Positions 1-64,000 of a stretch of DNA of 64,000 nucleotides are shown here, piece by piece (the stretch's first letter is position 1; each line of letters begins with the position of its first letter). The stretch is taken from positions 8,097,626 through 8,161,625 of the forward strand of contig OY759599.1 in NCBI GenBank assembly GCA_963662465.1, in the 5' to 3' direction. Under the pieces are notes generated by a model. It ran no database searches. It saw only the letters and a list, made by a program, of their open reading frames with translations, and was not told where the DNA came from. This stretch comes from Desulfatiglandales bacterium (lineage in GTDB: Bacteria > Desulfobacterota > DSM-4660 > Desulfatiglandales > Desulfatiglandaceae). A program made the position numbers and the translations under genes.

Positions 1-15
1 TACCTTCGGCTCAAT

Positions 16-717
16 GTGTTGATTGAAAACTGGGATCGGTATCTCAAAATCGGCGCAAAAGGGGATTATTCCCATGCGCGGCTGTTGGAATATGTTGTTT
101 CCGAGCAATATCAAATTAAAAAGGAAAACGCCCGCAAGATGAGAGTCAAACGAGCCGGTATTCCAGAAAAATTTGTTTTGGAGACCTTTCCTTTCAAGCG
201 CCAGCTTAATCTCAATAAAAAGAGAATCGAATCCATATACGACGGTTTTGATTACATGACCAAATCCCGCAATATCATCTTCATTGGACCGACGGGCACG
301 GGAAAAAGCGGGCTGGCCACGGCGTTTCTGATCCACGCTATCAACCAGGGCTACAACGGGCTGTTTATCACTTTCCCTGAACTGGTGGAACGTCTTTACC
401 AATCGATGGCGGATAATACTCAGGCAAAGACCATCAAGAAGCTGTTATCCTATGATTGTTTGCTGATTGATGAGCTTGGTTATATTCAAATAGAATCGGT
501 TCAAGTGGGTCTATTTTTTAATCTAATGCAAAAAAGACATAAAAACAAAACGACCCTCATTACATCCAACCTCGGATTCGAAAAATGGAATTCCTTTCTT
601 AAGAACAAGCATCTCACAGCCGCCCTGATCGATCGACTGACTGAAAGCAGTCATATCATCAATATGAAAAACTGCATAAGCTTAAGGCAGAGGCTTGATG
701 AGGTTCCGGAGACATGA
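16..717 (+). CDS. istB: IS21 transposition helper ATPase IstB (start may lie upstream of the window)
   Basis: Walker A GPTGTGKS, Walker B LLIDELGY, ITSNL and AALIDRL motifs. Confidence 0.92.
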   Translation: MLIENWDRYLKIGAKGDYSHARLLEYVVSEQYQIKKENARKMRVKRAGIPEKFVLETFPFKRQLNLNKKRIESIYDGFDYMTKSRNIIFIGPTGTGKSGLATAFLIHAINQGYNGLFITFPELVERLYQSMADNTQAKTIKKLLSYDCLLIDELGYIQIESVQVGLFFNLMQKRHKNKTTLITSNLGFEKWNSFLKNKHLTAALIDRLTESSHIINMKNCISLRQRLDEVPET

Positions 718-1208
718 CAAAACTTTTTTCGGCAAAGGAGCTTTACAGCGTGAGAAATGACATCCCGATTTCCGGTCTGATTGAAAACGTGCTGAATATA
801 CCGGCTCGCACAACTGAAGGGGTTTTCAGATTTCTTTGTCCTGTATGCGGGGAATTTAACACGGCGGTTAATCCAAAAACCAATCTGGCCAGATGTTTCT
901 ACTGTAAAAAAAACTTCAACACCATTGATCTGGTGATGATTGTCAAAAAGGCAAATTTTGTAGAAGCCGTCCACTTTCTGAAAGCACATAAAAATAGATG
1001 TCAAAGTCATTGTGTTTCCAAAAAATCGGAAGATCACACTCAATCTCCCCAGCATATTGCCGACATTGTAAAATCAATCATGCCCGCCAAACCGGATTCT
1101 GACCATCCAGAATCCATTGAAAGCATATCGAAGCGGGTTTTATGCATCGAGAAGATGCTTGAGCAAATGACCCATCAAATGGAAATTATAGTAAAAACAA
1201 TCACATAA
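714..1208 (+). CDS. CHC2-type zinc-finger protein (primase Zn-domain-like), IS21 passenger
   Basis: CPVC...CFYC, followed by NTIDLVM..F.EAV.FL as in CHC2 zinc fingers; overlaps the istB stop. Confidence 0.7.
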   Translation: MTKLFSAKELYSVRNDIPISGLIENVLNIPARTTEGVFRFLCPVCGEFNTAVNPKTNLARCFYCKKNFNTIDLVMIVKKANFVEAVHFLKAHKNRCQSHCVSKKSEDHTQSPQHIADIVKSIMPAKPDSDHPESIESISKRVLCIEKMLEQMTHQMEIIVKTIT

Positions 1209-1277
1209 CTCATTTCCTGGAATTTCATGCGAAAATAGGGTGTTCTGTTTTGATAGTCGTGTAACGCTAATCAAATT

Positions 1278-1487
1278 TTGGAGGTGGAAATGCGAGGCGG
1301 AAAGCGTGCTGGAGCCGGTCGAAAAAAGAAGCCGGATCACTTGAGACGTGAGTTGGTGACAATTCGACTACCGAGGTGGATGATTACACAGCTTAAAAAC
1401 AATGGTGAAATTGGCTATTTGATTGAGGATCTACTGGCAAAAAAGGGTTCCCTGAATCCACCTGATGATTATGATTTCAATAGCTGA
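1278..1487 (+). CDS. Small putative DNA-binding protein
   Basis: RGGKRAGAGRKK motif followed by an RHH-like VTIRLP segment. Confidence 0.55.
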   Translation: MEVEMRGGKRAGAGRKKKPDHLRRELVTIRLPRWMITQLKNNGEIGYLIEDLLAKKGSLNPPDDYDFNS

Positions 1488-1955
1488 AATCGACGGACCC
1501 ATTCATCTCTTTTCTACGATTTGATTGAAAACGCCTTCCAACCGACATCTGAAATAGCCCCAGGTTGTATCCAACACTGAAGTCCCCCACAAGTCAGCGT
1601 GTTTGTCCATAGCTTAGCACGGCTTTTCGGATCGAACCTGTCGCAAATATCCAGGTCAAATTTCGATACGGCCTGCTGGTTTGTAGTCGTTTGCTCAGCC
1701 GTTCCGGCATCAATCTCCTTCTCCAACTTAAGCCATTTTTCCGCTGCGGGGTAGCAGCAAAGGCGGGGTTCTATTCAATTCTTGGGGCGGGGTGAGCATA
1801 GCTGCAGGGTAGTCGTGCGAACGAACGTATCAGTTTTCATGAGCAGAAGTGTATCAGTTTATCTGAGCGCCATAGCCTTTGCTCTAAACCTCATACACAC
1901 ACGATAAACACAGCATATATTTAAACTTTCCTAACTCCTTTTAAGTGGTTAATAA

Positions 1956-2164
1956 ACTCTACGCCATTTTACGTAGAGTGTTTTTGCAACATGTTATAAA
2001 AAACTATCAAAAAGTATGATTTTTGCCGGAAAATGGACTCTACGGAATTATCACGTAGAGTCCTATTTTGGCCTATTTGTTGCCTCTGAAAAATAACTCT
2101 ACGGTCAAAACACGTAGAGTGGTTTTTATGCATTTACCGTGTTTAACTTAACTACTACTCTACG
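1956..2164. repeat. Array of ACTCTACG-N8/9-CGTAGAGT palindromes
   Basis: Full copies at 1956-1979, 2037-2061 and 2096-2120; half site at 2157-2164; another full copy at 3749-3773 on the far side of the IS. Confidence 0.85.
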
Positions 2165-2215
2165 TATTTTCTACTAGTAGTTAGTCTACGTTACATAGAT
2201 ATATATTATATAATA

Positions 2216-3740
2216 CTTGAGTTTTCGAAAAAAAGTAATGGACACGGTAGGAACACTGTGAGAAAATACCTTGGTGTAGTGTTGTCATTTGCTATAATAC
2301 CAGGGGAAACTCATGCAAATTCCGTGTGCCAGACGGCTTCCATTTCTTGTTTCTGGGTTGGCATTTCTACAACCGGCCTTGACGAACGCCCAATTCTACA
2401 ATCTAACGCTGGTTGCAACAGCTTTGGTTTTGGGCGCAAAATTCAGTCTTTCAGCAATCAATCGCATGTGGCTTGAAGAAAAATGCGTGAGCACCTTATC
2501 GTATTTCTTCTCAGATGCTAAATTCTGCACAGCTGAAATGCAACATCTTTATGCTTTACAAATCATGCATTTATACAAACTTCAAAGTGGCTATTACTGT
2601 ATCGATGACACCATGAAACACCACACAAATTTCTGTAAATGGATCCACGGTGTCTTTGTTTTATTCGATCATGCGCTCAAGACAAACCTCAAAGCGACCT
2701 GTATCGTAGTCCTTTATTACAGCAATGGTGGAATAATCAAATTTCCCATTGCTCATCGAATCTATTACCAGGATAGCAATAAGATGCCTTGGCAGAAAGG
2801 GAAAAAGCATATTTGCAAACCGAAATACGAATTGGCAATTGATATGCTTCAATGGGCTATCGACAGGGGTTTTCCCAGAGGCATCGTCCTTGCTGACTCC
2901 TGGTTCGGGAGCGGTCCATTTGTAAAAGGCCTTAAAGGCTTGAAGTTGAGTTATGTTATTGAAATAAAGTCAACTTTAACCGTAAGAATCCCATGCAAAG
3001 AGCCTAAACTCACCCCCAAGGGTAAGATATCTAAGAAGCAGCATGACCTTATCAAATTGCCCAATGTTTTTCAGTCTACATCATCCTTCAGCACATGCGG
3101 TTTTGCCGCCAATATGGGCATTGGCAAAAAGGAAAAAGTCCTGTATCATACCAAAGTTATCACGGGGAACCTGAACTCTATTGCCGGAAAACATAGGATT
3201 GTTCAAAGTGTTGACCCAACCAAACAAACCACCAAATATCTTCTCACCAATGAACTCACCTGGGAGGCCACCAAGATTATTTCCGCTTATAGCAACAGAT
3301 GGGTTATCGAGGAATTTTTCAGGAATGCGAAGCAGTTAACCGATATGGAGGGAGCCACTATTAGGAGCGAGCAAGGCGTGACATTAGCGTTATGCCTGGT
3401 GTCCTGGATTGACTCCCTCCTCCATCTGGAAAACTATAAGCAAAGCACTGCTGGAAAATTGCCAAAGGAGCCATTAACGGTTCCTTCGATAGTCCGTTTG
3501 GCTCAATACGATAATCTTGAAACTTTTCTGGATCGACTTCAAAAGGAAGATGGGCTTCTCAAAAAGTGGTGTGATGTTGAACAAAAAGGTTTGGTCAGAA
3601 AGCGGAAGAAATCTAAAGAGTTGATAAAGCTACAAGATTTCTCTGAAGACCGTTCCCGGAAACAATTATCAAAGGCTGCATAAAGCAAATATTGCGCCAA
3701 AAGATCAAATTGTCAAAGAACTATTTTTCGAAAACTCAAG
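2216..3740 (+). mobile_element. Intact IS701/IS4-superfamily insertion sequence
   Basis: 21-bp terminal inverted repeats CTTGAGTTTTCGAAAAA(A/T)AGT; flanking direct repeat TATAATA at 2209-2215 and 3741-3747. Confidence 0.88.
2313..3683 (+). CDS. DDE transposase (IS701-like)
   Basis: IDDT, VLADSWFG and Y..RW.IEEFFRNAKQ (YREK-type) motifs. Confidence 0.88.
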   Translation: MQIPCARRLPFLVSGLAFLQPALTNAQFYNLTLVATALVLGAKFSLSAINRMWLEEKCVSTLSYFFSDAKFCTAEMQHLYALQIMHLYKLQSGYYCIDDTMKHHTNFCKWIHGVFVLFDHALKTNLKATCIVVLYYSNGGIIKFPIAHRIYYQDSNKMPWQKGKKHICKPKYELAIDMLQWAIDRGFPRGIVLADSWFGSGPFVKGLKGLKLSYVIEIKSTLTVRIPCKEPKLTPKGKISKKQHDLIKLPNVFQSTSSFSTCGFAANMGIGKKEKVLYHTKVITGNLNSIAGKHRIVQSVDPTKQTTKYLLTNELTWEATKIISAYSNRWVIEEFFRNAKQLTDMEGATIRSEQGVTLALCLVSWIDSLLHLENYKQSTAGKLPKEPLTVPSIVRLAQYDNLETFLDRLQKEDGLLKKWCDVEQKGLVRKRKKSKELIKLQDFSEDRSRKQLSKAA

Positions 3741-3849
3741 TATAATATACTCTACGGAATTATCGCGTAGAGTTAAATCCTTATTTTTTGATGAAAATGT
3801 CAAAATCCACCAAAAAGTATATATACTCAAGTATGTATGAATAAAAAAT

Positions 3850-5061
3850 ATGGCAGAAATTGATATCCTTGCACCTTTCCGAAACATCAGCCCAGGCCAA
3901 TTCATATCCAGATATTCTGATTGGATTCTTTTTATACTCCTGATCTTCTTTTTTTGGTCCGTTATCACAATCTCACTCAAAAAACGCTTTGGTGATTCAA
4001 AGGCATTTAGAATCCTAGCAACCTCTACAGCCCTATTATTATCAGTTAGTACATACTATATGATTTACAAAGGCAAACTTAACATATCTCTAGAAGGGCT
4101 TGGTATGTTTGGAGCCATGCTCGTCCTGATTGTGATATTTTTCATTCTTTTTGCTCTACAAAGAAACTTTAATATGAAAACTAAACTTTCTCTTCCATTG
4201 GGATTTGTCCTGTTTTATTTGTCGCTAGTTAGACTAACACCTAACATCATGAATGATATCCAAAATGCATTTCCATTTGCAAAAGCAATTATGGTAGGAC
4301 TATTTTTATTTTCATTATATAGGGTGATAGTCGAGTTCATAAAACATTCAAAAGGAGATTTGAAGTTAGAAGCACAAAAAATAGAAAATATTCGAATCCC
4401 ACCAAAAGATGTGCCAGAGATCAACCATGAGCTGAAGGATGACAAGAAGGAAAGAAATCTGCTGAAAGGCAAAACCTTGAAACTTACAAAGATGGAAATC
4501 AATACTGTTGATGATATAGAAAACCTACTAGGCCACCTAATTAAATTGATTAAGGAGAAAGGCAAAAATATCAGTCAGGATGAAGCCTTGCAGATCTCCA
4601 ACTATCTTAGGCAATTGTCTAACAAAGAAAATATTCTCATCAGAAGTATGCCTATTTTGAAAAGGCAGGCAGAAATCTTCAAATCAAAACATAGAAAAGA
4701 TATCAATGAACTCCAAAAGCGATACCAGGAAGCCAAGGATAATCCTAAACAACAGGAAATAATAAAAGAAGAAATCTCATTCCAAAAGCGAATGATTGAA
4801 GTGCTGGACTTCATCGAAACCTATGAAAATAGAATCGTAGAATTCACACAATCACTCAACCAAACAATCTCTAAGTCTATGATTAAGCTCAGAAGTATTT
4901 ACCCTCATGAATGCGTGGAATATCTGGAATCTGCCAGAAAATCGATTGAAGGCATGAAACATATTTTCAAAAAACAAAAAGAGCTTGAGAAATATGTCCT
5001 CTCGCTGAACAAGAAAACAATTAAGGATCTGAAGAAAGAAAAAAAGGCAGATCAATCTTAA
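3850..5061 (+). CDS. Hypothetical protein, multi-TM N-terminus and long coiled-coil C-terminus
   Basis: 403-aa ORF; about 5 hydrophobic segments, then a K/E/Q/L-rich helical region. Confidence 0.7.
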   Translation: MAEIDILAPFRNISPGQFISRYSDWILFILLIFFFWSVITISLKKRFGDSKAFRILATSTALLLSVSTYYMIYKGKLNISLEGLGMFGAMLVLIVIFFILFALQRNFNMKTKLSLPLGFVLFYLSLVRLTPNIMNDIQNAFPFAKAIMVGLFLFSLYRVIVEFIKHSKGDLKLEAQKIENIRIPPKDVPEINHELKDDKKERNLLKGKTLKLTKMEINTVDDIENLLGHLIKLIKEKGKNISQDEALQISNYLRQLSNKENILIRSMPILKRQAEIFKSKHRKDINELQKRYQEAKDNPKQQEIIKEEISFQKRMIEVLDFIETYENRIVEFTQSLNQTISKSMIKLRSIYPHECVEYLESARKSIEGMKHIFKKQKELEKYVLSLNKKTIKDLKKEKKADQS

Positions 5062-5717
5062 AATTAGAACAACGCTCAACGATTAATCTTTTGCCTTCTG
5101 ATTTGGCACGCCAGACATCTGTTTGACTCAATGCATTGTTAAGAAGGAAGTTTCTTTGTAGAAATTGGTTTCGTGCTTTCAATTTTAGTCACCTCAAATT
5201 GCCAAAATAGGCATTATAGTTTTTACCGAAAGAAGGGTTTAAATTGCTCACCTTTTTTCTATTCTCATCCTCAATAACGAGGCAAATATTTCCGTTCTGA
5301 ATCCTATATTTGTCGATTACTTTGCCATCAATTGTCTGCAATGAATTCATATAACCCATTCTTGTCGAAGCCTTTAGTTGTTTGGGAAATACTGGAAGCT
5401 TTTAAATCTTTCGGTTTAGGGTGAGCAGCCTTGGATTTTCGAGGTATGGTTACAAAATGTGATTTCTTGTCTATGTATTTAAGCGATTATCAGCTGAAAG
5501 GGAAGCAGCATTGGAATATCTTTCGCAGAACTACCCTCACCTGCCCGCCAATGCCTTTCTGGGCGTAATGGTTCAGACAGCTTAAATGGCAAAAAAGTGA
5601 TCCAGCATCATAGATTGTGTATAATGGCGATGGCAGGCGGAGATGGTAAAAGAAGTGCAAAAGATCCTGGCCCGATCGGAAACCGAGGTTTTATCCTGAA
5701 ATTTTATCGTTTTTTCC

Positions 5718-5746
5718 TTGACAATATTTTTGGCCCCGCTTATAAG
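5718..5746 (+). promoter_or_regulatory. Sigma70-type promoter of the polysaccharide locus regulator
   Basis: TTGACA-17 bp-TATAAG upstream of 5802. Confidence 0.6.
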
Positions 5747-5801
5747 ACCGTTCTATGTAAAACGTTTCGATCAGGCATTCATCCTTCTGGCATAGAATAA
5801 A

Positions 5802-6362
5802 ATGGAACTCTCGGAAAAATCTTTTCAGATATTAGATGCCCTCGACACGCATGAAGTCGTCAGCCAACGTCAGCTGGCTAAACACTCCGGTGTAAGCCTT
5901 GCCCAGGTCAATTATCTCCTCAAGAGGCTTTTAGAAAAAGGCCTTGTGAAGGTAAAAAACTTCCAAAAGAAACCCAATAAATCAAGCTATCTCTATCTCT
6001 TAACACCAAAAGGCCTGGAAGCCAAATCTCAGGTGGCCGTCCGATTTATAAAATCCAGACTGAAAGAATACAACCATCTCAAAGACTCATTGACCAAAAA
6101 GTTGACCTCCATTGAAAGAACGGCCCCCGTCAGGGTTATTTTTGTTGGACCTCTTATGGTGAAAGACTTTGTGGATTCCGTAATAAAAGAGAACGGTCTG
6201 AAGCTTATTGTAGTTGGTCACTATAACCAATGGAAGGATCTGAAAGAAACCGAACCGGAATCGTTCGATGTCGCGCTATTGTTCGACGGTAATAAAGAAG
6301 GCATAAAGAAGATCAGTAATCACCTGAATATTCCCAAGGATAAATTGGCCGTCTTGTGGTGA
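5802..6362 (+). CDS. MarR-family EPS-associated transcriptional regulator with C-terminal extension
   Basis: SQRQLA..SGVSL..VNY.LK.L.EKGLVKVKNF...YLYLLTPKG motif. Confidence 0.85.
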   Translation: MELSEKSFQILDALDTHEVVSQRQLAKHSGVSLAQVNYLLKRLLEKGLVKVKNFQKKPNKSSYLYLLTPKGLEAKSQVAVRFIKSRLKEYNHLKDSLTKKLTSIERTAPVRVIFVGPLMVKDFVDSVIKENGLKLIVVGHYNQWKDLKETEPESFDVALLFDGNKEGIKKISNHLNIPKDKLAVLW

Positions 6363-6455
6363 GGTTTTGCACAAAATAGTGCAAACTCTGCGGTGAAAAA
6401 AACGCTATTGAACAACTTATTAAACAAAATGTACAGGTTACAGCAAATCATCCAG

Positions 6456-6478
6456 CGTAACCCAAGGGGCGGAGCTGT
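6456..6478 (+). promoter_or_regulatory. ops/JUMPstart-like leader motif
   Basis: CGTAACCCAAGGGGCGGAGCTGT; near-identical copies at 6691-6713 and 18990-19012; resembles the JUMPstart core AGGGGCGGTAGC. Confidence 0.5.
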
Positions 6479-6552
6479 ATCAACATCTTTTGCCCCCTCC
6501 AGAGGATTGAAGTTCATCTCGTCTATGCTTACTGAATAAAACAGCAGAACTT

Positions 6553-6683
6553 CAACCCAAAACCCAAAACTCAAAACCCAAAACCGCTGTTCCAATGCCC
6601 AAAACCAAAAACTCAAAACCGCTGTTCCAATGCCAAAAACCCAAAACCCCTAACTCAAAACTCAAAACCCAAAACCCAAAACC
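6553..6683 (+). repeat. AAAAC(C/T)C heptamer tandem repeats
   Basis: Seen directly; same family at about 10499, 14472, 16701, 18466, 23990, 25293, 26368 and 51866. Confidence 0.9.
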
Positions 6684-6825
6684 GCTTTTTCGTAATCCAA
6701 AGAGCGGAGCTATGTGCGAAGTATCTTAAGAACCATGATCTTACTGCCCCCTGCCCCCTGACAACTGCACCCTTTAACAACGACAATAAGGAAAGCCTGA
6801 CCCCCTTACACGCGCCCCACCTGAA

Positions 6826-7131
6826 TTGACCCAGGAACAGGAACACCAACGCGAGCAGATTCTAGCGCGACTTCAAGAGGTGGCAGCAATGCTGAAAAGC
6901 CGCTTTGGTGTTCGACGAGTTATTTTATTTGGCTCGCTTGCCCGAAAGCTCTCGTTTACTCCTGGTTCAGATGTGGATATAGCCGTTGAAGGACTGAACA
7001 CGAAAAAATATTGGCAGGCTTGGAAGTTGGCTGAGGAGATGATCGGAGATCGCCCAGTGGACTTTGTCCAAATTGAGACAGCGAAAGAGTCTCTCAAGCG
7101 AGCGGTTCAACGCTATGGAATAGACCTATGA
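6826..7131 (+). CDS. Minimal nucleotidyltransferase (MntA-type antitoxin)
   Basis: LFGSLAR....SDVDIAV motif. Confidence 0.85.
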   Translation: MTQEQEHQREQILARLQEVAAMLKSRFGVRRVILFGSLARKLSFTPGSDVDIAVEGLNTKKYWQAWKLAEEMIGDRPVDFVQIETAKESLKRAVQRYGIDL

Positions 7132-7373
7132 ACAGGGAATTGGAAGAGCTTGTTGAGCGAATTCATGGAGAAATCCCTGATTTGGATCGACTTGTGCAAA
7201 GGGTGTTATCTGCTTGGAACCGCTCCAAAAGCAAATTGAAGGAGCAAGACATTTACTTGGAATCTGTTGCTTTAAACCTCCACGGCTTTTATTCAGGAGT
7301 TGAACGTCTATTTGCTGAACCACTGGCTTTCGCAGATTTTCTAGCAGATTTGGCTCAGGCAAGTAAGACGTGA
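7128..7373 (+). pseudogene. HEPN-type toxin partner, internally deleted
   Basis: SVALNLHGFYSGVERLF joins directly to a C-terminal LAFADFL; no RxxxxH segment; coupled to the MNT gene. Confidence 0.65.
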
Positions 7374-7679
7374 TCATTCTTAGTTCAATATTCCACAGAA
7401 ATTCTCAAAAGGACTTCATTCCCCATGCTCTCTGCCATTATACGCACCTCCGGTGGATTTTTCGTATCCTATTCAAATTCCCTGGTAGATTCAGCAGAAA
7501 TGATGAAGAAAGGGAAAACTTTCATCCATTAACCTTCAAGCCCTTCATGTCCTTCATGGTAAAACACATTTTTTCAATTCGTCCATAGCCCATTTGCCCA
7601 TAGCCCATTGCCTACCATACCGATGCCGCAGGCTTCATAAACTTACACCTTTAAAAAATCTCAATCCAAGAGGAATCAA

Positions 7680-9332
7680 ATGAAAAACAATCAACCCAAC
7701 ATCGCCGTCATCGGCTCCGGCTACTGGGGCAAGAACCTCGTTCGAAACTACCACCAGATCGGTGCTCTCAAACTCATCTGCGATAAAAACGAAACCGTCC
7801 TCTCCAGCTTTCAAGAGCAATACCCCGGCGTGGACACCTGCATGGCCCTAAACGACACCCTCTCCCGAGAAGACATCCAAGGCATCGTCATCGCCACACC
7901 GGCCGAAACCCACTACATCCTGGCTCGGGAAGCCCTTCTTGCCGGTAAACACGTCTACATCGAAAAACCCCTGGTACTCAAAGAGGAAGATGGGCAGGAT
8001 CTGATCCGTCTGGCCAAAGAGAAAGATCTGGTTCTCATGGTCGGCCACCTGCTTCAGTACCATCCCGTCTTTCTCAAACTGAAGGAGATGGCCGCCTCCG
8101 GTGAACTGGGCCGCATCAACTACATCTATTCCCATCGCCTCAACCTAGGCAAAATCCGGCGCGAAGAAAATATCCTCTGGTCCTTCGCCCCCCACGATAT
8201 CTCCATGATCCTCTCCCTGGCTGGGGAAGAACCGGATGAGGTCATGGCAACCGGCGGCAACTACCTGCACAAAAGGATCGCCGACGTGACCACCACCCAC
8301 CTGGAGTTCCCCTCGGGCCTTCGCGCTCACATCTTTGTCTCCTGGCTGCACCCCTTCAAGGTCCAGCAACTGGTGGTGGTTGGGGACAAAAAGATGGCGG
8401 TATTTGACGACACCCAACCATGGGAAGACAAATTGCTGCTCTACCCCCATGAAATCAAATGGCAGAACAACATCCCCATCCCCTCCAAAGGGGAAGCCGA
8501 AAGGGTCGATATTCCTCAGGCCGAACCACTCAAAATGGAATGCGAACATTTTCTCCATTGCATGACAAATTGCCGGAGACCCCAGACCGACGGTGCCGAA
8601 GGCCTCCGCGTTCTCCGTATCCTGAATGCCGCACAACAATCGCTGGATGGTGACAGTGAGAAGATTGATCTCGCGCAAAGACGCAAAGACGCAAAGGGAA
8701 CAGAGAAAGGGGTATTGGAAAAGAAACCGACCACCGACCACCGACCACCGACCACTGATTTTTTTGCTCACGAAACGGCCCTTATTGACGATAATGTAAC
8801 AGTCGGGGATGGAAGCAAAATCTGGCATTTCAGTCACGTACTTTCCAACTCGACCATCGGTGAAAACTGCAACATCGGGCAGAACGTGGTGATCGGTCCG
8901 GATGTCACCATCGGTAAAGGGTGCAAAATCCAGAACAACGTCTCCGTCTACAAAGGCGTCACCCTGGAAGACGGGGTCTTTTGCGGTCCCTCCATGGTTT
9001 TTACCAACATCTACAATCCAAGAGCTGAAATCCGGAAGATGGACCAGGTACGTCCCACCTTGGTCAAACATGGCGCAACCCTGGGCGCCAACTGCACAAT
9101 CGTCTGTGGAACCACCATCGGGGAATACGGCTTTGTGGGCGCCGGCGCCGTGGTCACCCGAAATGTCCCTAGGCATGCCCTAATGTTGGGCAATCCAGCC
9201 AGAAGGGTCGGATGGATGTGCCAATGCGGAGAACGCCTCACCGACGACCTCGACTGCCTCACGTGCGGAAAGACCTATGAAAAGAATGAAGAAGGCCTAA
9301 AAGAAAAAATTAGACAGGATCAACAGGATTAA
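7680..9332 (+). CDS. Gfo/Idh/MocA oxidoreductase (WbpB/WlbA-like) fused to a hexapeptide N-acetyltransferase (WbpD/WlbB-like)
   Basis: GSGYWG, EKP and GH motifs, then left-handed beta-helix repeats with IWHFSH and GNPAR; linker encoded by tandem repeats. Confidence 0.9.
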
Positions 9333-9379
9333 CAAGATTAAAAACAAAAACAATCCTGCAAAATCCTGTAAATCCTGTC
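9313..9379. repeat. 9-mer inverted-repeat hairpin (ACAGGATTA x3 ... AATCCTGTA x3)
   Basis: Left arm 9313-9339, right arm 9352-9379; the right-arm triplet occurs 15 times between 9.3 and 26.5 kb. Confidence 0.9.
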
Positions 9380-9398
9380 TAAAAAAAGAGAGGAAAAA

Positions 9399-10490
9399 AT
9401 GCAATTCATAGACCTAAAAACCCAACAATCCCGCATCCGTCAAAAACTCGAAGCCCGAATAAATCATGTCCTCGATCACGGTCAATACATCATGGGCCCG
9501 GAAGTGAAAGAGCTGGAAGAGAAGCTCCGTGCTTTCATCGGCACCAACCACTGCATCACCTGTTCATCCGGCACCGACGCCCTACTCATCGCCCTCATGG
9601 CTCTGAACATCGGTCCCGGTGACGAGGTGATCACCGTCCCCTACACCTGGATTTCAACCGCCGAAGTCATTGCGCTCCTGAACGCCAAACCCGTTTTCGT
9701 GGACATCCAGCCCGACACCTTCAACATGAACCCGGATCTGATTGAAGCGGCCATCACCCCCAATACCAAAGCCATCATGCCGGTGAGTATCTATGGCCAA
9801 TGTGCGGACATGACCCGGATCAATGCCATTGCGGAAAAGCACAGCATCCCGGTCATCGAAGACGGCGCCCAGAGTTTCGGCGCCACTCACTACGAGCAAA
9901 AGTCCTGCGGTCTTTCCGCTATTGGCTGCACGTCCTTTTTCCCGTCCAAACCCCTGGGCTGTTATGGCGACGGTGGCGCCATCTTCACCCATGATGATGG
10001 ATTGGCGGAGAAAATGCGACAGATCCGCGTCCACGGTCAGAAGGTCAAGCATCAGCATCCCCTGGTCGGCATCAATGGACGTTTGGACACCCTGCAGGCA
10101 GCCATTCTGCTTGAAAAATTGGAGCTATTCCCCGAGGAATGCCGGCTACGCTGGGAAGTCGGGCAGCGTTACAATGAACTCCTTTCTGAAGTCACAGGTA
10201 TTAAAGCCCCCGTCATTTCAAAGGGAAACGATTCCGTCTATGCCCAGTATACGCTTCTAACGGAAAATCGCGACAAGGTATCGAATGTGCTGAAGGCAGA
10301 GGGCATCCCATCTGTAGCCTACTATGCCGTACCGTTGCACCTGCAGGGGGCATTTACAGATCTCGGTCATAAAGCAGGGGATTTTCCCGTTGCGGAATAT
10401 GTTGCGGCAAACTGCCTGAGTTTACCCATGCATCCATATCTCAGTCTGGAAGACCAGAAGCGGATCGCTTCCGCCATTGAAGATGGATGA
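9399..10490 (+). CDS. DegT/DnrJ/EryC1/StrS aminotransferase (WbpE/WlbC-like)
   Basis: MQFIDLK start, SGTDAL, EDGAQSFGA, SFFPSKPLGCYGDGG. Confidence 0.92.
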   Translation: MQFIDLKTQQSRIRQKLEARINHVLDHGQYIMGPEVKELEEKLRAFIGTNHCITCSSGTDALLIALMALNIGPGDEVITVPYTWISTAEVIALLNAKPVFVDIQPDTFNMNPDLIEAAITPNTKAIMPVSIYGQCADMTRINAIAEKHSIPVIEDGAQSFGATHYEQKSCGLSAIGCTSFFPSKPLGCYGDGGAIFTHDDGLAEKMRQIRVHGQKVKHQHPLVGINGRLDTLQAAILLEKLELFPEECRLRWEVGQRYNELLSEVTGIKAPVISKGNDSVYAQYTLLTENRDKVSNVLKAEGIPSVAYYAVPLHLQGAFTDLGHKAGDFPVAEYVAANCLSLPMHPYLSLEDQKRIASAIEDG

Positions 10491-10539
10491 TGGTCATTAA
10501 CTCAAAACCCATAACCCAACACTCAAAACTGATTTTCCA

Positions 10540-10606
10540 CCCATGCATCCATATCTCAGCGGTGAAGACCAAAAGCGAATCGCGGTCAGTATTGGAGATG
10601 GGCGAT
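10540..10606 (+). pseudogene. Duplicated alternative 3' end of the DegT gene
   Basis: Encodes PMHPYLSGEDQKRIAVSIGDGR versus PMHPYLSLEDQKRIASAIEDG in the intact gene. Confidence 0.8.
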
Positions 10607-10667
10607 GTAACTGTTTAACTGGGGTTGGCAACGTCTCCCATTATACAAGATTTGACAACGATCCTTA

Positions 10668-10696
10668 TTGACTAAAATAGCCGATATGTCTATAAT
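10668..10696 (+). promoter_or_regulatory. Sigma70 promoter of the TA cassette
   Basis: TTGACT-17 bp-TATAAT upstream of 10733. Confidence 0.7.
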
Positions 10697-10732
10697 GCCT
10701 ACATTAGCTAACAATCAATTGGGGGATATAGT

Positions 10733-10975
10733 ATGGACGTTACGGCGACAGAGTTGAAAAACAGATTGGGGAGATACCTGGATACGGCCGAGAGGGTTCC
10801 TGTCATTGTCAAAAAGTCAGGAAGGAAAAAGTCAGTCATCATATCCCATAGAATGTATGAGAGATTCCTTGAAATGGAGGACACATACTGGGCTCAGAAG
10901 GCTCGCGAAGCTGAAGAGGGGGGCTACTTGGGTGAGATTGAAACCAAACGCCTTTTGAGCGAAGAAGATGTATAA
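10733..10975 (+). CDS. Phd/YefM-family antitoxin
   Basis: VTATELKNRLGRYLD...PVIV.K.GR motif; overlaps the downstream RelE gene. Confidence 0.85.
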   Translation: MDVTATELKNRLGRYLDTAERVPVIVKKSGRKKSVIISHRMYERFLEMEDTYWAQKAREAEEGGYLGEIETKRLLSEEDV

Positions 10976-11243
10976 GCTGGATATCACCAAGGCTGCCGGA
11001 AAATTTGTCAAAAAATTGGATGCAAAACAATACCGTCAAGTATTATCAAAAATTCTGGAACTGAGAGAAGAGGCCGATCCCCATGACTCAAAGCAACTCA
11101 TCGGCAGCCCTGAGTACAGACGAGTGGATATAGGTGAGTATCGTGTCATCTATAGAGTTGAAAAAGATACTGTTAAAATCGCTGTCGTTGGCAAACGAAA
11201 CGATGACGATGTTTACAGAAGATTTAAAAGAAAAGACAAATGA
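10968..11243 (+). CDS. RelE/ParE-family toxin
   Basis: YRRVDIGEYRVIY...VVGKR motif. Confidence 0.88.
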   Translation: MYKLDITKAAGKFVKKLDAKQYRQVLSKILELREEADPHDSKQLIGSPEYRRVDIGEYRVIYRVEKDTVKIAVVGKRNDDDVYRRFKRKDK

Positions 11244-11488
11244 GTGTAATAAGGGAAATTAGAGAAGTTCTTGATGGGTCGATTTCTATCGATATGCCGG
11301 CAAGCCTGCTTCATCGGAAAGTGGAGGTGATTGTTATTCCTTTGGATGAAATCTCCAGTGATGATGATTTTAATGGGGAGGATACCTGGCCTTACGGATT
11401 TTTTGAGAAAACGGTCGGTTGCATGGCTGATGATCCTATTCGAAGGCCAGATCAAGGGGAGTACGAACAGCGGGAGCTTCTTGCATGA
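11240..11488 (+). CDS. Putative antitoxin of the downstream VapC
   Basis: Small acidic protein ending RPDQGEYEQRE; overlaps the PIN gene; homologous to 19131-19395. Confidence 0.7.
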   Translation: MSVIREIREVLDGSISIDMPASLLHRKVEVIVIPLDEISSDDDFNGEDTWPYGFFEKTVGCMADDPIRRPDQGEYEQRELLA

Positions 11489-11898
11489 GATACCTTCTCG
11501 ACACGAATGTGTGTATTTCGTATTTGAATAACCCTCAGTCACCCGTTCGTTTTCATCTCGAGCGCTCGGAACCAAGCTCCATATTTGTATGTTCTGTCGT
11601 GAAGGCCGAGCTTTATTTCGGCGTAATGAATAGTCAGTGGTCAGAGAAGAATCTGGAAAAGCTGGAAGTTTTTCTGAAGCCGCTTGGCTCTTTTCCCTTT
11701 GATGACTTGGCAGCTAAACATTATGGGGAAATACGAGCGAAGTTATCAAAAGCAGGCAAAGTGATAGGACCTCACGATATTCAAATCGCCGCTATTGGGC
11801 TCTGCCGGGAGGCGATTCTTGTAACACATAATACACGAGAGTTTTCGCGTGTGGAAGGCCTGGTTGTTGAAGACTGGGAATTGGAAAAACGCAGTTGA
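11485..11898 (+). CDS. vapC: VapC PIN-domain toxin
   Basis: YLLDTNVCI, ELYFG, D.QIAA and LVTHNTREF motifs. Confidence 0.92.
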   Translation: MRYLLDTNVCISYLNNPQSPVRFHLERSEPSSIFVCSVVKAELYFGVMNSQWSEKNLEKLEVFLKPLGSFPFDDLAAKHYGEIRAKLSKAGKVIGPHDIQIAAIGLCREAILVTHNTREFSRVEGLVVEDWELEKRS

Positions 11899-12110
11899 GT
11901 ACCAACCCCCATTACACTCGCCGCTTGGATGGATGAAGCCGTGAAGCACAGGAACAAACATCGTGAGGTCAAGTGGACGGAAAGCATCGCGGCCTGCCCA
12001 GTTAAATCTGGTTGTTCTATTTAACCGGGGTGGGAAGCAAGGAGTTCGTGGAAAAGATCAAAGAAAAGCTGAAGGCCTTATTTCTGAGTCGTAAGGTGGA
12101 AGGGGAAGAA
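11899..12110 (+). pseudogene. C-terminal remnant of a REP-associated tyrosine transposase (RAYT-like), split by a hairpin insert
   Basis: Encodes KWTESIA|VGSKEFVEKIKEKL with a 38-bp palindromic insert at about 11992-12029; family call from motif recall only. Confidence 0.5.
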
Positions 12111-12116
12111 TGCCGA

Positions 12117-12173
12117 TATCTCACAGAGGAAGACCAAAAGAAAATTGCGGCTGCTATCGGGGATAGACCATAG
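12117..12173 (+). pseudogene. Divergent DegT 3'-end copy (also at 14635-14691)
   Basis: YLTEEDQKKIAAAIGDRP* followed by CCATAGC-type repeats. Confidence 0.7.
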
Positions 12174-12312
12174 CCGAAAGCCTTAACCCATAGCCTGTTT
12201 TTCGTGCCCATAGCCTATCGCCCCATAGCCTAATACCTTTTACACCTTGGTTTTCTTCGTTACCTTCTTTAAAAATATGTAAAGATCTAAATATCCCTTT
12301 TGTGAGGTAGAG

Positions 12313-12537
12313 ATGAAATTTAGAGCGGTCATAAAGAAATCAGAGGGCTGGTGGATTGGCTGGCTGGTCGATTTGCCAGGTGTAAATGCTCAGGAAAAGA
12401 CACAAAAGGAACTGCTTGATTCTTTAAGAATCGGCGCTGAAGATATGCTTTCGATGGAAGTCCCTTTTGAGCCCGAAGCGCAAATGACGACCGTTATGGT
12501 CAAAGATCCGGCATGGGCGGAAAACCAGACTGCCTAA
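12313..12537 (+). CDS. hicB: HicB-family antitoxin (orphan)
   Basis: WWIGW..DLPGVNAQEKT..EL motif. Confidence 0.8.
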   Translation: MKFRAVIKKSEGWWIGWLVDLPGVNAQEKTQKELLDSLRIGAEDMLSMEVPFEPEAQMTTVMVKDPAWAENQTA

Positions 12538-12689
12538 AATTGCAACAGCTATCGTCCCAACCTGTAGCCCATGGCCCATCGCCTAATACCTTTTCATTCT
12601 TCGTTTTCTTCGTTACCTTCTGTAAAAAGCCCTTAACAAAAATCCTGTAAAATCCTGTAAATCCTGTCTAAAAAAAAACCGGAGACCCC

Positions 12690-14447
12690 TTGATGCAACA
12701 ACACCAACCCAATGCAACCATTGACCACGCCTCCTCTCCTCTCGACGTGTCCACCTCCCCCAGCGGAGAGGAGTTCCCTTTGCCGCGGCCCGAGGACTAT
12801 AACCAGGAATTCAAGAGACTCAAGCAACTGGTGAATGAACAACGCCTCAAAGGACGGGAAATTGTCGTCGTCATGGGTGTCGGGTTTGTGGGCGCTGTCA
12901 TGGCGGGCGTGGTTGCCGACTCCGTGGATGGGGAAACAGGGGAATCCAGGTACTTCGTCATCGGTATGCAGCGGCCTTCTCCCCGATCTTTTTGGAAAAT
13001 CCCGTACCTAAACCGGGGCATTTCCCCTGTGGAGGCTGAAGACCCGGATGTGGCGCCCTTGATTCAACGGTGTGTACAGGACAAGCAGACCCTCACAGCC
13101 ACCTTTACCTACGACGCTCTGTCACTTGCTGATGTGGTGGTAGTGGATGTTCAGTGCGATTACCACAAGGAGAGCCTGGGGAATGTTCGTCAGGGACATG
13201 CCGACATAGAGGCGCTGGAAGAGAGTCTCAAGATTATCGGAGAGAAGATTGAAGCGCACTGTCTGGTCTTGATCGAAACGACCGTTCCTCCCGGCACCAC
13301 GGAGTATGTGGCTTTCCCCATCATAAAAAGGGCCTTTGAAAAACGCGGCCTTTTCCAGAAACCGACCTCCGACCTCCGTCCTCTGACCTCCGACCTCCGT
13401 CCTCCGACCTCCGACCTCCGAAAAACGGCGGAGCCGCTTTTAGCCCATTCCTTTGAGCGGGTCATGCCTGGGCGGGAATACGTGGCCTCCATCCGCGACT
13501 TCTGGCGGGTTTGCTCCGGTATCAACCAAGAATCCAGGGAGCGGGTGGAACTGTTTTTGTCCAACATCCTGAATGTAGATAAGTTCCCCCTGACCGTGCT
13601 GGACCGGCCCATTGAAAGCGAGACCTGCAAGATCGTAGAGAACTCCTACAGGGCCACCATTCTGGCATTCATGGACGAATGGAGCCGGTTTTCCGAGAAA
13701 AACGGGGTTGACCTCATCAAGGTCGTGAAGGCCATCAAGGTGCGACCCACGCACGCCAACATGATTTTCCCCGGTCCCGGCATTGGGGGATACTGCCTTC
13801 CGAAAGACGGAGGTCTTGGCGTCTGGGCCTATCATACGCTTATGGGGTTTGAAGATGACATCTTCAAGATCACCCCCATGGCCATCGACATCAACGATAC
13901 CCGTGCCCTGCATGTGGCCCAGTTGGTGCGTGATGCGCTGCGGAATATGGGACGGATAGTGGCCGCCTCCAAAATTGCGGTATTGGGCGCCTCCTACCGG
14001 GAAGATGTGGGCGACACGCGTTACAGCGGTTCAGAGATGGTCGTCCGGAAACTCACGGAGATGGGCGCGGATGTGGTGGTTCATGATCCGTATGTCAGCC
14101 ACTGGTGGGAGCTGGAAAAGCAGGATACCTATCCCTCTCCCGGCCATTCGTGGTCGCGGTTTTTCAGGAACCAGGAAAAGTTGAAGGAAACCGTTGTCCA
14201 AGATGACCTGAATAAGACCCTGTCCGGAGCCGATGCCGTTATTTTGGCGGTGAGACATCAGGCTTATCTCAATCTGGACCCGGATGGGGTGGTGGAAATG
14301 ATCGGTGGTCCGGCGGCTGTGGTGGACTGCTTCGGGGTGTTGGACGATGTGGCCATCAAGCGGTATTTCGAGTTGGGCTGCGAGGTCAAGGGACTTGGGC
14401 GGGGGCATATTAAGCGGATTAAGGATGCGGTCAGAGCTTCTGCGTAG
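12690..14447 (+). CDS. UDP-glucose/GDP-mannose dehydrogenase-family nucleotide-sugar dehydrogenase
   Basis: GVGFVG, ETTVPPGTT, KIVENSYR and GGYCLPKD motifs; in-frame heptamer repeat at about 13360-13420. Confidence 0.9.
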   Translation: MMQQHQPNATIDHASSPLDVSTSPSGEEFPLPRPEDYNQEFKRLKQLVNEQRLKGREIVVVMGVGFVGAVMAGVVADSVDGETGESRYFVIGMQRPSPRSFWKIPYLNRGISPVEAEDPDVAPLIQRCVQDKQTLTATFTYDALSLADVVVVDVQCDYHKESLGNVRQGHADIEALEESLKIIGEKIEAHCLVLIETTVPPGTTEYVAFPIIKRAFEKRGLFQKPTSDLRPLTSDLRPPTSDLRKTAEPLLAHSFERVMPGREYVASIRDFWRVCSGINQESRERVELFLSNILNVDKFPLTVLDRPIESETCKIVENSYRATILAFMDEWSRFSEKNGVDLIKVVKAIKVRPTHANMIFPGPGIGGYCLPKDGGLGVWAYHTLMGFEDDIFKITPMAIDINDTRALHVAQLVRDALRNMGRIVAASKIAVLGASYREDVGDTRYSGSEMVVRKLTEMGADVVVHDPYVSHWWELEKQDTYPSPGHSWSRFFRNQEKLKETVVQDDLNKTLSGADAVILAVRHQAYLNLDPDGVVEMIGGPAAVVDCFGVLDDVAIKRYFELGCEVKGLGRGHIKRIKDAVRASA

Positions 14448-14888
14448 GGAACTATAAATGTAAGAGTTGGCAACTCAAAACTCAAAACCCAAAACTCAAA
14501 ACTCAAAACCCAAAACCATCTTTGCTCTCTTCGTTACCTTCTGTAAAAAGCCCTTAAAAAAAATCCTGTAAAATCCTGTTAATCCTGTCAAAAAAAGAGT
14601 TATGGAATTATGAACAATGTCCCCCATTCCCCTCTATCTCACAGAGGATGACCAAAAGAAAATTGCGGCTGCTATCGGGGATAGACCATAGCCTAATACC
14701 TATCGCCCATAGGGGGAGGAATATGAGGGAAACCAGTGGCATTATGAACTGGGAGAGAAAGGGGCTGCTTACAGTGCCAATTTTGCCCCCAAAAATGTAC
14801 TTCTAAGCCCAGAAAACGCATATATTTTGGACTTAAATATTGAATAATCAATAGGATAGTTTGGTCAGACCCCAGACTGCAGCATGAC

Positions 14889-15743
14889 ATGAGCGCAGAA
14901 AATAAAATTCAGTTATTTCAAAACCAAAGCGTAAGAACACATTGGGATGAAGAACAAGAAAAATGGTTTTTTTCTATTGTGGATGTTATTGCAATTTTAA
15001 CGGAGCAAAAAGATTATCAAGGAGCAAGAAATTACTGGAAAGTATTAAAACATAGACTTGTAAAAGAAGGAAACGAAACGGTTACAAATTGTAACCGTTT
15101 GAAAATGATTGCCAAAGATGGCAAAATGCGAATGACTGATGTAGCTGATACTCAACAGCTATTACGTCTTATCCAATCTGTTCCATCGCCGAAAGCAGAG
15201 CCTTTTAAAATCTGGTTGGCAAAAGTAGGTGCACAGCGGATAGACGAAATAGAGGATCCCGAACTATCTTTTGAACGTGCTATGGAAACCTACCTTGCAA
15301 AAGGATACTCCAGGGAGTGGATAAACCAACGCCTGAAAAGTATTGAAGTTAGAAAAGAACTAACAGACGAATGGCAAGAAAGAGGAATGAAACAAGGCTT
15401 GGAATACGCCATTTTAACCAATGAACTCACTCAAGCCTGGGCCGGAAAAAATGTAAAAGAATACAAGAAATACAAAGGGTTGAAAAAGGAAAACTTGCGA
15501 GATAATATGAGCAACCTTGAACTGGTTTTGAATATGCTTGCAGAAGCTTCTACAGCAGAAATATCGAAAGAAAAGATACCAAAAGGATTAGAAGAAAATA
15601 AGGATATTGCTCGTAAAGGTGGTAATGCTGCTAAAAAAGCAAGATTGGAGATTGAAAAACAAACAGGGAAACCAGTCGTAACAACTAAAAATGCAAACAA
15701 CCTTTTAGACAAACCTAATCATGAAAATATTGAAAATGAGTAA
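14889..15743 (+). CDS. BRO-N domain / phage antirepressor-like protein
   Basis: WFFSIVDVI..LT...RNYWKVLK, RLIQSVPSPKAEPFK.WLA motifs; low-GC cassette. Confidence 0.85.
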   Translation: MSAENKIQLFQNQSVRTHWDEEQEKWFFSIVDVIAILTEQKDYQGARNYWKVLKHRLVKEGNETVTNCNRLKMIAKDGKMRMTDVADTQQLLRLIQSVPSPKAEPFKIWLAKVGAQRIDEIEDPELSFERAMETYLAKGYSREWINQRLKSIEVRKELTDEWQERGMKQGLEYAILTNELTQAWAGKNVKEYKKYKGLKKENLRDNMSNLELVLNMLAEASTAEISKEKIPKGLEENKDIARKGGNAAKKARLEIEKQTGKPVVTTKNANNLLDKPNHENIENE

Positions 15744-15837
15744 ATCATTAGGCTTTTACAGCTTAGTTTTCTTCCTTAACTTCTGTAAAAAGCCCGAAGC
15801 AAACATCCTGATAATCCTGTAAATCCTGTCAAAAAAA

Positions 15838-16615
15838 ATGGAGCCGGTTTTCCGAGAAAAACGGGGTTGACCTCATCAAGGTTGTGAAGGCCATCAAGGT
15901 GCGACCCACGCACGCCAACATGATTTTCCCCGGCCCGGGCATTGGGGGATACTGCCTTCCGAAAGACGGAGGTCTTGGCGTCTGGGCCTATCACACCCTG
16001 ATGGGGTTTGAAGATGACATCTTCAAAATCACCCCCATGGCCATCGACATCAACGATACCCGTGCCCTGCATGTGGCCCAGTTGGTGCGTGATGCGCTGC
16101 GGAATATGGGACGGATAGTGGCCGCCTCCAAAATTGCGGTATTGGGCGCTTCCTACCGGGAAGATGTGGGCGACACGCGTTACAGCGGTTCAGAGATGGT
16201 CGTCCGGAAACTCACGGAGATGGGCGCGGATGTGGTGGTTCATGATCCGTATGTCAGCCACTGGTGGGAGTTGGAAAAGCAGGATACCTATCCCTCTCCC
16301 GGCCATTCGTGGTCCCGGTTTTTCAGGAACCAGGACAAACTGAAGGAAATCGCCGTTCAGGATGACCTGAATAAGACCCTGTCTGGAGCCGATGCCATTA
16401 TTTTGGCGGTGCGACACCGGGCCTATCTTGATCTGGACCCGGATGGGGTAGTGGAAATGATCGGGGGTCCGGCGGCCGTGGTGGATTGTTTCGGGGTGTT
16501 GGACGATGCGGGGATCAAGCGGTATTTCGAGTTGGGTTGTGAAGTGAAAGGCCTGGGTCGAGGCCACGTGAAACGGATTAAAGACAAGGTGCGCAGTGCT
16601 TTTCAGAGCCGATAA
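15838..16615 (+). pseudogene. 3'-half duplicate of the nucleotide-sugar dehydrogenase
   Basis: Near-identical to about 13679-14440; starts right after a 9-mer triplet and A-run; different last residues. Confidence 0.85.
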
Positions 16616-16682
16616 AAAATAAACCCGCTCACCCCTTTACACTATCACGGTAATCGGAAAATCGAAAGAAACGCATGAATGC

Positions 16683-17321
16683 ATGGGCGTCCCTCTGCCC
16701 AAAAACTCAAAACTCAAAACCCAAAACCCAAACCCAACCCCCAACGACTACTTCGCTCACGAAACCGCGGTAATTGACGATGACGTTACTATCGGAAAAG
16801 GGACGAAAATCTGGCATTTCTCCCATATCCTGTCCAATTCTAATCTGGGTGAAAACTGCAACATCGGCCAGAATGTGGTGATCGGCCCGGATGTCACCAT
16901 CGGCAAAGGGTGCAAGATCCAGAACAATGTCTCCGTCTACAAAGGCGTCACCCTGGAAGACGGTGTCTTCTGCGGCCCTTCCATGGTCTTTACCAACATC
17001 TACAACCCCCGGGCGGAAATTCGCAAAATGGACCAGGTCCGCCCCACCCTTGTGAAACACGGCGCCACCCTGGGCGCCAACTGTACCATCGTATGCGGAA
17101 CCACCATCGGGGAATACGGCTTTGTGGGTGCCGGCGCCGTCATCACCCACAATGTCCCCAACCACGCCCTCATGCTGGGCAACCCCGCCCGCCGTGTCGG
17201 TTGGATGTGTCAATGCGGAGAACGTCTGACCGACGACCTCGACTGCCTCACGTGCGAAAAAACCTATGAAAAAAATGAAGAAGGCCTAAGAGAAATAATT
17301 AGACAGGATCAACAGGATTAA
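16683..17321 (+). CDS. Stand-alone second copy of the WbpD-like N-acetyltransferase domain
   Basis: Closely similar to the C-terminal domain of 7680-9332; N-terminus ([12 protein letters not shown]) encoded by heptamer repeats. Confidence 0.75.
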
Positions 17322-17387
17322 CAAGATAAAATATTAAAAAAATCCTGTAAAATCCTGTTAATCCTGTCAAATAAAAACAGAGGAAAA

Positions 17388-17471
17388 ATGCAATTCATCG
17401 ATCTCAAAACCCAACAAACCAGAATCCGCCAGGCCTTTGACTACGGCCGGTACATAATGGACCCGGAATAG
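17388..17471 (+). pseudogene. DegT 5'-start fragment (another at 22159-22195)
   Basis: MQFIDLKTQQTRIRQAFDYGRYIMDPE* after the same hairpin and RBS as the intact gene. Confidence 0.75.
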
Positions 17472-17601
17472 GCATTAAGAATGAAAACAGGGTTCAAAGA
17501 TTTAAAAGTTTGGCAAAACGTGAGGTCCGACCCCAAGCTCCTAAATGATATAGAAGTATAGAATTGCAAACCGACGTTCCCCATTGTACATTGGAGAGGA
17601 T

Positions 17602-17778
17602 ATGTCCAAAGAGATTGGAAAACACTTTTCGAATATGTCATTAGTTTTTCTCGGCGGTGTTTTTGTTCAATCTGCTTTGAAGGAAGACTGGAGGATAGCA
17701 CTTGTAGGACTTGGATTTAGCGTATTTTTCACATGTTTAGGCGCTGCAATCTTAGCAAAACAAAAGGAGAAAGAATAA
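17602..17778 (+). CDS. Small two-TM membrane protein
   Basis: RBS GGAGAGGA; two hydrophobic segments; basic C-terminal tail. Confidence 0.6.
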   Translation: MSKEIGKHFSNMSLVFLGGVFVQSALKEDWRIALVGLGFSVFFTCLGAAILAKQKEKE

Positions 17779-17867
17779 TGCTTGAGGTATTTATAGCGGC
17801 CGGGATAGCTTTCGGGATTCTGGGTATATTTCTTTACAAACTTCTTACCAAAGAAAAGAAAACCTAG
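17778..17867 (+). CDS. 29-aa single-TM peptide
   Basis: TAATG coupling to the upstream gene with AGGAG upstream; MLEVFIAAGIAFGILGIFLYKLLTKEKKT. Confidence 0.5.
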   Translation: MLEVFIAAGIAFGILGIFLYKLLTKEKKT

Positions 17868-18142
17868 CGGCATATCCAAGATGCCGCAGCTCGGAGTTCT
17901 GTAGATTCGGAACGTCCCTTTTTTACCCATTCGAAAGCTTTTTCTTAAAGGCCCCATTTTGACCCCAAAAAAAGGTCTTCCAAGGTCTTAAAACAGTCTG
18001 TTTTTGAGCTGTATTGCAACCCTATCAGTTTGTTACTGAGGCCCTCAAGACCCCTGAAAAAATTAGCCAGGGTTTACAAGGTTAACGAGATAAAATAATA
18101 AAAAAATCCTGCAAAATCCTGTTAATCCTGTCAAAAAAAAAA

Positions 18143-18438
18143 GGTCCCGGTTTTTCAGGAACCAGGACAAACTGAAGGAAATCTCAGTTCAGGATGACCT
18201 GAATAAGACCTTGTCCGGAGCCGATGCCGTTATTTTGGCGGTGCGACACCGGGCCTATCTTGATCTGGACCCGGATGGGGTGGTGGAAATGATCGGTGGT
18301 CCGGCGGCTGTGGTGGACTGCTTCGGTTTCTTGGACGATGCAGCCATCAAGCGGTATTTTGAGTTGGGTTGTGAGGTTAAAGGTCTTGGCCGGGGGCATA
18401 TTAAGCGGATTAAGGATGCGGTCAGAGCTTCTGCGTAG
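18143..18438 (+). pseudogene. 3' fragment of the dehydrogenase
   Basis: Starts GGTCCCGGTTTTTCAGG after a 9-mer triplet and A-run; ends IKDAVRASA*. Confidence 0.85.
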
Positions 18439-18561
18439 GGAACTATAAGCTGTATTTTTTTCCTTAACTCAAAACCCAAAACCCAAAACCTGGGCGTCCC
18501 ACTGCCCATAATGAGAATTGCTGCTTGACATCCGCCGCTCCTTGGAATATATGTTCGCACC

Positions 18562-18945
18562 ATGAACCAATCATTCGAACAGGAAATCCGGTACAAGATC
18601 CTCAAGATTTTAGCCGCTGAACCCCATATCGCCCAGCGGGAACTGGCCCGCCGGATGGGCATCAGCCTGGGCAAGACCAACTTTGTCCTGTCCGAGCTGG
18701 CGGAAAAGGGCATCATCAAAATCAAGCGTTTCAAGGACGCGCCCCAAAAGATTCCCTATTCCTACATGTTGACGCCCCTGGGCCTGGAGCAAAAAGCCAA
18801 AATCACCGCCCTGTTCCTGAAGCGAAAATTAATGGAATACGAAGAAATCAAATACCAGATAGAAGAAATCACCGAAGAACTCAAAACAGTCGAAAACCTG
18901 GGTGATTCAGACCTGCATTTATTGAAAGAAACAGCCAAAATTTAA
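18562..18945 (+). CDS. Second MarR-family EPS-associated regulator
   Basis: QRELARRMGISLGKTNF...YSYMLTPLG...FLKRK..EYE; TTGACA at 18525. Confidence 0.88.
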   Translation: MNQSFEQEIRYKILKILAAEPHIAQRELARRMGISLGKTNFVLSELAEKGIIKIKRFKDAPQKIPYSYMLTPLGLEQKAKITALFLKRKLMEYEEIKYQIEEITEELKTVENLGDSDLHLLKETAKI

Positions 18946-19130
18946 ACGGAAGACTTAAAACGTAAAACGTAAAACCTTTTCCCCACTTTCGTAACTCAAG
19001 GGGCGGAGCTGTCTGAAGCGGCAAGCCGCGGATTTAAGTTTTACGTTTTAGGGGGATAACCTTACAAACCTGCCAACGTCCCATTACGTCCCCCTAATTA
19101 AAGGGCGTTATGCTATTAGGATGAAGGAGG

Positions 19131-19726
19131 TTGCAGATGGAGACACAAACATCAAAAACAAAAACCTCTTCTTTGGAAGCCATTGTTCGCAAAACCATAC
19201 AGAGCAATTTGTTGGAAGGGATTATCGAAATTCCTAACAAACTTAGGAATCGTTTGGTGGAGGTGATTCTTTTGCCTGTTGTTAGTGAAAAACACAACGG
19301 TCAAAGTAATATGAAGTCAGGTTCCTCTCTGAAGCGCTTCGCAGGTGCATGGTCCGGGGAACAACTCGTCAGGGAAGATCAGGGAAACTATGAGGTCCGT
19401 TTCTTTCAGCTGATCCAGCAACAATTTGGCTTTGTTCGGTTGTAAAAGCCGAATTGTTCTTCGGTGCTCTGAAAAGTGTTCGAATCAAAGAAAACCTTCG
19501 GCTTTTGGATGAATTGTTTGCAAATTTCGATTCTGTTTTTTTTGACGACGATGCTGCTCGAAAATACGGCGAGATCCGTTCGGATCTTGCTCGGAAGGGT
19601 ACTCCAATTGGTCCGAACGATTTGATGATTGCGGCTATAGCTTCAGTGCATGAGGCAGTACTTGTTACGCATAACACCAGAGAATTTGCGCGAGTAATAG
19701 GCCTCACAATTGAAGACTGGGAATAG
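19131..19726 (+). pseudogene. Antitoxin-VapC pair fused by an internal deletion
   Basis: Antitoxin ends REDQGNYEVR; the PIN remnant lacks the N-terminal LLDTN but keeps IGPNDLMIAA and LVTHNTREF. Confidence 0.75.
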
Positions 19727-19835
19727 CCAAAAAGAGCTGATCTGTATCCAAAGGAAGCAAGAAGGGAATGAGATAATCTGCACTCACGCCACAAAAGCCC
19801 TTTTGATTCCCATGCTGCACGATGCTAGGAAAAAA

Positions 19836-19915
19836 GGTGTAGGGTATAGGGTTTAAGGTATAAGGCGAACCCCGCACCTTGTTCCCTACACCTTAAACCT
19901 TAAACCCTGAACCCT
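19836..19915. repeat. Heptamer inverted hairpin (AGGGTAT-like left arm / ACCTTAA-like right arm)
   Basis: GGTGTAGGGTATAGGGTTTAAGGTATAAGG ... CCCTACACCTTAAACCTTAAACCCTGAACCC. Confidence 0.75.
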
Positions 19916-20001
19916 GCGTAAAGAAAGCCTGACCCCAGCAATAGAAAAAAAAAGATAAATCCTTGAAATCCTGTTAATCCTGTCAAAAAAAAAGGCTGAA
20001 A

Positions 20002-20217
20002 ATGAAAACTACCCAAGCCAACATCGCCTTCATCGGTGCCGGTGCTGTGGTCACACGAAACGCCCCGGCCCACGCCCTCATGCTCGGCAACCCCGCTCGC
20101 AGAACGGGCTGGATGTGCCGGTGCGGAGAACGCTTGACCGACGACCTGGACTGCCTTGCCTGCGGCAAAACCTATGAAAAAAACGAAGACGGCTTAAAAG
20201 AAATTAGACAGGATTAA
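20002..20217 (+). pseudogene. Internally deleted wbpB-wbpD fusion (5' start joined to 3' end)
   Basis: MKTTQANIAFIGAG resembles the WbpB start [20 protein letters not shown]...IRQD matches the WbpD end. Confidence 0.8.
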
Positions 20218-20369
20218 CAGGATCAACAAGATTAAAAACAAGAAAACAATCCTGCAAAATTCTGTTAATCCTGTCAGAAAACAGTTTTTTGTTGAAAAAA
20301 CCTTTCAGATGTGTATAAGAACTTGCCTTCTTTGTAAAGCATCCGGTAATATTTGATAATCTTCTTGAG

Positions 20370-20903
20370 ATGATGGGGTCGAATGCTGAAATTGTCTATG
20401 TTGATAAAATCGTTCCCGATGCTTACCATGGAACTGAGCTTAAAACAGCTCTAAAAATACTCAGAGGAAAGAACTTTATTCCGAGCAGAGGGAAAGAAAC
20501 ATATTTAGGGGATGGCGTATATTTTTACGAAAGCTCATTATGGCACGCCAGACAATGGTGTCAAAGGCGTTTTCCTGGTTTAAGACATGGTGTAATTTGT
20601 GCTGCAATCAATTTAAGGAGGTGTTTGGACCTCCATAATTACGAACACCGCAAGCTTCTTCAGCAAGTAAGATTAAACTTGGAAATGAAAGGTTACAAAA
20701 AATTAACCGACACTTTTTTGATAAACTTCTGCGCTACCAACATAAAAGAATTTGACACCGTTAGATGGACATACACCGCAACTGGCGGCAAATATGGCAA
20801 AATATATCCAGGATCAAGAATAGATGATTTTTCACAGCTCATAATTTGCGTAAGAAACCAGGAATCAATTCTCAGCATTGAACTGGCTGATGAGGGGGGC
20901 TGA
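20370..20903 (+). CDS. Putative ADP-ribosyltransferase-fold toxin (CmdT-like)
   Basis: AYHGT, YLGDGVYFY and terminal QLIICVR motifs; first gene of a triad ending in a SecB-like gene. Confidence 0.6.
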   Translation: MMGSNAEIVYVDKIVPDAYHGTELKTALKILRGKNFIPSRGKETYLGDGVYFYESSLWHARQWCQRRFPGLRHGVICAAINLRRCLDLHNYEHRKLLQQVRLNLEMKGYKKLTDTFLINFCATNIKEFDTVRWTYTATGGKYGKIYPGSRIDDFSQLIICVRNQESILSIELADEGG

Positions 20904-20905
20904 AA

Positions 20906-21178
20906 ATGGAAAATGAGTTAAGAGATTTCAGGCAAAAAATAGTTCAGTATTTTTCCGAAATAAGCGATGACCAACTCCGTAAAGATATGGAAAAGGCCGG
21001 ATATGAGGTTTATAAAAATGTAGATGTCCATATTTTGAGCGATGCTGTTTCTGAAGAAGAATTTACATTTTCGGTAAAGAGCAGAACAGCCCGGACTGCC
21101 TTCAACAAAGTAGACCTTAGGTTTCATAACGTTTTTACGCCAGACAACCATCCATATAATTTCAAGATTGCTGCTTAA
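20906..21178 (+). CDS. Putative chaperone-addicted antitoxin (CmdA-like)
   Basis: 90 aa; aromatic-rich C-terminal tail ending -IAA; lies between the toxin and the SecB-like gene. Confidence 0.55.
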   Translation: MENELRDFRQKIVQYFSEISDDQLRKDMEKAGYEVYKNVDVHILSDAVSEEEFTFSVKSRTARTAFNKVDLRFHNVFTPDNHPYNFKIAA

Positions 21179-21193
21179 AGGCGCCTTCATAAA

Positions 21194-21658
21194 ATGATGA
21201 CAAGTCAGGCACAATTCAAACACCATCCCATCTGTTTGAGGGATGTGCGGGTTATAGAACTATACATCAGAGGAAATATCCATCCTGATGAAATCAACGA
21301 AGAGCAAGCAGCGAGGAACTCATCAATTAACGTTGGTCATTCTGAATACGACACGGCAAACCATCGTATAGTTGTGGGTCTCACTTTAGAACTCAAAGAG
21401 GGTGAGGAAAAGGAAAGTGAATTGCCCTATTTCCTCAAGGTTGAATTAGCAGCCTTGTTCGAAGTTGATGAGTCTAAGTTCGACAAAGAACACATTTATG
21501 ATTGGGCCAGAAGGAACGCGCCATTTATTCTTTTTCCATACCTAAGAGAAGAAGCTTATGCTCTCACAATAAGGGCTGGTTATAAGCCGTTAATTCTTCC
21601 TCTTCTTGAAGTTCCTACATTTCAATCCGAAAGAATGGCTCCAACAACTGGACTGTGA
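21194..21658 (+). CDS. SecB-like chaperone
   Basis: NAPFILFPYLRE...LT.RAGY.PLILP matches the SecB C-terminal signature. Confidence 0.8.
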   Translation: MMTSQAQFKHHPICLRDVRVIELYIRGNIHPDEINEEQAARNSSINVGHSEYDTANHRIVVGLTLELKEGEEKESELPYFLKVELAALFEVDESKFDKEHIYDWARRNAPFILFPYLREEAYALTIRAGYKPLILPLLEVPTFQSERMAPTTGL

Positions 21659-21713
21659 GCAATTCTTTTCGCAAAAGAAATCCTGTAAAATCCTGTTAAT
21701 CCTGTCTAAAAAA

Positions 21714-22112
21714 ATGGAACAGGAAGACCTAACCCACAAAATCATCGGCTGTGCCTACAAAGTATATAACACCCTCGGCTTCGGTTTCCTTGAAAGCATC
21801 TATCACAAAGCCATGCTGATCGAACTTGCCGAAGTCGGGATGGTTGCCGAATCAGAAAAACCCCTGAAAGTCACTTACAGAGACAAAATAATTGGTGAAT
21901 TTTCAATAGACATATTCGTTGAAAATGAAATCATCGTGGAACTCAAATCCGTTGAGCATCTGGTGAAAGCCCATGAGGTCCAGGTCGTCAACTACCTCAC
22001 AGCCTCAAAAAAGGAAATCGGTCTCCTCATCAACTTCGGACCCACCGGAGTCAAAGTTAAAAGAAAATACAGAAAAAGTCTTGCACAGTATTTACAGGCT
22101 CAACCAGATTAA
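21714..22112 (+). CDS. GxxExxY protein (PD-(D/E)XK-like)
   Basis: GFLESIY, DIFVE..IIVELK, Q..NYL and GLLINFG motifs; flanked by 9-mer triplets at 21679 and 22123. Confidence 0.9.
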   Translation: MEQEDLTHKIIGCAYKVYNTLGFGFLESIYHKAMLIELAEVGMVAESEKPLKVTYRDKIIGEFSIDIFVENEIIVELKSVEHLVKAHEVQVVNYLTASKKEIGLLINFGPTGVKVKRKYRKSLAQYLQAQPD

Positions 22113-22323
22113 AACCAAAAAAAATCCTGTAAAATCCTGTTAATCCTGTCAAAAACAAATGCACTTCATAGATTTATCAGCCCAACAACAAAACACTTAG
22201 ACAGGATTTACAGAATCAACAAGATTAAAAACAAAAAAAATCCTGCAAAATCCTGTTAATCCTGTCTAAAATGTTTTTCACAAAATACAACAGAGCCAAG
22301 AAAACCTTTTCCCTTCGTTACCT

Positions 22324-22402
22324 TTACAGTCCCGAGCAATCAGGAATACTCCGTACCGCAGGTCAAGATGTTACTGAAAGAAGTTGAAGTGGGAATAGGG
22401 GG
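22324..22402 (+). pseudogene. HicA-like toxin 3' remnant
   Basis: TVPSNQEYSVPQVKMLLKEVE. Confidence 0.45.
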
Positions 22403-22447
22403 CAAAACCTTTGCGAACACATCGAGGAGGGCCGGATCATACAGTCT

Positions 22448-23674
22448 GTGAACTGGTACTTGCTTCCTTTTCTGGAATGGCTTGCACAACACTGGGATCC
22501 CCTTCTGCATGAACAGAGACTTCCGATTAAGCACAGCGATGCCGGCAATACCGCATGGGCTTCTTTTCAGAGCCACTTCCAGCCCCCCATCGGTTACGAT
22601 CACGATCAGGCCTCAGAATGGGATACGAAGTGGGATGCCTGGATGACTCGGCACAGTCTCCTAATGGCCAGGGCCGGAGGACTTTTTCCAGATCTTTTCA
22701 TTCGGCGGTATCGCGATCAAATAGAACTATCATGGGGAGAGATCTTGCACCCCGGCGCGCCCCGGGGGTTCCGTTTTTGCGCTCCTGCCGGGTTCGTACG
22801 GCTACCGCCTTCCACGGTTTCTCAACCCCTTTTCCAATTGTTGCTGGGATCCGCCCAATTCTTAATGGGGCGATGCGTCGATTCACAGAGGATAAAAACC
22901 CTCACCCAGGCAATTCAGAATATTCCGCGGGCTGATCAAACACCGCGTCTGGCCTGGCTGGCGGGTTTGGACCTGCAAATCGGGAAAGCCATAGGCCGGT
23001 GGAATCGATTTGCGGAGAAAGTCTCCGGTACGCTGGGCGATGCGGGCAAGCGCCTTTTTTCAGAGAGCCAATGTCTAGAAAATATCGTTATAACAGGTTC
23101 TTGCGATGCAGCCATGATGTTCGGTTCTCTTGCGCCGACCATAGAGGAAGAAGATGTGTTGGCGATTGCTCGAAAGATGATCGAAGCTGCGGAGCAGGAA
23201 CAGCATGACGAATTATTGGAGCAAATGACAAGGCCAATTCAGTTGGATGACGATCCATCGCCCCCGTGGGAACAAGGCTATAATCTGGCCATGCCCTTAT
23301 GCGAGGACATGGCCGTCAGCCAAACCGGCAGTTCTGTTGATGTGGCAAACGTGCTAAAGGGATTGGGTATTCATTTTGGGGAGATTGCCTTGACAGACAG
23401 CGAGATCCGGGCAATTAGCCTTGCAGGCCCTCATCATCACCCGACCATCCTGCTTAATATGAATAACCCTACAAATCAGTACGATTCAGGCCGTCGATTC
23501 ACCTTTGCCCATGAACTGTGTCATCTCCTTTATGACCGAACATACGGTATGAAACTGGCGATGGCGTCAGGCCCGTGGGCGCCCAGGGATATCGAAAGAC
23601 GCGCCAATGCCTTTGCGGCCATGTTTATTATGCCCACCCATTTTAACTTTCATGAAATCATTGCAAACTCCTGA
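22448..23674 (+). CDS. ImmA/IrrE-family metallopeptidase-domain protein (ends possibly truncated)
   Basis: RRFTFAHELCHL...E.RANAFAA.F.MP motif near the C-terminus. Confidence 0.75.
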   Translation: MNWYLLPFLEWLAQHWDPLLHEQRLPIKHSDAGNTAWASFQSHFQPPIGYDHDQASEWDTKWDAWMTRHSLLMARAGGLFPDLFIRRYRDQIELSWGEILHPGAPRGFRFCAPAGFVRLPPSTVSQPLFQLLLGSAQFLMGRCVDSQRIKTLTQAIQNIPRADQTPRLAWLAGLDLQIGKAIGRWNRFAEKVSGTLGDAGKRLFSESQCLENIVITGSCDAAMMFGSLAPTIEEEDVLAIARKMIEAAEQEQHDELLEQMTRPIQLDDDPSPPWEQGYNLAMPLCEDMAVSQTGSSVDVANVLKGLGIHFGEIALTDSEIRAISLAGPHHHPTILLNMNNPTNQYDSGRRFTFAHELCHLLYDRTYGMKLAMASGPWAPRDIERRANAFAAMFIMPTHFNFHEIIANS

Positions 23675-23755
23675 GTTCTCAGACTTAATCCATGATCGAG
23701 AAGGGAATAAGCAGCTTCAATTTTAGACGGTTGCTCGGCGTTGAGGGAAGGGTGG

Positions 23756-24035
23756 TTTTGGGTTTTGGGTTTTGGGTTTTGAGTTTTGGGTTTTAGGTTT
23801 TGGGTTTTGGGTTTTGAGTTTTGGGTTTTGGGTTTTGAGTTTTGGGTTTTGGGTTTTTCAGTCAATGAACTTCTTGTTTTTTGTGACAGAAAACCTGGAA
23901 ATAAGGTACTAGGCTTTTTCCGAGACTACGCTCGGAAAAAGTGGCTTCTTGGAAGCCCTCAAGGATACAACTAGCTGTATTTTTTTCCTTAACTCAAAAC
24001 CCAAAACCCAAAACCCAAAACCCAACACCCAACAC
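23756..24035. repeat. Inverted heptamer arms (TTTTG(G/A)G run ... AAAACCC run) around a loop of about 130 bp
   Basis: Left arm 23756-23857, right arm 23990-24035; the loop start resembles 56303-56346. Confidence 0.85.
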
Positions 24036-24115
24036 CATCTTTGCTCTCTTCCTTACCTTCTGTAAAAAGCCCTAAAAAAAATCCTGTAAAATCCTGTAAA
24101 TCCTGTCTAAAAAAA

Positions 24116-24411
24116 GGTCCCGGTTTTTCAGGAACCAGGACAAACTGAAGGAAACCGCCGTTCAGGATGACCTGAATAAGACCCTGTCCGGAGCCGATGC
24201 CATTATTTTGGCGGTGCAACACCGGGCCTATCTTGAACTGGACCCGGCTTCTGTGGTTGAAATGACCGGCAACCCTGCCGCCATTGTGGACTGTTTCGGC
24301 ATTCTGAACGATGCGGCCATCAAGCGCTACTTTGAACTGGGCTGTGAGGTCAAAGGTCTCGGCCGGGGACATGTGAAACGAATCAAGGATGCGGTCAGAG
24401 ATTCTGCGTAG
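24116..24411 (+). pseudogene. Divergent 3' fragment of the dehydrogenase
   Basis: Same start junction as 18143, but a different allele (ELDPASVVEMTGNPAAIVDCFGILND). Confidence 0.85.
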
Positions 24412-24571
24412 GAAAGCATAACAAAAATAAATCCTAAAAATCCTGTTAATCCTGTCTGAAAAAGAGTTATGGAATTATGGAACAACGCCCCCCATTCCTA
24501 CGGGGTGCCAAAAAAACGAAAGGTTCACGAGTAAAGAACCAAGCACTTAGAAAGATGGAGGACTGTGTGTA

Positions 24572-24778
24572 ATGGCAAAATTAACACTAGAATATTGGGA
24601 AGACGATGGATGGCTTGTCGGCCGCCTGATAGAGGTCCCCGGCATTTTTAGTCAAGGCGAAACAATGGAAGACCTTAAGGAAAACATCCAGGATGCTTAT
24701 AAGTTAATGTTGGAAAGTGAACCTATGGAATCTTTCCCTAAACCACGTAATCGGATTCCCTTTGAGGTAAGGGTTTGA
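24572..24778 (+). CDS. hicB: HicB-family antitoxin
   Basis: WLVG...EVPGIFSQGET.E.L.ENI.DA motif. Confidence 0.85.
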   Translation: MAKLTLEYWEDDGWLVGRLIEVPGIFSQGETMEDLKENIQDAYKLMLESEPMESFPKPRNRIPFEVRV

Positions 24779-24960
24779 AGCGAAGAGAATTCATCCGTAA
24801 ATTGTCAAATGAAGGATGTTCTTTATATCGTCGAGGCTCCAGGCATGACATCTATTTGAATTCCCAAACCGGTAAAAAAGCACCAGTTCCAAGGCATCAA
24901 GAAATCAAGAATTCTTTATGCGCACTTATCAGGAACCAACTTGGACTCTTGAAAGAATAA
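24775..24960 (+). CDS. hicA: HicA-family toxin
   Basis: G.RHDIY.N....APVPRH.EI motif. Confidence 0.88.
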   Translation: MKRREFIRKLSNEGCSLYRRGSRHDIYLNSQTGKKAPVPRHQEIKNSLCALIRNQLGLLKE

Positions 24961-25063
24961 TACATGCCATCATCTATCACCCCTAACCTAACCTTATTGG
25001 AGGTAAGTCAAGCAGAGACCTTTATATTAGCAAGGATGTCCCACATTGCGAACTTTCAAGCGC

Positions 25064-25268
25064 CCTCAAGGCCAAAGACATCCCCTCTGTCGCCTATTAT
25101 GCGGTACCGCTTCATCTGCAAGGCGCCTTTGCCGATCTGGGTTATAAACCCGGCGACTTTCCCGTGGCTGAGCATGTTGCGGCCAAGTGCCTTAGCCTGC
25201 CGATGCATCCGTATCTCAGCGGTGAAGACCAAAAGCGAATCGCGGTCAGTATTGGAGATGGGCGATAG
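25064..25268 (+). pseudogene. Divergent 3' fragment of the DegT gene
   Basis: LKAKDIPSVAYYAVPLHLQG...IAVSIGDGR*. Confidence 0.8.
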
Positions 25269-25414
25269 GTACAGATAGATGTAAGAGTTGGCAACTCAAA
25301 ACCCAAAACCCAAAACCCAACACCATCTTTGCTCTCTTCCTTACCTTCTGTAAAAAGCCCTTAAAAAAAATCCTGTAAAATCCTGTAAATCCTGTCTAAA
25401 AAACCGGAGAACCC

Positions 25415-26329
25415 TTGATGCAACAAAAACAACCCAATGCAACCATTAACAACGCCTCCTCTCCTCTCGGCGTGTCCACCTCCCCCAGCGGAGAGGAATT
25501 CCCTTTACCACGGCCCGAGGACTATAACCAGGAATTCAAGAGACTCAAGAAACTGGTGAATGAACAACGGCTCAAGGGCCGGGAAATAGTTGTTGTCATG
25601 GGTGTCGGGTTTGTAGGCGCTGTTATGGCGGGTGTGGTTGCCGACTCAGTGAATCGGGAAACGGGGGAATCCAGGTATTTCGTCATCGGCATGCAGCGGC
25701 CTTCTCCCCGATCTTTCTGGAAAATCCCGTACCTCAACCGGGGCATTGCCCCCGTGGAAGCCGAGGACCCGGATGTGGCGCCCTTGATTCAACGGTGTGT
25801 ACAGGACAAGCAGACCCTCACAGCCACCTTTACCTACGACGCCCTGTCACTTGCGGATGTGGTGGTAGTGGATGTTCAGTGCGATTACCACAAGGAGAGC
25901 CTGGGGAATGTTCGTCAGGGACATGCCGACATCGAGGCGCTGGAAGAGAGTCTCAAGATTATCGGAGAGAAGATTGAACCGCACTGTCTGGTCTTGATCG
26001 AAACGACCGTTCCTCCCGGCACCACGGAGTATGTGGCATACCCCATCATAAAAAGGGCCTTTGAAGCGCGCGGGCTTTTTCAGATATCAGATGTCGGAGA
26101 TCAGCGATCAGAGCAGGTAAATCCCGAATCAGAGCCCAAATCTCAGTCCTCCTTGCCCCGTGAAATTCACGTCAGTGACGAACACAGCGAATTTCACCGG
26201 GGTGACCTCCGTCCTCCGACGTCTGACCTCTGTCCTCACCCGTGCCTTGCATGTGGCCCAGTTGGTGCGCGATGCGCTGCGGAATATGGGACGGATAGTG
26301 GCTGCTTCCAAAATTATTCCAGCGCTTGA
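25415..26329 (+). pseudogene. 5' duplicate of the dehydrogenase, broken at the repeat linker
   Basis: Near-identical to 12690-13355; different linker (heptamers plus hairpin), then an out-of-frame jump to the equivalent of about 13900. Confidence 0.85.
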
Positions 26330-26479
26330 ATCGGAGAAGCCGGCGAAAGATAGATGTAAGAGTTGGCAACCCAAAACTCAAAACTCAAAACCCAACACCA
26401 TCTTTGCTCTCTTCCTTACCTTCTGTAAAAAGCCCTTAAAAAAAATCCTGTAAAATCCTGTTAATCCTGTCAAAAAAAA

Positions 26480-26628
26480 GGTCCCGGTTTTTCAGGAACC
26501 AGGACAAACTGAAGGAAACCGCCGTTCAGGATGACCTGAATAAGACCCTGTCCGGAGCTGATGCCGTTATTTTGGCGGTGAGGCATCGGGCCTATCTTGA
26601 TCTGGACCCGGATGGGGTGGTGGAAATG
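26480..26628 (+). pseudogene. Internal dehydrogenase fragment
   Basis: Third use of the 9-mer/A-run/GGTCCCGG junction. Confidence 0.8.
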
Positions 26629-26681
26629 CCCACCTATTTTTGAAGATGATTTTGGCGAAACGCTGTGTTAGCCGAAGATTC

Positions 26682-27833
26682 ATGATGACGGATGCAGATG
26701 AAAGGATAAAACCGCTTTTGGAAAACCCCACATATGTCACCAGGCCCGCCCTCCCACCGCTGGCCGAATTTATGGGCTATCTGGAGAAAATCTGGGACAA
26801 CAAGATCCTGACCAACAACGGTCCCTTCCATCAGCAGCTTGAAAAGGAACTGGCCCAGTATCTGGGCGTGCAATACCTTTCCCTGTTTTCAAACGGCACT
26901 CTGGCTCTGATGACGGCCCTGCAGGTCCTGCGCATTACGGGCGAAGTCATCACCACCCCCTTCAGTTTTGTGGCGACCACCCATGCCCTTTGGTGGAACA
27001 ACATCAAGCCCGTGTTTGTGGATATCGAACCCGACACCTTCAACCTGGACCCAAGCAAGGTTGAATCGGCTATTACGCCAAAGACCACGGCCCTGTTGCC
27101 GGTACATGTGTACGGCAACCCGTGCGACGTGGATACGCTTGGGGTGATATGCGATATTTATGGGCTTAGGCTTATTTACGATGCGGCCCATACCTTCGGG
27201 GTCAAGATCAATGGCACATCGGTTGCCGATTTCGGGGATCTCTCCGTTCTCAGTTTCCATGCCACCAAGGTTTTCAACACCTTTGAGGGCGGGGCTATTA
27301 TCTGCCATGACCAGGCTACCAAAAAAAGGATCGATTATCTCAAGAATTTCGGCTTTGCCGGAGAGACCATCGTTGTCGCTCCGGGCATCAATGGTAAGAT
27401 GAACGAGCTACAGGCGGCCTTTGGCCTTTTGCAGCTTAAATACATTGACGAGAATATCGACAAACGGAAGGCGGTTGCCGAAAGATACCGGGAAGGGCTG
27501 AGGCACATCAAGGGGATTCGATTTATTGAGGACATCCCCGGGGTTCATCACAACTATGCCTATTTTCCGATCTTTATCCATGAAGACTACAGCAGTCCCC
27601 GGGACGCCCTGTACGAAGAACTTAAAAGCCACAATATTTATGGTCGTCGCTATTTTTACCCCCTAATCAGCAGCTTCCCCGCCTATCGGGGACTGGAATC
27701 TGCCGACCCCGCCAATCTCCCAGTGGCAACCCGTATTGCGGAGCAGGTGTTGTGCCTCCCCATGTTCCCGGATCTGGAGCCGGAGGTTCAGGACAGAGTG
27801 ATTGAGATTTGCGCAACCTTTTCTGTCTCCTGA
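26682..27833 (+). CDS. DegT-family aminotransferase, VioA-like (NDP-4-amino-4,6-dideoxyhexose)
   Basis: YVTRP.LPPL.EF, LTNNGP, YDAAH and SFHATKVFNTFEGG motifs. Confidence 0.85.
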   Translation: MMTDADERIKPLLENPTYVTRPALPPLAEFMGYLEKIWDNKILTNNGPFHQQLEKELAQYLGVQYLSLFSNGTLALMTALQVLRITGEVITTPFSFVATTHALWWNNIKPVFVDIEPDTFNLDPSKVESAITPKTTALLPVHVYGNPCDVDTLGVICDIYGLRLIYDAAHTFGVKINGTSVADFGDLSVLSFHATKVFNTFEGGAIICHDQATKKRIDYLKNFGFAGETIVVAPGINGKMNELQAAFGLLQLKYIDENIDKRKAVAERYREGLRHIKGIRFIEDIPGVHHNYAYFPIFIHEDYSSPRDALYEELKSHNIYGRRYFYPLISSFPAYRGLESADPANLPVATRIAEQVLCLPMFPDLEPEVQDRVIEICATFSVS

Positions 27834-27884
27834 CGCGCAACCAGCATCCGATTCACAGCGACATTGAATTCGCTGAATTTGTTT

Positions 27885-28086
27885 CAATTGCCAATAATGC
27901 GACGGTCGGGGGTAACGTACATGTCCAAAAGGGCGTCCATATAGGACCAATGCAAGTATAAGGGAAGATATCGAGATTGGCGAATTTAGCGTTATCGGGA
28001 TGGGGTCGGTGGTATTGAAAAACGTGCCGCCAAGGTGTGTTGTCGCAGGAAATCCCGCCAAGATAATCCGAACATTAGTTAGTTGA
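27885..28086 (+). pseudogene. Frameshifted 3' remnant of a hexapeptide acetyltransferase
   Basis: ATVGGNVHVQKGVHIG / TNASIREDIEIGEFSVIGMGSVVLKNVP...AGNPAKII*. Confidence 0.75.
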
Positions 28087-28178
28087 AGTAGCACGTCAAC
28101 GGTCATGATCTGGATATACAAAATGTGAACAATATTGCCACGATAATTATTCAATTAATATGAGAACAGGTTAATTTT

Positions 28179-29321
28179 ATGAAACATCATCAGTATAATC
28201 CGGAATTCGTTTTTTTCAAAGATCCTGTAGAATTCAACAAGTTTACAGAAAAAAGCTTGTTACAGTACTGTCTTGGGGCAACGCTATATATGCCCGGCAC
28301 CCAACAAATTGTTAATAGGATCTTAGATAAAGACCTGCCGGACCTAACATCGATGGTCATGTGCTTCGAAGATTCCGTTCATGAAAAAGATCTTCCTAAA
28401 GCAGAGGATAATGTATTAAAACATCTGGAAATAATCTCAACCTCAATAGATTCTGGAAAAATCACCCATGACGACGTTCCGTTAACTTTTTTGAGAGTTC
28501 GAAATCCTGAACAGTTTAAAAGCTTTGCTGCAAGACTGACCCATATGCAGGCGGAAGTCCTGTCCGGTTTTGTTTTCCCTAAGTTTTATAGCAGCAATGG
28601 GCATGAGTACTTCAGGTTTCTTGAATCACTGAATAGAAAATTAGATGTCAAATTGTATGGAATGCCTATCCTTGAAGGCAGAAACATTGCTTTAATAGAA
28701 ACGAGAACCGATGAATTACGCCAGATCAGAAATCTGTTGAGTCCATACAGGGAAATTGTACTGAACATCAGGGTTGGTGGGACTGACCTTTCCTCAATAT
28801 TCGGAGTCAGAAGAGGCATAAACTATTCTATTTACGATATACTGACAGTCAGAGATTGTCTTTCCGATATTTTGAATTTCTTTAGCAGAGATGAAGAAGA
28901 CTATGTCATTTCGGCACCTGTGTGGGAATACTTTTTGCTATATAACAAGGATGATCTCAAAATTTTGCTCGAAGAAAACATACATCGCTCGTTATTGCGA
29001 AGAAATCTCATTTTAAATGAAGCGATTGATGGACTCTTGCGAGAGGTCATTCTGGATAAGGCAAATGGTTTTGTCGGAAAGACAGTCATTCATCCATCAC
29101 ACTTGAAGTTTGTAAATGCCATGCAGGCCGTCACGAAGGAGGAATATGAAGATGCGCTTCAAATTCTTGGTACTTCGGGCGGGGTGATAAAAAGCACTAA
29201 TTCAAACAAAATGAATGAAATAAACCCGCATAGAAGTTGGGCAAAAAAAATTGTCAACAGGTCCGAGGCATTTGGTGTCGTTGAAAACCAAAATTCGTAT
29301 TTGGAATTATTTTTGGCATAG
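28179..29321 (+). CDS. HpcH/HpaI aldolase/citrate-lyase-family TIM-barrel protein
   Basis: LGATLYMPG, CFEDS, RVGGTD and NGFVGKTVIHPSH motifs. Confidence 0.8.
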   Translation: MKHHQYNPEFVFFKDPVEFNKFTEKSLLQYCLGATLYMPGTQQIVNRILDKDLPDLTSMVMCFEDSVHEKDLPKAEDNVLKHLEIISTSIDSGKITHDDVPLTFLRVRNPEQFKSFAARLTHMQAEVLSGFVFPKFYSSNGHEYFRFLESLNRKLDVKLYGMPILEGRNIALIETRTDELRQIRNLLSPYREIVLNIRVGGTDLSSIFGVRRGINYSIYDILTVRDCLSDILNFFSRDEEDYVISAPVWEYFLLYNKDDLKILLEENIHRSLLRRNLILNEAIDGLLREVILDKANGFVGKTVIHPSHLKFVNAMQAVTKEEYEDALQILGTSGGVIKSTNSNKMNEINPHRSWAKKIVNRSEAFGVVENQNSYLELFLA

Positions 29322-29348
29322 CTGGTTTACGGGAATACTACTTTTAAT

Positions 29349-30302
29349 GTGTTGACCCGAGAAGAAGTGCAGTTGTTTTGGAATAAACGAAAAATAGGGA
29401 ATACCAAAATGAAAGAGACCAGATTGTTTTTACATAAAATAGGGATGCCGTCCGGTGATGCATACGATCTGCCGACATCCAAGAAAAGATTTTCAGACGG
29501 TGCGCAATACCGGTTTGAAGTTCCGGGGATTCAAGGCCCCGGGGCCATGAATGCGCTGCTGGAAGAGGTCGCTGCGAACGGGATGGCGATTCATCGGGTG
29601 ACCCAGACGAAAGGCATTATGCTTTTGTCGGATGATGACATTCAACAAATGGTCGCTTTAGCACAGAAGTGGCAAGTTGAGTTGGTTTTGGCGATCGGTC
29701 CCCGGGCCACCTATGATACCAGCGCTTCCGTTCACACGCCGGAAGGCCAAAGAATGGGATACCGGCTCCGCGGCCAGGAACAAATTGTCCGCGCGATTGA
29801 AGATGTGAAGCGGGCCGTTGCTTTCGGCTGCCGGGCGTTTTTGATTTATGATGAAGGCTGCTTGTGGGTGCTGAACGAGGCACGCAACCACGGCGAGATT
29901 CCTGCGGATTGCAAATTTAAAGTTTCCGCACATTGTGGGCATGGTAATCCGTGCTCAGTCAAACTCCTGGAAAGCATTGGCGCCAATTCAGTCAATCCGA
30001 TCCGGGATATTCAGCTCCAAATGCTGGCCGCGCTTCGTCAGGCCATCGACATCCCGCTTGATGTCCATACCGAAAACCCGGCATCCTCAGGCGGATTTAT
30101 CCGGCATTATGAAGTGCCTGAAATGATACGTGTAGCCGCGCCTATTTATCTGAAAACCGGTGGTTCGGTTGCCAAGACGCACAGTTGGGAATCCTCCGAC
30201 GCCGATGCAAAAAAGCGGGCAAAGCAGGTGATGCTGGTGAAGCGGGTTATCGAGAGTTATTACCCGGATGCCGTAAGCTCAGTTAAGGGGTTCATAAAAT
30301 AA
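29349..30302 (+). CDS. U32-peptidase-like TIM-barrel hypothetical protein (start probably 29409)
   Basis: Conserved-looking DEGCL, KVSAH and PLDVHTE segments; family call tentative. Confidence 0.5.
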   Translation: MLTREEVQLFWNKRKIGNTKMKETRLFLHKIGMPSGDAYDLPTSKKRFSDGAQYRFEVPGIQGPGAMNALLEEVAANGMAIHRVTQTKGIMLLSDDDIQQMVALAQKWQVELVLAIGPRATYDTSASVHTPEGQRMGYRLRGQEQIVRAIEDVKRAVAFGCRAFLIYDEGCLWVLNEARNHGEIPADCKFKVSAHCGHGNPCSVKLLESIGANSVNPIRDIQLQMLAALRQAIDIPLDVHTENPASSGGFIRHYEVPEMIRVAAPIYLKTGGSVAKTHSWESSDADAKKRAKQVMLVKRVIESYYPDAVSSVKGFIK

Positions 30303-30306
30303 AGAG

Positions 30307-31272
30307 ATGAAAGTGATGGATAAAATCAAACTGATATTGGGAGCCATGACTTTTGGACCTCAGGTGGATGTTGAGGGCGGTCGCGCCATGGTGAAACGGT
30401 TCTTAGAAGCGGGACACCATGAATTGGACTCCGCCTACGTATACAACGAAGGCGAAACAGAAAAGATTCTTGGATCTATTCTGCCTGAAATCGCAGTTGA
30501 CGCTTTGAGTCTTGCGACCAAGGTCCATCCCAGAATTACGGGAAGGCTGGACGGGAGCGCCGTGACGATGCAACTTGAAGAGTCCCTGAAACGTATGAAG
30601 CGCGACAAGGTCGATATTCTGTATCTTCACTTTCCTGACGCAAACACCCCCATAGAAGGAGCACTGGAAGCCTGCGCAAAATTTCATGAACAGGGTAAAT
30701 TTTCGGAGCTGGGTTTAAGCAATTTTCCCGCATGGATGGTTGTGGATATCTGGCACCTTTGCCAAGAACGTGGATGGCCGAAGCCGAATGTGTATCAGGG
30801 CAGGTATAACGGATTGAGCCGAAATGTTGAGAGTGAGCTGTTTCCCGCTTTACGGAAATTGGGAATGCGCTTCTATGCATTCAATCCCCTGGCGGGTGGG
30901 ATGCTGACCGGGAAGCACATCCATTACGATGACAGTCCCATGCCCGGTCGATTTGCCAGGCTCCGGAGCTATCGTAACAGGTATTGGAAAAAGCCATTTT
31001 TTGAGGCGGTGAGTCTTCTTGCAACCAAGTGTGGAGAAGCGGAAATAACCCTGGCAGAGGCTGCTTTCAGATGGCTTGCCTACCATTCTTCTCTTAACCA
31101 ATCTGAGGGTGACGGGATCATAATTGGTGCTTCCAATATGGAACAGCTTGAGCAGAACCTTTTGGCTCAGGAAAAAGGTGCCCTTCCCGAGACGGTTGTG
31201 AGTGCTTTTAGCGCGGCGTGGAAAGAAGCAAGGACTGAGAGCCCTGACTATTTCAACTTTTATTCTGGATAA
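30307..31272 (+). CDS. Aldo/keto reductase
   Basis: LGAMTFG, D.A.VY, ATK, LYLHFPD, LGLSN and NPLAGG motifs. Confidence 0.92.
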   Translation: MKVMDKIKLILGAMTFGPQVDVEGGRAMVKRFLEAGHHELDSAYVYNEGETEKILGSILPEIAVDALSLATKVHPRITGRLDGSAVTMQLEESLKRMKRDKVDILYLHFPDANTPIEGALEACAKFHEQGKFSELGLSNFPAWMVVDIWHLCQERGWPKPNVYQGRYNGLSRNVESELFPALRKLGMRFYAFNPLAGGMLTGKHIHYDDSPMPGRFARLRSYRNRYWKKPFFEAVSLLATKCGEAEITLAEAAFRWLAYHSSLNQSEGDGIIIGASNMEQLEQNLLAQEKGALPETVVSAFSAAWKEARTESPDYFNFYSG

Positions 31273-31307
31273 TATCGTTCATCTGTAAATGGCAGAAGGT
31301 AATAAAA

Positions 31308-32660
31308 ATGAGTAACAATTTGACTGATAAATTTATCGATGAGCTTTATGAGTTGAGAAATGCGGCGTTTCCTGGCTCTGTTGTGCTTCAAGCGAAGAGG
31401 TGTATGCTGGATTATATAGGGGCCACTTTTGCCGGCGCACAGATGCTGAAGGAAAAAAGCAATAAGCTTTTAAATTATCTGGGGGAAACGCAGGGGGATG
31501 CTACTGTAATCGGGTTTAACAGAAAAGCAGGCATTGAAAATGCCGCTTTTGTAAACGGACTTAGTTCCCATGTTGCTGAACTCGACGATGGGGTGATTTC
31601 AGGCATTGTGCATCCCGGTGCTCCAATTTTTTCGGCACTTTTGCCGGTTGCGGAGAAGGAGAGGGTTAAGGGGTCGGATTTTCTTTTAGGCATTATTACG
31701 GGCTATGAAGCTGCGGTAAGAATTGCAGATGCTATTCAGCCTTCTCATAAAGCGCGTGGATACCATGCCACAAGTACATGTGGCGCCATTGGCATTGCGG
31801 TGGGGATTGCGGCAATGCTCGGGTTTTCTAAGTCGCAGATGAAGGATGCCCTGTCATCAGCGGCGGTTTCCGCAGCTGGGTCACTCAAGGTGCTTGAAGA
31901 TGGATCCGAATTGAAGCCATTTAATGTGGGTCGGGCAGCTCTTGTCGGTTTATTGGCTGCATCCATGGCAAGGGCGGGTTTTAAGGGGCCTGATGATGTC
32001 TTTTCAGGTAATGCAGGTTTTTTGTCGATGATGGCTGAAGATTGCGATTTGTCGCATTTGGAAAGGAAAGATGGGGAGCTTTTTGGTGTTGAGAGAGTTT
32101 ATGTAAAGCCATATGCCGCATGTCGATACTGTCATCCAGCAATCGACGCTTCTCTGAAGATCAAATTTACTCATTCCATTCAGCCCGAAAATATCAAATC
32201 CGTAAATGTGGCTACATATCGTTGGGCCGTAGCTAATCATGACCATACTCAGATCAACGGGGTCTCTTCGGCAAAAATGAGCATCCCATACAGCGTTTCA
32301 GTTGCCTTGGTGTCCGGCAAGGCGGGTATTGAAGAATACTCTATTGAACGTATCAACAATCCTGAAATCTCGTCATTAACCAAAAAGATTACGGTTTGTT
32401 CGGACGATCAACTTACAGCTCTTTTCCCAAAGAAAAGTGTGGCTATAGTTGAAATTACAACTTACGACGGGTATTGCCACACAACAAGGGTTGACTCCCC
32501 TAAAGGTGAGGCTGAAGCCCCCCTTTCGGATGACGAAATGAAAGAGAAGTTTGCAACTTTGGCGGTATATGGGAACAAATCCAAAGAAGAGAGCTATGAA
32601 ATAATACGAGTTGTGTGGAATTTGGAAGAAGAACTCCATAATTTGTTTCGGTTGCTGTAA
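31308..32660 (+). CDS. MmgE/PrpD-family dehydratase/isomerase
   Basis: H..ELDD....HPG, G.H.T, KPYAACRY.H and AK.SIPY motifs. Confidence 0.9.
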   Translation: MSNNLTDKFIDELYELRNAAFPGSVVLQAKRCMLDYIGATFAGAQMLKEKSNKLLNYLGETQGDATVIGFNRKAGIENAAFVNGLSSHVAELDDGVISGIVHPGAPIFSALLPVAEKERVKGSDFLLGIITGYEAAVRIADAIQPSHKARGYHATSTCGAIGIAVGIAAMLGFSKSQMKDALSSAAVSAAGSLKVLEDGSELKPFNVGRAALVGLLAASMARAGFKGPDDVFSGNAGFLSMMAEDCDLSHLERKDGELFGVERVYVKPYAACRYCHPAIDASLKIKFTHSIQPENIKSVNVATYRWAVANHDHTQINGVSSAKMSIPYSVSVALVSGKAGIEEYSIERINNPEISSLTKKITVCSDDQLTALFPKKSVAIVEITTYDGYCHTTRVDSPKGEAEAPLSDDEMKEKFATLAVYGNKSKEESYEIIRVVWNLEEELHNLFRLL

Positions 32661-32687
32661 GTCACCCAAGAATTGGAGATATTTACC

Positions 32688-33824
32688 GTGATAGACCAGA
32701 AAAAATTCCACGAATGCCTGCAAGATGTGGGAGTTGAGTTTATAACAGGTGTGCCGGATTCACTTCTTAACGAATTCTGTTTGTATGCAGTGGCCGAATT
32801 GCCGCCTGAACGCCATGTAATAGCAGCAAACGAAGGCAATGCGGTGGCGCTTGCTGCCGGTTACCATCTTGCCACCGGCAGCGTGCCATTGGTCTATATG
32901 CAAAATTCGGGAATCGGCAATGCAATGAACCCCTTGCTTTCGCTTACCAATAAAGATGTTTACGCCATACCCATGGTATTGCTCGTTGGGTGGCGTGGTG
33001 ATCCGGACATCAAAGACCATTCACAGCACAAAAAACAGGGAGAGCTGACCCCCGTTTTGATGGACGCAATGGATATTCCTTTCAGAGTCATCGACAGCGA
33101 TGGTGAGGATGCGTTTGAAGCGGCAAGATGGGCGGTGCGCACTGCTCGAGAGATAAGCGGCCCAGCAGCGCTTATTGCGAAAAAAGGGATGTTTGCACAA
33201 AGCAAGAAAAAGGAAACTGCTGCTGAGGATGGCAAATACAACATGAGTCGGGAGAATGCGATTGAATGCATTATGAGAAGCGTTCCGGCAGACACAATCT
33301 TTGTTGCAACCACAGGACGGGCAACCCGCGAACTCTTTGTGTTGCGCAACTTGAGCGGGACTGACCACAATATGGATTTTCTAAACGTAGGAGCTATGGG
33401 GCATGCCTCTTCGATCTCCAATGGCATCGCTTTGGGCGCGAAAAACCGACTGGTGGTTTGTTTGGATGGTGATGCTGCGGCGATTATGCATTTAGGATCC
33501 CTGACAACCACGGGATTGCTCGGTTCATCAAACTTTTTACATGTAGTGCTGAATAACGGAGCGCATGAGTCTGTCGGCGGTCAGCCGACTGCTGGTTTTA
33601 AGGCAAACCTAACCGCTATTGCTAAAAATTCCGGCTACAATACTGTTGGTTATGCAGTAGAAACGGAGCAAAAACTTCGAGATGCGATCAAAGTGCTATT
33701 GGCAACTGGAGGGCCGGCTTTCATTGATATTCATATACGAAAAGGTATTCGAAGCGATCTCGGACCTCTTAATGTCTCCTTGGGCAACTTAAAAGATATA
33801 TTTATGAAGTCGATATCTAATTAG
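32688..33824 (+). CDS. Phosphonopyruvate-decarboxylase-like ThDP enzyme
   Basis: GVPDSLL, ANEGNA, YMQNSG.GN, VGAMGHAS and GDAAAIMH...NNG.HESVGGQ motifs. Confidence 0.85.
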   Translation: MIDQKKFHECLQDVGVEFITGVPDSLLNEFCLYAVAELPPERHVIAANEGNAVALAAGYHLATGSVPLVYMQNSGIGNAMNPLLSLTNKDVYAIPMVLLVGWRGDPDIKDHSQHKKQGELTPVLMDAMDIPFRVIDSDGEDAFEAARWAVRTAREISGPAALIAKKGMFAQSKKKETAAEDGKYNMSRENAIECIMRSVPADTIFVATTGRATRELFVLRNLSGTDHNMDFLNVGAMGHASSISNGIALGAKNRLVVCLDGDAAAIMHLGSLTTTGLLGSSNFLHVVLNNGAHESVGGQPTAGFKANLTAIAKNSGYNTVGYAVETEQKLRDAIKVLLATGGPAFIDIHIRKGIRSDLGPLNVSLGNLKDIFMKSISN

Positions 33825-33868
33825 TTTCTCTTTGTTAATGCTCGTTGTACTAATGTGAAGGATTAATT

Positions 33869-35143
33869 ATGCTAAAAAACAAACATGTACTCCTAGTCAT
33901 GGGTGGGTTACCTCAAGTCTGTGACATTGTGGAGGATGCTAAAAGAAAAGGACTCTATGTGATTGTTACTGATAACATTTCAACTTCGCCTGCAAAAGAA
34001 ATCGCAGATGAAAGCAGTATGGTTAGTATAACGGACGTAGATGGAATTGTGGAACTGTGCAAGAGTAGAAATGTAGATGGGATAATGAATTATTGTATTG
34101 ATCCTGGACAAAAACCGTATCAAGAAATTTGCGAAAAGCTTAGTTTGCCCTGTTATGGTACAAAAAAACAGTTTGAAATTTTGACAAACAAAGATTTATT
34201 TAAAGAATATTGTATTATGCAAGGGGTAGATGTCGTTCAAAGTTACAATTTGAGCAGTGAGTGCACATCCGATGATCTGATAGACACAGAATTTCCAGTC
34301 GTCGTTAAACCTGCGGATGGTCGAGCATCAAAAGGGATAACAGTATGCCAACGCAAAGAAGATGTGTCGGCTGCCATCCATACTGCAATGTCTTTTTCGA
34401 AAAGAGGGAAAGTAGTTTGCGAGAGGTATATGATAAGGCCTGAGGTAGCTGTTAAGTATTTTGTCTGCAATGGTAATACTTTTTTAACGTCTATGTCAGA
34501 TATTCATACATGTTATTCAGAAGGTAAAAGAGCTTATATTAGCACTCAAACGTTTCCTTCAAAATACTATAGATTGTACAAAGAAACAACAGATACTAAA
34601 GTGCGAAATATGATTAGCAACCTCGATATTCAAAATGGGCCCTTGTCATTCAGTGGTTTCGTTGATGAAGGCAAATTTTGTTTTATTGACCCATCTTTTC
34701 GCATGGGAGGTGCTCAAGATTGGCGAATCGTTGCCGCTATAAGTGGTGTGAATATTTCTGAGCTTTTAACCAACTTTGCTCTAACCGGGGAAATGGGAGA
34801 TTGTTCTGAAGTTAGTAAGGTTAATAATAAATTCGCAGAGAAATCATCGGCGATGTTATACTTCTTGGTACGCGACGGAAAAATTGGGAAAATTATTGGG
34901 TTAAATAAAGCTATAAAACTCAAATCCATTGTTGGTTACCATGTGTGCCACCGTGAAGGAGATACTGTTAGCCATAAAGGTACATCGGATCATGTTTTAA
35001 TGCGCATATTGCTCGTATGTCAAAACAACATGCTATTAAAAGAAGATATAACCTATATCCAAAGTGTTATTTCAATTACTGACAACTGCGGAAAAGAAAT
35101 GTTGCTCCCTAATTTTGATGTGAAAATTATTCCAGATATCTAA
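33869..35143 (+). CDS. ATP-grasp protein
   Basis: NKDLFK, PVVVKPADG..SKG, CE.Y and RMGG motifs. Confidence 0.8.
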   Translation: MLKNKHVLLVMGGLPQVCDIVEDAKRKGLYVIVTDNISTSPAKEIADESSMVSITDVDGIVELCKSRNVDGIMNYCIDPGQKPYQEICEKLSLPCYGTKKQFEILTNKDLFKEYCIMQGVDVVQSYNLSSECTSDDLIDTEFPVVVKPADGRASKGITVCQRKEDVSAAIHTAMSFSKRGKVVCERYMIRPEVAVKYFVCNGNTFLTSMSDIHTCYSEGKRAYISTQTFPSKYYRLYKETTDTKVRNMISNLDIQNGPLSFSGFVDEGKFCFIDPSFRMGGAQDWRIVAAISGVNISELLTNFALTGEMGDCSEVSKVNNKFAEKSSAMLYFLVRDGKIGKIIGLNKAIKLKSIVGYHVCHREGDTVSHKGTSDHVLMRILLVCQNNMLLKEDITYIQSVISITDNCGKEMLLPNFDVKIIPDI

Positions 35144-35154
35144 CGAGGGTTCGA

Positions 35155-35673
35155 GTGAAATCAATTAACACAACTGTTAGTGATGATGTGGTTAAAAGCC
35201 TTTTTGTTGGCGACCAGATTTTGCTTTCCGGATACATTTATACAGGAAGGGATGCGGCACTGCCCAAGCTGGTTCGCCTGCTCGAATCAGGCGGGCTTGC
35301 TGCCGCTGGGATTGACCTTCAAGGGGCGGTGATTTTTCATACGGCGGTCAGTCCGGCCGGTGTGGGGCCGACTTCCAGCAACAAATTCGACATAGAAAGC
35401 ACCATTCCCGCGCTGTCGAAAGCCGGAGTCAAGATCCATCTGGGCAAAGGGATGTTGAGCCAAAAAACGATCGAAGCACTGCATGAGTACAATTCGGTGT
35501 ATGCTGTGATCCCACCCGTCACTGCGCTGCTCGAAAGCAGGATTATTGAGAGGCGGGTTGCAGCTTTTCCCGAAGAGGGGATGGAAGCGCTTCACCTGCT
35601 GCGTGTTGACGGATTCCCCTGTATTATAGCGGCTGCCCATGGACGATCAATAGGCGCATTCCATAAGGAATAG
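35155..35673 (+). CDS. Fe-S hydro-lyase beta subunit (fumarase/tartrate dehydratase-like)
   Basis: GD...LSG.IYTGRDAA, GPTSS, GKG and GMEA motifs. Confidence 0.85.
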   Translation: MKSINTTVSDDVVKSLFVGDQILLSGYIYTGRDAALPKLVRLLESGGLAAAGIDLQGAVIFHTAVSPAGVGPTSSNKFDIESTIPALSKAGVKIHLGKGMLSQKTIEALHEYNSVYAVIPPVTALLESRIIERRVAAFPEEGMEALHLLRVDGFPCIIAAAHGRSIGAFHKE

Positions 35674-35683
35674 AGAATATAAA

Positions 35684-36601
35684 ATGATTCACGACGATAT
35701 TCAATCGAAGGTCAGGGATACCCTTATAAGGGCCGCGACGACGTTCCGTGAAGATCAAAAGGCAGCTTATAAAAGGGCATTGACCAACGAAAAAAACCCG
35801 CAAGCCAGATGGGTATTGGAAAATCTCCTTGAGAATGCAAAGGTGGCTGAGCAAAACAAATTTCCTTTGTGTGATGACACAGGCATTCCGCATTTGTTTC
35901 TTGAGGTGGGCCGAGGGCAATCGCTGAGTGGCAGACTTATGCTCGCCATACAGCAGGGCGTTGTCGAAGGGCTGCGGGCCTTGCCCGGCAGACCCATGGC
36001 GGTCAAAGGTGATGATGTTCAACGATTGGAACAATCCATCGGCCTGGATGAGGATCCCGGAGCACTTGCTATCGCTCCCATAAACATCCGGGTAGTCGAG
36101 GAGGAGGTTGTCAGGCTTCATGTTCTTATGCAGGGCGGGGGGCCGGAAATCCGCAGCAAAACATACCGTGTTTTTCACCAGCATAAGATGTCGGTGATTA
36201 TGGACGAAATTTTAAAATGGGCCATTGAGGGTGCGGCACAGTTGGGCTGCACTCCCTGCGTTCCGGCAATCGGCATCGGCAGATCTCATTTCGAGGCGGC
36301 ATCCCTGATGCTTGAGGCGATGGTATATGGTAAATTTGACATTCAAAGTACGATAGAACGTGAGATAACTGATCGGATCAATCAGAGCAATGTTGGACCA
36401 CTGGGATTAGGGGGAAACACGACTGCCTTAGCTACCTTTGTGCGTATAGGCCCGCAAAGGGCCAGCGGTGTTAGGATTGTATGTCTGCGCCCCTGTTGTT
36501 GTTTTGAACCGAGGGTTGCAAGCGTATCCCTTATTTCGGAACCGCAGAAAACCGGAGTCCCAACAGTTAAAGATATCTTGCTGCCAATACAGGAAAAATA
36601 A
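35684..36601 (+). CDS. Fe-S hydro-lyase alpha subunit (fumarase/tartrate dehydratase-like)
   Basis: PLCDDTG, GGGPE, CTP, GPLGLGG.TT and terminal CC motifs. Confidence 0.85.
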   Translation: MIHDDIQSKVRDTLIRAATTFREDQKAAYKRALTNEKNPQARWVLENLLENAKVAEQNKFPLCDDTGIPHLFLEVGRGQSLSGRLMLAIQQGVVEGLRALPGRPMAVKGDDVQRLEQSIGLDEDPGALAIAPINIRVVEEEVVRLHVLMQGGGPEIRSKTYRVFHQHKMSVIMDEILKWAIEGAAQLGCTPCVPAIGIGRSHFEAASLMLEAMVYGKFDIQSTIEREITDRINQSNVGPLGLGGNTTALATFVRIGPQRASGVRIVCLRPCCCFEPRVASVSLISEPQKTGVPTVKDILLPIQEK

Positions 36602-36607
36602 ATAATA

Positions 36608-38065
36608 GTGACCCTGACTCAAAAAACCCTCACCGGTGTCATCTGGAACTTTTCTGAACAGCTTGGGCGGTACGGCATCAGTATCGCTGTCACGCTGCTT
36701 CTGGCCCGGTTTCTGTCACCGGCTGATTATGGGCTGGTGGCTATGATGGCGATATTCCTGGCCATTGCCAATTCCCTGATGGACTCCGGATTCAAGCAGG
36801 CCCTCATTCGTTTGCATGGGGCCGATCAGATCGACTACAACACAGCTTTTTACACCAATCTGGCTCTCGGCATGCTCTCGTATGCACTGCTGTTCGCCGT
36901 TGCTCCGTTTATCGCCGATTTTTATGCTCAACCGCGCTTAATTTCCCTTATCCGCGTTGCAGGCATCGCTATCCTAATCAATTCATTCCAGTTAGTTCAG
37001 AGCGCCGTTTTAAGTCGGAATCTCAATTTCAAGGCCCAGCTTCATGCCACGGTGCCAGCCGGCATTATCTCCGGCCTGATAGCGGTGGGGTTGGCTTACG
37101 CCGGTTTTGGGGTATGGGCGCTCATTGCTCAGATGCTTTTAGCGGCATTTATTACCACGGTATTGCTGTGGTATCTGCAGGGGTGGCGACCGAGCCGTGG
37201 CTTCAGCCGAAAATCCCTGAGCGCCATGTACAATTTCGGCTACAAGCTGTTCTTGTCCGGGCTGCTGGATATAACATTTAAAAACATCTATGTAATGATC
37301 ATCGCCAAAATCTTCGCAGCCAGCATTGCAGGGTATTACTTTTTCGCCTACAAGATTAAGGATCTGATTATAAGCCAGTTGGTCCGTGCCATTGGGAACG
37401 TAACCTACCCGGCCCTGGCAACCATGCAGCATGACAACGTCCGGCTCAAGGCCGGTTATCGGAAAATACTCCAGGTTACAACTTTTTTGCTGTTCCCGGC
37501 CATGGCTTTTTTAGCTGCTCTCGCTGAGCCCCTATTTCGTGTACTCCTGCCGGATAAGTGGCTGCCTGCATTGCCCTATTTACAGCTTATGTGCATCGCC
37601 GGACTTTTATATCCTCTTCATTCCATCAATTTGAATATCCTGAAAGTCAAAGGTCGATCGGATCTTTTTTTTTATCTGGAGATCTACAAAAAGATTGCCG
37701 CAGTGATCATTCTATTCGTTAGCATACGATATGGTGTTATCGGCGTACTTATCGGACAGATCATCAGTTCCGTCTTATCCTACATCCCAAACAGCTATTT
37801 TTCCTCCAGGCTGATCCATTATCCGGTGCACGAACAGGTGGCAGATTTCATGCCCGGATTGCTTCTGTCGGCCGCTGTGGCCCTGGTGATTTATGGGGCC
37901 GGTTTTTTGGTGCAGTGGCCCGCCGTTGTGGAGTTGATAGTTCTTGCTTTTCTGGCTGCTTTACTTTATCTGTATGGGGCGTATCTGTTCAAAATAGATG
38001 CCCTTATTCTGCTGAGAGAAATGGCAAAAGAGAGAACTGTCAGACTGACAAAAATGAAAGTGTAA
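36608..38065 (+). CDS. wzx: Wzx flippase
   Basis: LARFLSP.DYGL, GFGVWAL and many TM segments. Confidence 0.9.
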   Translation: MTLTQKTLTGVIWNFSEQLGRYGISIAVTLLLARFLSPADYGLVAMMAIFLAIANSLMDSGFKQALIRLHGADQIDYNTAFYTNLALGMLSYALLFAVAPFIADFYAQPRLISLIRVAGIAILINSFQLVQSAVLSRNLNFKAQLHATVPAGIISGLIAVGLAYAGFGVWALIAQMLLAAFITTVLLWYLQGWRPSRGFSRKSLSAMYNFGYKLFLSGLLDITFKNIYVMIIAKIFAASIAGYYFFAYKIKDLIISQLVRAIGNVTYPALATMQHDNVRLKAGYRKILQVTTFLLFPAMAFLAALAEPLFRVLLPDKWLPALPYLQLMCIAGLLYPLHSINLNILKVKGRSDLFFYLEIYKKIAAVIILFVSIRYGVIGVLIGQIISSVLSYIPNSYFSSRLIHYPVHEQVADFMPGLLLSAAVALVIYGAGFLVQWPAVVELIVLAFLAALLYLYGAYLFKIDALILLREMAKERTVRLTKMKV

Positions 38066-38077
38066 GGGGCTTATTCA

Positions 38078-39075
38078 TGATGTTAAGCATCGAAGAAATA
38101 GAAAAACGGATAGACGACGATTCGTATGAATTGCCAAATCGGGTATTGGACGTAATGCCTGAACCGATGGTAACGGTTCGCACATCAACCTACCAGCATG
38201 CACCTTACATTAAGCAGTGCATCGAAGGCGTGCTGATGCAAAAAACGACGTTCCCTTTTGAATTTATCATAGGCGAAGATTTCAGCACAGACGGCACGAG
38301 GGAAACAGTATTTGAATATGCTAAAAAGTACCCTGATATAATTAGGGTCTTTACAGCAGATTATAACGTAGGAGCCAAAGCCAATGGCCAACGATGTATC
38401 AGAGCTTCACGTGGAAAATACATGGCGATCTGCGAAGGCGACGATTACTGGACTGATCCACAAAAACTGCAAAAGCAGGTGGATTTTCTGGAAGGAAACG
38501 AGGCATATAGTGGTTGTGCACATCAAGCAAAGGTTGTTTATAATTCAGGAAAAGAAGCACATCTATTCCGAAAAAATGTGCCGCTGGATATTACTGTTAA
38601 TGATATGCTAAAGGGCAGATTATTTCATACGGCTTCTATTTTATTCAATCAAAAAATTTTGGAATCATATAAAAATCCACCCCAAATACTATCTGGAGAT
38701 AGATTGCTAAATTTTCTCATCGCTTTTGGTGGGAAAATCAGATTTTTTGACGATTGTATGTGTGTTTATCGTAAGCATGATAATGGTATGTCAAGTACTG
38801 TTACGGTTGAACAAATGAAACTGGATTTAAATATGGTTCCTTTTCTGCAAAGGATAGATCCATCTTTTCCTAAATACCATTATCTTTCCTTTATTCATTC
38901 GACAATAGCTGGGTATTCTCATGATGCAACTATCTTTCAAAAGAACTATTATATGATTTTGTCATGTTTATATTCCTTTTGTTATTTCCCGAAGAATATA
39001 AGAATGCTTAGTCGAGCATTTCTTTTCCTATTTAAGGAAAATGCTAAGACACTGTTTGCAAAGGATATATTCTGA
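38078..39075 (+). CDS. GT2 glycosyltransferase
   Basis: EDFSTDGT and AICEGDDYW...KLQKQ motifs. Confidence 0.9.
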
Positions 39076-39085
39076 AATGTTTTGG

Positions 39086-40054
39086 ATGAAAATCTCAATC
39101 GCCATGGCGACCTATAACGGCGAGAAATACCTTCAGGAACAGCTGGATAGTTTTGTGAACCAGACGCGCCTGCCGGACGAGCTTGTCGTTTCCGATGACT
39201 GTTCAAGAGACAGGACAATTCAAATCATCCAGGAATTTTCGAAAACCGCCCCCTTTGAGGTAATTTTAAATAGAAATTCAGAGACTTTGGGGTATGCAGG
39301 CAATTTTAATAAAGCCTTGGAGTTGACATCCGGGGATCTGGTCTTTTTGAGCGATCAAGATGATGTTTGGTTTCCAAACAAGTTGAAACGGATTGAAGAG
39401 GAAACCTATTTGTCAGATGCAATGCTCATTATGAATGATGCAGCGCTTACCGATGAAAATTTGAACGATCTTCGATTAACAAAGATGGGTCAAATACGTT
39501 CAGGAGACTTTAAAGAAAGTTTTTTTGTGATGGGGTGTTGCGCTGCCATAAAGAGAGAATTTCTTGATTTAGCACTCCCAATTCCTAATGGCTACCCTGC
39601 GCATGATAGTTGGTTGGTGGGATTGGCACAAAGGGTGGGAAAAAAAGCAATTATAGACGAAACACTTCAATTTTACAGGCGATATGGTACAAATGAATCA
39701 AAATTTATTGCGAATAGAACAAGCAGAATATCAAGATATGATGTTTTTAAAGATAGGCTTTTTAGATTATTGTTTAAGAAAAGAAGTAAATCGGGAAGCC
39801 AGATAGATAATTACAAAATTTTTCATAAGAGGGTAGAGGATCGATTGCAACATGAAAAAGGATGCTTTCGAAGCCAGTTAAGCATATGGGCTATGAATAT
39901 GCGTACATATATTTCTATTTTGGAAAAAAGAGAACTTATCCTAAAAAAGAATAGGATATTACGTGTTCCGGAAGTTTTTAAATACTGGAAAGAGGGGAAC
40001 TATATACAGTTTTCAGGGTGGCGAACCGCTGCCAGGGATATTCTCTCTAGGTGA
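39086..40054 (+). CDS. GT2 glycosyltransferase
   Basis: SIAMATYNGEKYL, DDCS.D, SDQDDVW and HD.W motifs. Confidence 0.9.
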   Translation: MKISIAMATYNGEKYLQEQLDSFVNQTRLPDELVVSDDCSRDRTIQIIQEFSKTAPFEVILNRNSETLGYAGNFNKALELTSGDLVFLSDQDDVWFPNKLKRIEEETYLSDAMLIMNDAALTDENLNDLRLTKMGQIRSGDFKESFFVMGCCAAIKREFLDLALPIPNGYPAHDSWLVGLAQRVGKKAIIDETLQFYRRYGTNESKFIANRTSRISRYDVFKDRLFRLLFKKRSKSGSQIDNYKIFHKRVEDRLQHEKGCFRSQLSIWAMNMRTYISILEKRELILKKNRILRVPEVFKYWKEGNYIQFSGWRTAARDILSR

Positions 40055-40130
40055 GTACGGTGGACGCTTTAATGTGAGCTATGTAGTCCTCTTATGAAAT
40101 ATGGTTTTTCAAAAATTTCATTAATCGTTT

Positions 40131-41561
40131 ATGCTTTTTAATTCTTTCCCATACATTTTTTTATTCCTTCCTATCTCGGTGATTGTTTTTTATTTGCTGA
40201 ATAGGATTAGTGAAAAAGCTGGAAAATACTGGCTTGTCATTATCTCCTTGGTATTCTATAGCTTAGGCACAATAAAGCATCTGCCGCTTCTTCTTTTATC
40301 CATTATTGCAAATTATAGCGTCGCCATTACAATACATCGGTGGCAATCCGACAATCCATTTAAACAAAACACTGCAAAAAGACTTTTGGCCGTAGGTATT
40401 TTCTTCAATGTGGCATTGCTGGCATTCTTCAAATATGTGGATTTTTTCATAGGCAATATCAATCAGATCTCAAATCTGAATCTAAAAGTCCTACGCCTTG
40501 CTATTCCCTTGGGCATCAGTTTCTACACTTTTCAACAAATTACCTATCTTGTCGATACCTATCGCAAAGAAGTTAAAACGATAAATTTCTTTGACTACTG
40601 CATCTTTATCACCTTCTTTCCCCGTCTACTGATGGGGCCTATCACCAGATATAATGAAATCATCCCCCAGTTCCAACATGCAATACAAAAGAATGTGAAT
40701 TATCGAAACATGTCCCTTGGCCTCTATCTCTTTTTCCTCGGATTATGCAAACGTGTCGTCATTGCCGATACACTTGGAGTATATGCGGATTTAGGTTATA
40801 CATCGACACTATCGCTTTCTCTTGTTGCGGCTTGGATGACGTCCCTCAGCTACACTTTGCAAATTTATTTCGATTTCAGCGGTTATACGGATATGGCCAT
40901 CGGAACCGCTTATTTCTTTAATATAAAATTACCCTTTAATTTTAATTCCCCGTATTTGTCGGTAAATATCCAGGATTTCTGGCGGCGGTGGCACATAACA
41001 CTCAGTCGTTTCCTGAGGGACTACATATACATACCCCTCGGCGGAAGCAGAAAGGGCGAAATTTCAACATATATCAATATAATAATTACATTCCTAATCG
41101 GCGGTTTTTGGCACGGCGCCGGCTGGACGTTTATCATCTGGGGGGGGATACACGGATGTGCCTTGTGCGTACAACGGACATGGAAAAAATTAAACATTCA
41201 AATACCAAGGCTAATAGGTATCTTTATTACCTTTAATGTCGTTAATATCGCTTGGGTTTTTTTCCGGGCAGAGAACCTGCAGGATGCAATCAATGTATGC
41301 AAAGCCATGATTGGATTGAATGCAATACAAAGTCTATCTCTATCTGCATTTCAAAGCATTAAACCATGGGACAATGCCATCGGTGTATTAATAGGTGGAT
41401 TATCGGTATTCATAATCTTTATGTTTAAGAACTCAAACACAATACAGCAACACTTCAAACAATCAACACAAATGGTTATGGCAACCGTTGCTTTGATTGT
41501 CGTCAGTCTATTATTTTTAAACTCAACCGTTCCAAAAGAATTCATTTATAATGACTTCTAA
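40131..41561 (+). CDS. MBOAT O-acyltransferase (AlgI/DltB-like)
   Basis: PLGISFYTFQ, YFDFSGYTD, FWRRWHITLS and GFWHG motifs. Confidence 0.92.
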   Translation: MLFNSFPYIFLFLPISVIVFYLLNRISEKAGKYWLVIISLVFYSLGTIKHLPLLLLSIIANYSVAITIHRWQSDNPFKQNTAKRLLAVGIFFNVALLAFFKYVDFFIGNINQISNLNLKVLRLAIPLGISFYTFQQITYLVDTYRKEVKTINFFDYCIFITFFPRLLMGPITRYNEIIPQFQHAIQKNVNYRNMSLGLYLFFLGLCKRVVIADTLGVYADLGYTSTLSLSLVAAWMTSLSYTLQIYFDFSGYTDMAIGTAYFFNIKLPFNFNSPYLSVNIQDFWRRWHITLSRFLRDYIYIPLGGSRKGEISTYINIIITFLIGGFWHGAGWTFIIWGGIHGCALCVQRTWKKLNIQIPRLIGIFITFNVVNIAWVFFRAENLQDAINVCKAMIGLNAIQSLSLSAFQSIKPWDNAIGVLIGGLSVFIIFMFKNSNTIQQHFKQSTQMVMATVALIVVSLLFLNSTVPKEFIYNDF

Positions 41562-42492
41562 AAAATACTTTTACATGAGCGTTGGATTGTCTTTTTTCAT
41601 TATATTGGTAATTGTTTCATTCAACATTTATATGAATGAATACGGTCTTTTTGGCAGCGCGGAGGGAAAATCGATTAAAATTTGGAATAACGAAAGAACT
41701 ACCAAGTATCTTCTATCTTACAACTACATTCCAGCCAATTTTGAAGGCCTTCTAATTGGACCTTCTGTATCGGACAATATTGACACGAAAGGAATTTCTA
41801 AATTTAAAATATACAATGCTTCACTCAACGGAGGGAACATATCTGAGTTGAAATATATTGCGGAAAATGTAATTTTAAAAGGGAATCTAAAATTCATCAT
41901 TATCTGCATATATCCCTACATTACAAAAGACCATGGACGAAAGACATCTTACATAAACCCTCAGGAATATTGGGGGTCGCTGGGCTCTAAAGAAACGCTA
42001 TGTTTATATTTGCGTAAAGTTTTACCTATACTTGGATTTTGTAAATATGATCTATTTAATGATTACGGCCATAAAGATTTTAATCGAAATGCGGAGAGAA
42101 CTGTAAATATTTCAATACAAAAAAAACTGCCAAACAGCGTTTACGCAAAGAATCAAAAATCTATTATAGTTGATAGGGTGGCCTATGAAGAACTTGCTCA
42201 GATAGTAAATTTGTCAAGACAAAGAGGTCTTAAAGTATTCGCATATTACTACCCTTGTTTTATTGAAAATTATAACGAGGCAGCATTTAAGCAGTATAAA
42301 GAGAAAATTGACAAAATTTTTACAGTACAGGACATTATCTGGAACATGAATACATACGACTATTTTGCCTTTAGGAGCGATGTTGCTAATTATTATGATA
42401 AAGGGCATTTAAGCTATAAAGGAATTGATTTTATTGTTCATGAAATCAATGATAAATTGACTCAGTTTTACGGATCCGACGGTATGCGATGA
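41551..42492 (+). CDS. Probable periplasmic SGNH-like acyl-transfer partner of the MBOAT
   Basis: N-terminal TM, IGPS and C-terminal D.GHL motifs; overlaps the MBOAT stop. Confidence 0.6.
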   Translation: MTSKKYFYMSVGLSFFIILVIVSFNIYMNEYGLFGSAEGKSIKIWNNERTTKYLLSYNYIPANFEGLLIGPSVSDNIDTKGISKFKIYNASLNGGNISELKYIAENVILKGNLKFIIICIYPYITKDHGRKTSYINPQEYWGSLGSKETLCLYLRKVLPILGFCKYDLFNDYGHKDFNRNAERTVNISIQKKLPNSVYAKNQKSIIVDRVAYEELAQIVNLSRQRGLKVFAYYYPCFIENYNEAAFKQYKEKIDKIFTVQDIIWNMNTYDYFAFRSDVANYYDKGHLSYKGIDFIVHEINDKLTQFYGSDGMR

Positions 42493-42600
42493 TCACGAAC
42501 AAGATAATATTCGCTTGTATTGGACTTAAATAGTATCCCTTAAATGGTCTATTATGAATGCTTTTAACACAATTTGCTCTTTATCAAGGAAAAATAATAG

Positions 42601-43878
42601 ATGGTCTTAATTAGTGTTATCATAGGAATTACCATTATACCGTTTATCTGGTATTTTCCAAAAATATTCATCTATTTCATAATGTTAGAGTCGGTACTTT
42701 CTGTTTCAATTATGCCTGAAGATTCGCGCCTAAATGAACGTCAGATCATTGCAGCACTATTGCTTATTTTTTCATTAGTAAAGCATAAGTTCATGGTGAA
42801 AAAGTTATTTGATTTACATGATAAAATTAACGTTATGTTAACCATATTTTTTGTATGGGTTGGTATTTCTTTTATTTTCTGGGGCCATAATTTATACGGG
42901 AGCGGTGAATTTTTTACATTAGGATATTGTATAATAATGGGTATTTTAATTCGCGATAATTTCCAAAACGAAAAAAATATACGTCAACTTGTTATATTTA
43001 TGGTTTTTAGTGGAGTAGTATTAGCGTTGTTTGCATTTGGCCAATTTGATGTACAAGTCTACAATAGATTAAGGGGTAGTCGAGAACCAAATTTTACAGC
43101 ACTTTCGCTGGTTATCCTTTTACCGTTTCTATTCCAGAAAAAAATTTGTCAGGGAAAAGTGTGGCCGTTTATCAAAATGCCAATCATTTCACTTCTTCTT
43201 TTTGCAATTCTTCTTACAGGATCTAGAACAGGTTTAATTGGACTTTTTAGTGTAGTACTTTTTTCTGCTTTTGCAAACAAAGATATGAAATATCGAATGC
43301 AGATCGTTTTTTTTATTTTTGCTGTAGGCATAACATCTTTATTTGTGATTGAATTTACTGATATTCAGTTTCCCGACAGACTGAAAACAGCGTTATTTGA
43401 GCCGCAAGAAGAACTCAGTCATGGCAATTTCCAATATAGACTTTTGCGGGCTAAAGCCGCTTTAGCCATGTTTCAAGAAAAACCGGTGATCGGCGTTGGC
43501 GCCGGCAATTATTCTGTTTATGCGCCTTTTTGGGGTGTAAGGCAAGGCGCTGCTATTTATAGCGCCCATAACGAGTATGCGAGGTTGATCGCCGAATTTG
43601 GACTCATTGGCGCCCTAATTTTTGGATTATTCCTTTACTACATATTTAGGTCATTATTTAAATCACTTAAAGTATCCATGCGGTTGGGCCGTGATGAACG
43701 CAATTCCGACCTTTTAAACCCACTTCTGACTGCAATTGCAATATCATTTGTTTCTTTCTTAATAATGAATTCGGCTTTAAATAGTTTATTATTTTCAACT
43801 AATACTTACATATTTACAGCTCTTATTCAAAATCTCAGCGTTGAACATACATGCGAGTTGGGGGGACAGCAAAAATGA
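42601..43878 (+). CDS. O-antigen polymerase/ligase-family protein
   Basis: Multi-TM; EPN, TGSRTG, GVGAGN and HNEY....EFG..G motifs. Confidence 0.85.
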   Translation: MVLISVIIGITIIPFIWYFPKIFIYFIMLESVLSVSIMPEDSRLNERQIIAALLLIFSLVKHKFMVKKLFDLHDKINVMLTIFFVWVGISFIFWGHNLYGSGEFFTLGYCIIMGILIRDNFQNEKNIRQLVIFMVFSGVVLALFAFGQFDVQVYNRLRGSREPNFTALSLVILLPFLFQKKICQGKVWPFIKMPIISLLLFAILLTGSRTGLIGLFSVVLFSAFANKDMKYRMQIVFFIFAVGITSLFVIEFTDIQFPDRLKTALFEPQEELSHGNFQYRLLRAKAALAMFQEKPVIGVGAGNYSVYAPFWGVRQGAAIYSAHNEYARLIAEFGLIGALIFGLFLYYIFRSLFKSLKVSMRLGRDERNSDLLNPLLTAIAISFVSFLIMNSALNSLLFSTNTYIFTALIQNLSVEHTCELGGQQK

Positions 43879-45056
43879 AAGTAGCATACATCTACTTTTT
43901 GTTGGAAGGCTCTTCGGTTGGTGTTTTACGAAAGGCGGAACAACAAGCGAAGGCATTAGTCAAATTGGGCGAACCGAAATTTGATATTATAGTATTCACT
44001 ACTAAACCAAAGAAATCTGCTAAACACCTTTTCTATATCAAGATCCCGTCGATAAAAGAAAATCCCTTATATATCTTTTACTACATGTTCGGAAAATATT
44101 ATTTAATCGACAAATTGGTAAATTTAAAAAATTACGATTACCTGATCCTTAGGTCTCCTAGCCCCGATTTCTCAATTCTTCGTTTCTTTAAGAAATACAA
44201 TGTAGTATCTGAATTTCATTCTAAAGTGATTGATGAAGTTGAGATGAAATTAACAGATAACGTGTCTTGCATGAGAAAATATGTTCGCTTGATTAGATTG
44301 GCTTTTATAAAGAGATATCTGTTTACATCCTGCAAATATGCGAAGGGTATTCTTGCAAATAGTAGTGAACTGGCAAGCTATTTCACTGAAAACACTAACA
44401 AGAAAATACCTCTTAAAATGGTAAGCAATGGAGTAGATGTGGGAACAACTTGCGTTACCGGATTTAAAGAATATGACGGTACTCACCTCGATCTGGCAAT
44501 TTTAGCAAGTAGAGATGATCAGTGGCATGGGATTGATCGCTTATTAACATCCGCAGGACATTATTTGTTAAATGAAAATAATATTGTTATTAATATACAC
44601 CTTCTTGGTAACATGAGCAAAAAGAATATTTGTTATAAGAATGCTAAGAATCTCAATATTATTTTTCATGGAGTAAGGTTTGGGCATGAACTGGACGAAA
44701 TCATGAGAGATATGAATTTGTCTATCTGCCCGTTAAAAATTTACAAAAAAAATCTGAATGAGGCTTCCACAATCAAAGTTGCAGAATATTTTGCCCGCGG
44801 GATGCCATTTATCATCGGATATAAAGATAGCGGTATTAGATATTTAGACTTCAACGAGGACAATAGGTGTTTTTTAGAATTTCCCAACGATAATTCGATA
44901 ATCGATTTTGATGAAATTATTGATTTTGCAACACTTGTAAGCCGCAACAGAGAGAAAGTAATAAAGAGTATGCGCTGTTATGCTGAAAAATATTTGGATT
45001 GGAGTCTTAAGCTTAACGAATATATTCAATTTGTAAAGGAATTGGAAAAGGAATGA
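43875..45056 (+). CDS. GT4-like glycosyltransferase
   Basis: SNGVD, WHGIDRL and KVAEY.ARG.P motifs. Confidence 0.8.
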   Translation: MKVAYIYFLLEGSSVGVLRKAEQQAKALVKLGEPKFDIIVFTTKPKKSAKHLFYIKIPSIKENPLYIFYYMFGKYYLIDKLVNLKNYDYLILRSPSPDFSILRFFKKYNVVSEFHSKVIDEVEMKLTDNVSCMRKYVRLIRLAFIKRYLFTSCKYAKGILANSSELASYFTENTNKKIPLKMVSNGVDVGTTCVTGFKEYDGTHLDLAILASRDDQWHGIDRLLTSAGHYLLNENNIVINIHLLGNMSKKNICYKNAKNLNIIFHGVRFGHELDEIMRDMNLSICPLKIYKKNLNEASTIKVAEYFARGMPFIIGYKDSGIRYLDFNEDNRCFLEFPNDNSIIDFDEIIDFATLVSRNREKVIKSMRCYAEKYLDWSLKLNEYIQFVKELEKE

Positions 45057-45269
45057 AGATGGGGTCACTGTCCATTATGTAAAACCATTATTTCGCAGAG
45101 ACTTTTTTTTTCAAAACGGCTGAGTATTTCAATCTATGCAAAAAAAAAATCAAAATGAATATGATATCTTCCATGCGCTATATACTGATTGTGGTTTTTT
45201 TTCAGTCATATAAAAGTTCGGTGGTGTTCGAGTTTAACTGCCATGTATTTTAGGCTTGAATTTGAATAA

Positions 45270-45630
45270 TTCACACATAGTCCATCATATGTGATCAGTG
45301 AATCCAGCGGCCATGAAGGGTGTGGTAGGTTTTCCGTAACATTTGGTTAAGGTCCTGTGAGGCCGACATAGATGATAATGAGCTATTGATAGCTGTAGTT
45401 GAAGTTCATGGTTCTTCATTATTTTTGAGAAACGGTAGGTTTTACGCACGCACCGAGAGTCAATGTGGCGTACAGTACCATTATTTCGCTCAATATGTGA
45501 AGTATTGATTTTTTTGCTAGATACTGAGTCTGCCAAAATTCGTTCGAGCTGTTCGAGAGTACCAAAAACAATTTTACGAGATACATCAGAGATGCGGCTT
45601 TTTTCATATTTTTTGACAACTTGAACATAT
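45270..45630 (-). mobile_element. IS1-family transposase remnant
   Basis: INTSHIERNNGTVR...RKTYRFSK...RPH.TL...TP.MAAG.TDH with stops and frameshift. Confidence 0.7.
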
Positions 45631-45768
45631 ACGAGATTTTCCGGCGGTACTAATCTAAGTCAGGGGTAAACAGAAAGCATTCGGTTGAAAATTTTGACTG
45701 GGAGAAAGTTTGGCGTATGACGGATTCAATTTATCAAAACAGATCAATATAACTTTGAGGACCTTTTA

Positions 45769-46905
45769 ATGACGTCAAAACCTAAGATAGCGGTGATCGG
45801 AGCAAAGGGCTTCCCGGCCTGGGGAGGGGCCGCCCGCACGAGTGAAGCGGTTTTCACAAGACTGGTTGATAAATTTGATGTAACCGTTTATGCAATTGAC
45901 TCTCATGCAAAAGATGAGACTTATCTCGGAATTAAACAAAAGATTTATAAATCGTACAACAATGCTAAGATTTCAGTATTTTTATATTATCTCAAATCAT
46001 TGTTACATGCTTTGATTAAAGGTCGATATGACTTGATTCATGTGAATCATCGAGCTGCCGGTTTTGTAGTCCCTTTTCTTCGGATTCGTTTTCCAGTTGT
46101 GTTGAACGTCCATGGTATGCCTTTACATCATGGTACGGCGGATTATAAAAAATTAAATACAAAATGGACAAAATACGAACTAAAGTTATTTGATTTTTTT
46201 CAATGGTTAGGATTTAAATTTGCCACTAAAATAATTACTGTTGAAAAATCCAGTGTCGCAATAATCGAAAAATATAATCCATTCAATGTATACTTTATTC
46301 CAAATGGTGTTGATATCAACTTATCATTTACCCAAACTCATTTTACCCAAAAATATGAAATTGCTTTTTCTGCTGCGCGTATTTTATATCTTAAGGGCTT
46401 GCATTTACTACTATTTGCATTAAATGAGATTAAATTTGAAGGTCATGTATTGATAATCGGTGATCTGGATCAAGATGAATCGTATAATGAAAAAATTTTA
46501 AAAATTTCAAAAAGTCTTAGATGTGAATTTGCTGGTTTATTAAAAAACAGAAATGAGCTTTTTAAGAAAATCAGTCAATCAAAACTTTATGTTTTTCCTT
46601 CTTATTCTGAAGGTATGTCGAATATGCTTTTAGAAGTTGCATCTCTTAAGGTGCCCGTAATAGCCAGTGATATTTCTCAAAACACTGATGTGTTCGATAG
46701 AACAGAAATGACTTTTTTTAAAAAGGGTGACTATAAGGATTTGAGTTATAAATTAAAAGTTGCTATTGCCAATGATACCTTTATGCAAGAAAAAGCAGAG
46801 AGGGCATATAAGAAAATTTTATCTAAACACAATTGGAATACAATCGCTTTGAAATATTCTACAGTTTATCGAATGATTTTGAAAAAACAAGTTAGGTCTT
46901 TTTGA
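45769..46905 (+). CDS. GT4 glycosyltransferase
   Basis: IPNGVD, KGLHLL and PSYSEG...LLE motifs. Confidence 0.9.
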   Translation: MTSKPKIAVIGAKGFPAWGGAARTSEAVFTRLVDKFDVTVYAIDSHAKDETYLGIKQKIYKSYNNAKISVFLYYLKSLLHALIKGRYDLIHVNHRAAGFVVPFLRIRFPVVLNVHGMPLHHGTADYKKLNTKWTKYELKLFDFFQWLGFKFATKIITVEKSSVAIIEKYNPFNVYFIPNGVDINLSFTQTHFTQKYEIAFSAARILYLKGLHLLLFALNEIKFEGHVLIIGDLDQDESYNEKILKISKSLRCEFAGLLKNRNELFKKISQSKLYVFPSYSEGMSNMLLEVASLKVPVIASDISQNTDVFDRTEMTFFKKGDYKDLSYKLKVAIANDTFMQEKAERAYKKILSKHNWNTIALKYSTVYRMILKKQVRSF

Positions 46906-46910
46906 TCACC

Positions 46911-47117
46911 ATGAAAATATGCTTAACAGGAGACTTGTTTTTAGGAGGGGATATCAATGACTCTGATATAGCCCGTTTTATTATTGATTCTTCATCCTAC
47001 GATGCAGCAGATATACGTATTGCTAATTTGGAGCAACCTGTTACCGAAAATTCCGAAAGACGTGAAAATAGGTTTCGATGGGGAATTAGAAAGACAATTA
47101 ATTTTCTTAACAGATAA
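46911..47117 (+). pseudogene. N-terminal fragment of a CapA/PGA_cap protein
   Basis: LTGDLFLG...IANLEQPV, then truncated. Confidence 0.65.
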
Positions 47118-47142
47118 TCTGATTTTTTGAAAAATTGGTATC

Positions 47143-47844
47143 ATGATGCAACAATTTTATAGCTATATATTTTTGGCAAGTGCGAATCAAATAAAACCAG
47201 TTATTGTTTTATCAAAACTTGAAAAAAAAGATTTTTTCAACAGGAAGAATACGTTGATTCTCACGGATTCCAAAAAAGGAGCACTCTTTAAATTAATCCA
47301 AACCATTGGATTCAGTTTTGAAGTGATTGGTACTTTAGATGAACTAAAAAGTGAAATGAGAAAATTTAGACCAAACTATCTAATCTCTTGCGGATGGCCG
47401 TATCTATTACCTGAGAAAGTTTTTAATCTATCAAGTAAATGCAGCTTAAATTGTCATAGTTCACTCTTACCTGATTATAAAGGAGCAAGCGCATTTAAAC
47501 ATTATTGGTCTAATTGGGAAAAAAAAGCTGGAGCCACAGTGCATATAATTTCGAAAAAGTTCGACGATGGGAGTATTATGGCTTCTGCTTCATTTGATAT
47601 CCCAACTTTTAGCAGTCCGAAATGGATTTTGAAAAAATCATCCAAAGTTACATGTTATTTGATAATAAAAGCTATTCACAATTTTGAAAAAGGGGATAGT
47701 GGAGAAGTTCAGAAAGGAGGGCGTTATTTTTATAAAATTTCCAATTTTAAGCACGTATTGTACTGGTTATATAATGGATTCGCTACTTATTTGGGATTTG
47801 CCAAAAAAATGACTCCACACAAAAAACTAAATGAAATAAATTGA
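47143..47844 (+). CDS. Formyltransferase-family protein
   Basis: LNCHSSLLPDYKG, GATVH and DDG motifs. Confidence 0.85.
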   Translation: MMQQFYSYIFLASANQIKPVIVLSKLEKKDFFNRKNTLILTDSKKGALFKLIQTIGFSFEVIGTLDELKSEMRKFRPNYLISCGWPYLLPEKVFNLSSKCSLNCHSSLLPDYKGASAFKHYWSNWEKKAGATVHIISKKFDDGSIMASASFDIPTFSSPKWILKKSSKVTCYLIIKAIHNFEKGDSGEVQKGGRYFYKISNFKHVLYWLYNGFATYLGFAKKMTPHKKLNEIN

Positions 47845-47859
47845 AGTCAGAAATCATTC

Positions 47860-49068
47860 ATGAAAAGAAATCCAGTCATTGTTTATAATTGTTCTTACAA
47901 CGGATTAAGTATAATTCAGGAGTTAGCAACGAAAGGTATTCCCTGTATAGCCATGGACACAATTTTGTCTATTGGAGCATTTTCAAAATTTTCAAAATTC
48001 AGGCGCTGCCCAGATCCGTTGAAAGACGAGCTTGCTTTTATCGAAGTTTTATATGAATTGTGTGCATCTCTTCCATTAAAACCGGTTTTATTCCCTACTA
48101 ACGATGAGTGGGCGTTGGTCACAGCCAAACATAAAAACAGATTATCAGAAGTGTCTTATCCTTGTGTATCAAATTACGAAACAGTTGACATCATTCTCTC
48201 GAAAGATAAGTTTTACAAAATCGGGCAGGATAAAGAATATATGACCCCTTATACATGGGAGATTGAAGATGTTTTGACTGTTAAGGATGATGTTTTTCCG
48301 ATTGTAGCAAAGGCAAAATATAAATCATTGCCTGGTGTAAAAGCCAACGCCCATATTAACAAGGCTTTAAAAGAAAATCGCCTGATTGTTTTGAACGATA
48401 AAAAGCAGTTGGAAGTTTATGTTAAACTGCATTCGGAAATACTGTCTCATTTGGTCTTTCAAGAATATATTGCCGGAGATTCTTCCAATATGTTTACGAT
48501 AGGCATATTTGCTGATGCGAAAAGCGATATTAAGGCGTTGTTCACCGGCAGAAAGGTGCGAGGATACCCGGCTGATATTGGGGATAACATTCTTGGAGAA
48601 TCTTACGTAGTTCCGGATTTTCTTATCGAAAACACTAAAAAAATTGTTAAAGAAATGACATATACCGGTATTGCAGAATTTGAGTATAAAAAAGATCAGC
48701 ATACTGGGAAATATTATCTGATAGAAATCAATCCACGACCGTGGTCCTGGATCGGAATAACACCATATTGTGGGGTGAATATTCCATACATTGCCTATCA
48801 ATCATTACTCGGACAAACGGTTATGTTTCAAGAATCAGTGGCCGAAATTAGCAAAGTGAAATATGTCAAAATCTATCAAGATTTTTTTAATTGTTTGGTC
48901 AGATACCGTTTCCATCATAAGCCTTGGCATTATTCATATGCCGAATGGAAAAACACTTTGAAAGCATCCAAACTGGTAATTGCAGAATGGCATAAAGGCG
49001 ACTGGCCAATAGTTTTTGCATCAATACCCTATTTAATGGGTAAGTTGCTATTTCAGAGATGGAAATAG
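47860..49068 (+). CDS. ATP-grasp carboxylate-amine ligase
   Basis: LFPTND, QEYI.G and EFEYK.D...Y.LIEINPR motifs. Confidence 0.85.
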   Translation: MKRNPVIVYNCSYNGLSIIQELATKGIPCIAMDTILSIGAFSKFSKFRRCPDPLKDELAFIEVLYELCASLPLKPVLFPTNDEWALVTAKHKNRLSEVSYPCVSNYETVDIILSKDKFYKIGQDKEYMTPYTWEIEDVLTVKDDVFPIVAKAKYKSLPGVKANAHINKALKENRLIVLNDKKQLEVYVKLHSEILSHLVFQEYIAGDSSNMFTIGIFADAKSDIKALFTGRKVRGYPADIGDNILGESYVVPDFLIENTKKIVKEMTYTGIAEFEYKKDQHTGKYYLIEINPRPWSWIGITPYCGVNIPYIAYQSLLGQTVMFQESVAEISKVKYVKIYQDFFNCLVRYRFHHKPWHYSYAEWKNTLKASKLVIAEWHKGDWPIVFASIPYLMGKLLFQRWK

Positions 49069-49069
49069 A

Positions 49070-49897
49070 ATGGATTTCACAGGCAAAATATACCATCGGC
49101 TCCTTAAGGCCCTGCTCGCGCAGGATTTCAAATTCCAGCCCTTTGCCGTGTTCATGCAAACCCCGGCACCCCGGGCTATTATTTTGCGCCACGATGTGGA
49201 CCGGCTCCCAGGAAATGCTCTGAAAACCGCCCGCCTGGAGCATGATCTGGGCACCCCTGCATCCTACTATTTCCGGGCGGTGCCGGAAAGCTGGGATGAG
49301 ACGATTATCCAGAAGATCGCTGGCCTGGGCCATGAGATCGGGTATCATTATGAAAACCTGTCTGCCTGCAAAGGCGGTTCCGCCCGGGCCTGGGAGGATT
49401 TTCAGGCCAACCTGGCAAAGCTGCGGGATCTGGCGCCGGTGACCACCATCTGCATGCACGGCAGCCCCCTGTCCCGGTATGATAACCGGGATCTTTGGCA
49501 GCATTACGATTACCATGATTTGGGCATCATCGGAGAACCATATTTCGATGTGGACTACAGCCGAGTATTTTATATGACAGATACGGGACGGCGGTGGGAT
49601 GGAGGTCGGGTTTCTGTACGCGATAAGGTCGGAGGACCGAGGAACGACGGAAAAAAGGATAAGAAGGTAAGAGGGTTAGAAGGAGTTAAGCAGTGGCCGT
49701 CGTTTCATTCTACGTTTGATATTATAGAGGCGGTGGAGGCTGGGAGGTTTCCGGATAAGGTGATGATGACGGTGCATCCACAGCGTTGGATGGATGATCC
49801 GTTTCAATGGACTAAGGAGTTGGTTTTGCAAAATGTTAAGAATGTGGTGAAACGTGTCTTAATATCTCGCGCAAAGACGCAGAGCCGCAAAGGCTAG
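49070..49897 (+). CDS. Polysaccharide deacetylase-like protein with a repeat-encoded linker
   Basis: RHDVD, GHEIGYHYE, MHGSP, TDTGR.W and HPQRW motifs; linker at about 49628-49690. Confidence 0.75.
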   Translation: MDFTGKIYHRLLKALLAQDFKFQPFAVFMQTPAPRAIILRHDVDRLPGNALKTARLEHDLGTPASYYFRAVPESWDETIIQKIAGLGHEIGYHYENLSACKGGSARAWEDFQANLAKLRDLAPVTTICMHGSPLSRYDNRDLWQHYDYHDLGIIGEPYFDVDYSRVFYMTDTGRRWDGGRVSVRDKVGGPRNDGKKDKKVRGLEGVKQWPSFHSTFDIIEAVEAGRFPDKVMMTVHPQRWMDDPFQWTKELVLQNVKNVVKRVLISRAKTQSRKG

Positions 49898-49948
49898 AAG
49901 ATCAGAAGGTTAGAAGTTTAGAGGGTGAGCAAACAGGAAATTGATGGG

Positions 49949-50347
49949 ATGCAAATTGATTTTCATCATGCGGTAACTTATGTGGTGGCGCGTTTGGCGG
50001 GCTTCGGACACAGGGAGGCAGACGTCATTGCTTATTGCGCCCAGTATGTGGACGATGCGACGAACAGTGGCGAGATCATTTTTGAGAATGGCGCCATGTA
50101 TGGCCGCATCTGTTCAGCGCACAAGGGTTTGGACTACCGGCACTTTGATGTTCTGGCCAGTCGCAGGGTGTGGGTGCCGTTTCATTTTCTGCCGGCAAAT
50201 GGTGGTAAGAAGGCGGGGGAAAATCCGTATGGGACCTTCATTGATAAGTTGGTGTGTGGACCAGACAGTCATGTGCTGAGAGATATGGTGCGAATGTACA
50301 TTGAAAAGCGGGGCGCTCTGTTTGGGTTGCATCGGCTGGGGATTTAA
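49949..50347 (+). pseudogene. Truncated DUF6765-like protein
   Basis: MQIDFHH..TY..AR.AGF...AQYVDD; stops immediately before the repeat array. Confidence 0.55.
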
Positions 50348-50357
50348 ATACAGTGAT

Positions 50358-51516
50358 GAGTTTTGGGTTTTGGGTTTTGGGTTTTGAGTTAAAGGAAACG
50401 TCCTGATTATGGGTGATAGGAAGATCTTTAAAGACAGTTTTGGGTTATGGGTTAGGGAACTGCGGTTTTGAGTTTTGGGTTATGGGTTTTGAGTTAAAGG
50501 AAACGTCCTGATTATGGGTGATGGGAAGATCTTTAAAGACAGTTTTGGGTTATGGGTTAGGGAACTGCAGTTTTGGGTTTTGAGTTTTGGGTTTTGAGTT
50601 AAAGGAAACGTCCTGATTATGGGTGATGGGAAGATCTTTAAAGACAGTTTTGGGTTATGGGTTAGGGAACTGCAGTTTTGGGTTTTGAGTTTTGGGTTTT
50701 GAGTTAAAGGAAACGTCCTGATTATGGTTGATGGGAAGATCTTTAAAGGCAGTTTTGGGTTATGGGTTAGGGAACTGCGGTTTTGAGTTTTGGGTTATGG
50801 GTTTTGAGTTAAAGGAAACGTCCTGATTATGGGTGATGGGAAGATCTTTAAAGGCAGTTTTGGGTTATGGGTTAGGGAACTGCGGTTTTGAGTTTTGGGT
50901 TATGGGTTTTGAGTTAAAGGAAACGTCCTGATTATGGGTGATGGGAAGATCTTTAAAGGCAGTTTTGGGTTATGGGTTAGGGAACTGCAGTTTTGGGTTT
51001 TGAGTTTTGAGTTTTGAGTTAAAGGAAACGTCCTGATTATGGTTGATAGGAAGATCTTTAAAGGCAGTTTTGGGTTACGGGTTAGGGAACAGCAGTTTTG
51101 GGTTTTGAGTTTTGAGTTTTGAGTTAAAGGAAACGTCCTGATTATGGGTGATAGGAAGATCTTTAAAGACAGTTTTGGGTTATGGGTTAGGGAACTGCAG
51201 TTTTGAGTTTTGAGTTTTGAGTTTTGAGTTAAAGGAAACGTCCTGATTATGGTTGATAGGAAGATCTTTAAAGACAGTTTTGGGTTATGGGTTAGGGAAC
51301 AGCAGTTTTGGGTTTTGAGTTTTGGGTTTTGAGTTAAAGGGAACGTCCTGATTATGAGTGAAAGGAAGATCTTTAAAGACAGTTTTGGGTTATGGGTTAG
51401 GGAACAGCAGTTTTGAGTTTTGGGTTTTGGGTTTTGAGTTAAAGGAAACGTCCTGATTATGGGTGATGGGAAGATCTTTAAAGACAGTTTTGGGTTATGG
51501 GTTTTGAGTTTTGGGT
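50358..51516 (+). repeat. 11 x 105-bp tandem array built on TTTTG(G/A)G heptamers
   Basis: Core AAAGG(A/G)AACGTCCTGATTATG starts at 50391, 50496, 50601 ... 51441 (period 105). Confidence 0.95.
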
Positions 51517-51906
51517 GAAAACCAGAAGAAAATTGACGAAAGGACTTTTGATTTTGCTTTGTTGGTGGTTGATGCTTACAGGTTTTTGCTGCACAAAAAA
51601 GAGTTTGTTTTATCCAAGCAATTTTTGAGAGCAGGCACTTCAATAGGTGCCAATGTCACAGAGGCACAGGCGGCTCAGAGTAGAAATGACTTTATTTCAA
51701 AGATGTCCATTGCTTCAAAAGAGGCAAGGGAGACGGATTATTGGGTTCGGCTTTTCAGGAAATCCGGGTATTTTAAAGGGTATGAAAAATTGGGTGTTTT
51801 GGAGAAAGATATTGCAAGTATCATGAGGATCTTGACGAGTATCGTAAAAACCACTCGGGAAAATCACCCAAAACCCAACACTCAAAACCCAAAACCGCTA
51901 AAATGA
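51511..51906 (+). CDS. Four-helix-bundle protein (23S rRNA IVP / bAvd-like family)
   Basis: LSKQFLRAGTSIGANV.EA..AQS..DFI.K..IA.KEA.ET.YW motif; both termini encoded by heptamer repeats. Confidence 0.92.
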   Translation: MGENQKKIDERTFDFALLVVDAYRFLLHKKEFVLSKQFLRAGTSIGANVTEAQAAQSRNDFISKMSIASKEARETDYWVRLFRKSGYFKGYEKLGVLEKDIASIMRILTSIVKTTRENHPKPNTQNPKPLK

Positions 51907-52352
51907 GGTGTTGTATTCATTTAAGCTGGCTCCCAAATCCAAAACGCGGGCCATACCCTCTATGGTGCCGGGATTTGCAAACAAAAAATACTTTTGCATA
52001 GAAAATCTCCTTTAATGGCGCCAGTATAACAGCGCAATTTCTCAGAAATCAAGCAGAAATCTACGATTACCAAAAAAAACAGCAGAGGATCAAAAAAAGT
52101 TCTTCAGAAGGAAAATCGGGGTCTGGCTTTCCTTGTTATCGTTTTGGGTGAAAAGGAGATCGATGAATAGGCTTTTGATTTTTCCTTTTTCTCACCACAA
52201 GACACAGAGTTCACTGAGAAAAAATGGAGAGGCGCTTTGATCGCTTCGTCTCTTAGCCTGTTTGCTGCCGATTGCTTGAGGGGGTTGGGAGGTTGTGGAA
52301 TGGGGGACGCTGTCCCCGAATTTTGTTTTTCGCGCAAAGACGCAGAGGCGCA

Positions 52353-52390
52353 GGGACCTGGGGGACGTCCATTTGTAATTCAGTAACTCG
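52353..52390 (+). repeat. Dispersed GGGACCTGGGGGACGTCCATTTGTAATTCAGTAACTCG motif
   Basis: Further copies at about 56003-56040, 57197-57233 and 57239-57276. Confidence 0.85.
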
Positions 52391-52453
52391 AAAGCATAGG
52401 AATTTCCATTTTTGATTTGGCATATCAAATAGTTGTTGCAGTGATGGCATTAA

Positions 52454-53788
52454 ATGTGTCAAAAAAAGCACATTATGCATATGCCATCAAACCAAAAAAT
52501 TGATAAGGAGACTTTCCGGACGATTTTTATTGATCATTGGGAATTATTCAAAGAGCATCATCCAGGGTATGATAATTCGCAATATGAAGATCCGGTTCAG
52601 AAAATGCTTGGTTGCGGCAAGGAAAGCGCCGGATATAGCGAGCACCGGTGTGTTTATTGCGGTGGTGATGTTCGCCGGATAGGTTTTAGTTGCAAGAGCT
52701 GTTTTTGTTTATCCTGCGCCAAGAAATATGTTGACGATTTTGTCAGTCAAGTGAGTAGGGTGCTTCATGGGGGCATGAATTACCGTCACATTGTTTTGAC
52801 AATTCCCGAGCAACTGAGAATCGTTTTTTATAAGGCTCGAAATGATGGACGTTTGTTATCGGCTTTTATGAGATGCGGGTACGAATGTTTGGAGGATGTT
52901 GTCGGAACGGTTCTTCGGCGGAAACTGAAAATAGGAACGATCGTCGTTGTTCAAACGCATGGTCGATCCGGTCATTATAATCCGCATTTGCATATCATCA
53001 TGACAAGCGGTGGGATAAATGAAGATCTGTGCGGTTGGTTTGATTTAAGGTTCTTCAAGTATGAGATTATACATAAGAAATGGCAGTATCATCTATTCAG
53101 AATGCTCAAGTCCCATTTTAACAGCAGTGCGGTCGATAAACTTATTGATGAGCTGTGGAAAAAATACCCTAAAGGTTTGGTAGCCAATGTGAGCAAGGGT
53201 AATGTTCCTGAGACATGTGGGGGTCTGGCGCGATATTTGGCGAAATATGTTGCATCTCCTCCGATAGCTCTGAGACGGATAATCAGTTATGATGGCCAAT
53301 ATGTTACCTATTGGTACAATGATCACATGACAAAATCCAGGAAGGTTGAAACCGTGGAAGTGGATGTTTTTATCGGTCGAATGGTTCAACACATAATGCC
53401 CAAAGGGTTCCAGCGGGTTCGTTATTATGGGCTACAGGCTACGAAAACTTTTAAGAAATGGTCGGAAGTAATACGGAAAGGGATGAAGGCTTTGGGGCGT
53501 GGGATTAAAGGAACGTATCAAGTCGTAAAAGCGAAAAGATATCGAGAACGTTATAAGGAGATCAGCTCTCAAGATCCTTTTTTGTGTCGTTATTGTGGCC
53601 ATGAAATGGTGCTATGGAAGATATGGCATCCAAAATATGGAGTTTTATATGACGAATATGAAAACATCAAAAACGACAGGTACGGCACGGTTACAGGACA
53701 AAATGACAGCGGGGGTGGAAGGCGAGGACTTCCCGTTCGGCCCTCCTCCGGAGGAATATCCTTACCGTTGTTCCCATTGCCGGCATGA
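52454..53788 (+). CDS. IS91-family HUH (Y2) transposase
   Basis: Zn-binding SCKSCFCLSC, H.VLTIP, HUH NPHLH, YLAKY and RVRYYG motifs. Confidence 0.9.
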   Translation: MCQKKHIMHMPSNQKIDKETFRTIFIDHWELFKEHHPGYDNSQYEDPVQKMLGCGKESAGYSEHRCVYCGGDVRRIGFSCKSCFCLSCAKKYVDDFVSQVSRVLHGGMNYRHIVLTIPEQLRIVFYKARNDGRLLSAFMRCGYECLEDVVGTVLRRKLKIGTIVVVQTHGRSGHYNPHLHIIMTSGGINEDLCGWFDLRFFKYEIIHKKWQYHLFRMLKSHFNSSAVDKLIDELWKKYPKGLVANVSKGNVPETCGGLARYLAKYVASPPIALRRIISYDGQYVTYWYNDHMTKSRKVETVEVDVFIGRMVQHIMPKGFQRVRYYGLQATKTFKKWSEVIRKGMKALGRGIKGTYQVVKAKRYRERYKEISSQDPFLCRYCGHEMVLWKIWHPKYGVLYDEYENIKNDRYGTVTGQNDSGGGRRGLPVRPSSGGISLPLFPLPA

Positions 53789-53939
53789 AATGAAGGTAAA
53801 TGAAGCGATAATAGACGTCGAGATTGCAAAAGCAGAATATGAAGGAAGGAATGTGGAAGGCTTTATGCCCATTCTCGGTTGCCCTCAGTGCAATCGAGAA
53901 ACAATGAAATATGCGCAAGGTAGAAAGCCCGCGCGTTAG
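53703..53939 (+). CDS. Small Zn-ribbon ORF overlapping the transposase end
   Basis: CSHC...CPQC; lies inside the IS. Confidence 0.5.
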   Translation: MTAGVEGEDFPFGPPPEEYPYRCSHCRHEMKVNEAIIDVEIAKAEYEGRNVEGFMPILGCPQCNRETMKYAQGRKPAR

Positions 53940-54059
53940 CGCGCTAAGTTCATATTTTGGCACCCCGGTTAAACCCCAGTGGGGGAAGCGCCCTTAACTT
54001 TTTAACTTTAGTTTGGGTTCTCGCGCGGAGGCGCTGAGACGCAAAGAAGAGAGGAAAAA

Positions 54060-54276
54060 AAGGTGAGAGGGTTAGCAGAGGTCGGAGGTCGGAGGACTGA
54101 GGTCGGATGTCGGAGGTCGGAGGTCGGAGGGCGGATGTCGGAGGTCGGAGGTCGGAGGACGGAGGACGGAGGACGGAGATCGGAGGACGGAGATCGGGAA
54201 AAGACAGAGGTCGGATGTCAGAGGTCGGAGGTCGGATGTCGGAGGTCGGAGGACGGAGGACGGAAGGCGGAGGACT
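54060..54276 (+). repeat. GGAGGTC/GGAGGAC heptamer array
   Basis: Same family at about 55697, 57423-57790, 58762-58860, 60400-60525, 62757 and 63177; reverse complement at 13360 and 26205. Confidence 0.9.
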
Positions 54277-54513
54277 GATCGCAGGTCTCAGGAATTGGGC
54301 ATAAAAACAGCCATTTCAGAATCTTCGGTTTCATTCCACGTTTGATATTGTTGAGAAATAGGGGGCGCTGGCAACTTTGTAAACTTATTCAGGGCGGTGG
54401 TCCACATACCGAAGGAATAGGCTACACTGAAGCACAAAAGGGTTTTTTGCTTGACGGCGGGGTGTTGGTACTTGGTCGTTGCCATTTGATAAGATTTTGG
54501 TTATTATCGGATT

Positions 54514-55515
54514 ATGAGTAATGAAATCGGATCAGCGCACAATAATCTGTTCCAGAACATCCTTGGCCGTGAAGATATGGCCAGGGATTTTGTCCGGTAT
54601 TATATGCCGGCGGAAATCGTCGGCGATCTGGACCTGGATACTTTGGAAGTGGCCTCTGAATCGTATATCAGTGATGATCTCAAAGAGAGCCTTTCCGATA
54701 TCGTACTCAGCCTCCAGCTCAAGGATGGGGACCCGGCTGAAATATACATTCTTATGGAACACAAAAGCGGGTTGCACAGAGGCACGCGGCTGCAACTTTT
54801 GAATTATATGAACGCCAAATGGCATGAGCTGGACAAGGCCGGAGAGTTTCGGGGATCACTGGCTGTTATCATTCCCGTGGTTTTCTACCATGGCAAGAAA
54901 AAATGGAGATACAGCCTGGAATTCTCGGACCAGTTCAATCTGCCTGGAGAGCATTATAGGAGATATGTCCCCAAATTCGAACATATTTTGCATGAAGTTC
55001 CGGAGATCAATAAGCGCAAGATCAAATCCACCATCGCTCTTGAAGTATTTCATGTGGTGCTGGAGTGTATTTTCTACCCGGAGAAACGGGAGCGAATTTA
55101 TGAATCCCTTGAGTTGTTGTTTCAGGGGTTAAACACGGATAAGGCCGGCGAGCTGTTTTATGTGTTTGTCAAATACCTGCTTTCCGCCACCGATGTAAAC
55201 CCCAGAGAGGTGGAAAAGAGGGTAAAACATCTTCCAAAAGGAGAAGAGACCGTGCGTACTACAGCAGAAGTTTTGAGGAAAGAAGGCTATGACAGTGGAG
55301 TGGTTTTCGGCGAACAACATGGCAAGCTTGAAACCGCTCAGGAAATGCTCATAGACGTCGCCGGTGAACGATATGGACTTTTGCCTTCCGTACTGGAAGC
55401 GAAAATCAAATCCATTAAGTCCATCACGACTTTGAAAAATTTGGCAAGACAAGTCGTTAAGCTGGACAGGATGGAGGGTTTTGAAAGGCTCGTCAACAAG
55501 GCTGTGGATCATTGA
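54514..55515 (+). CDS. Rpn-family recombination-promoting nuclease/putative transposase
   Basis: SDIV.S, YILMEHKS, Q.L.Y and IPVVFYHG...W motifs. Confidence 0.9.
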   Translation: MSNEIGSAHNNLFQNILGREDMARDFVRYYMPAEIVGDLDLDTLEVASESYISDDLKESLSDIVLSLQLKDGDPAEIYILMEHKSGLHRGTRLQLLNYMNAKWHELDKAGEFRGSLAVIIPVVFYHGKKKWRYSLEFSDQFNLPGEHYRRYVPKFEHILHEVPEINKRKIKSTIALEVFHVVLECIFYPEKRERIYESLELLFQGLNTDKAGELFYVFVKYLLSATDVNPREVEKRVKHLPKGEETVRTTAEVLRKEGYDSGVVFGEQHGKLETAQEMLIDVAGERYGLLPSVLEAKIKSIKSITTLKNLARQVVKLDRMEGFERLVNKAVDH

Positions 55516-56363
55516 TGCCAACTGAACCTCCAAACCCCACCCAAAACATAGTACCCCTTCCTTTCCCTTTACCTATTTTAGCCCAAAGCCATTTTGGGCA
55601 AGCTGTTCCAATTATCTACTCACCTTGGCCTTGAGCTTACTCGTAATGGAATAGGACGTTGTTCCGTAATTCCGTTTTTTGCCCACGAATCACACTGAGG
55701 ACAGAGGACGGAGGACGGAGGTCGGAGGGCGGCGTGGACGTAGGGAACGTAGTCAACTTGTAAACTTACTGATTGAGAAAAACCATTTTCAGGTGATGGG
55801 TGATTGTGTTGCGTGAAAACCCGCGTCTCCCGCGTGGCCCCTGCTTAGGGACGAGACAAGCAGGCTGGGGCTTGGGTACAGGACGAAAATCCTTTACACA
55901 AAATCGATTAATTGTTTATGACCCAGACCTCGTTATTTGATCTAACAAGCACCGTTTTTTGGACACCATCCTCGTCATATCAGCTGTATGGAGGCAAATT
56001 GTGGACCTGGGGGACGTCCATTTGTAATTCAGTAACTCGATATTTTGGCACCCCGGTTAAATGCGTTCCACTCGTCACTGGCGTGAATTTAACGGGGCAG
56101 GCGCATTTCACAGATGGCACAGATTAATTGTTTCGCGCCCAGTGAAACAACTGCAACGAAGGTTTCACAAGGCAGGCAGAGGCGCAAAGATAGAAGCTGA
56201 AAACTCAAAGGGGAAAGGACAGGGGGCAAAACTGCGGGATGGATGGATAAGTAGGGTTTTCACAGTAAGGCGGCAAAGCCGCAGTTTTGGGTTTTGGGTT
56301 TTCAGTCATTAAACTTCTTGTTTTTTGGGAAAGAAGACCAGGTACTATAGCAGCGATTATGGC

Positions 56364-56391
56364 TTGACTTTACACCATAAAGGTGTAAAAT
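56364..56391 (+). promoter_or_regulatory. mqsRA promoter with palindromic operator
   Basis: TTGACT..TAAAAT overlapping TTTACACC-ATAAA-GGTGTAAA (56369-56389). Confidence 0.7.
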
Positions 56392-56400
56392 GGATAAAGA

Positions 56401-56718
56401 ATGACAGAAAAACGAAAACCAACATACGATATAGAAGCTTTCAAAACAGCTTTTGCCAATATGGAGAGACTTTCCGCCACGGGCACAGCGCTACGAAGCG
56501 CCGCCGCATTGGGATTCGGACGCGCGGAGATCGTGGCGACGATCCAGTCAATGCAGCGAGGGCACTTTTACAAGTCTATGACCGCTTATGCCAATCATCG
56601 ACTTTGGCAGGACGTCTACCACGTCCCTTCACCGGCCGGCGAGTTGTATGTTAAGTTCACCGCCGATACCGTTACAGAGTTTTTGTTGCTATCGTTTAAG
56701 GAGAAAGACGATGACTAA
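56401..56718 (+). CDS. mqsR: MqsR toxin
   Basis: EKRKPTYD, FYKSMT....WQDVY and LLSFKEK motifs. Confidence 0.92.
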   Translation: MTEKRKPTYDIEAFKTAFANMERLSATGTALRSAAALGFGRAEIVATIQSMQRGHFYKSMTAYANHRLWQDVYHVPSPAGELYVKFTADTVTEFLLLSFKEKDDD

Positions 56719-57178
56719 TCCCATTTGTCCGGAAACGGGTGCTCCGATGCACCGCGGCGTGCAACCGATAACCATCAGGTACAAGAGCGAGACGATCACT
56801 TTCGATATGCCGGGGTGGTACTGCGACCAGTCTGATGAGAGCATTCATACCGGCAAGGACATGAAGGTATCCGACCGAATGTTAAATCGCCTTAAAGCCC
56901 TTAGCGAAGGGCTGCTTGAACCGGAGGAAATTCGTCGTATCCGCAAGAAGATTGATCTTACGCAGGAAGTCGCGGGGCGGGTAATCGGTGGTGGCCCGCG
57001 TGCCTTCCAAAAATACGAAAGCGGAGACCTGTTGCCGAGTCGGGCCATCAGTAGCGCCTTGACTTTGCTTGATCATTACCCCGAGGCGTTGGCCGTGCTT
57101 AAAGCAGGGCGCGGTATTGAAGAGCCCCTGCCTTACAAAACGACGGACCACGGCCATAACCAGAGCGCCGCTTTTTGA
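56711..57178 (+). CDS. mqsA: MqsA antitoxin (Zn ribbon plus HTH)
   Basis: CPE...GWYC, IRRIRKK..LTQ..A...GGG..AF.KYE.G motifs. Confidence 0.9.
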   Translation: MTNPICPETGAPMHRGVQPITIRYKSETITFDMPGWYCDQSDESIHTGKDMKVSDRMLNRLKALSEGLLEPEEIRRIRKKIDLTQEVAGRVIGGGPRAFQKYESGDLLPSRAISSALTLLDHYPEALAVLKAGRGIEEPLPYKTTDHGHNQSAAF

Positions 57179-58006
57179 TACCATCATGAAATGCGTGGGA
57201 CCTGGGGGACATCCATTTGTAATTCAGTAACTCAATGAGGACCTGGGGGACGTCCATTTGTAATTCAGTAACTCGATATTTTGGCACCCCAGTTAAATAA
57301 TAGCAAAAACAGATTTAACCCCGCTACCATCTTCCAGCACTGCGGGACAGGCGGGGCAGGCGCATTTCACAGATGGCACCCCGGTTGAACACCCTGGAAG
57401 GGAACCCGGTTCAACTGGGCAGGGAGGACAGAAGGCAGAGGTCAGACGACAGAGGACAGGGGACGGAGGACAGAGGACAGAGGACAGGGGACAGAGGACG
57501 GAGGGCGGATGTCGGAGGACGGAGATCAGAGGACAGATGGCGGAAGACAGATCCCAGGTCTCAGGAATTGGGCATAAAGAACAGCCATTTCAGAATCTTC
57601 GGTTCCATTCCACATTCGATATTATTGAGGCGGCGGAGAATCCCAGAGGTCAGAAGTCGGAGGTCGGTGGTCGGATGTCGGATGTCGGAGGTCGGAGGTC
57701 AAGAGGAAAAGAAGGTGAGAGGGTGAGAAGTTAAGAAGGTGAGAGGGTTAGCAGAGGACAGAGGACGGGGGACGGAAGGCGGAGGGCAGGGATAAAAGAA
57801 AAGGATCCCAGGGGTCAGGCTTTCCTTATTGTTGGTTGTGGGGGGATGTTGAGAGGGTCGCGCTGAGATCCACAGGTTACGCAGATGACACGGATTGGTA
57901 AGTATCTGGAAACGCCGCGCCCAGGTTGAATGAATAAAAAGGTCTTGACTGCCACCGATTGAATGCATAGACTAAGTTCATTGAACTCAATTTTATGAGG
58001 TGACCC

Positions 58007-58252
58007 ATGCAAACTGTTAATATCCACGAAGCCAAGACGCACCTTTCACGCTTGGTTGACGAGGCTGCCAAAGGAAATGTTTTTATCATTGCCAAGGCAG
58101 GAAAACCGATGGTCAAAGTTTTGCCCCTGTCGGATGGTGTGGTTGACGGGACTGAAAGGTTGGGGTTCATGTCCGGTGAGATCACGGTACCGGACGATTT
58201 TGATTCTCTCGGGGCAACGGAAATTACCATGCTTTTTGAAGGAAACCCCTGA
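58007..58252 (+). CDS. Phd/YefM antitoxin
   Basis: VNIHEAKTHLSRLV...IIAKAGKP; TTGACT-17-TAGACT promoter at 57945. Confidence 0.9.
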   Translation: MQTVNIHEAKTHLSRLVDEAAKGNVFIIAKAGKPMVKVLPLSDGVVDGTERLGFMSGEITVPDDFDSLGATEITMLFEGNP

Positions 58253-58638
58253 TGAAACTGTTGTTGGATACGCACATTGTTCTGTGGGCTGCAGGTCAGC
58301 CTGAAAAGCTTTCCGAATCAGCCCGAACTCTCTTGACAACACCCGAAAACGCTTTGTTTTTCAGCGTGGCCAGCATGTGGGAAATTGTCATCAAACGGGG
58401 CCTGGGACGGGACGATTTCAAGGTGAATTCGAGGCGCTTGAGAAAGATGCTTATCGCAAATGGTTATAACGAACTATCTGTTGATGCGGAGCATGTTTTT
58501 ACGGTCGAAACGCTGCCTTTACGTCATAAAGACCCTTTTGATCGCTTGCTGCTGGCCCAGGCTAAAACGGAGGGAATGCTTTTGCTTACGGTTGATGCAT
58601 CCGTTCTGCAATACCAGGAATCTGTGTTGGCTGTTTAG
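58252..58638 (+). CDS. vapC: VapC PIN toxin
   Basis: LLLDTH..LW, S.WEI.IK and HKDPFDR.L.AQA motifs. Confidence 0.92.
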   Translation: MKLLLDTHIVLWAAGQPEKLSESARTLLTTPENALFFSVASMWEIVIKRGLGRDDFKVNSRRLRKMLIANGYNELSVDAEHVFTVETLPLRHKDPFDRLLLAQAKTEGMLLLTVDASVLQYQESVLAV

Positions 58639-59004
58639 GGGAAGCACGGGCACTATTTGCCTCGGTATGGGATTTGTGTGGCTTAGATCCGCAGATTACG
58701 CAGATTACACGGATTAGGTGTCTCGCGCCAAGACGCCAAGGCGCAGAGAAGAGAGGATAGATGACGGGGGACGGAGGGCGGAAGACAGAGGACGGAGGAC
58801 GGAGGACGGAGGACGGAGGTCGGATGTCGGAGGTCGGAGGTCGGAGGTCGGAGGACAGAGGGTGAGAAAATCTAACGGGTTGAAGCCGGAATTTACACTC
58901 ACCATCAGGCGTTGCAACATGTACTCGATAGCAACTTGCAGCCTATCCAAAGGGCTTCTTGCTGCCACGATCCTGGTGCATTATCTGTCGGAAAGGATCC
59001 GAGT

Positions 59005-59340
59005 TCAATCTGCGGAAATAAGCCGTTGAGCTATGGCGCAGGCCTTTGATAAGGTTTTCTTGTCAACGCCGCCGATTTTTTTTACCAATCGTTTTTTGTC
59101 CAAACTTCTTAATTGATCCAGCATGATCTTTGAATCCTTGTCAAGACCGGCTGTACCACGGGGGATGAATACTTCAAATGGGTATATTTTCCGGGTTGTC
59201 GAGGTTATGGGCGCAACAATCAACCTGGAAGAGTTGTGATTCATGACATTTACCGAAATGACCAGCCCAGGCCTGGTCTTGCCGATTTCAGTATGTAGGG
59301 TCGGGTCCAAATTGACAAGATATACGTCTCCCTGATCCAT
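59005..59340 (-). CDS. mazF: MazF/PemK toxin
   Basis: LDPT...EIGKTRP.LVIS, APITS and DQLRSLDK.RL motifs. Confidence 0.92.
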   Translation of the reverse strand: MDQGDVYLVNLDPTLHTEIGKTRPGLVISVNVMNHNSSRLIVAPITSTTRKIYPFEVFIPRGTAGLDKDSKIMLDQLRSLDKKRLVKKIGGVDKKTLSKACAIAQRLISAD

Positions 59341-59583
59341 TTAGTCCCACCCCTCTGGGTCCAAGGATTCCCATACTCTAATATCGGCCTGACGGTCTTT
59401 GTCTTTTGCAGCCTCTGAAAATGCCAGGCTCAATGCCTTTTCCTCTTCCTGCCGTATTTTTTTTGTGATTTCGTTTTTTAATAACTCATTGACAACCCTG
59501 CTTTTCTGGCGATTCGGAACCAGTTCCCCAAACCTTTCCCATATTTGGCGCTCAATGGTTAAATTTACCCTGATCTGTTCCAT
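59341..59583 (-). CDS. Putative MazE-type (RHH) antitoxin
   Basis: RVNLTI start, acidic C-terminus, directly upstream of mazF. Confidence 0.75.
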   Translation of the reverse strand: MEQIRVNLTIERQIWERFGELVPNRQKSRVVNELLKNEITKKIRQEEEKALSLAFSEAAKDKDRQADIRVWESLDPEGWD

Positions 59584-59798
59584 CCGTCCCTCCTTCCTCT
59601 ATTTGTGTTGCCTGCTGGATGTATACTAATACAGCAAAACCAGAAGGGCAAGGGATTAACGGGGTCAGGCTTTCCTTATTGTCGTTTTGAGGAATTGGTG
59701 TTTTGGAAAAGGGATTGCGAAAAGTAGAGGGCGCCTAATCTCGCTGGCATCAACGATGATGCGGCCGCATGGATAACTGAAAAAGGCAGTTTTACGTT

Positions 59799-60101
59799 CT
59801 AAGTGTTTCGGCCAGAGTCTACAAGGGCCATCTCGATTCGTTTTCCCAGTACAGCGGCAGCTTTGCTGATTGTGGCGATGGTTACGTTGTGTGCTTCTTC
59901 ATTGAGAAGACGTTCCAATGCTGATCTGCTCGTTTTCATTCGGGTTGCCATCTCTGTTTTTCGAATACCTTGTTCTTCCATCATGGTTTTTAGCTGGTGG
60001 GCAAGGTTTTTTTTCAAGGCATTCAACTGAACTTGCTCATAGATGCCCTCTTCCTGGAGGAAATCATCAAAGCTCTGCCCTACATGGTGTTTCTTTAGCA
60101 T
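59799..60101 (-). CDS. XRE-HTH antitoxin
   Basis: G.SFDDFL.EEG, MA.RMKTSRS...RLL motifs. Confidence 0.85.
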   Translation of the reverse strand: MLKKHHVGQSFDDFLQEEGIYEQVQLNALKKNLAHQLKTMMEEQGIRKTEMATRMKTSRSALERLLNEEAHNVTIATISKAAAVLGKRIEMALVDSGRNT

Positions 60102-60104
60102 TTC

Positions 60105-60377
60105 TTAGCCCTCCATTTCTCTTTTTCTGCTTTTGGCCAATTCAAGATCCCCTTTCGGAATCTTTTTTGATTTTTTGATGAATCCATGGAGCAGGTACAA
60201 TTGATCAGATTCAATGAAAAAGAGTACCCGCGCTGCTCGGCCGTTCGAAATCCGAGAGCGTATTTCAAAATTTCCGTTTCCGAGAGGCTTACATCTTGGG
60301 GGACCTACAGGCCAATGATATTCCACATTGGCGATATCTCCGCCGATCTCTATTCTGTCCTCTTTGGCCAATGACAA
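60105..60377 (-). pseudogene. RelE/Gp49-like toxin, probably 5'-truncated by the repeat block
   Basis: WPVGPP, EIRS, ARVLF and LLHGFIKK motifs; no clear start or RBS. Confidence 0.7.
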
Positions 60378-60574
60378 TAGCCATTCCCGGACAGTAAAGA
60401 CAGATGTCAGAGGTCGGAGGTCGGAAGTCAGGAAGGGACAGAGGGCGGAGGTCGGAGGGCGGAGGACGGGAAAAGACAGAGGTCGGATGTCGGATGTCGG
60501 AGGTCGGAGGTCGGAGGTCGGGGGTGAGGGGGCTGAGTTTTGGGTTCTGGGTTATGGATTTTGAGTTAGAAATG

Positions 60575-60620
60575 GAAGAAAATTGACGAAAGGACTTTTG
60601 ATTTTGCTTTGTTGGATGTT
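60575..60620 (+). pseudogene. 5' fragment of the four-helix-bundle gene
   Basis: GAAGAAAATTGACGAAAGGACTTTTGATTTTGCTTTGTTGG identical to about 51525-51565, again preceded by TTTTGGG heptamers. Confidence 0.8.
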
Positions 60621-60629
60621 TAGGCGAAG

Positions 60630-60920
60630 TTACGCTCGATGTGCGTGCAGCTTTAGCCCAAGGGCCTTAATGACCTTGAGGATCGTCCCGAATTCCGGGT
60701 TTCCATTCTTTGAGAGCGCTTTGTAAAGGTTCTCCCTTGCCAGTCCGGTATCGCGTGCCAGCTGTGACATACCTCTGGCTCGCGCGATGACCCCCAATGC
60801 ATGAGCGATGAATGCGGGGTTGTCCCCTGCTTCTTCGAGGCAGGCATCCAAATATGCTGCCATATCGTCATCGGTTTTCAGATATTCGGCGGTATCGTAT
60901 CGGGTAAATTTTTCAGACAT
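60630..60920 (-). CDS. Addiction-module antidote (HI1420-like HTH)
   Basis: D.AEYL, ALG.IARARGMSQLA..TGL.RE.LY..LS..GNP motifs. Confidence 0.9.
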   Translation of the reverse strand: MSEKFTRYDTAEYLKTDDDMAAYLDACLEEAGDNPAFIAHALGVIARARGMSQLARDTGLARENLYKALSKNGNPEFGTILKVIKALGLKLHAHRA

Positions 60921-61221
60921 TCTTCAACCCCTTCCATTTCTTGGCAATCGTTTGTGCCTGCTGGATATCCCGGTCCTGTGAGGATTTGTCACCACCACAC
61001 AGCATCACCAACATGTTCAACTCGGGCTGCATGCAGTAAAGCCGATAGCCTGGTCCGTAGTGAATGCGCAACTCGGACAGCCCATGCCCAATGGGGCGAA
61101 TATCACCCAGGTTGCCTAAGCCCACACGATCAAGTTTTGCATGGATCCTCATGCGTGCCCGACGGTCTTTCAGATTCCCTAACCATTGAGAAAAAGTGGC
61201 ACTTTCGATAATTTCAATCAT
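60913..61221 (-). CDS. Addiction-module killer (RelE/ParE, HI1419-like)
   Basis: GNLGD...G.SELRIHYGPGYR.Y and GGDKSSQ..DI motifs. Confidence 0.9.
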   Translation of the reverse strand: MIEIIESATFSQWLGNLKDRRARMRIHAKLDRVGLGNLGDIRPIGHGLSELRIHYGPGYRLYCMQPELNMLVMLCGGDKSSQDRDIQQAQTIAKKWKGLKNV

Positions 61222-61335
61222 ATCTGGCTTTGTAACTTACAAAATACAATAAGTCAAGCAAGAACAATTTGAGGGTTCGTTTCTTCACAGGAGACGACGG
61301 AAGACGGAGGATGGATGACAGCGGGTCGGCTGATA

Positions 61336-61593
61336 GCGTGGCCGTCCTTTCATTCGACGTTTGGTATTGTTGAGGCGGTGGAGGGGGGGAGGTTTCCGGA
61401 TAGAGGCGATCCCGGTGAAATACGCTTCGCTGTCACTATCATGAGTTTCACGGGACGAGTGATGACGGTGCATCCGCAGCGTTGGACGGATGATCCGGTG
61501 GCGTGGACGAAGGAGCTGGTTTGGCAGAATTGTAAGAATTTAGTGAAACGTATTGTTGTTCGCAGATTACGATCCGCAGATTACGCCGATTGA
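61336..61593 (+). pseudogene. Divergent 3' duplicate of the deacetylase-like gene with a hairpin insert
   Basis: WPSFHSTF...GRFPD[insert]VMTVHPQRWTDDP..WTKELV; shorter copies at about 54325 and 57598. Confidence 0.8.
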
Positions 61594-61642
61594 CGCAGAT
61601 TAAAGTTCTTGCGCAAAAAATGCAAAGAATAAGAAGAAATTA

Positions 61643-62860
61643 ATGTCAAGAAATGAATATAGGGTCTTTCTTGTGGTGGGTGCGCGGCCGAATTTTATGA
61701 AGATTGCGCCGATTGTCAGAGCGCTTAAAGCACAAAGCGATCCGCAGATTACGCCGATTACACAGATTGATTGGAAGATTGTGCACACCGGGCAGCATTA
61801 TGATTATGAAATGTCGCAGGCGTTCTTCGATGATTTGAAGATTCCCAAACCCGATCATTTCCTGGAGGCGGGGCCGGGGAGCCATGCGGAGCAGACGGCC
61901 AGGATTATGGTCAGTTTTGAGAAGCTTTGCGAGCAGGAGCGGCCGGATCTGGTTGTGGGCGATGTCAATTCCACCCTGGCGTGCTCCGTGGTGTCCAAAA
62001 AGATCGGCATTGAAGTGGCCCACGTGGAGGCCGGGTTGCGGAGCTTTGATCTGTCCATGCCCGAGGAAATCAACCGGATGGTGACGGACGCTATAGCGGA
62101 TTATTTTTTTGTGACGGAGCGAAGCGGGGTAGAGAACCTCAAAAAAGAAGGAAAGCCCGAAGACCGGATCTTTTTTGTCGGGCATGTGATGATTGATAAT
62201 CTCTTGCATCAGCTGGAGGAAGTCCGCACGAATCATTTTCCTTTTGAGCATCGGGCGCTGAAGGATAGTCTTGACGAGTATATTTTCATGACGCTGCACC
62301 GGCCCGCCAACGTGGATGACAAGGAAATTCTTAGCGGGATCGCGGGGACTTTGGCCCGCGTGGCAAAGCATGTGCCCGTCATTTTTCCGGCACATCCCAG
62401 AACCGGGAAGATGCTGGCGCATTTCGGGATTGAGCTGCCGGAAAATATTCATCGGCTGCCGCCTTTGGGGTTTCGAGAGTCCTTGTACCTGTGGAAAGAT
62501 GCCAAAATGGTGATCACCGACAGCGGGGGGCTGCAGGAAGAGACCACGGCCCTGGGTGTTCCCTGCCTGACGTTGAGGGAAAATACCGAGAGACCGGTCA
62601 CGGTAACGGAAGGGACGAATCAGCTGGTGACGGTTAATGATCTCGAGGACCGGGTACTGGAAATCCTGGCGGGAAGAGGAAAAAAGGGTCGGGTGCCGGA
62701 GTTGTGGGACGGAAGAGCGGCGGAGCGGATTGTGGGGGTTTTGGCGGAAATTTCACAGAGGTCGGATGTCGGATGTCGGAGGGCCGGAAGTAGGTGGTTA
62801 GAAGCGTTAGGCGTGCCCTTTTCCCCTAGAGCTTTTCTGTTGTTTATGGATAAAATATAG
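61643..62860 (+). CDS. wecB: UDP-N-acetylglucosamine 2-epimerase (non-hydrolysing)
   Basis: GARPNFMK, HTGQHYD, HVEAGLRS, TDSGGLQEE, TERP and WDG.A..RI motifs; repeat-derived insert and tail. Confidence 0.92.
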   Translation: MSRNEYRVFLVVGARPNFMKIAPIVRALKAQSDPQITPITQIDWKIVHTGQHYDYEMSQAFFDDLKIPKPDHFLEAGPGSHAEQTARIMVSFEKLCEQERPDLVVGDVNSTLACSVVSKKIGIEVAHVEAGLRSFDLSMPEEINRMVTDAIADYFFVTERSGVENLKKEGKPEDRIFFVGHVMIDNLLHQLEEVRTNHFPFEHRALKDSLDEYIFMTLHRPANVDDKEILSGIAGTLARVAKHVPVIFPAHPRTGKMLAHFGIELPENIHRLPPLGFRESLYLWKDAKMVITDSGGLQEETTALGVPCLTLRENTERPVTVTEGTNQLVTVNDLEDRVLEILAGRGKKGRVPELWDGRAAERIVGVLAEISQRSDVGCRRAGSRWLEALGVPFSPRAFLLFMDKI

Positions 62861-62914
62861 AAAAGCCAAACCAAATATGATCATTATCAACCCACCTAAG
62901 ATGACAGAATACAT
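62807..62914 (-). CDS. 35-aa single-TM peptide
   Basis: ATG directly follows the TAG of 62915-63112 with GGAGG upstream; MYSVILGGLIMIIFGLAFLYFIHKQQKSSRGKGHA. Confidence 0.5.
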   Translation of the reverse strand: MYSVILGGLIMIIFGLAFLYFIHKQQKSSRGKGHA

Positions 62915-63112
62915 CTATGCCTCCTTTTCGATAAATATGGCTAATAAATATACGAAAACAGAAATAATTACGCCTAAAAAAACCAATATCGGGTTTATTT
63001 TAAGTTGATGAAACAAAGGTGCAATGACTGAAGTGGCGAAAATGATCTTGCCAGTATCAGTTAGAATGTCTGCAATCCTTTTCTTTTGTTTTTCGTTCAG
63101 AATCATAGCCAT
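62915..63112 (-). CDS. Small two-TM membrane protein
   Basis: Two hydrophobic segments; same architecture as 17602-17778. Confidence 0.6.
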   Translation of the reverse strand: MAMILNEKQKKRIADILTDTGKIIFATSVIAPLFHQLKINPILVFLGVIISVFVYLLAIFIEKEA

Positions 63113-63218
63113 TCGCTTTCCATTTCTTTAACTTTATACTCAGATTGGAGTTGTGTCAATTTAAAAAGAAGCTTCTGGACGGAGGGCTGAGGTCGGAGGT
63201 CGGAGGACGGAGGACAGT

Positions 63219-63415
63219 GTTGAGTTTTGGGTTTTGAGTTTTGAGTTGAAGGGAAAGGGCGGAAGACAGTTTTGAGTTTTGGGTTTTGAGTTTTGAGTTG
63301 AAGGGAAAGGGCGGAAGACAGTTTTGAGTTTTGGGTTTTGAGTTTTGAGTTGAAGGGAAAGGGCAGAAGATAGTTTTGAGTTTTGGGTTTTGGGTTTTGA
63401 GTTGAAGGGAAAGGA
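63219..63415 (+). repeat. 4 x 52-bp tandem array built on TTTTG(A/G)G heptamers
   Basis: GAAGGGAAA core at 63248, 63300, 63352 and 63404. Confidence 0.9.
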
Positions 63416-63495
63416 CGGAGGACGGAGGGCGGAAGACAGAGGTCGGAGGGCCTCTCCCTACTGGGCATGGAGATATGGAGGCAGCGTCTCAGGGT

Positions 63496-63861
63496 CTAGT
63501 CGATCTCGAGTACCAGCTTAAGGGCTTCGACAACCTCTTCCATTCGGCGTGGCGGCATTGTGCCAACCAACTGGGGTTTTTTTGTCTTAGGATCGTAAAA
63601 TCTTTTAGGATCCAGGGAGCGCATCTGGAAACAGAGAAATACTGTATCTTTGGGAAGGCCCGTCTCAGCTGATGGCACACGTACATTTGTGGGGTAGTCT
63701 CTTGGCACATTCCGCGCATCTGTGCCCACTACAACTGAAACAACGAGCGGTTGTTTATTTATGGCGTCGCTTGATATCACGAGGACTGGTCTGCGGCCCG
63801 CCTGCTCCCGACCTTTAATCGGGTTCAAATTTACCAGATAAATTCCGCCGCGCTTGATCAT
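63496..63861 (-). CDS. mazF: MazF/PemK toxin
   Basis: LNP..GREQAG.RPVLVIS and QMRSLD..R motifs. Confidence 0.9.
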   Translation of the reverse strand: MIKRGGIYLVNLNPIKGREQAGRRPVLVISSDAINKQPLVVSVVVGTDARNVPRDYPTNVRVPSAETGLPKDTVFLCFQMRSLDPKRFYDPKTKKPQLVGTMPPRRMEEVVEALKLVLEID

Positions 63862-64000
63862 AATTCACAAACCATCGTTTTCCGCTTCCGTAAACTCCTC
63901 GGACAAAACAGAACACACATCCCGGATTGCAGGGTCATCGGCCATTTCAGCCATAGCTGTTTCAAATTGATATTTTTTTTGACGTTTTGTGAAATCGATC
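63858..64000 (-). CDS. C-terminal part of the cognate antitoxin (runs off the window)
   Basis: Reads ...AMAEMADDPAI...EEFTEAENDGL* overlapping the mazF start. Confidence 0.6.
   Translation of the reverse strand, partial: SISQNVKKNINLKQLWLKWPMTLQSGMCVLFCPRSLRKRKTMVCEL

What the first reader, a model, noticed from the sequence alone, without database searches (positions are those of the whole stretch)
6553..63450. Repeat families are mirror-polarised around a repeat-free variable core
Seen: left of the core (6.5-26.5 kb) the repeats read mainly C/A-rich on + (AAAACCC, CCGACCT, CCGACCA, CCATAGC, AATCCTG, AAAGCCTGACCCC at about 6790 and 19925). Right of it (49.6-64 kb) they read mainly G/T-rich (TTTTGGG, GGAGGTC, AGAAGGT, GGGGTCAGGCTTT at about 57811 and 59662), although the biosynthetic genes are all on +. 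The three families present on both sides are exact reverse complements. I saw no tandem repeats in the 23-kb core. Exceptions exist (23756, 19836, 26081, 51866, hairpin left arms). Inference: oriented marks bracket the serotype-specific core, possibly guiding its exchange (Chi/KOPS-like polarity) or allowing long-range pairing.
Basis: partly seen in the sequence, partly recalled or inferred. Interest (0 to 1): 0.85.

Follow-up and report, generated by a model that had tools for sequence, protein, structure and literature searches.

The report
Mirror-oriented heptamer repeats flanking polysaccharide locus
The short 7-base repeats really do point in opposite directions on the two sides of this sugar-coat gene cluster, but they look like leftover halves of small hairpin gene cassettes copied many times in one direction, not like signposts that steer gene exchange.

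Summary
In the window, 8 of 8 unpaired heptamer arrays left of the core are C-rich on +. All 8 of 8 unpaired arrays right of it are G-rich. The core has none. The 4 "exceptions" are hairpins with the G-rich arm first.

The switch is not at a replication origin or terminus. The repeat words show no Chi- or KOPS-like strand skew.

The same C-run then G-run recurs in two paralogous loci of this genome. One of them has no core at the switch. It also recurs in one locus of a congener. These are one inherited architecture, not independent cases.

Genome-wide, these arrays follow the published polarity rule: the G strand starts at the neighbouring gene. Hairpin pairs are G-first 69 to 5.

Both flanks are patchworks of direct partial duplications of anchor-gene 3' ends plus their spacers, mixed with toxin-antitoxin and other small cassettes. 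A wbpA insertion site is found empty, with a full hairpin, with the C arm only and with mainly the G arm. So lone arrays are decayed hairpin halves.

Best reading: inherited half-cassette arms multiplied by direct duplication. A guiding function is not supported. The scan has met heptamer-armed cassettes before on other DNA.

The parts
6554..6683 (.). Outermost left array. AAAACCC-type, C-rich on +, with a 35-bp higher-order period. It is 73% identical in inverted orientation to the 105-bp array at 50.4-51.5 kb.
6775..6805 (-). Copy of the 27-nt motif GGGGTCAGGCTTTCCTTATTGTCGTT, on - here. A second left copy lies at 19924; the right copies at 52118, 57811 and 59661 are on +.
7680..9332 (+). 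One 550-aa ORF that joins an oxidoreductase (WbpB-like) to a hexapeptide acetyltransferase (WbpD-like). The link is a translated spacer holding (CGCAAAGA)n at 8674-8696 and (ACCGACC)4.3 at 8726-8755.
9309..9378 (.). Empty 9-mer hairpin, (ATTAACAGG)3.6 then (AATCCTGTA)2.9, between the WbpD part and wbpE. At 20203-21705 arms of the same kind enclose a three-gene cargo.
12690..14447 (+). wbpA-like UDP-sugar dehydrogenase with an in-frame C-arm array (CCGACCT)8.6 at 13362-13421. Most relatives searched lack this roughly 25-aa insert.
14460..14597 (+). Spacer module: (AAAACYC)n, a 44-nt spacer, then (AAATCCTGT)3. Further copies at 23990-24115, 25275-25403 and 26348-26478; a partial copy at 12570-12670.
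15836..17303 (+). Direct partial duplicates: the wbpA C-terminal half (15836-16600), an AAAACCC array (16702-16745) and the WbpD part (16707-17303).
18145..18490 (+). wbpA 3'-end fragment followed by an AAAACCC array. Further wbpA 3' fragments at 24118-24408 and 26482-26628.
19834..19906 (.). G-first heptamer hairpin, (AAGGTAT)n then (ACCTTAA)n.
23754..24036 (.). G-first heptamer hairpin without cargo, (GGTTTTG)14.9 then (AACCCAA)6.6.
25415..26251 (+). Second, truncated wbpA copy. It carries the full hairpin insert (G arm 26080-26113, loop, C arm 26203-26237) at the same site as the array in the intact gene.
26640..49897 (+). Variable core. All genes are on +: aminotransferase, sugar-modifying enzymes, flippase-type, glycosyltransferases, MBOAT, Wzy-type. 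No heptamer arrays. G+C falls to 31-38% at 38-48 kb.
49925..50347 (+). The N-terminal 131 of 325 profile positions of a DUF6765 gene, ending where the 105-bp array begins.
50359..51906 (+). IVS-like cassette. G arm is a 105-bp unit repeated 10.9 times (50359-51516). Cargo is a 23S_rRNA_IVP four-helix-bundle gene (51511-51906). C arm is (ACCCAAA)4.4 at 51866-51896.
52380..53952 (+). IS91-type insertion sequence with many near-identical copies in the genome. Absent from the paralogous flank.
54078..54273 (.). Unpaired G-rich array (GAGGTCG)27.6. It is preceded by a copy of the spacer that follows the core's last gene, and followed by a fragment of that gene's 3' part.
55697..56302 (.). Unpaired G-rich arrays (GAGGACG)5.1 and (GTTTTGG)2.7, between a YhgA-like transposase gene (54514-55515) and mqsR.
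57424..57766 (.). Cluster of G-rich arrays (GAGGACA, GAGGTCG, AGAAGGTG) with a second fragment of the core's last gene between them.
58763..58861 (.). Unpaired G-rich array (GACGGAG)14, preceded by (CGCAGATTA)3 and (CGCCAAGA)2.4.
60406..60625. G-rich arrays followed by a sequence that matches the start of the four-helix-bundle gene at 51511 (by eye, not aligned). I read it as a decayed cassette left arm.
56401..61221 (.). Toxin-antitoxin cassettes on both strands: mqsRA (+), phd/PIN (+), mazEF (-), Gp49/HTH (-) and an addiction-module pair (-).
61339..61575 (+). Fragment copy (54% amino-acid identity) of the 3' end of the core's last gene (49070-49897), followed by (CGCAGATTA)3.
61643..62860 (+). 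UDP-GlcNAc 2-epimerase (WbpI-like) with (GTCGGAT)2.9 inside its 3' end, at 62761-62780.
63177..63449 (.). G-rich arrays: GGACGGA, a 52-bp unit repeated 4.2 times that contains GTTTTGA, then AGGACGG. The contig ends 551 bases further on.

Best explanation
The arrays are arms, and mostly lone surviving arms, of small hairpin cassettes. This is the class whose typical cargo is a four-helix-bundle gene of the "23S rRNA intervening-sequence protein" family.

In this genome such hairpins have a fixed handedness. The G-rich arm lies next to the gene on its 5' side, and the C-rich arm lies next to the following gene.

The two flanks of the locus are zones where small selfish genes have piled up: toxin-antitoxin pairs, nucleases, BRO-N and four-helix-bundle genes. 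The zones grew by events that make direct repeats, such as tandem duplication, unequal crossing-over, or integration of circles by homology. Each event recopied the 3' end of an anchor gene together with its spacer.

- In the left zone the recopied spacers carry C-type arms: the wbpE/wbpA spacer module, and the arrays before the WbpD part and inside wbpA.
- In the right zone the recopied spacer is the one after the core's last gene, together with left arms of four-helix-bundle cassettes. Both are G-type.

The result is a C-run, a young repeat-free core of low G+C, and a G-run. This is the ordinary "C array, gene, G array" rule seen at the scale of a locus. It was inherited by the paralogous loci and by a sister species.

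Shown: the polarity, the handedness, the duplications, the decay of hairpins to single arms, and the absence of any link to replication. Inferred: the order of events, and that no selection for function maintains the polarity.
For: 1. Handedness. Of neighbouring opposite-sign sites no more than 600 bp apart, 69 are G-first and 5 are C-first, among 614 sites genome-wide.

2. Polarity rule outside the three loci:
- Near stop codons, G lies on the coding strand 166 to 45.
- Near start codons, G lies on the non-coding strand 84 to 56.
- Arrays lie closer to the gene on the 5' side of the G strand 275 to 117.
This matches the passages I read in Rehm et al. 2015 (PMC4692102).

3. Decay to single arms. 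One wbpA site occurs in four states:
- Empty: the third-locus copy, the 5.87-Mb paralogue, and 2 congener genes.
- Full hairpin with G arm, loop and C arm: window 26080-26237 and 7,069,2xx.
- C arm only: window 13362-13421 and the second locus.
- Mainly the G arm: congener G010:C3.

4. An empty 9-mer hairpin at 9309-9378 corresponds to arms of the same kind enclosing a three-gene cargo at 20203-21705, at the third locus and in the congener.

5. Direct duplication.
- tblastn finds 6 extra wbpA pieces, 2 wbpB/D pieces, 3 short wbpE fragments (plus the distinct core aminotransferase at 32% identity), and 1 piece of the core's last gene, all on +.
- Part of the spacer module has 37 genomic hits. 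35 are on +, and all but 2 lie in the left zones of the three loci.
- The right-zone arrays at 54078, 57424/57646 and 58763 share the leader that follows the core's last gene.

6. Inside the three loci, arrays 0.6-2 kb apart have the same orientation 31 to 5. Elsewhere the ratio is 19 to 39.

7. Breakpoints. 30 of 83 homology end points in the flanks lie within 15 bp of an array, against 12.8% expected (p = 6e-8).

8. The pattern recurs only in homologous loci: the second locus, the third locus, and G010:C1.
Against: - After sites with homologous flanks are collapsed, 5 left clusters are all C and 8 right clusters are all G (p = 0.0008). Duplication of two founder spacers does not explain every array. 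55697, 56284, 62761, 6554 and 7583 have no recognised duplicated flank.
- An unrelated 27-nt motif shows the same mirror rule. Of its 20 genomic copies, 12 are on - and 8 on +. All 11 that lie in or just before the left zones are on -, and all 8 on + lie in the right zones. One copy, at 1.46 Mb, lies outside the loci. This hints at a directional process acting on whole zones.
- In the left zone the arrays put C on the coding strand. That is the minority state for unpaired arrays in co-directional spacers elsewhere (75 against 137).
- No intermediate of the proposed duplications or integrations was observed.
Confidence: 0.55

Rival explanations
1. Directional cassette accretion. The arrays themselves are the recombination sites. 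A cassette carrying one array integrates at a resident array, which makes direct repeats. Each zone then grows like an integron array without a dedicated integrase, and the two zones face away from the core.
For: - Inside the loci, arrays 0.6-2 kb apart have the same orientation 31 to 5, against 19 to 39 elsewhere.
- Breakpoints are enriched at arrays, 30 of 83.
- Cassettes shared with the third locus end at arrays: 54369-55730, 62778-63187 and 63412-63995.
- The array unit families are largely confined to these loci.
- 8 right-zone sites that my flank clustering did not link are all G.
Against: - Pfam found no integrase or recombinase in the window ORFs I scanned.
- Cargo genes lie on both strands relative to the arrays, unlike integron cassettes.
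- The one presence/absence difference I checked between the paralogous right flanks is an ordinary IS (rve integrase core) inserted into an array, not an array-to-array event.
- No circular or empty-site intermediate was seen.
Confidence: 0.18
2. RNA- or transcription-level function. C-rich arrays are tolerated or used in the upstream part of the long + strand operon, as unstructured, G-poor RNA before start codons. G-rich arrays on the non-template strand mark its downstream end, as quadruplex or R-loop pause sites or as 3'-end protection. Polarity would then be selected by position in the transcription unit.
For: - All biosynthetic genes are on +.
- Many left arrays sit just before start codons or domain starts: 7583 before 7680, 8726 and 16702 before the WbpD part, and the module before the wbpA starts at 12690 and 25415.
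- The passages I read describe TAACTGA repeats pointing toward start codons with a proposed translational role (PMC4679880), and position- and strand-dependent effects of quadruplex repeats (PMC4692102).
Against: - Elsewhere in the genome unpaired arrays in co-directional spacers mostly put G on the coding strand (137 to 75), including inside long operons. C on the coding strand is therefore not a general operon requirement.
- The congener locus G010:C3 has a G-rich array on the coding strand inside wbpA.
- Right-zone arrays keep G on + beside genes of either strand.
- Not tested with RNA data.
Confidence: 0.15
3. Recombination-guiding marks. G-rich strands point outward on both sides so that a helicase-nuclease entering an incoming linear fragment meets them in the active orientation. 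This would focus crossovers in the flanks and swap the core.
For: - The geometry fits. The G-rich strand runs 5' to 3' away from the core on both sides.
- The flanks are conserved while the cores differ between the two large loci.
Against: - No replichore polarity of arrays (131:131 against 145:134) or of the words (50-56% on the leading strand).
- The same polarity surrounds single genes all over the genome.
- The switch persists at a locus without a core.
- The array orientation inside wbpA differs between species.
Confidence: 0.07
4. Chance. Each flank happens to be uniform, and the two happen to be opposite.
For: - The longest same-orientation run in the genome is 10 sites. Permutations give a mean of 9.5 and a 95th percentile of 13.
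- The three loci and the congener locus are homologous, so they count as about one event.
Against: - Perfect separation of 5 against 8 flank-collapsed clusters (p = 0.0008).
- A second repeat class, AATCCTGT at 37:4, and a 27-nt motif show the same bias.
Confidence: 0.05

Closest known systems
G-rich heptameric repeats of Xanthomonas (GGGAATC) and Nostoc PCC 7120 (GGGGA(C/T)T), Rehm et al. 2015, PMC4692102. I saw the search listing and passages.
   Same: - Period 7 and mostly intergenic.
- No leading- or lagging-strand preference.
- The G strand lies on the non-coding strand upstream of an ORF, or on the coding strand downstream, and closer to the ORF on its 5' side.
- Some form inverted pairs.
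All of this was reproduced here genome-wide.
   Different: - Here the units are specific to the locus (AAAACCC, CCGACCT).
- Many arrays are lone arms arranged in long same-orientation runs.
- The runs bracket a polysaccharide core.
Quadruplex formation was not tested here.
TAACTGA intergenic direct repeats of marine Beggiatoaceae, some Cyanobacteria and Bacteroidetes, MacGregor 2015, PMC4679880. I saw the search listing and passages.
   Same: - Heptamer direct repeats with a preferred orientation toward the downstream start codon.
- Occasional in-frame occurrence inside ORFs in the orientation that has no stop codons.
   Different: - Different units.
- Here both orientations occur, sorted by the side of the locus.
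- Here there is a link to hairpin cassettes and to duplicated gene ends.
Heptamer-armed, IVS-like cassettes that carry a PF05635 (23S rRNA intervening-sequence protein) gene. I know these from this scan's earlier notes on other genomes. The primary papers on 23S rRNA intervening sequences were not read here; I only recall them.
   Same: The window holds such a cassette (G arm 50359-51516, PF05635 gene 51511-51906, C arm 51866-51896). The third locus holds two more. Gene-less hairpins have the same handedness.
   Different: The new point is the large-scale sorting of decayed arms: right arms in the left zone and left arms in the right zone. One arm has also expanded to a 105-bp unit, repeated 11 times here and about 25 times in the paralogous locus.
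Chi and KOPS-type polar motifs. Recalled textbook knowledge; no paper read here.
   Same: Oriented G-rich words whose direction matters.
   Different: Chi and KOPS flip at the origin and terminus and are strongly skewed to one replication strand. These arrays and words are not.
Capsule or O-antigen loci with conserved flanking genes and a variable centre, such as the pneumococcal cps and Klebsiella K loci. Recalled; not read here.
   Same: Conserved sugar-precursor genes at both ends (wbpB/D, wbpE and wbpA on one side, wbpI on the other). Unrelated glycosyltransferase, flippase and polymerase cores between two loci whose flanks are 94-99.99% identical.
   Different: Here the flanks are swollen to 14-20 kb by toxin-antitoxin and other small cassettes, gene fragments and polar repeat arrays.

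Membership tests
Polar intergenic heptamer repeats (Rehm 2015 type, STRR-like) | Tandem units of 7 nt, over-represented among short tandem repeats | tested here: met
   Period 7 is the commonest TRF period in the genome, 898 of 3899 rows. The window holds 48 of the genome's 480 exact arrays.
Polar intergenic heptamer repeats (Rehm 2015 type, STRR-like) | The G-rich strand lies on the non-coding strand upstream of an ORF or on the coding strand downstream, nearer the ORF on its 5' side | tested here: met
   Outside the three loci: 166:45 at stops, 84:56 at starts, 275:117 nearer the 5'-side gene. Genes were called as greedy longest ORFs, not by a gene finder.
Polar intergenic heptamer repeats (Rehm 2015 type, STRR-like) | No preference for the leading or lagging strand | tested here: met
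   131:131 against 145:134, p = 0.67.
Polar intergenic heptamer repeats (Rehm 2015 type, STRR-like) | Quadruplex formation by the G-rich strand | not testable with these tools
   GGGTTTT units have runs of three G. GAGGTCG units do not.
IVS-like hairpin cassettes with heptamer arms | Two inverted arrays of the same unit enclosing a loop or a small cargo gene | tested here: met
   4 pairs in the window. Genome-wide, 74 neighbouring opposite-sign pairs lie no more than 600 bp apart.
IVS-like hairpin cassettes with heptamer arms | Typical cargo is a PF05635 four-helix-bundle gene | tested here: met
   Window 51511-51906, E = 3e-22. Two more lie at the third locus and one at the second locus.
IVS-like hairpin cassettes with heptamer arms | Empty and filled states at the same site | tested here: met
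   The wbpA site occurs in four states. The 9-mer hairpin is empty at 9309-9378 and filled at 20203-21705.
Chi / KOPS-like polar motifs | Strong strand skew that flips at the origin and terminus | tested here: not met
   Leading-strand share of the words is 0.50-0.56. Arrays show no replichore bias. The extremes of cumulative GC skew lie at about 5.4-5.6 Mb and 1.7 Mb, whereas the window is at 8.10-8.16 Mb.
Integron cassette array | An integrase gene with an adjacent primary site, and cassettes mostly co-oriented, each with one folded recombination site | tested here: not met
   Pfam found no integrase in the window ORFs scanned. Cargo lies on both strands. attC-type structure was not examined.
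Polysaccharide locus with conserved flanks and a variable core | Shared precursor genes at the ends, with unrelated transferase, flippase and polymerase genes between | tested here: met
   Pfam annotation. Flank identity to the second locus is 94-99.99%, with unrelated cores apart from one aminotransferase gene at 80%.

The most novel reading that the evidence does not exclude
The two flanks are outward-facing cassette-accretion zones that work without a dedicated integrase. Small selfish genes enter and leave by recombination at the repeat arrays or at the recopied anchor-gene ends, always in one direction per zone. The young, repeat-free polysaccharide core sits at the growth point between them.

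A bolder version follows from the order C-run, core, G-run. This is what one gets if a circular element carrying nested G-first hairpin cassettes is opened in its innermost loop and integrated. The whole locus would then be a circularly permuted mobile unit, and cores would be exchanged as circles.
Probability: 0.15. Interest if true: 0.7.

Novelty: new variant of a known kind. Interest (0 to 1): 0.4.

Why it matters
Polar heptamer repeats are widespread and still unexplained. This locus gives an unusually clear natural series for one site: empty, full hairpin, C arm only, and mainly the G arm. It shows that lone arrays can be decayed halves of hairpin cassettes. It also shows that simple direct duplication can turn a gene-scale polarity rule into a striking locus-scale mirror pattern.

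That cautions against reading such patterns as recombination or segregation signals.

The locus also documents how the flanks of a surface-polysaccharide locus become dumping grounds for toxin-antitoxin and other selfish cassettes while keeping kilobase homology that could mediate core exchange.

Tried and rejected
- **Replication link.** Rejected.
- **Run length as evidence.** The longest same-orientation run is 10 sites, which is no longer than permutations give (mean 9.5). I dropped run length as an argument.
- **Rfam.** A scan of the window at gathering thresholds gave 0 matches.
- **RNA data.** No RNA holder is listed among the 7 runs found, so nothing can be said on expression.
- **Laying contigs.** I laid the contigs of 3 runs (X1-X3) on 8000-27999. 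The joints, for example 13343 to 13428 with 15 other letters between, reproduce the paralogous loci rather than showing new variants. Contig depths mix several copies and probably other strains. Bins 26.7-28 kb have no cover in X3. I draw no conclusion from any of this.
- **Array-mediated cassette gain.** I looked for one between the paralogous right flanks. The extra 2 kb in the second locus is an IS with an rve integrase core, inserted into the array.
- **Independent lineages.** The wbpA loci of G004 and G013 carry almost no heptamer arrays. The 20-mer array pattern gave 19 matches in G010, 1 in G004, 3 in G007 and 0 in G005 and G003. No independent test of the mirror rule was possible.
- **Selection against C and G arrays in one transcript.** Not supported. 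Outside the loci, C-then-G neighbours 0.6-2 kb apart are common, 24 of 58.
- **Nested-insertion model with a G-run further left.** Not supported. No G-rich arrays lie upstream of the left C-run.

Full report
**Where the window lies.** The window is the last 64 kb of a single 8.16-Mb contig with 49.5% G+C. Cumulative GC skew has its minimum near 5.4-5.6 Mb and its maximum near 1.7 Mb. The window, at 8.10-8.16 Mb, therefore sits in the middle of a replichore, with + as the leading strand.

**Gene content.** Pfam annotation gives the following layout:
- Left: sugar-precursor genes. A WbpB-like oxidoreductase is joined to a WbpD-like acetyltransferase at 7680-9332. A DegT aminotransferase lies at 9399-10490. 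A UDP-sugar dehydrogenase, here called wbpA, lies at 12690-14447.
- Centre, 26.64-49.9 kb: a core of modifying enzymes, a flippase-type gene, glycosyltransferases, an MBOAT and a Wzy-type gene. All are on +, and G+C falls to 31-38%.
- Right: a repeat-rich zone with a 2-epimerase at 61643-62860.

- TRF finds 99 rows, with no heptamer array in the core.
- At the level of merged period-7 sites there are 24. The left zone has 8 unpaired sites, all C-rich on +, plus 3 pairs. The right zone has 8 unpaired sites, all G-rich, plus 1 pair.
- Every pair is G-rich arm first.
- Word counts agree. AAAACCC is 26:10 on the left and 3:29 on the right. CCGACCT is 5:0 and 1:29.
- The 13-mer has 2 minus-strand copies on the left and 3 plus-strand copies on the right, where 0.09 are expected by chance.
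- Two corrections: AATCCTGT occurs only on the left (37:4), and CGCAAAGA has the same orientation everywhere.
- The right flank has toxin-antitoxin genes on both strands.

**It is not a replication effect.** Outside the three repeat-rich loci, arrays are 131 C to 131 G where + leads and 145 to 134 where + lags (p = 0.67). The repeat words lie on the leading strand 50-56% of the time. That is ordinary base skew, far from Chi- or KOPS-like behaviour.

**The general rule in this genome.**
- Period 7 is the commonest tandem period, 898 of 3899 TRF rows.
- I used a crude gene map of greedy longest ORFs, 6794 calls. Arrays outside the three loci put G on the coding strand next to stop codons (166:45). 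They put G on the non-coding strand next to start codons (84:56). They lie nearer the gene on the 5' side of the G strand (275:117).
- This is the rule described in the passages I read in Rehm et al. 2015 for Xanthomonas and Nostoc (PMC4692102). It is akin to the oriented TAACTGA repeats of Beggiatoaceae (PMC4679880, passages).
- The rule looks the same from either DNA strand. It amounts to a fixed handedness of hairpins: of neighbouring opposite-sign sites no more than 600 bp apart, 69 are G-first and 5 are C-first.
- Any block between two such hairpins therefore has a C array on its left and a G array on its right. The core's inner neighbours fit this: the hairpin at 26080/26203 on the left and the four-helix-bundle cassette at 50359-51906 on the right.

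**Lone arrays are decayed hairpin halves.** One site in wbpA occurs in four states:
- Empty: the third-locus copy, the paralogue at 5.87 Mb, and two congener genes.
- G arm, 90-nt loop and C arm: window 26080-26237 and a fragment at 7.069 Mb.
- C arm only: the intact window gene at 13362-13421, and the second locus.
- Mainly the G arm: congener G010:C3.

In 25 of 31 related genomes searched, wbpA is found. In most of them the match splits at residues 221/247 with adjacent coordinates. The 25-aa insert is therefore specific to this lineage.

A 9-mer hairpin also has an empty state (9309-9378) and a filled state with a three-gene cargo (20203-21705). The filled state sits right after the WbpD part at the third locus and in the congener.

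**The flanks are built from direct duplications.**
- tblastn finds, all on +, six extra wbpA pieces, two WbpB/D pieces, three short wbpE fragments (beside the distinct core aminotransferase at 32% identity), and one piece of the core's last gene at 61339-61575.
- A 130-bp spacer module, (AAAACYC)n followed by a spacer and (AAATCCTGT)3, is present in 4 full and 1-3 partial copies in the window. Its 79-nt right part has 37 genomic hits. 35 of these are on +, and all but 2 lie in the left zones of the three loci.
- In the right zone, the arrays at 54078, 57424/57646 and 58763 carry the same leader as the spacer after the core's last gene. Two are followed by a fragment of that gene. 60406 is followed by what looks like the start of a four-helix-bundle gene.
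- Inside the three loci, arrays 0.6-2 kb apart share orientation 31:5, against 19:39 elsewhere.
- 30 of 83 homology end points lie within 15 bp of an array, against 12.8% expected (p = 6e-8).

**The pattern is inherited, not repeated independently.**
- A stretch of about 80 kb ending at the contig end is paralogous to 29-102 kb of the same contig. The flanks are 94-99.99% identical and the cores differ.
- A third locus, at 7.00-7.125 Mb, shares many pieces. All three show a C-run followed by a G-run. They supply six of the nine longest runs in the genome.
- At the third locus the switch (7,087,448 to 7,090,217) has no polysaccharide core between the runs.
- In congener G010, the locus on contig C1, read in coding orientation, has C arrays on the left (28993, 29380, 34276, 42242) and a nearly array-free centre. 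Its right side has G arrays or G-first cassettes (93739, 97612-99276, 105094, 108384).
- A second congener locus, G010:C3, has the right G-run (6 sites) but no left C-run. It also has a G-rich array inside wbpA.
- The wbpA loci of G004 and G013 have almost no arrays.

**What remains unexplained.**
- Collapsing sites by flank homology still leaves 5 C clusters against 8 G clusters (p = 0.0008).
- A 27-nt motif with 20 genomic copies is on - in or before all left zones and on + in all right zones.
- Some directional process acting on whole zones therefore cannot be excluded. I rate array-mediated, integron-like accretion at 0.18 and an RNA-level role at 0.15. I found no recombinase in the window, and cargo orientation is mixed. 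The only insertion polymorphism I could check is an ordinary IS.

**Verdict.**
- The idea of guiding marks is not supported.
- The most likely explanation, with confidence 0.55, has two parts. A known gene-scale polarity rule of heptamer-armed cassettes was amplified to locus scale by direct duplication in two cassette-accretion zones. The result was then inherited by the paralogues and a sister species.
- The scan has described heptamer-armed cassettes before on other DNA. Those notes gave me the cassette idea and the Rehm paper, and I tested both here.

**Caveat.** The contig ends exactly where homology to the second locus ends, so the right zone is probably truncated by the assembly.

Noticed in passing
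window 64000 (contig end), G000:C1:101959, and L012:1-4054: Homology between the window's right flank and the second locus (99.5% over 10 kb) stops exactly at the last base of the contig. The contig's first bases are unique. They encode ORFs that look like phage tail genes, including an 893-aa ORF that resembles a tape-measure protein; I did not test this with Pfam.
   Followed up: partly
window 7680-9332 (spacer at 8650-8760): The WbpB-like and WbpD-like enzymes are read as one 550-aa ORF. The former intergenic spacer, with its (CGCAAAGA) and (ACCGACC) arrays, is open in frame. The duplicate WbpD part at 16683-17321 starts inside an AAAACCC array that is likewise translated.
   Followed up: partly
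window 13362-13421 inside wbpA (12690-14447): A heptamer array is kept in frame as about 25 extra residues, between the N-terminal and central domains of an apparently intact dehydrogenase. Whether the enzyme tolerates the insert is unknown.
   Followed up: partly
window 49925-50347 and 50359-51906: A DUF6765 gene stops after 131 of 325 profile positions, exactly where the 1.1-kb G arm of the four-helix-bundle cassette begins. The cassette may have split this gene. I did not look for the remainder.
   Followed up: no
window 50359-51503 and G000:C1:86282-88975: The cassette's G arm is a 105-bp higher-order unit, present in 10.9 copies here and about 25 copies in the paralogous locus. This is a large copy-number difference between flanks that are otherwise 94-99% identical.
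   Followed up: partly
G000:C1:8082092-8094116 and 29146-41170: A 12-kb segment upstream of both large loci is 99.992% identical. That is much more similar than the adjacent flanks (94-95%), which suggests recent gene conversion or duplication.
   Followed up: no
L001 (G000:C1:7044000-7054000): Six ORFs with tyrosine-recombinase (Phage_integrase) domains cluster with transposase genes at the left edge of the third locus.
   Followed up: no
window 1-5400 and 52380-53952: IS21-type (IstB plus a CHC2 zinc-finger ORF), DDE and IS91-type elements with near-identical copies elsewhere in the genome border the locus or interrupt it.
   Followed up: no
window 8000-27999 in runs X1-X3: Contig depths differ several-fold between segments unique to this locus (about 6-11 in X1) and segments shared with the paralogues (30-90). 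The runs hold very many contigs, so the sample may contain related strains. I draw no conclusion.
   Followed up: no

What the first reader, a model, noticed from the sequence alone, without database searches (positions are those of the whole stretch)
9313..26628. A 9-mer triplet plus A-run behaves as a universal splice joint, shuffling gene ends and cargo cassettes
Seen: the motif AATCCTGY-AAAATCCTGT-WAATCCTGTC plus an A-run occurs 15 times in one orientation (about 9352, 12641, 14562, 15804, 17341, 18106, 19958, 20248, 21679, 22123, 22239, 24080, 24430, 25369, 26444). What follows it is interchangeable: DegT start (9399, 17388, 22159), dehydrogenase start (12690, 25415), dehydrogenase internal points (15838; 18143, 24116, 26480), wbpB start (20002), GxxExxY start (21714), or GAGTTATGGAATTATG (about 14597, 24464). 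Upstream partners are permuted too. Inference: homology switches at the motif, as at a recombination site, building a cassette array inside a polysaccharide operon with no integrase in the window. This is my best candidate for an undescribed system.
Basis: partly seen in the sequence, partly recalled or inferred. Interest (0 to 1): 0.9.

Follow-up and report, generated by a model that had tools for sequence, protein, structure and literature searches.

The report
Repeat arm that joins gene cassettes
A 27-base repeat that marks the borders of small accessory gene cassettes inside a sugar-coat operon turns out to be one arm of a hairpin repeat shared by many bacterial phyla and linked to a tiny nuclease gene, and DNA has repeatedly been swapped, gained or lost exactly at its edge.

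Summary
The triplet AATCCTGY-AAAATCCTGT-WAATCCTGTC plus an A-run stands 15 times in one orientation between 9352 and 26471 (11 canonical, 4 with one degenerate unit). What lies before and after it is permuted among copies.

The motif is not a local invention. It is the right arm of a palindromic repeat whose arms are three tandem ACAGGATT units. The exact 27-mer occurs in more than 116 places in genomes of many phyla, and 11 of 116 lie beside a GxxExxY (PF13366) mini-nuclease gene. One such gene sits in this array (21714-22112). This scan already holds 157 notes on GxxExxY-linked hairpins on other DNA; I found no paper describing them.

Here the arm fills the gaps of a wbpA / wbpB-D / wbpE module, and each accessory cassette (toxin-antitoxin pairs, GxxExxY, Bro-N, MarR_EPS, M78) ends with its own copy. 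A same-genus genome has three arm-bounded segments where this window has none. Blocks 97-99% identical between loci end 4-12 bases after the arm.

The arm therefore acts as a portable recombination joint, giving an integron-like layout without attC or integrase. The enzyme is not shown. Host homologous recombination is the simplest reading; stimulation by the nuclease is an inference.

The parts
9313..9379 (+). Full hairpin (left arm, 12-nt loop, right arm 9352-9379) between the wbpB/D stop and the DegT start: the 'empty' junction
   Evidence: fold -26.1 kcal/mol, z -7.8
12641..12668 (+). Single right arm (type B upstream flank) before the wbpA start
14562..14589 (+). Single right arm after the wbpA 3' flank with (CYCAAAA)n heptads; followed by the Bro-N cassette
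15804..15830 (+). Right arm with degenerate first unit, joined through the A-run to a wbpA-internal point (equals 13678)
17303..17368 (+). Full hairpin after the acetyltransferase ORF, followed by a DegT 5' fragment
18056..18132 (+). Degenerate hairpin; right arm joined to a wbpA-internal point (equals 14152)
19958..19984 (+). Right arm (degenerate first unit) before the wbpB start fragment
20198..20275 (+). Full hairpin after the acetyltransferase 3' remnant; followed by the SecB-like three-gene cassette
21679..21706 (+). Single right arm ending the SecB-like cassette; followed by the GxxExxY start
21714..22112 (+). GxxExxY / PDDEXK_3 mini-nuclease gene (132 aa; GFLESIY, D, ELK motifs present): candidate enzyme
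   Evidence: PF13366, E 2.5e-40; TIGR04256, 140.5 bits against cut-off 35
22085..22150 (+). Degenerate hairpin at the 3' end of the GxxExxY gene (left arm inside the coding end)
22190..22266 (+). Full hairpin directly after a 38-nt DegT 5' fragment (22159-22196)
24080..24107 (+). Single right arm (type B) joined to the wbpA-internal point
24430..24456 (+). Right arm (degenerate first unit) after the wbpA 3' end remnant; followed by the HicB-like cassette
25369..25396 (+). Single right arm (type B) before the truncated wbpA copy
26444..26471 (+). Single right arm (type B) joined to the wbpA-internal point
7680..9332 (+). wbpB/wbpD-like fusion (Gfo/Idh/MocA oxidoreductase plus hexapeptide acetyltransferase), intact
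9399..10490 (+). DegT-family aminotransferase (wbpE-like), intact
10733..11898 (+). Cargo: Phd/ParE pair, then an 82-aa ORF plus PIN (VapBC-like)
12690..14447 (+). Nucleotide-sugar dehydrogenase (wbpA-like, 585 aa), the only full copy in the window
14889..15743 (+). Cargo: Bro-N domain protein
15837..17321 (+). wbpA 3' part (93.6% to 13678-14422) and a separate acetyltransferase ORF (16683-17321)
18143..19726 (+). wbpA 3' remnant (18143-18489), MarR_EPS regulator (18562-18945), 104-aa ORF, PIN fragment
20002..20217 (+). wbpB start fused to the acetyltransferase end (internal deletion of about 1.4 kb)
20370..21658 (+). Cargo: 177-aa and 90-aa ORFs plus a SecB-like chaperone (a TA-chaperone-like trio is my inference)
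22448..23674 (+). Cargo: 408-aa protein with Peptidase_M78 (ImmA/IrrE-like) domain
24116..26628 (+). wbpA remnants (24116-24412, 25415-26329, 26480-26628) with HicB-like and 104-aa cargo ORFs between

Best explanation
The 9-mer triplet is the right (3') arm of a palindromic repeat. Each of its arms is three tandem ACAGGATT(W)(A) units. The family is shared by many phyla and travels with a subfamily of GxxExxY (PD-(D/E)XK) mini-nuclease genes.

In this genome (order Desulfatiglandales, inferred from a same-genus record) the arm is confined to a few polysaccharide / toxin-antitoxin islands. It occupies the intercistronic gaps of a wbpA, wbpB/D, wbpE module. Every accessory cassette carries one copy at its 3' end, so the layout is arm, cassette, arm, cassette.

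The arm works as a portable recombination joint. DNA segments are gained, lost and exchanged with one boundary at the outer edge of the arm, in the A-run just after GTC. The other boundary is often inside a conserved wbp gene.

The mechanism I commit to is host homologous recombination or gene conversion between paralogous and imported loci. It is anchored in a long stretch of gene homology on one side and in the 27-35-base arm on the other. Imprecise events delete into, or drag along, the neighbouring gene ends, and that yields the fragments. I think it likely, but it is only inferred, that breaks made at the arm by the GxxExxY nuclease raise the rate.

Shown: the repeat, its distribution, the cassette borders, the empty/filled pair, and the position of recent exchange boundaries. 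Inferred: the recombination pathway and any role of the nuclease.
For: 1. The repeat is real and clustered. 59 of 63 nhmmer hits (E < 0.01) lie in four regions totalling about 165 kb, 2% of the genome.

2. It reaches across phyla. The arms are conserved and the loops vary.

3. There is a gene link. 11 of 116 loci carry a PF13366-like ORF beside the 27-mer. Canonical left arm / gene / right arm elements lie after gyrB in L023 and L043. In G000, seven of nine PDDEXK_3 ORFs are bracketed by inverted arms of tandem units, with a copy-specific unit. The other two, including the window's, show an ACAGGATT-type arm on their 3' side only, and the window's also has one before its start in the same orientation. 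Proteins with ACAGGATT arms are 43-50% identical across phyla. They are 34-42% identical to paralogs with other arms in the same genome.

4. Partners are permuted. For example, the downstream wbpA-internal junction occurs with 4 different upstream types. The GxxExxY start occurs with 2, the wbpA start with 2, and upstream type B with 6 downstream types.

5. Empty versus filled. In same-genus G010, three arm-bounded segments (1431, 444 and 278 bp) lie between the wbpB/D hairpin and DegT. In the window the hairpin 9313-9379 abuts DegT directly.

6. Recent blocks end at the arm edge. Window 20025-22154 is 98.9% identical to G010 and ends 4 nt after GTC. Window 20035-21714 is 97.9% identical to 7.067 Mb and ends 8 nt after GTC. 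Window 13428-15842 is 97.0% identical to 7.085 Mb and ends 12 nt after GTC. The flanking wbpB/D genes are only 81-85% identical.

7. The left ends of these blocks lie inside genes (20025-20035, 13428). That fits one long anchor plus the arm.

8. Break-point enrichment is 19 of 103.

9. Small tandem duplications of flank plus arm also occur in other phyla (L024, L133).
Against: - No enzyme activity, cleavage site or circular intermediate was seen.
- About half of the fragment borders are not at an arm.
- Because the arm is the shared repeat, alignments must end at its edge whatever the mechanism. The edge position therefore cannot by itself separate site-specific from homologous exchange.
- 27-35 bases is short for RecA-dependent exchange (from general knowledge, not tested).
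- About 90% of cross-phylum copies are gene-less. They sit between ordinary housekeeping genes: 21 of the 24 upstream ORFs with a Pfam hit are ordinary, and 48 of 72 had no hit. The arm clearly persists without cassettes or a nearby nuclease.
- The window's GxxExxY gene lies between two arms of the same orientation, not inside a hairpin loop.
- The co-inheritance matrix rests on 11 proteins only.
Confidence: 0.5

Rival explanations
1. A dedicated, integrase-free cassette system. The arm is a true site-specific recombination or homing site. The GxxExxY nuclease (or an unknown partner) cuts at the arm's outer edge. Arm-bounded cassettes are then copied or inserted behind any other arm. This would be an integron-like platform of a new kind.
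For: - Cassette borders are exact and reused in different contexts, with only the arm shared on both sides: the GxxExxY cassette has upstream types U13 or U01 and downstream types D21, D32, D07 or D08.
- Three deletion junctions have one end exactly at the A-run (15838, 18143 and the 7.087 Mb variant).
- The arm sequence is exactly conserved across phyla while the loops vary, which suggests recognition by a protein.
- Arm type and nuclease subfamily are inherited together.
- Inter-arm segments of 82-3251 bp in the window resemble integron cassettes in size.
Against: - No biochemical or population evidence.
- Nine of 15 window sites are single arms.
- Most copies in other phyla have no nuclease nearby (105 of 116 loci).
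- The left borders of recent blocks lie inside genes.
- The internal junctions could be a few old deletions that were later copied.
Confidence: 0.25
2. The arm is chiefly an RNA- or expression-level element of operons, and recombination at it is a by-product of its being repeated. It could be a long stem that RNase III cuts, as in intervening sequences of rRNA, or that stabilises the upstream message. The A-run would then give the next gene an open ribosome landing site.
For: - In other phyla the hairpin starts right after a stop codon. The right arm lies about 45 nt behind the stop at many sites.
- The next same-strand ORF often starts 4-30 nt after the arm (72 of 87 sites have an upstream same-strand ORF and 60 of 87 a downstream one). 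Examples are pgk-tpiA and moaC-moaB.
- In the window the A-run is followed by ribosome-binding sites and start codons.
- The stems are 26 bp with two A-A mismatches.
Against: - Base pairing alone would allow covariation, yet both arms keep the same letters across phyla.
- Nine of 15 window copies cannot form the stem.
- Only 52 of 127 cross-phylum sites have an A-rich tail.
- No opposite-strand control was run for the ORF counts.
- Rfam has no match.
- No usable RNA data were available.
Confidence: 0.12
3. An integron cassette array without integrase (CALIN), with the hairpins as attC sites served by the genome's own IntI.
For: The layout is co-oriented small cassettes rich in toxin-antitoxin genes, each with an imperfect palindrome at its 3' end. 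Earlier notes of this scan report integrons elsewhere in this genome (not checked here).
Against: - The attC core GTTRRRY is not kept. The third unit reads TTAATCC or TAAATCC, and the arm ends GTC(T)AAAA.
- Nine of 15 sites have no inverted partner.
- No PF00589 gene lies in the window.
- The same arms occur as single intergenic hairpins in many phyla.
- I could not build an attC model from the genome's integron: self-BLAST of 3.354-3.411 Mb gave no recurrent 40-160-bp repeat.
Confidence: 0.04
4. REP/REPIN-like elements moved by an HUH Y1 transposase. The candidate is the IS200-like Y1_Tnp fused to a DnaA-type helix-turn-helix, found in the 7.0 Mb array.
For: - A 360-aa Y1_Tnp plus Bac_DnaA_C gene at 7,013,342 has the motif directly before its start. 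A broken paralog at 7,038,158 does too.
- A Desulfobacterales MAG copy (L131) shows the same.
- The 9-mer units recall 9-mer DnaA boxes (recalled).
- The strict one-orientation bias would fit single-strand transposition.
Against: - Other copies of this protein family carry their own different ends (ACGTTCGTCAG...CTGACGAACGT) and no motif.
- Four motif-rich genomes of other phyla have only distant Y1 relatives (21-35% identity), against 65-68% in the Desulfobacterales MAG.
- No such gene lies in the window.
Confidence: 0.05
5. Assembly artefact: the mosaic is a chimera of strain variants joined at a repeat.
For: Short-read contigs of the likely source run break at the arms, and several odd joints were reported.
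Against: - The genome is one 8.16-Mb contig.
- The same junctions recur in three loci of the genome and in an independently assembled same-genus genome.
- Unique cassette parts are covered by source-run contigs with 0-1 differences.
- The best-supported odd joint (23972 to 18448) is explained by a 43-nt repeat shared by both places.
Confidence: 0.04

Closest known systems
Integron cassette arrays, including sedentary chromosomal integrons and CALINs (clusters of attC sites lacking integrase)
   Same: Co-oriented small cassettes, many of them toxin-antitoxin pairs, each ending in one imperfect palindrome. The same cassette appears in different arrays. Exchange happens at the outer end of the palindrome.
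   Different: No attC core sites (RYYYAAC / GTTRRRY) and no IntI nearby. Most sites here are single arms. The arm sequence itself, not only its fold, is conserved across phyla. The array sits inside a biosynthetic operon and is mixed with fragments of the operon's own genes.
REP / BIME / REPIN elements with RAYT (Y1 HUH) transposases
   Same: Short extragenic palindromes in transcribed intergenic gaps with an orientation bias. Single and paired forms occur. They are known hot spots of rearrangement. A small gene is associated with the repeat.
   Different: The associated gene is a PD-(D/E)XK GxxExxY protein, not a Y1 transposase. The arms are built of three tandem 9-10-nt units. The copies are clustered in a few islands instead of dispersed. 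The same sequence occurs in many phyla.
Neisseria Correia elements and intergenic mosaic elements (NIME)
   Same: Small inverted-repeat elements and modular repeats occur between genes, often co-transcribed, and they act as recombination substrates that build mosaics. The arm even contains GGATTAACAA, like the Correia inverted repeat (recalled, not tested).
   Different: There is no consistent TA target duplication. The family is cross-phylum rather than genus-specific. It is linked to a nuclease gene.
Intervening sequences of 23S rRNA carrying small ORFs (recalled)
   Same: A small selfish ORF is enclosed by long inverted arms that would form an RNase III-type stem in the host transcript.
   Different: Here the host transcript is an mRNA operon, most copies carry no gene, and the arms also stand alone in direct orientation as cassette borders.
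Homing endonuclease genes
   Same: A small nuclease gene is inherited together with its flanking recognition sequences. The proposed spread by break-induced copying would work in the same way.
   Different: No cleavage is shown. The 'site' is a repeat present in dozens of copies, and cargo other than the nuclease is carried.

Membership tests
Integron / CALIN | IntI tyrosine recombinase next to the array (not required for CALIN) | tested here: not met
   0 of 58 PF00589 matches in G000 fall inside the window. The nearest is about 15 kb before its start.
Integron / CALIN | attC sites: imperfect palindromes with R'' RYYYAAC and R' GTTRRRY cores | tested here: not met
   Read directly. The arms end ...CCTGT(T/A)AATCCTGTC(T)AAAA, so GTT is not conserved. 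Nine of 15 sites have no inverted partner. No attC covariance model was available.
Integron / CALIN | Array of co-oriented cassettes, one site per cassette, with cassettes shared between arrays | tested here: met
   15 sites in one orientation, inter-site segments of 82-3251 bp, cargo ORFs on the same strand. The SecB-like and GxxExxY cassettes recur in G010 and at 7.0 Mb with other neighbours.
REP/REPIN with RAYT | Cognate Y1 HUH transposase flanked by the repeats | tested here: not met
   One Y1_Tnp-DnaA_C gene has the motif upstream. Its relatives have other ends, and motif-rich genomes of other phyla lack close homologs.
REP/REPIN with RAYT | Many copies dispersed through intergenic regions of the genome | tested here: not met
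   59 of 63 hits lie in four regions covering about 2% of the genome.
GxxExxY-linked repeat-armed palindromes (family known only from this scan's notes) | Inverted arms built from tandem 8-10-nt units | tested here: met
   Arms are three ACAGGATT units at 9-10-nt spacing. Six of 15 window sites are hairpins. Left arms are recognisable at 60 of 127 cross-phylum sites.
GxxExxY-linked repeat-armed palindromes (family known only from this scan's notes) | Gene-bearing members carry a PF13366/TIGR04256 gene between the arms | tested here: inconclusive
   Met in L023 and L043, and for seven of the nine G000 copies with other unit types or mixed units. The other two, the window's and 7,021,931, do not sit between inverted arms. 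The window's own gene (21714-22112) lies between two arms of the same orientation, with a degenerate left arm in its 3' end.
GxxExxY-linked repeat-armed palindromes (family known only from this scan's notes) | Arm type inherited together with the protein subfamily | tested here: met
   Same-arm proteins are 43-50% identical across phyla. Other-arm paralogs in the same genome are 34-42% identical. Eleven proteins were compared: a small sample.
IS630/mariner-type MITE (Correia-like) | TA target-site duplication at both ends | tested here: not met
   Flanks are often TA...TA, but many are not, for example gcaGACAGG...CCTGTCcga. This was read by eye, not counted.
IS91 / ISCR rolling-circle capture | Y2 transposase with the repeat as its ori or ter end | tested here: not met
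   The Y2_Tnp gene is at 52454-53788. The array ends at 26471, and beyond it there are only isolated single 7-mers, none near that gene.

The most novel reading that the evidence does not exclude
The ACAGGATT arm is the recombination site of an integrase-free, integron-like cassette platform that is run by the GxxExxY mini-nuclease and shared across bacterial phyla. The nuclease cuts at the outer edge of an arm. Host repair then copies any arm-bounded cassette (toxin-antitoxin pairs, regulators, the nuclease itself) behind any other arm. Operons that carry the arm in their gene gaps thus become landing pads and are gradually scrambled.
Probability: 0.25. Interest if true: 0.9.

Novelty: new variant of a known kind. 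Interest (0 to 1): 0.68.

Why it matters
If the arms are active recombination sites, this would be a second, integrase-independent way for bacteria to collect and shuffle small gene cassettes. It would give a first function to the widespread GxxExxY proteins, which have none assigned. It would also explain why toxin-antitoxin and similar selfish genes so often sit inside polysaccharide operons.

Even on the sober reading (host recombination at a dispersed repeat), two points stand. An exact 27-base arm is shared by many phyla and is absent from Rfam and from the literature I could search. And this locus gives a clean natural example of how such repeats remodel a surface-polysaccharide operon.

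Tried and rejected
1. Rfam. An E-value search of 6000-30000 gave only two chance matches to a plant microRNA family at 23803-24043, far below its gathering score.

2. Promoter and terminator scans of 9000-27000 gave counts no higher than shuffles.

3. Y1_Tnp-DnaA_C as the cognate enzyme was considered because. It was rejected as a general partner.

4. IS91 Y2 transposase and Transposase_31 in the window: no motif near them.

5. Integron attC. Reading of the cores was negative. My attempt to derive an attC model from the genome's integron region by self-BLAST found nothing recurrent, so no model-based test was done.

6. Public runs. All four runs laid are short contigs that break at the arms. 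They cannot show circles or order variants. The joint 23972 to 18448 in the likely source run is explained by a 43-nt repeat shared by both places. The other joints have short sides (21-60 nt) in repeats. I draw no conclusion from them or from uncovered parts. What the contigs do show is that single cassettes occur at 99% identity or more in other samples: the M78 gene within larger contigs of X3 and X6, and the SecB-like cassette in X4.

7. A retro-copy reading (cassette RNA ending in hairpin plus poly-A) was considered because of the variable A-run. It was dropped for want of any supporting feature.

8. The match of AACAGGATTA to a conserved 16S rRNA segment is recalled only and treated as chance.

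9. Literature (search listings only, nothing read). Six 17-mers of the arm gave 0 papers. 'GxxExxY' gave 3 papers, none with the term in title or abstract. 'PDDEXK_3 / PF13366' gave 2 papers, one of them the 2012 PD-(D/E)XK survey PMC3424549.

10. PDB sequence search with the GxxExxY protein gave 0 matches at E up to 1.

Full report
THE OBSERVATION

AATCCTGT occurs 41 times in the window against 2.44 expected from shuffles. Every copy lies between 9323 and 26470. They group into 15 sites of two or three units, all in the same orientation, each followed by an A-rich run. Eleven sites have three canonical units. Four have one degenerate unit (15804, 19958, 20248, 24430).

Three DegT starts, two dehydrogenase starts, one wbpB start, the GxxExxY start and the shared GAGTTATGGAATTATG module are all there. 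So are two different junctions to the inside of the dehydrogenase gene. At 15838 the A-run is joined to the base that equals 13678 of the full copy. At 18143, 24116 and 26480 it is joined to the base that equals 14152.

At 9313-9379, 17303-17368, 20198-20275 and 22190-22266 an inverted left arm (GACAGGATYAACAGGATTAACAAGAT) precedes it, giving stems of about 26 pairs (-20 to -27 kcal/mol, z -5 to -8.5). Two further sites are degenerate hairpins and nine are single arms.

THE SETTING

Pfam and NCBIfam place the array at the head of a polysaccharide locus. That locus runs on to a flippase, Wzy, glycosyltransferases and an epimerase. The core genes are:
- a nucleotide-sugar dehydrogenase (wbpA-like, 12690-14447)
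- a Gfo/Idh/MocA-hexapeptide acetyltransferase fusion (wbpB/D-like, 7680-9332)
- a DegT aminotransferase (wbpE-like, 9399-10490)

Between 9.3 and 26.6 kb there are further partial copies of these three genes, 80-94% identical to the full ones. They are interleaved with small accessory genes:
- Phd/ParE
- an 82-aa ORF plus PIN
- Bro-N
- an EPS-associated MarR (TIGR04176, above cut-off)
- a PIN fragment
- a three-gene set ending in a SecB-like chaperone
- a GxxExxY protein (PF13366, TIGR04256)
- an M78 ImmA/IrrE-like protein
- a HicB-like protein

All cargo ORFs lie on the strand of the motif. Inter-motif segments measure 82-3251 bp.

DISTRIBUTION IN THE GENOME

The window is the last 64 kb of a single 8.16-Mb contig. 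A profile of the arm finds 63 hits at E < 0.01. Of these, 59 lie in four regions: the window array, 7.00-7.10 Mb, 40-60 kb and 100-115 kb. The 7.0-Mb island has the same make-up: wbp gene copies and fragments among many toxin-antitoxin and similar small genes. Window 7001-16259 has a 95% identical paralog at 47.7-56.5 kb.

DISTRIBUTION ELSEWHERE

The 18-mer of the last two units is present in 9 of 41 genomes searched (G000 and 40 relatives). These include other genera and one other family of the order. A reversed control pattern gave 0.

The phyla include Verrucomicrobiota (many Chthoniobacterales), Kiritimatiellota, Planctomycetes, Chloroflexi, Acidobacteria, Bacteroidetes, Chromatiaceae, Betaproteobacteria, Desulfobacterales and a Heliobacteriaceae MAG. 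By my own arithmetic, chance predicts far fewer than one hit.

In these loci the arms keep their letters while the loops differ in sequence and length. A left arm is recognisable within 110 nt at 60 of 127 distinct sites. An A-rich tail follows at 52 of 127.

Most copies sit between ordinary co-directional genes. Of 87 sites with flanks, 72 have an upstream same-strand ORF ending within 220 nt and 60 a downstream one starting within 150 nt (no opposite-strand control was run). Of the 72 upstream ORFs, 24 had a Pfam family. Three were PDDEXK_3 and the rest were housekeeping enzymes such as PGK, MoaC, FolP-type and AhpC.

THE NUCLEASE LINK

This scan's earlier notes (157 of them; first met through) describe hairpins with arms of tandem 8-10-nt units that bracket GxxExxY genes. 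I tested that here.

- A profile made from G000's own copies finds a GxxExxY ORF beside the 27-mer in 11 of 116 loci.
- In L023 and L043 the full element stands after gyrB: left arm, gene starting at the arm's last base, right arm.
- In G000, seven of nine PDDEXK_3 ORFs are bracketed by inverted arms of tandem units. Each copy or pair of copies has its own unit (CGCAGAGA, CACGAAAT, ACAGATTA/GCAGATTA, ACAGGATT with ACACGATT). The window's copy and the one at 7,021,931 have an ACAGGATT arm before the start in the same orientation as the arm behind them.
- Proteins with ACAGGATT arms are 43-50% identical to each other across phyla, but 34-42% identical to other-arm paralogs of the same genome (11 proteins).

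The arm and a nuclease subfamily therefore travel together.

The window's gene (21714-22112) is intact and carries the GxxExxY, D and ELK motifs. It lies between two same-orientation arms, however, with only a degenerate left arm inside its 3' end. No solved structure matches by sequence. I found no paper on the pairing (listings only).

DOES HOMOLOGY SWITCH AT THE ARM?

Yes.

I clustered the 61 arm sites of G000 and of 100 kb of same-genus G010 by what lies before and after them. Partners are freely permuted:
- The wbpA-internal junction has four upstream types.
- The GxxExxY start has two.
- The wbpA start has two.
- The 'type B' upstream flank has six downstream partners.

The best single case is an empty-versus-filled pair. 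In G010 the wbpB/D hairpin is followed by three arm-bounded segments: the SecB-like cassette (1431 bp), the GxxExxY cassette (444 bp) and a 278-bp segment. Then comes DegT. In the window the hairpin 9313-9379 abuts DegT directly. At 7.067 Mb the same SecB-like cassette is followed, after its arm, by wbpA instead.

Blocks that are nearly identical between loci stop just behind the arm:
- 98.9% to G010, ending 4 nt after GTC
- 97.9% to 7.067 Mb, ending 8 nt after GTC
- 97.0% to 7.085 Mb, ending 12 nt after GTC

The neighbouring wbpB/D genes are only 81-85% identical. The cassettes are thus younger in their present places than the genes around them.

Of 103 clustered alignment end points, 19 lie within 15 bp of an arm end, against about 2.7 expected.

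Within the arm, the T/A choice in the third unit is linked to the presence of a T after GTC (15, 5, 8, 13; Fisher p 0.03). Both go with the upstream side, not with the downstream partner. This places exchange in or behind the A-run.

LIMITS

The arm is the only sequence shared by all contexts, so any mechanism would make alignments end at its edge.

The left ends of the recent blocks lie inside genes (20025-20035, 13428). About half of the gene-fragment borders are not at an arm: the ends of the DegT fragment near 17470, 18489, the wbpB/acetyltransferase fusion at 20025-20035, and 26628.

This pattern fits host recombination with a long anchor in a conserved wbp gene and a short anchor in the arm. 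The repeated order A, B/D, E of the fragments fits serial import or duplication of operon segments followed by deletions.

The deletions whose one end is exactly the A-run (15838, 18143 and its derivative at 7.087 Mb) show 2-4 nt of microhomology. They hint at breaks at the arm edge, but they are few.

RIVALS I TESTED

Integron. The attC cores are not kept and no integrase gene lies in the window. I could not make an attC model from the genome's own integron.

RAYT-like HUH enzyme. A Y1_Tnp-DnaA_C gene in the 7.0-Mb island has the motif before its start. But the family has its own ends and is missing in close form from motif-rich genomes of other phyla.

Assembly chimera. The same junctions recur in three loci and in an independent same-genus assembly. 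The public short contigs break at the arms and decide nothing. The one well-covered odd joint is due to a 43-nt repeat.

VERDICT

The motif is real, and it is a recombination joint in the descriptive sense. It belongs to a cross-phylum, apparently unpublished family of repeat-armed palindromes tied to GxxExxY nucleases, which this scan has met before on other DNA.

New here is its use as the border of a whole array of unrelated cassettes inside a polysaccharide operon. Whether a dedicated enzyme drives this, or only host recombination, remains open.

Noticed in passing
G000:C1:52,850-52,892 (paralog of window 12660-12680): In the 95% identical paralog a segment of about 38 nt with hairpin potential (CCCC...GAAAC / GTTTC...GGGG) is inserted inside the third unit of the arm, between CCTG and TC. 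It looks like a tiny mobile hairpin that used the arm as its target.
   Followed up: no
window 14597-14640, 24464-24500; weaker 17545-17590, 19060-19100; many in L001-L005: There is a second recurrent module, (GGAATAGT)x2-GGCAACGTCCCCCATTAC and variants. It sits near the 5' side of cargo genes or after their stops. 25 of 50 forward-strand matches to A[CT]G[TC]CCCCCAT in the genome lie in the 1.8% of the genome that holds the arrays, in the same orientation as the arm. It could be an operator, a promoter or a second joint.
   Followed up: partly
G000:C1 at 1,356,868; 1,433,345; 4,146,516; 7,803,799 (334 aa each): A multi-copy IS-like unit encodes an IS200-type Y1 transposase fused to a DnaA C-terminal helix-turn-helix. 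Its ends are ACGTTCGTCAG...CTGACGAACGT, and it is inserted at GGGGACGT / CCCC-like sequences, that is, into the module above. A 3.0-Mb Desulfobacterales MAG gives 31 matches to this family, many of them partial.
   Followed up: partly
window 14478-14520, 23975-24025, 25290-25320, 26365-26395: Runs of the heptad CCCAAAA / CTCAAAA stand before the 'type B' arms. Where four or more CCC tracts occur, the opposite strand could form a G-quadruplex, a structure known to start gene conversion in Neisseria pilin variation (recalled).
   Followed up: no
window 50359-51503: About eleven tandem copies of a 105-bp unit (94-98% identical) lie directly after a DUF6765 ORF (49925-50347) and before an IS91-type Y2 transposase (52454-53788) and a Transposase_31 gene (54514-55515).
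   Followed up: no
window 23754-23857, 6550-6683, 13350-13421, 54075-54275, 57430-57730, 58743-58868, 60399-60537, 63204-63423: Several short-period tandem repeat tracts cross-match each other and the 105-bp array at about 80-90%. One lies inside the wbpA coding region (13350-13421), at the point where two paralog alignments break.
   Followed up: no
G000:C1:8,082,299-8,082,784 and 29,353-29,838: Two tyrosine recombinase matches with the same E-value, score and 440-aa open frame lie about 19-23 kb upstream of the two 95% identical wbpB/D-DegT paralog loci. This suggests a larger segmental duplication or a mobile island around each.
   Followed up: no
L004 (G000:C1:7,062,702-7,064,946): A GxxExxY gene appears split by an insertion of about 1.9 kb carrying a 451-aa ORF without a Pfam family. 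An ORF of the same length lies at L002:4636-5991.
   Followed up: no
L002:18158-19461 versus L001:13342-14424: The linker of a Y1_Tnp-DnaA_C paralog is replaced by about 140 nt that end in the arm plus A-run, and the gene is split. This is an example of the arm inside a coding region.
   Followed up: partly
L114, L132, L133, L024 (other phyla): Tandem arrays or partial tandem duplications of arm plus flank occur at 112-bp, about 50-60-bp, 119-bp and 192-bp spacing. They show that local amplification around the arm is not special to this genome.
   Followed up: partly

Follow-up and report, generated by a model that had tools for sequence, protein, structure and literature searches.

How does a three-gene sugar operon come to be followed by 16 kb of additional copies of its own gene ends and starts, interleaved with cassettes? 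The locus lies in a sulfate-reducer-type bacterium, within a 64,000-nt stretch of DNA that we call the window (w marks a position in it), and the pile that we examined spans w10540-26628. The resident operon encodes, on the + strand like every gene and fragment of the window listed below, a fused Gfo/Idh/MocA oxidoreductase and hexapeptide acetyltransferase (WbpB/WbpD-like; 7680..9332, 550 aa), a DegT-family aminotransferase (WbpE-like; 9399..10490, 363 aa; PF01041, E 1.5e-116) and a nucleotide-sugar dehydrogenase (WbpA/WecC-like; 12693..14447, 584 aa) that carries an in-frame heptad-repeat linker at 13360-13428. These assignments come from Pfam. The Wbp names are analogies only, because no NCBIfam equivalog cut-off is reached: none by the oxidoreductase-acetyltransferase fusion, and the dehydrogenase scores 179.9 bits against TIGR03026, under the cut-off of 189.8.

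A preliminary description had reported four extra DegT 3' ends of two types, two DegT starts, five dehydrogenase fragments with differing tails and two acetyltransferase (wbpD) ends. Searching the window with the three resident proteins by tblastn, and for DNA repeats, recovers all of them, a density of 13 remnants in 16 kb. Type 1 DegT ends lie at 10540..10606 (codons 343-363) and 25050..25266 (codons 293-363, 79% amino acid identity to the resident) and are 97% alike over 67 nt; type 2 ends, at 12105..12193 and 14617..14712 (the latter preceded by ATG and a GTCCCCCATT motif), are 91% alike. The DegT starts are at 17388..17468 (about 35 codons, with DNA homology reaching 17431) and 22160..22188 (about 10 codons, which pass into the left arm of the site that follows). 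Dehydrogenase pieces occupy 15836..16615 (codons 329-583), 18143..18442 and 24116..24415 (each codons 488-584, fused directly to a site), 25415..26329 (codons 1-242, then codons 403-428) and 26480..26628 (codons 488-536, ending just short of the next gene). The tails KVRSAFQSR (the w15836 piece), AVRASA and AVRDSA (the w24116 piece) are seen in alignment, and the w24116 copy, already singled out as clearly more diverged, is the most diverged of all, at 81% to the resident. One acetyltransferase end covers codons 348-550 (16710..17321); the other (20002..20217, 71 aa) proved to contain an oxidoreductase start as well, in an in-frame fusion. Several copies adjoin arrays of a G-rich heptamer (GGGTTTT on the - strand).

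Between the fragments lie, according to Pfam, a Phd/YefM-ParE pair together with a pair of an 82-aa ORF and a PIN (VapC-like) protein (10733..11898), a Bro-N domain protein (14889..15743), a winged-helix protein with a broken PIN pair (18562..19726), a cassette of a 177-aa ORF, a 90-aa ORF and a SecB-like protein (c8; 20285..21672), a GxxExxY / PDDEXK_3 nuclease-family gene (c9; 21714..22112; 139.5 bits against TIGR04256, cut-off 35) flanked by a word row on one side and a foldback site on the other, a 408-aa ImmA/IrrE-type peptidase-domain protein (22448..23674) whose NCBIfam antitoxin-family match is under cut-off, and a HicB-HicA pair (24572..24960). In the part of it used here, a Photorhabdus study reports that toxin-antitoxin pairs leave their neighbourhoods unconserved (PMC13617665), which weakens the side idea that such pairs shield the remnants from deletion.

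All 13 fragments read in one frame without an internal stop. Against the resident genes, dN/dS is 0.06-0.12 in four of five measured pairs, with dS from 0.21 to 2.2; in the fifth, a DegT piece, dS is saturated and the ratio not computable (Sd 39.0, Nd 19.0). The w16710 acetyltransferase fragment gives a ratio of 0.10 at a dS of 0.86, and the ten dehydrogenase 3' copies, compared pairwise, give 0.05-0.31 at dS up to 0.97. With open frames and ratios of about 0.1, the fragments differ from the resident genes mostly at synonymous positions, and this pattern supports the interpretation that they would derive from functional, diverged alleles. A 195-nt gene end at w20035, which closes the w20002 fragment, matches the intact counterpart in a second species, G010, at 100% and the resident gene at 79%. 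A 242-column tree left 11 of its 15 inner branches open, and five fragments (w16710, w24116, w25050 and both type 2 DegT ends) found no donor above 87% in 105 family genomes. Tandem duplication of the operon at this spot long ago, with later divergence and decay of the copies, would agree with pieces that are all co-oriented, in an order that fits repeated operon units but is not independent evidence, and with the recurrence of the array's first part in a paralogous island, B. However, non-functional copies at dS 0.3-0.9 would be expected to carry stops and frameshifts and to have a dN/dS close to 1, none of which is seen in the 13 fragments, and together with the perfect match of w20035 to another species' gene this makes such an origin very unlikely.

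Could the pile instead be an assembly artefact, in which versions of a single locus from several strains were chained via shared repeats? The sites and junction repeats are typical confusers of assemblers, and many alternative site-to-site joints occur among short contigs. Yet the genome is one 8.16-Mb contig with no N, and unitigs from runs X19 and X20 agree with the array-specific segments to within 0-2 differences and have a depth of 16.5-25.6 there, compared with 20.6 in the single-copy flank and 42-100 in segments common to the paralogous loci. The junction at 17431 and the stretch 24415-25050 are bridged by contigs, although the contigs compared are short and possibly from the same sample, and the long-range order of the array rests on the assembly. 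A congener, too, has fragments of this kind, a 206-aa acetyltransferase piece amid toxin-antitoxin pairs and a dehydrogenase end. We consider an artefact highly improbable.

Every module of the pile is bounded by a short repeat. A search for the word ATCCTGT yields 15 sites, all on the + strand between 9353 and 26471, each built of three such words (two in 3 cases) at 9-10-nt spacing plus an A run; the last words start at 9372, 12661, 14582, 15823, 17361, 18125, 19977, 20268, 21699, 22143, 22259, 24100, 24449, 25389 and 26464. Six sites have an inverted left arm of ACAGGAT words (near 9311, 17300, 18064, 20205, 22082 and 22198), and a second arm is absent at the other nine. The shared pattern has 12 matches in the window and 0 in 100 shuffles. 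Folding energies of the three foldback forms examined lie between -14.5 and -16.8 kcal/mol (z from -6.5 to -8.9), and the three half-sites examined show no comparable advantage over shuffles (z 0.29, -0.06, -1.94). Across the 8.16-Mb genome the motif is concentrated in three zones, with 28 triple rows in + and 4 in - orientation. At least 124 metagenome stretches, which vary in composition, and 2 viral contigs contain an exact 27-mer of the site, which is therefore conserved far beyond the present lineage.

When the 1.4-kb cassette c8 is compared between the window, locus C and G010, where it is 99.5% identical throughout, identity between loci switches exactly at the three-word repeat. The gene end before c8 in the window is 84% identical to that in locus C and 100% to that in G010, and the site following this end is 100% identical; the site after c8 is 98-100% identical across all three. 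Beyond it locus C is unrelated whereas G010 continues at 95.6%, and past a third site the sequences are unrelated. In G010, the counterpart of w20025-22154 is 98.9% identical, and an intact fusion gene (546 aa) and an intact DegT gene (364 aa) flank c8 and c9; w18175-19029 matches G010 at 96.5%. Additional homologies end at sites (w12673, w15846, w25394) and also away from them (w11583, w12906, w19029). One right-hand module, the GxxExxY gene, has varied left neighbours (at w21699, 7021910 and 7062702), and one left neighbour is followed by modules that differ (at w21699 and 7068784). Up to w16259, island B and the window are about 95% identical; past that point the island has about 1.15 kb against 10.4 kb in the window, so that gain or loss of the pile postdates the split of the two islands. 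The flanks of the two islands are 99.3-99.99% identical around a diverged centre.

These matches refine the earlier proposal that segments of the form gene end, repeat, cargo, gene start were repeatedly taken up with homology arms from other strains. The G010 match agrees with such a segment, and with a source outside the genome, in this case another species. The homology arms are not needed, because locus C has c8 behind a gene end of only 84% identity, with the break at the repeat; and the donors need not be other strains, because two paralogous loci of the same genome hold near-identical segments.

The reading that we favour, and hold to be probably correct, is that allelic pieces from a single amino-sugar operon of three genes, together with toxin-antitoxin and other cassettes, were stacked by site recombination from homologous loci. 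The likely donors are a pair of paralogous loci in the same genome and one or more other species. Crossing-over would take place within the 27-80-nt sites, because no longer runs of identity exist between the alleles, which elsewhere are 80-90% alike. With one and the same site ahead of each gene and cassette, non-allelic pairing could add incoming segments beside the resident copy and not in its place, and later deletions would strip most of the redundant enzyme genes, leaving their ends beside the cassettes. Either RecA alone or a site-directed enzyme may start the exchange; candidates for the latter are the GxxExxY nuclease and a RAYT-like Y1 protein. One deletion is plainly recorded: w20002-20217 joins the first ~11 oxidoreductase codons to the last 73 acetyltransferase codons, and the gene-start stretch AACATCGCC.TCATCGG..CCGG is found again near codon 478, at the deletion junction. 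This is a redundant gene copy gutted by an in-frame microhomology deletion, and at least one fragment was in this way shortened after arrival.

The same breaks at sites, around a c8 nearly identical in three contexts, would be produced by a dedicated cassette system, integron-like yet no integron, in which the word rows are recombination sites of a site-specific protein. Its candidate proteins are the array-encoded GxxExxY PD-(D/E)XK nuclease and the RAYT-like Y1-DnaA_C protein; site-plus-gene units would move, and gene ends would travel with them through co-conversion or imprecise events. The co-oriented layout of leader, ORF, A run and word row fits such a system, as do the wide occurrence of the 27-mer and insertions precise at a row, one junction being empty in the window and occupied by three cassettes in G010. 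The RAYT-like gene in locus C begins directly after a site, and inverted rows of various 7-nt words frame GxxExxY genes on both sides in 6 of 12 cases, on one side in 4 and on neither in 2. Five of the ten GxxExxY matches in G000 lie inside the three site zones, with two more no further than 3 kb away, and among 61 genomes at least two GxxExxY genes occur in all five site-holders, and any such gene in 32 of the 56 others. Around the exact 27-mer, however, a GxxExxY-like gene lies within 3 kb at only 8 of 81 loci (7 contigs) and a RAYT-like protein at 0 of 81, nor was one present at any of the 13 loci of relatives that were searched. Moreover, plain homologous recombination at 27-80 identical bases yields the same products, and a site joined to internal codons 329 and 488 is unlike what a clean cassette system produces. 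A dedicated system is possible, but in our judgement rather unlikely.

The junction at codon 488 deserves separate attention. Seven dehydrogenase ends begin at this identical base (equivalent to w14152), joined to a site, and one more begins 32 nt on; the seven copies differ with dN/dS of 0.1-0.3 and have no stops. Arrival followed by plain decay does not predict this pattern, which needs either repeated refreshing via intact genes or a recurrent site-specific cut. It would follow from Campbell-type integration with homology arms, in which a DNA circle with a site, a gene end and cargo enters by a single crossover in the resident gene end, leaving an intact hybrid gene and a displaced gene end whose start is the junction of the circle itself; such crossovers would also keep the arms stop-free. 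Across the final 275 nt, similarity among the fragments and among the full genes changes in opposite directions, as would be expected if an element-borne arm crossed over with resident genes of varied sequence: the fragments are 94.6% alike in the first 50 nt and 83% in the last 75 nt, the full genes 82% and 97%, figures that come from 3 full genes and 5 non-independent fragments. However, the DNA downstream of the three full genes is 94-97% identical in any case, neither a circle nor an excision joint was seen, other fragments break elsewhere (codons 329, 348 and 293), and cassettes were exchanged without arms in locus C. Integration of this kind is quite unlikely.

A silent reservoir for gene conversion had also been suggested. 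Part of that suggestion stands, since the mosaic of identity between copies implies that exchange happens: the resident dehydrogenase matches the copies at 98-100% between 13.7 and 14.1 kb of the window and then at 62-90%, and the w15836 fragment matches the resident at 95-100% over most of its length and at 62-90% in its last ~300 nt. Of a programmed system, in which silent partial copies donate to expressed genes as in pilin or vls variation, there is no sign. Promoterless partial copies downstream of intact genes and adjoining heptamer arrays would suit one, but the products are cytoplasmic nucleotide-sugar enzymes and no surface antigens, and conversion would alter the protein little because the differences are mostly synonymous. 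The copies are also interleaved with selfish cassettes, with a like mess in a second and a third locus, and we regard programmed variation as extremely improbable.

Integron arrays and integrase-less attC clusters hold co-oriented small cassettes, many of them toxin-antitoxin, with a conserved and partly palindromic end site. Our array resembles them in its co-oriented cassettes that each end in a site, and in the occurrence of one cassette in several contexts. Unlike an integron it has no integrase beside it (a truncated integron integrase match lies ~118 kb upstream, and five full matches at 3.29-6.79 Mb), and unlike at attC the cassette boundary is at least 12 nt beyond any GTT core, GTT is replaced by GTA at 5 of 15 sites, and the second arm is lacking at 9 of 15. 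The short foldback repeats with inverted arms, and the Y1 transposase-like gene behind a site in locus C, recall REP/REPIN elements and their RAYT transposases as outlined in the part of PMC5581495 drawn on here; in contrast to these, the present repeats are confined to three zones and not genome-dispersed, their arms are rows of 7-nt words, and the Y1 protein falls under the RAYT family cut-off (71.9 bits against NF047646, cut-off 80) and has a DnaA-type helix-turn-helix. Ssn GIY-YIG single-strand nucleases, in the extract of PMC11893778 used here, are associated with many copies of their own NTS/SRM repeats near other genes and are proposed to affect DNA exchange; here too a small nuclease-family gene accompanies many short repeat copies, but its superfamily is PD-(D/E)XK (TIGR04256) and its link to the repeats is one of co-location only. 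As the consulted portions of PMC3715488 and PMC7305143 describe them, mosaic surface-polysaccharide loci, those of Salmonella O antigens and of Enterobacteriales, likewise combine an allelic sugar locus, conserved flanks, recombination and remnants; the pile differs in its 13 remnants in 16 kb, its clean frames and a dedicated intergenic repeat at each junction. In the transformation-triggered merodiploidy of Streptococcus pneumoniae, as presented in the passages of PMC3784515 used here, a partly repeated DNA fragment pairs with a non-allelic repeat to give repeat-bounded tandem duplications. Those repeats are IS remnants and the duplications comprise 100-900 kb of the cell's own DNA, whereas the present array has repeats of 27-80 nt and units of 0.1-3 kb, and what was added is a diverged allele; in both cases, material would be added beside the resident copy.

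The pile of partial genes at w10540-26628 (w denotes a window coordinate), which we call the array, likely arose when allelic segments of an operon, along with cassettes, were stacked in a polysaccharide locus under the guidance of a repeat. Few parts of bacterial genomes change as fast as surface-polysaccharide loci, but how they take up new pieces mostly has to be inferred from nothing more than flanking homology. In this locus the junctions can be read directly: a 27-nt repeat stands ahead of each gene and each cassette, it marks exactly where identity changes from locus to locus and from species to species, and leftovers of exchanged alleles remain in frame.

The 8.16-Mb genome (G000) is a single contig (C1) without N, of which the window is the final 64 kb. 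Three resident operon genes are intact, and their Pfam domains identify a fused Gfo/Idh/MocA oxidoreductase and hexapeptide acetyltransferase (w7680-9332), a DegT aminotransferase (w9399-10490) and a nucleotide-sugar dehydrogenase (w12693-14447). By domain content and analogy only, these proteins would fit the WbpB/D, WbpE and WbpA roles of a UDP-2,3-diacetamido sugar pathway; against NCBIfam, all three score below the cut-off of every equivalog or subfamily model. In-frame tandem heptad repeats (CCGACCT/CCGTCCT, w13360-13428) form a linker within the dehydrogenase and explain its extra length, and CCGACCA heptad repeats at about w8720-8750 form the linker joining both domains of the fusion protein. 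Downstream of the array, w28179-36601 encodes an enzyme set unusual for a sugar cluster (a C-C bond lyase TIM-barrel protein, an aldo/keto reductase, MmgE/PrpD, a TPP enzyme, an ATP-grasp protein and both fumarase subunits), whose product may be an acid-decorated sugar.

Across the array lie 13 partial copies of the three operon genes, all on the + strand and each in one frame. The preliminary description had listed DegT, dehydrogenase and wbpD fragments with differing dehydrogenase tails, and we recover every item on that list, tails included. Between the fragments, Pfam matches reveal a cargo of a Phd/ParE pair and a PIN pair, a Bro-N protein, a winged-helix protein with a broken PIN pair, a three-ORF cassette that includes a SecB-like protein, a GxxExxY nuclease-family gene, an ImmA/IrrE-type protein, and HicBA. 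Telomere-like heptamer arrays (CCCAAAA/CTCAAAA, or GGGTTTT on the opposite strand) stand behind several gene ends, at w14472-14517, w16699-16744, w18466-18490, w23985-24036 and w25293-25325, and one 130-nt heptamer array at w23740-23871 is inverted relative to the others.

The repeat, or site, consists of three ATCCTGT words spaced by 9-10 nt and followed by an A run. Fifteen sites fall within w9353-26471, all on the + strand: the 27-nt site pattern matches 12 times in the window compared with 0 in 100 shuffles, and three further sites have two words. After the A run comes a ribosome-binding site and the start of DegT, of the dehydrogenase or of a cassette gene, or else an internal dehydrogenase position. 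An inverted left arm is present at 6 of the 15 sites; as single strands, the three foldback sites we tested fold at -14.5 to -16.8 kcal/mol (z -6.5 to -8.9), and three half-sites gave z values of 0.29, -0.06 and -1.94. An Rfam scan of the whole window at gathering thresholds returned 0 matches. Genome-wide there are 32 triple rows of the word; one lies at 1.36 Mb, and the rest are confined to three zones, namely the window, 50-110 kb and 7.00-7.09 Mb. The 27-mer occurs in 5 of 61 related genomes with up to 2 mismatches, and its exact form in at least 124 metagenome stretches and 2 viral contigs whose contexts vary widely in composition; it is frequently part of a foldback of two rows, or of a row beside a hairpin. 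Viral contigs L192 and L193 carry the exact 27-nt site, and one of them has two opposed copies 226 nt apart.

Two other sequence elements occur around these junctions. Another junction motif, CAACGTCCCCCATTAC, which often has GAATAGTGGAATAGTGG or AGCAACAAAAGTGCCAA in front of it, is found at w10632, w14618, w24486 (+) and w52309 (-). In G000 it recurs many more times at 6.998-7.108 Mb and 37-57 kb, clustering in the zones that hold the ATCCTGT sites; it stands upstream of cassette ORFs and of two DegT end fragments, and also flanks the Phd/ParE-PIN block. A hairpin, CCCCGTGAAAC ... GTTTCACTGGGG, lies within or beside some sites (G000:C1:52854, 7038169 and 7083971; L013, positions 9612 and 12490) and immediately upstream of a RAYT-like Y1 gene at 7038220, and a related hairpin lies in the linker of a dehydrogenase 5' fragment (w26160-26215).

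The array is not readily ascribed to faulty assembly. For this check we used contigs from X19 and X20, two sequencing runs of one sample that is possibly the source of the assembly; metagenome runs X1-X18, which have small word shares, were not used. Short contigs from X19 and X20 fit the array-specific segments w17342-18117, w18448-19172, w22282-23134 and w24373-25241 with 0-2 differences. The preliminary description had named uneven coverage as grounds for refuting its reading, and the data speak against that concern: depth is 16.5-25.6 over array-specific segments and 20.6 over the single-copy flank, with values of 42-100 in segments shared with two paralogous loci of the same genome, B and C. 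Contigs bridge the junction at 17431, and 24415 through 25050, by at least 31 nt on each side; at junctions 15837, 16615-16710, 18143 and 20035, the X19/X20 contigs compared give no such bridge on both sides. The long-range order of the array rests on the closed assembly.

The fragments resemble parts of working genes. None contains an internal stop, and relative to the resident genes dN/dS is 0.10 for an acetyltransferase fragment of 203 codons (dS 0.86), 0.10 for a dehydrogenase fragment of 255 codons (dS 0.29), 0.12 for a dehydrogenase 5' piece (dS 0.21) and 0.06 for a short acetyltransferase end (dS 2.2); for a DegT piece, dS is saturated and no ratio is computable. When the ten copies that this genome has of the dehydrogenase's final ~240 nt are compared, all 45 pairs show dN/dS of 0.05-0.31. 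These low ratios and open frames indicate that the pieces diverged while they were parts of working genes, bearing out the earlier proposal that they derive from functional alleles with mostly synonymous differences. In a tree of dehydrogenase ends, 11 of 15 inner branches are open and the one supported pair within the group joins the resident gene and the locus C gene (98/91), so we rely on pairwise identities in its place. Identity along the full genes is a mosaic, and exchange between copies therefore does occur. In antigenic-variation cassette systems such as pilS or vls, silent partial copies supply an expressed gene for a surface-exposed antigen; the targets in the array are a dehydrogenase, an aminotransferase and an oxidoreductase-acetyltransferase, not a surface antigen, and the differences are mostly synonymous.

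At least one piece can be traced to another allele. G010, a genome from a different species within the genus, carries an intact fusion gene (546 aa) and DegT gene (364 aa) with three cassettes between them, and is 98.9% identical to w20025-22154, a stretch that comprises the last 195 nt of a fusion gene, two cassettes (c8 and c9), and the sequence up to the next site. The 195-nt fusion-gene end is 100% identical to G010, 86% to locus C and 79% to the resident gene. This fragment, at least, thus derives from another allele and came in along with its cassettes. A contig from run X21, which is labelled as another organism, covers w20025-21707 with 7 differences.

Along this stretch, identity changes at the sites. 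The gene end (w20035-20204) is 84% identical to locus C and 100% to G010; the site that follows (w20205-20284) is 100% identical to both, and cassette c8 (1388 nt, w20285-21672) 99.5% to both. The next site (w21673-21713) is 97.6% identical to locus C and 100% to G010, cassette c9 (w21714-22073) is unrelated to locus C and 95.6% identical to G010, and beyond the third site the window is unrelated to either. Homology to locus C also ends at sites at w12673, w15846 and w25394, and homology ends away from sites at w11583, w12906 and w19029. The junction of fusion gene, site and DegT holds no cassette in the window and three in G010, each closed by its own word row; metagenome contig L089 has this junction as in the window. 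For the pieces at w16710, w24116 and w25050 and both type-2 DegT ends, a search of this genome and 105 family genomes gave no relative closer than 87%, and for the dehydrogenase end the genes of other species, G010 excepted, reach 74% identity at most. In named genomes the 177-aa c8 protein has relatives at 10 loci, and at the nine beyond G010 neither the site nor the operon genes are nearby.

The wider setting is a genomic island at ssrA. ARAGORN places a tmRNA at 8081765-8082118, and its 20-nt ssrA 3' end, CCACCA and the DNA downstream recur in identical form at G000:C1:29147, where homology between islands begins. The island border thus bears a direct repeat of the tmRNA 3' end, as in tandem islands at ssrA: the window lies inside an island of about 109 kb that starts at the tmRNA 3' end, and island B, which holds locus B, starts at 29147. 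The flanks of the two islands are 99.3-99.99% identical (the left flanks 99.99% over 12 kb), the operon region about 95%, and the island centre (w27.8-49.9 kb) has no megablast match. Conserved flanks around a diverged centre are the usual picture of allelic polysaccharide loci, seen here in two neighbouring islands. We rejected the idea that the entire island was duplicated in tandem: nothing in 95-160 kb matches positions 1-29200, so each island inserted separately at ssrA. Locus B (47.7-58.7 kb) shares 94-96% identity with w5374-11583 and w12671-16259, and w16259-26702 spans 10.4 kb in the window versus 1.15 kb in island B, which means that most of the pile was gained in the window or lost in island B after the islands split. 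At locus C (7.00-7.09 Mb), intact copies and many fragments occur alongside a large field of toxin-antitoxin pairs.

Some remnants have been trimmed. A 71-aa ORF (w20002-20217) joins oxidoreductase codon ~11 in frame to acetyltransferase codon 478 between two short similar stretches, and the DegT start at w22160 runs after ~10 codons into the left arm of the site that normally follows the fusion gene; both are deletions within formerly longer operon copies. The remnants can be grouped in order as repeated fusion gene-DegT-dehydrogenase units, an arrangement that we do not count as evidence.

Seven dehydrogenase ends, three in the window and four in locus C, start at the same base directly behind a site, and one more locus C end and the G010 copy start 32 nt further on. 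Had a single old deletion junction simply decayed, these ends should no longer be open, nor should they show dN/dS of 0.1-0.3. A model in which a gene end borne on an element undergoes one crossover with varied resident genes would predict a reciprocal pattern of identity over the last 275 nt, and such a pattern is present, with fragments 94.6% alike and full genes 82% alike over the first 50 nt, and 83% and 97% alike, respectively, over the last 75 nt; but the pattern is based on few, related sequences, and we judge this origin decidedly improbable.

If stacking is guided by the repeat, two protein families are candidates for acting on it. The GxxExxY protein (PF13366/TIGR04256) belongs to the PD-(D/E)XK nuclease superfamily, and at 12 GxxExxY loci from 10 genomes, inverted word rows (with words including CACAGAG, CGCAGAG, CACGAAA and ACAGGAT) frame the gene on both sides in six, on one side in four and on neither in two. 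Of the ten GxxExxY matches in G000, five fall within the three site zones and another two no more than 3 kb away, and among 81 loci around the exact 27-mer, eight have a GxxExxY-like gene within 3 kb, a count that rests on two query proteins. Among the matches listed in a literature search by family names, none concerned repeats. The second candidate is a RAYT-like protein in which a Y1 (IS200-like) transposase domain is fused to the DnaA C-terminal helix-turn-helix; the fusion occurs at G000:C1:7013342-7014424 and about 20 other places. The gene at 7013342, in locus C, starts directly behind an ATCCTGA/ATCCTGT row whose word resembles a DnaA box, and its product scores 71.9 bits against NF047646 (cut-off 80). 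The Y1-DnaA_C protein is found at none of 13 relatives' loci and at none of the 81 loci around the exact 27-mer, which is not decisive, since RAYT-like proteins can act in trans.

These observations invite a bolder reading, which we advance tentatively and consider rather unlikely, though with a genuine chance of being right: that an undescribed gene-cassette system uses the ATCCTGT rows for recombination. Such a system would work without an integrase, occur across phyla and depend on the small GxxExxY PD-(D/E)XK nuclease or the RAYT-like Y1 protein; it would load toxin-antitoxin modules and whole segments of allelic genes into surface-polysaccharide operons and carry them from one species to another. 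If the repeat is the target of the nuclease genes it frames, cassette exchange would extend outside the integron paradigm and the GxxExxY family would gain a function. If RecA alone is responsible, the locus would still be a clear natural example of short conserved intergenic repeats turning allelic replacement into stacking. Toxin-antitoxin pairs might shield remnants from deletion, an idea we keep only as a possibility because PMC13617665 speaks against any lasting protection of neighbourhoods by such pairs.

Among known systems, we rejected an integron or attC cluster: the array has no integrase beside it, and its sites do not resemble attC. A genome search with TIGR02249 gave five matches over the cut-off, at 3287696, 4425408, 4981289, 6133965 and 6792755 (3.29, 4.43, 4.98, 6.13 and 6.79 Mb), and the nearest partial integrase match (7978907-7979563; 256.5 bits, cut-off 265) lies about 118 kb before the window. 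An attC site is an imperfect palindrome with RYYYAAC and GTTRRRY cores and a cassette boundary inside GTT, whereas conservation at our sites extends at least 12 nt (ATCCTGTC and the A run) beyond the only GTT, GTT is replaced by GTA in 5 of 15 sites, and the inverted arm is confined to six. Unlike REP/REPIN elements, whose copies are dispersed genome-wide, the site rows keep to their three zones and the single position at 1.36 Mb, and a search for a MITE found no full-length element between inverted arms. The co-location of a nuclease gene with a repeat across genomes recalls the Ssn/NTS nuclease-plus-repeat pairs described in PMC11893778, although Ssn is a GIY-YIG nuclease and the protein here a PD-(D/E)XK one. 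Integron arrays and Ssn/NTS-type pairs are the closest described architectures, and the locus belongs to neither. The closest described mechanism is transformation-triggered tandem duplication via alternative pairing at repeats (PMC3784515).

Follow-up and report, generated by a model that had tools for sequence, protein, structure and literature searches.

Background

The 23S rRNA of Coxiella burnetii contains an intervening sequence (IVS) in which an S23p ORF is enclosed by a 28-bp stem that is cut by RNase III; according to the accessible part of its description (Warrier et al. 2016, PMC4990558), tandem heptamers whose copy number varies between strains are located just before the start codon. 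Intergenic 7-base tandem repeats are known from Xanthomonas and Nostoc (PMC4692102) and from Beggiatoaceae (PMC4679880); in the accessible text of these papers, intergenic heptamers, their inverted pairs and their stop-codon polarity have already been published. For the behaviour of whole arrays, BIME-2 arrays are, by analogy, the nearest precedent. Finally, Avd of diversity-generating retroelements (DGRs) is reported in excerpts of PMC10053308 and 10.1101/344556 to have a fold homologous to that of the S23p proteins and to form a basic pentamer. Our literature search, which was thin on subscription papers and was confined to main texts without supplements, found no published description of a comparable cassette outside rRNA.

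Results and discussion

Anatomy of the locus

We analysed a window of 64,000 nt from a Desulfatiglandales genome (OY759599.1, 8,097,626-8,161,625). Positions without prefix are window coordinates; G000 denotes this genome and C1 its contig. In the window, a polysaccharide-synthesis island comes first and toxin-antitoxin-like, IS91 and Rpn genes come after it, most labels being read from translations. The locus consists of the following features:

49925..50347, + strand: upstream gene, truncated DUF6765 ORF of 140 aa (Pfam PF20551, positions 1-131 of 325)
50357..51503, + strand: tandem array, 10.9 x 105 bp (Tandem Repeats Finder and unit comparison)
50464..50568, + strand: complete 105-bp unit, the reference copy for searches (unit comparison)
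51352..51370, + strand: start-region copy in unit 10, 19 nt (sequence comparison)
51459..51518, + strand: 19-codon mini-ORF of the last unit, whose stop overlaps the start region of the four-helix-bundle gene (ORF reading)
51487..51518, + strand: terminal left arm of G/T-rich heptamers, containing the TTG start (inverted-repeat pair, sequence)
51511..51906, + strand: intact four-helix-bundle gene, TIGR02436/PF05635 (S23p family), 131 aa (profile matches)
51864..51899, + strand: single right arm of C/A-rich heptamers, reverse complement of the left arms (inverted-repeat search)
52391..53952, + strand: IS91-family insertion, context only, missing from the second copy of the locus (profile match)

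Tandem Repeats Finder places the array at 50359-51503, with a period of 105, 10.9 copies, 95% matches, 0% indels and a score of 2024. The array begins about 10 nt past the stop of the truncated DUF6765 ORF and runs into the start of the four-helix-bundle gene, whose TTG codon lies inside the last heptamer run. The encoded protein is a member of the S23p family, as curated cut-offs are exceeded over the whole domain: it matches TIGR02436 with an E-value of 7.3e-28 (97 bits versus a cut-off of 24, profile positions 3-108 of 109) and PF05635 with an E-value of 3e-22 (79.3 versus 33.8). The closest solved structures are 2RLD (E 8.4e-29) and 2GSC (E 4.6e-4), each of which has five chains per entry. 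With a calculated pI of 9.9, the protein is basic.

The arms overlap the ORF by its first 2-3 and its last ~13 codons; the right arm is translated as the end of the protein. It is complementary to about 22 left arms, among them 51301-51334 (34 nt, 91%) and the terminal left arm, which is 345 nt apart (32 nt, 88%). Folding of the last unit plus gene (51400-51910) gave a long stem around the ORF (z -2.5; 1 of 100 shuffles was as good). As in an IVS, the ORF is enclosed by terminal inverted repeats that can pair as a stem. The locus is not part of a 23S rRNA, since its flanks are protein genes; no Rfam match was obtained in 49000-54500 at E-values up to 1. Thus, four claims of the initial annotation were borne out: 11 units of 105 bp running into the gene start, a complementary run at the 3' end of the gene, an IVS-like stem around an ORF outside rRNA, and the four-helix-bundle identity of the protein.

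In agreement with the Coxiella IVS, as far as the available text of PMC4990558 describes it, a member of the same protein family is found in the loop of a terminal stem of ~30 bp, heptamers precede the start codon, and the ribosome-binding site is weak. In contrast to that IVS, the cassette is situated outside rRNA in a polysaccharide/toxin-antitoxin island (rRNA motifs are found near 6.65 Mb), it has a higher-order array, and its ORF is under purifying selection and not decaying. For the latter, dN was 0.10 versus a dS of 2.4 in the comparison with the homologue of genome G097, dS being saturated in three other comparisons. Because the cassette is not located in rRNA, we regard it as IVS-like in build and not as a member of the IVS class. 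Unlike for the DGR protein Avd, neither a reverse transcriptase nor a template/variable repeat was noticed next to the gene in a scan of 7 ORFs near the locus, which gave DUF6765, IS91 and Rpn as neighbours. Avd was not among the 6 sequence matches obtained at E-values up to 10.

Two observations concern the surroundings. The genome contains 19 further BLAST matches to the IS91-family element at 52391-53952; identity exceeds 99.7% in the top seven. The polysaccharide island holds two MarR_EPS regulators (TIGR04176) and a GxxExxY gene (TIGR04256), at 5802-6362, 18562-18945 and 21606-22112.

Arms accompany the gene family in other genomes

For a survey of GTDB, the best 80 of 101 relatives (79 loci) were considered, and 77 were scorable with at least 100 nt of flank. 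Arms were assigned if the 200 nt before and the 200 nt after the gene contained an inverted match with a score of 14 or more. Inverted arms were detected at 64 of the 77 homologous loci versus 1 of 127 shifted controls, and 7-base periodicity on both flanks at 50 of 77 loci versus 0 of 127 controls. The gene-repeat association expected by the initial annotation is therefore found in other genomes, and the arm-gene link is not special to this locus. Loci with arms span many bacterial phyla. In most cases, a homologue is flanked by a single arm on each side. Of the left arms at the 64 loci, 50 are G-rich and 7 are C-rich. In five genomes of the same family, arms were present at 17 of 28 scorable loci, a further 2 of the 30 being too short. 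These arms resemble the heptamers described in PMC4692102 and PMC4679880, which often form inverted pairs or lie just before a start codon and have forward stops in three frames; in contrast, no link to a four-helix-bundle gene was found in the portions of these two papers that are accessible.

The heptamer word covaries with the protein clade, a point that the initial annotation had suggested for checking. Arm similarity and protein identity were correlated (Mantel r 0.33, p 0.001); r was 0.29 when the 1366 cross-phylum pairs, not independent of each other, were taken alone, and the correlation with GC content was r 0.08. Mapping repeat classes onto the protein tree required 22 changes versus a shuffled mean of 41.6 (0 of 200 shuffles), where the six classes were defined by eye after seeing the data and 31 of 61 forks of the tree, which is based on a short alignment, are open. 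The genome itself contains 12 profile matches at 11 loci, and different clades bear different heptamers; consequently, the word belongs to the cassette and not to the host. As far as sequences can tell, the covariation shows shared inheritance and not recognition.

Close homologues adjoin different genes in G000, G097, G099 and G044. A gene family of dehydrogenases, which involves another heptamer family, offers a comparison at one site: of 7 matches, 2 have an empty site, 2 a single arm in frame and 2 an element with two arms, and the seventh is truncated. The differing neighbours and the states of the dehydrogenase site point to insertion and decay of cassettes, whose mobility appears likely from these comparisons. 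Neither a mobility enzyme associated with the cassette nor an unoccupied version of this particular insertion site was found.

Composition of the 105-bp unit

The unit is composed of left arm A (~32 nt), a 16-nt purine-rich spacer, a copy of the gene family's first codons, a short linker, left arm B (~18 nt) and a 10-nt spacer. Thus, the heptamers of the two arms account for only about half of the 105 bp. Both arms have the same direction, and the unit contains no inverted pair. The units of the window array differ solely by substitutions; whole units are 95% alike and lack the unique spacers of a CRISPR. In unit 10, the 19-nt start copy is identical to the exact starts of three four-helix-bundle paralogues (G000:103649, 7115782 and 7120665), and in the remaining units it has 2-3 changes. 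Because the start codon was duplicated with the unit, every unit bears a short ORF of 19-31 codons.

A complete unit also occurs as a single copy at two paralogues, G000:103525 (108 bp, due to a 3-nt insertion) and G000:7120566, in each case preceding a broken paralogue. In the congener G099, two loci each have one copy of the start region plus arm B, from which the 16-nt spacer is missing. Together with the second copy of the locus described below, the unit counts at four places in the genome are 1, 1, 11 and 26; hence partial, single and amplified states all exist.

The claim that the period is exactly 15 x 7 with nothing except point variation holds for the window array, where indels are absent, but not beyond it: there are 98-nt units in the second array and the 3-nt insertion at G000:103525. 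The 98- and 108-bp units and the sister periods of 44-59 bp imply that 15 x 7 is not a rule. Among six heptamer-arm arrays, the periods 105 and 35 are multiples of 7, and 44, 50, 52 and 59 are not.

Arrays in this genome and elsewhere

Genome-wide, we identified 37 arrays having a period of at least 35 and at least 3 copies. In 25 of these, the period is divisible by three and the frame is open, and 3 rows are of the CRISPR type. The remaining 9 non-coding, non-CRISPR arrays (7 distinct loci) are all built on cassette arms; their periods are 35, 44, 50, 52, 59, 105 and 203. Two of the sister arrays may be described individually. At 63204-63423 of the window, 4.2 copies of a 52-bp unit have the same left arm and a different spacer, and no four-helix-bundle gene follows. 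At G000:C1:1,480,065-1,482,604, 12.3 copies of a 203-bp unit, which is an internally deleted two-arm cassette, directly follow a GxxExxY gene (TIGR04256); this array is strongly mosaic, with four gametes at 16 of 21 site pairs.

The last unit plus gene was matched in 16 of 104 other genomes of the family. No long array was found outside G000 at the 30 loci fetched from family genomes, and 0 of 28 loci in five genomes of the family had at least 3 copies of a longer-period repeat. Beside the gene, a longer-period repeat was present at 9 of the 79 GTDB loci, with at most 4.5 copies. A metagenome scan with a 19-nt spacer pattern, from which records close to this genome may be omitted, matched 4 contigs, none of them in arm context. 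Note that the absence of the array elsewhere is weak evidence, because most of the comparison genomes are short-read assemblies, which collapse long arrays.

A second copy of the locus

The contig end at 8,082,092-8,161,625, which includes the whole window, repeats 29,146-101,959 with differing middle parts. The second array (G000:86291-88975) has 25.7 copies, and 2 of its 25 complete units have a length of 98 nt. Between this array and the gene, which is still intact, there is a transposase-like insertion of 2.0 kb (IS3-like by eye). The two copies of the gene differ by 3 replacement changes and 1 silent change.

In run X1, the window-specific contig had a depth of 10.6 and the contig over the gene one of 36.9; the latter has 6 differences from the window, the same number as between both copies over that block. 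A 6.6-kb contig beyond the duplicated block also had a depth of 36.9. Depths of shared-block contigs were 36-49 in X1 and 33-41 in X2, where X1 and X2 represent one sample that is not independent, as it may be the source data of the assembly, and depth does not equal copy number. Since a true duplication would double the depth of the shared block, the two copies are probably haplotypes of a mixed population, that is, one variable polysaccharide locus, and duplicates in this region may not be paralogues. The unit number, for which variation had been presumed, is 11 versus 26 in the two copies, which would amount to a VNTR if these are alleles of one locus; the contig depths fit two haplotypes, though depth is no copy number. 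As both copies have the array, it must have been retained for some time.

No complete unit type is common to both arrays; over the first 75 nt, 2 types are shared. Four gametes were observed at 29 of 45 site pairs in one array and 24 of 36 in the other. The variable sites alternate between two letters each, a pair that recurs in the other array and in G099. This pattern would result from recombination or conversion between units, from recurrent change, or partly from assembly error.

Here the question arises whether the array is an ordinary repeat that adjoins an unrelated gene or else an artefact of assembly, either of which we deem very improbable. It is true that the locus lies in a terminally redundant contig end and that no short-read contig spans the array. 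However, X1 contigs cover both flanks with 0-6 differences and the depth is much raised over the array (X1 not being independent), the unit is present at four places in the genome, and the arm-gene link is general in the survey; for the arms, this explanation has already been largely refuted.

Is the array a functional RNA?

The initial annotation had interpreted the array as a multimeric RNA ligand, a processing site or a switch. In this case, the units would serve as ligand or decoy for a pentameric protein, or their number would act as a switch in which alternative left arms set processing or translation. Several properties of the locus are in line with this idea. All 21 left arms that were scored can pair with the right arm at -20 to -45 kcal/mol, and alternative stems of each left arm with the single right arm are possible according to these calculations. 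The protein is basic, its solved relatives have five chains per entry, and a structural relationship has been reported to Avd (PMC10053308, in excerpt), a pentamer with positive charge that acts on RNA (10.1101/344556, in excerpt). Moreover, each unit has a short ORF, the last of which overlaps the gene start, and the array has been kept in both copies of the locus. Other findings argue against a functional array. The units are unstructured: two units folded worse than 198 of 200 shuffles (z +1.9). The array was not found in the other genomes compared, most homologues have one arm per side, and in the second copy the 2-kb insertion parts array and intact gene. In addition, amplifications with other periods occur at arms without an adjoining intact gene (63204-63423). 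We therefore consider an RNA role of the array quite unlikely.

More specific candidates were also evaluated. A hairpin or sRNA family formed by the unit was rejected for want of a fold and of an Rfam match. Repeated promoters were not predicted in the array; one promoter-like site was predicted in 49800-52450, where 3.7 are expected. Over the 64 loci, arm mismatches comprised 43 G.U versus 55 A.C pairs (p 0.27; by locus 12 versus 20). In this test, which is a weak one as heptamer arms can slip, mismatches have no sense-strand G.U bias; they do not favour sense RNA and thus give no support to selection on an RNA stem. The antisense duplex was stronger than the sense duplex for 21 of the 21 left arms scored here. 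A translation adapter was considered because stops in all three frames are found in the left arms of 42 of 64 loci versus the right arms of 13. This candidate was rejected: 59 heptamers have a stop versus 51.4 expected from composition, and the polarity is already contained in the accessible text of PMC4679880. With respect to transcripts, the RNA run X8 contained only diverged pieces of relatives, and runs X3 and X4 hold small shares.

Is the array actively amplified?

The array shares several traits with BIME-2 and atypical BIME arrays, as presented in the available sections of Ton-Hoang et al. 2012 (PMC3333891): it is a mosaic of a repeat end and linkers in tandem at one locus, and its near-identical units vary in number between strains and adjoin a gene with similar ends. 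Locus-specific, number-variable mosaic units are indeed what is seen here (1, 1, 11 and 26 units). Differences from the same published arrays are that no HUH transposase exists at the cassette, that tandem heptamers take the place of REP hairpins, and that the 105-bp unit has two arms of the same direction and does not fold. The bracketed gene is a TIGR02436 member and not a RAYT-type transposase, the nearby HUH gene belonging to the IS91 copy that the second copy of the locus lacks, and the palindromic, alternating units of REP/BIME elements have no counterpart in the 105-bp units.

An active process, in which a nuclease or a reverse transcriptase works on arm hairpins and adds or shuffles units, as proposed for REP/BIME beside TnpA(REP), would fit to the similar behaviour of BIME-2 arrays (PMC3333891, in part). 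It would also fit to the finding that all 9 long non-coding, non-CRISPR arrays at 7 loci are arm-built, including the 12.3 x 203 bp beside the GxxExxY gene. Furthermore, arm-built arrays are more scrambled, with four gametes at 64-76% of the site pairs versus 225 of 1128 (20%) in a coding array, although this control is a single array. On the other hand, direct repeats alone promote slippage, and the 105-bp unit has no internal inverted pair, unlike BIME-2 and the 203-bp unit. We also know of no catalytic site in the four-helix-bundle protein, which counts against active amplification. On balance, this process seems an unlikely origin of the array.

The favoured explanation

We think it fairly probable that gene plus inverted arms constitute a widespread and likely mobile IVS-like cassette, and that the array consists of copies of its left end, which were likely amplified recently and probably have no function. 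According to this proposal, the cassette would insert into polysaccharide and toxin-antitoxin islands, either within a gene or between two genes. The basic, presumably pentameric protein would likely bind the nucleic acid of its own arms, and a catalytic step would be contributed by something else. Slippage between neighbouring arms may have copied the left end together with the first codons; the single unit at two paralogues would be its product. Being bounded by near-identical arms, this unit could then expand by slippage and unequal recombination and be scrambled by recombination between units. We propose that the array is tolerated because one left arm suffices for pairing with the single right arm. 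A recent local amplification is the most likely origin of the array. Simple neutral slippage does not fully account for the recurrence of one letter pair at a variable site across the two arrays and G099; the mosaic pattern could partly be an assembly artefact.

A bolder version is conceivable, to which we assign a rather small chance. Armed four-helix-bundle cassettes might form a large undescribed mobile class, in which an Avd-like pentamer recognizes clade-specific arms. The arms would seed amplification and shuffling of the ends, the array being a snapshot of this process, and would also serve as joints for the rearrangement of surface-polysaccharide loci. A hint that arms may act as such joints comes from block ends: 16 of 34 ends of high-identity blocks lie at most 60 nt from an arm versus 19% of random positions, a difference that is confounded by intergenic position. 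These ends were counted in 3700-26700 and 52000-64000 of the window against the other copy or the locus at 7.0-7.14 Mb.

To our knowledge, the large S23p/TIGR02436 family has no known function, and we know of no explanation for the excess of 7-base repeats between bacterial genes. Tying both together as one cassette outside rRNA provides a testable basis for each of them, and the link raises the questions of whether the protein of a clade binds its own heptamer and whether the stem is cut. The locus under study adds intermediate array states with partial, one, 11 and 26 units, which illustrate how the ends of cassettes decay and grow, and it adds the observation, from a complete genome, that the long arrays which are neither coding nor of the CRISPR type are all arm-built. 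Likewise, it offers a natural series of unit numbers for asking whether extra arms matter.

Further arm-bearing sites

Several additional sites were noticed during the analysis. In the nucleotide-sugar dehydrogenase genes of the window (13362-13421 and 26080-26237), arms are inserted at one site; they are in frame in the intact copy, form a two-arm element in the truncated copy, and two other paralogues lack them. At 8674-8758, arms from two different families are read in frame as the linker of a 550-aa oxidoreductase/acetyltransferase-like ORF. In the whole genome, which has 398 merged period-7 arrays, 16 of 16 close inverted pairs of such arrays put the G-rich arm first. After one four-helix-bundle paralogue, from G000:C1 ~7,116,200 onward, a small palindrome is followed by a sequence that by eye resembles the 5' end of a group II intron.
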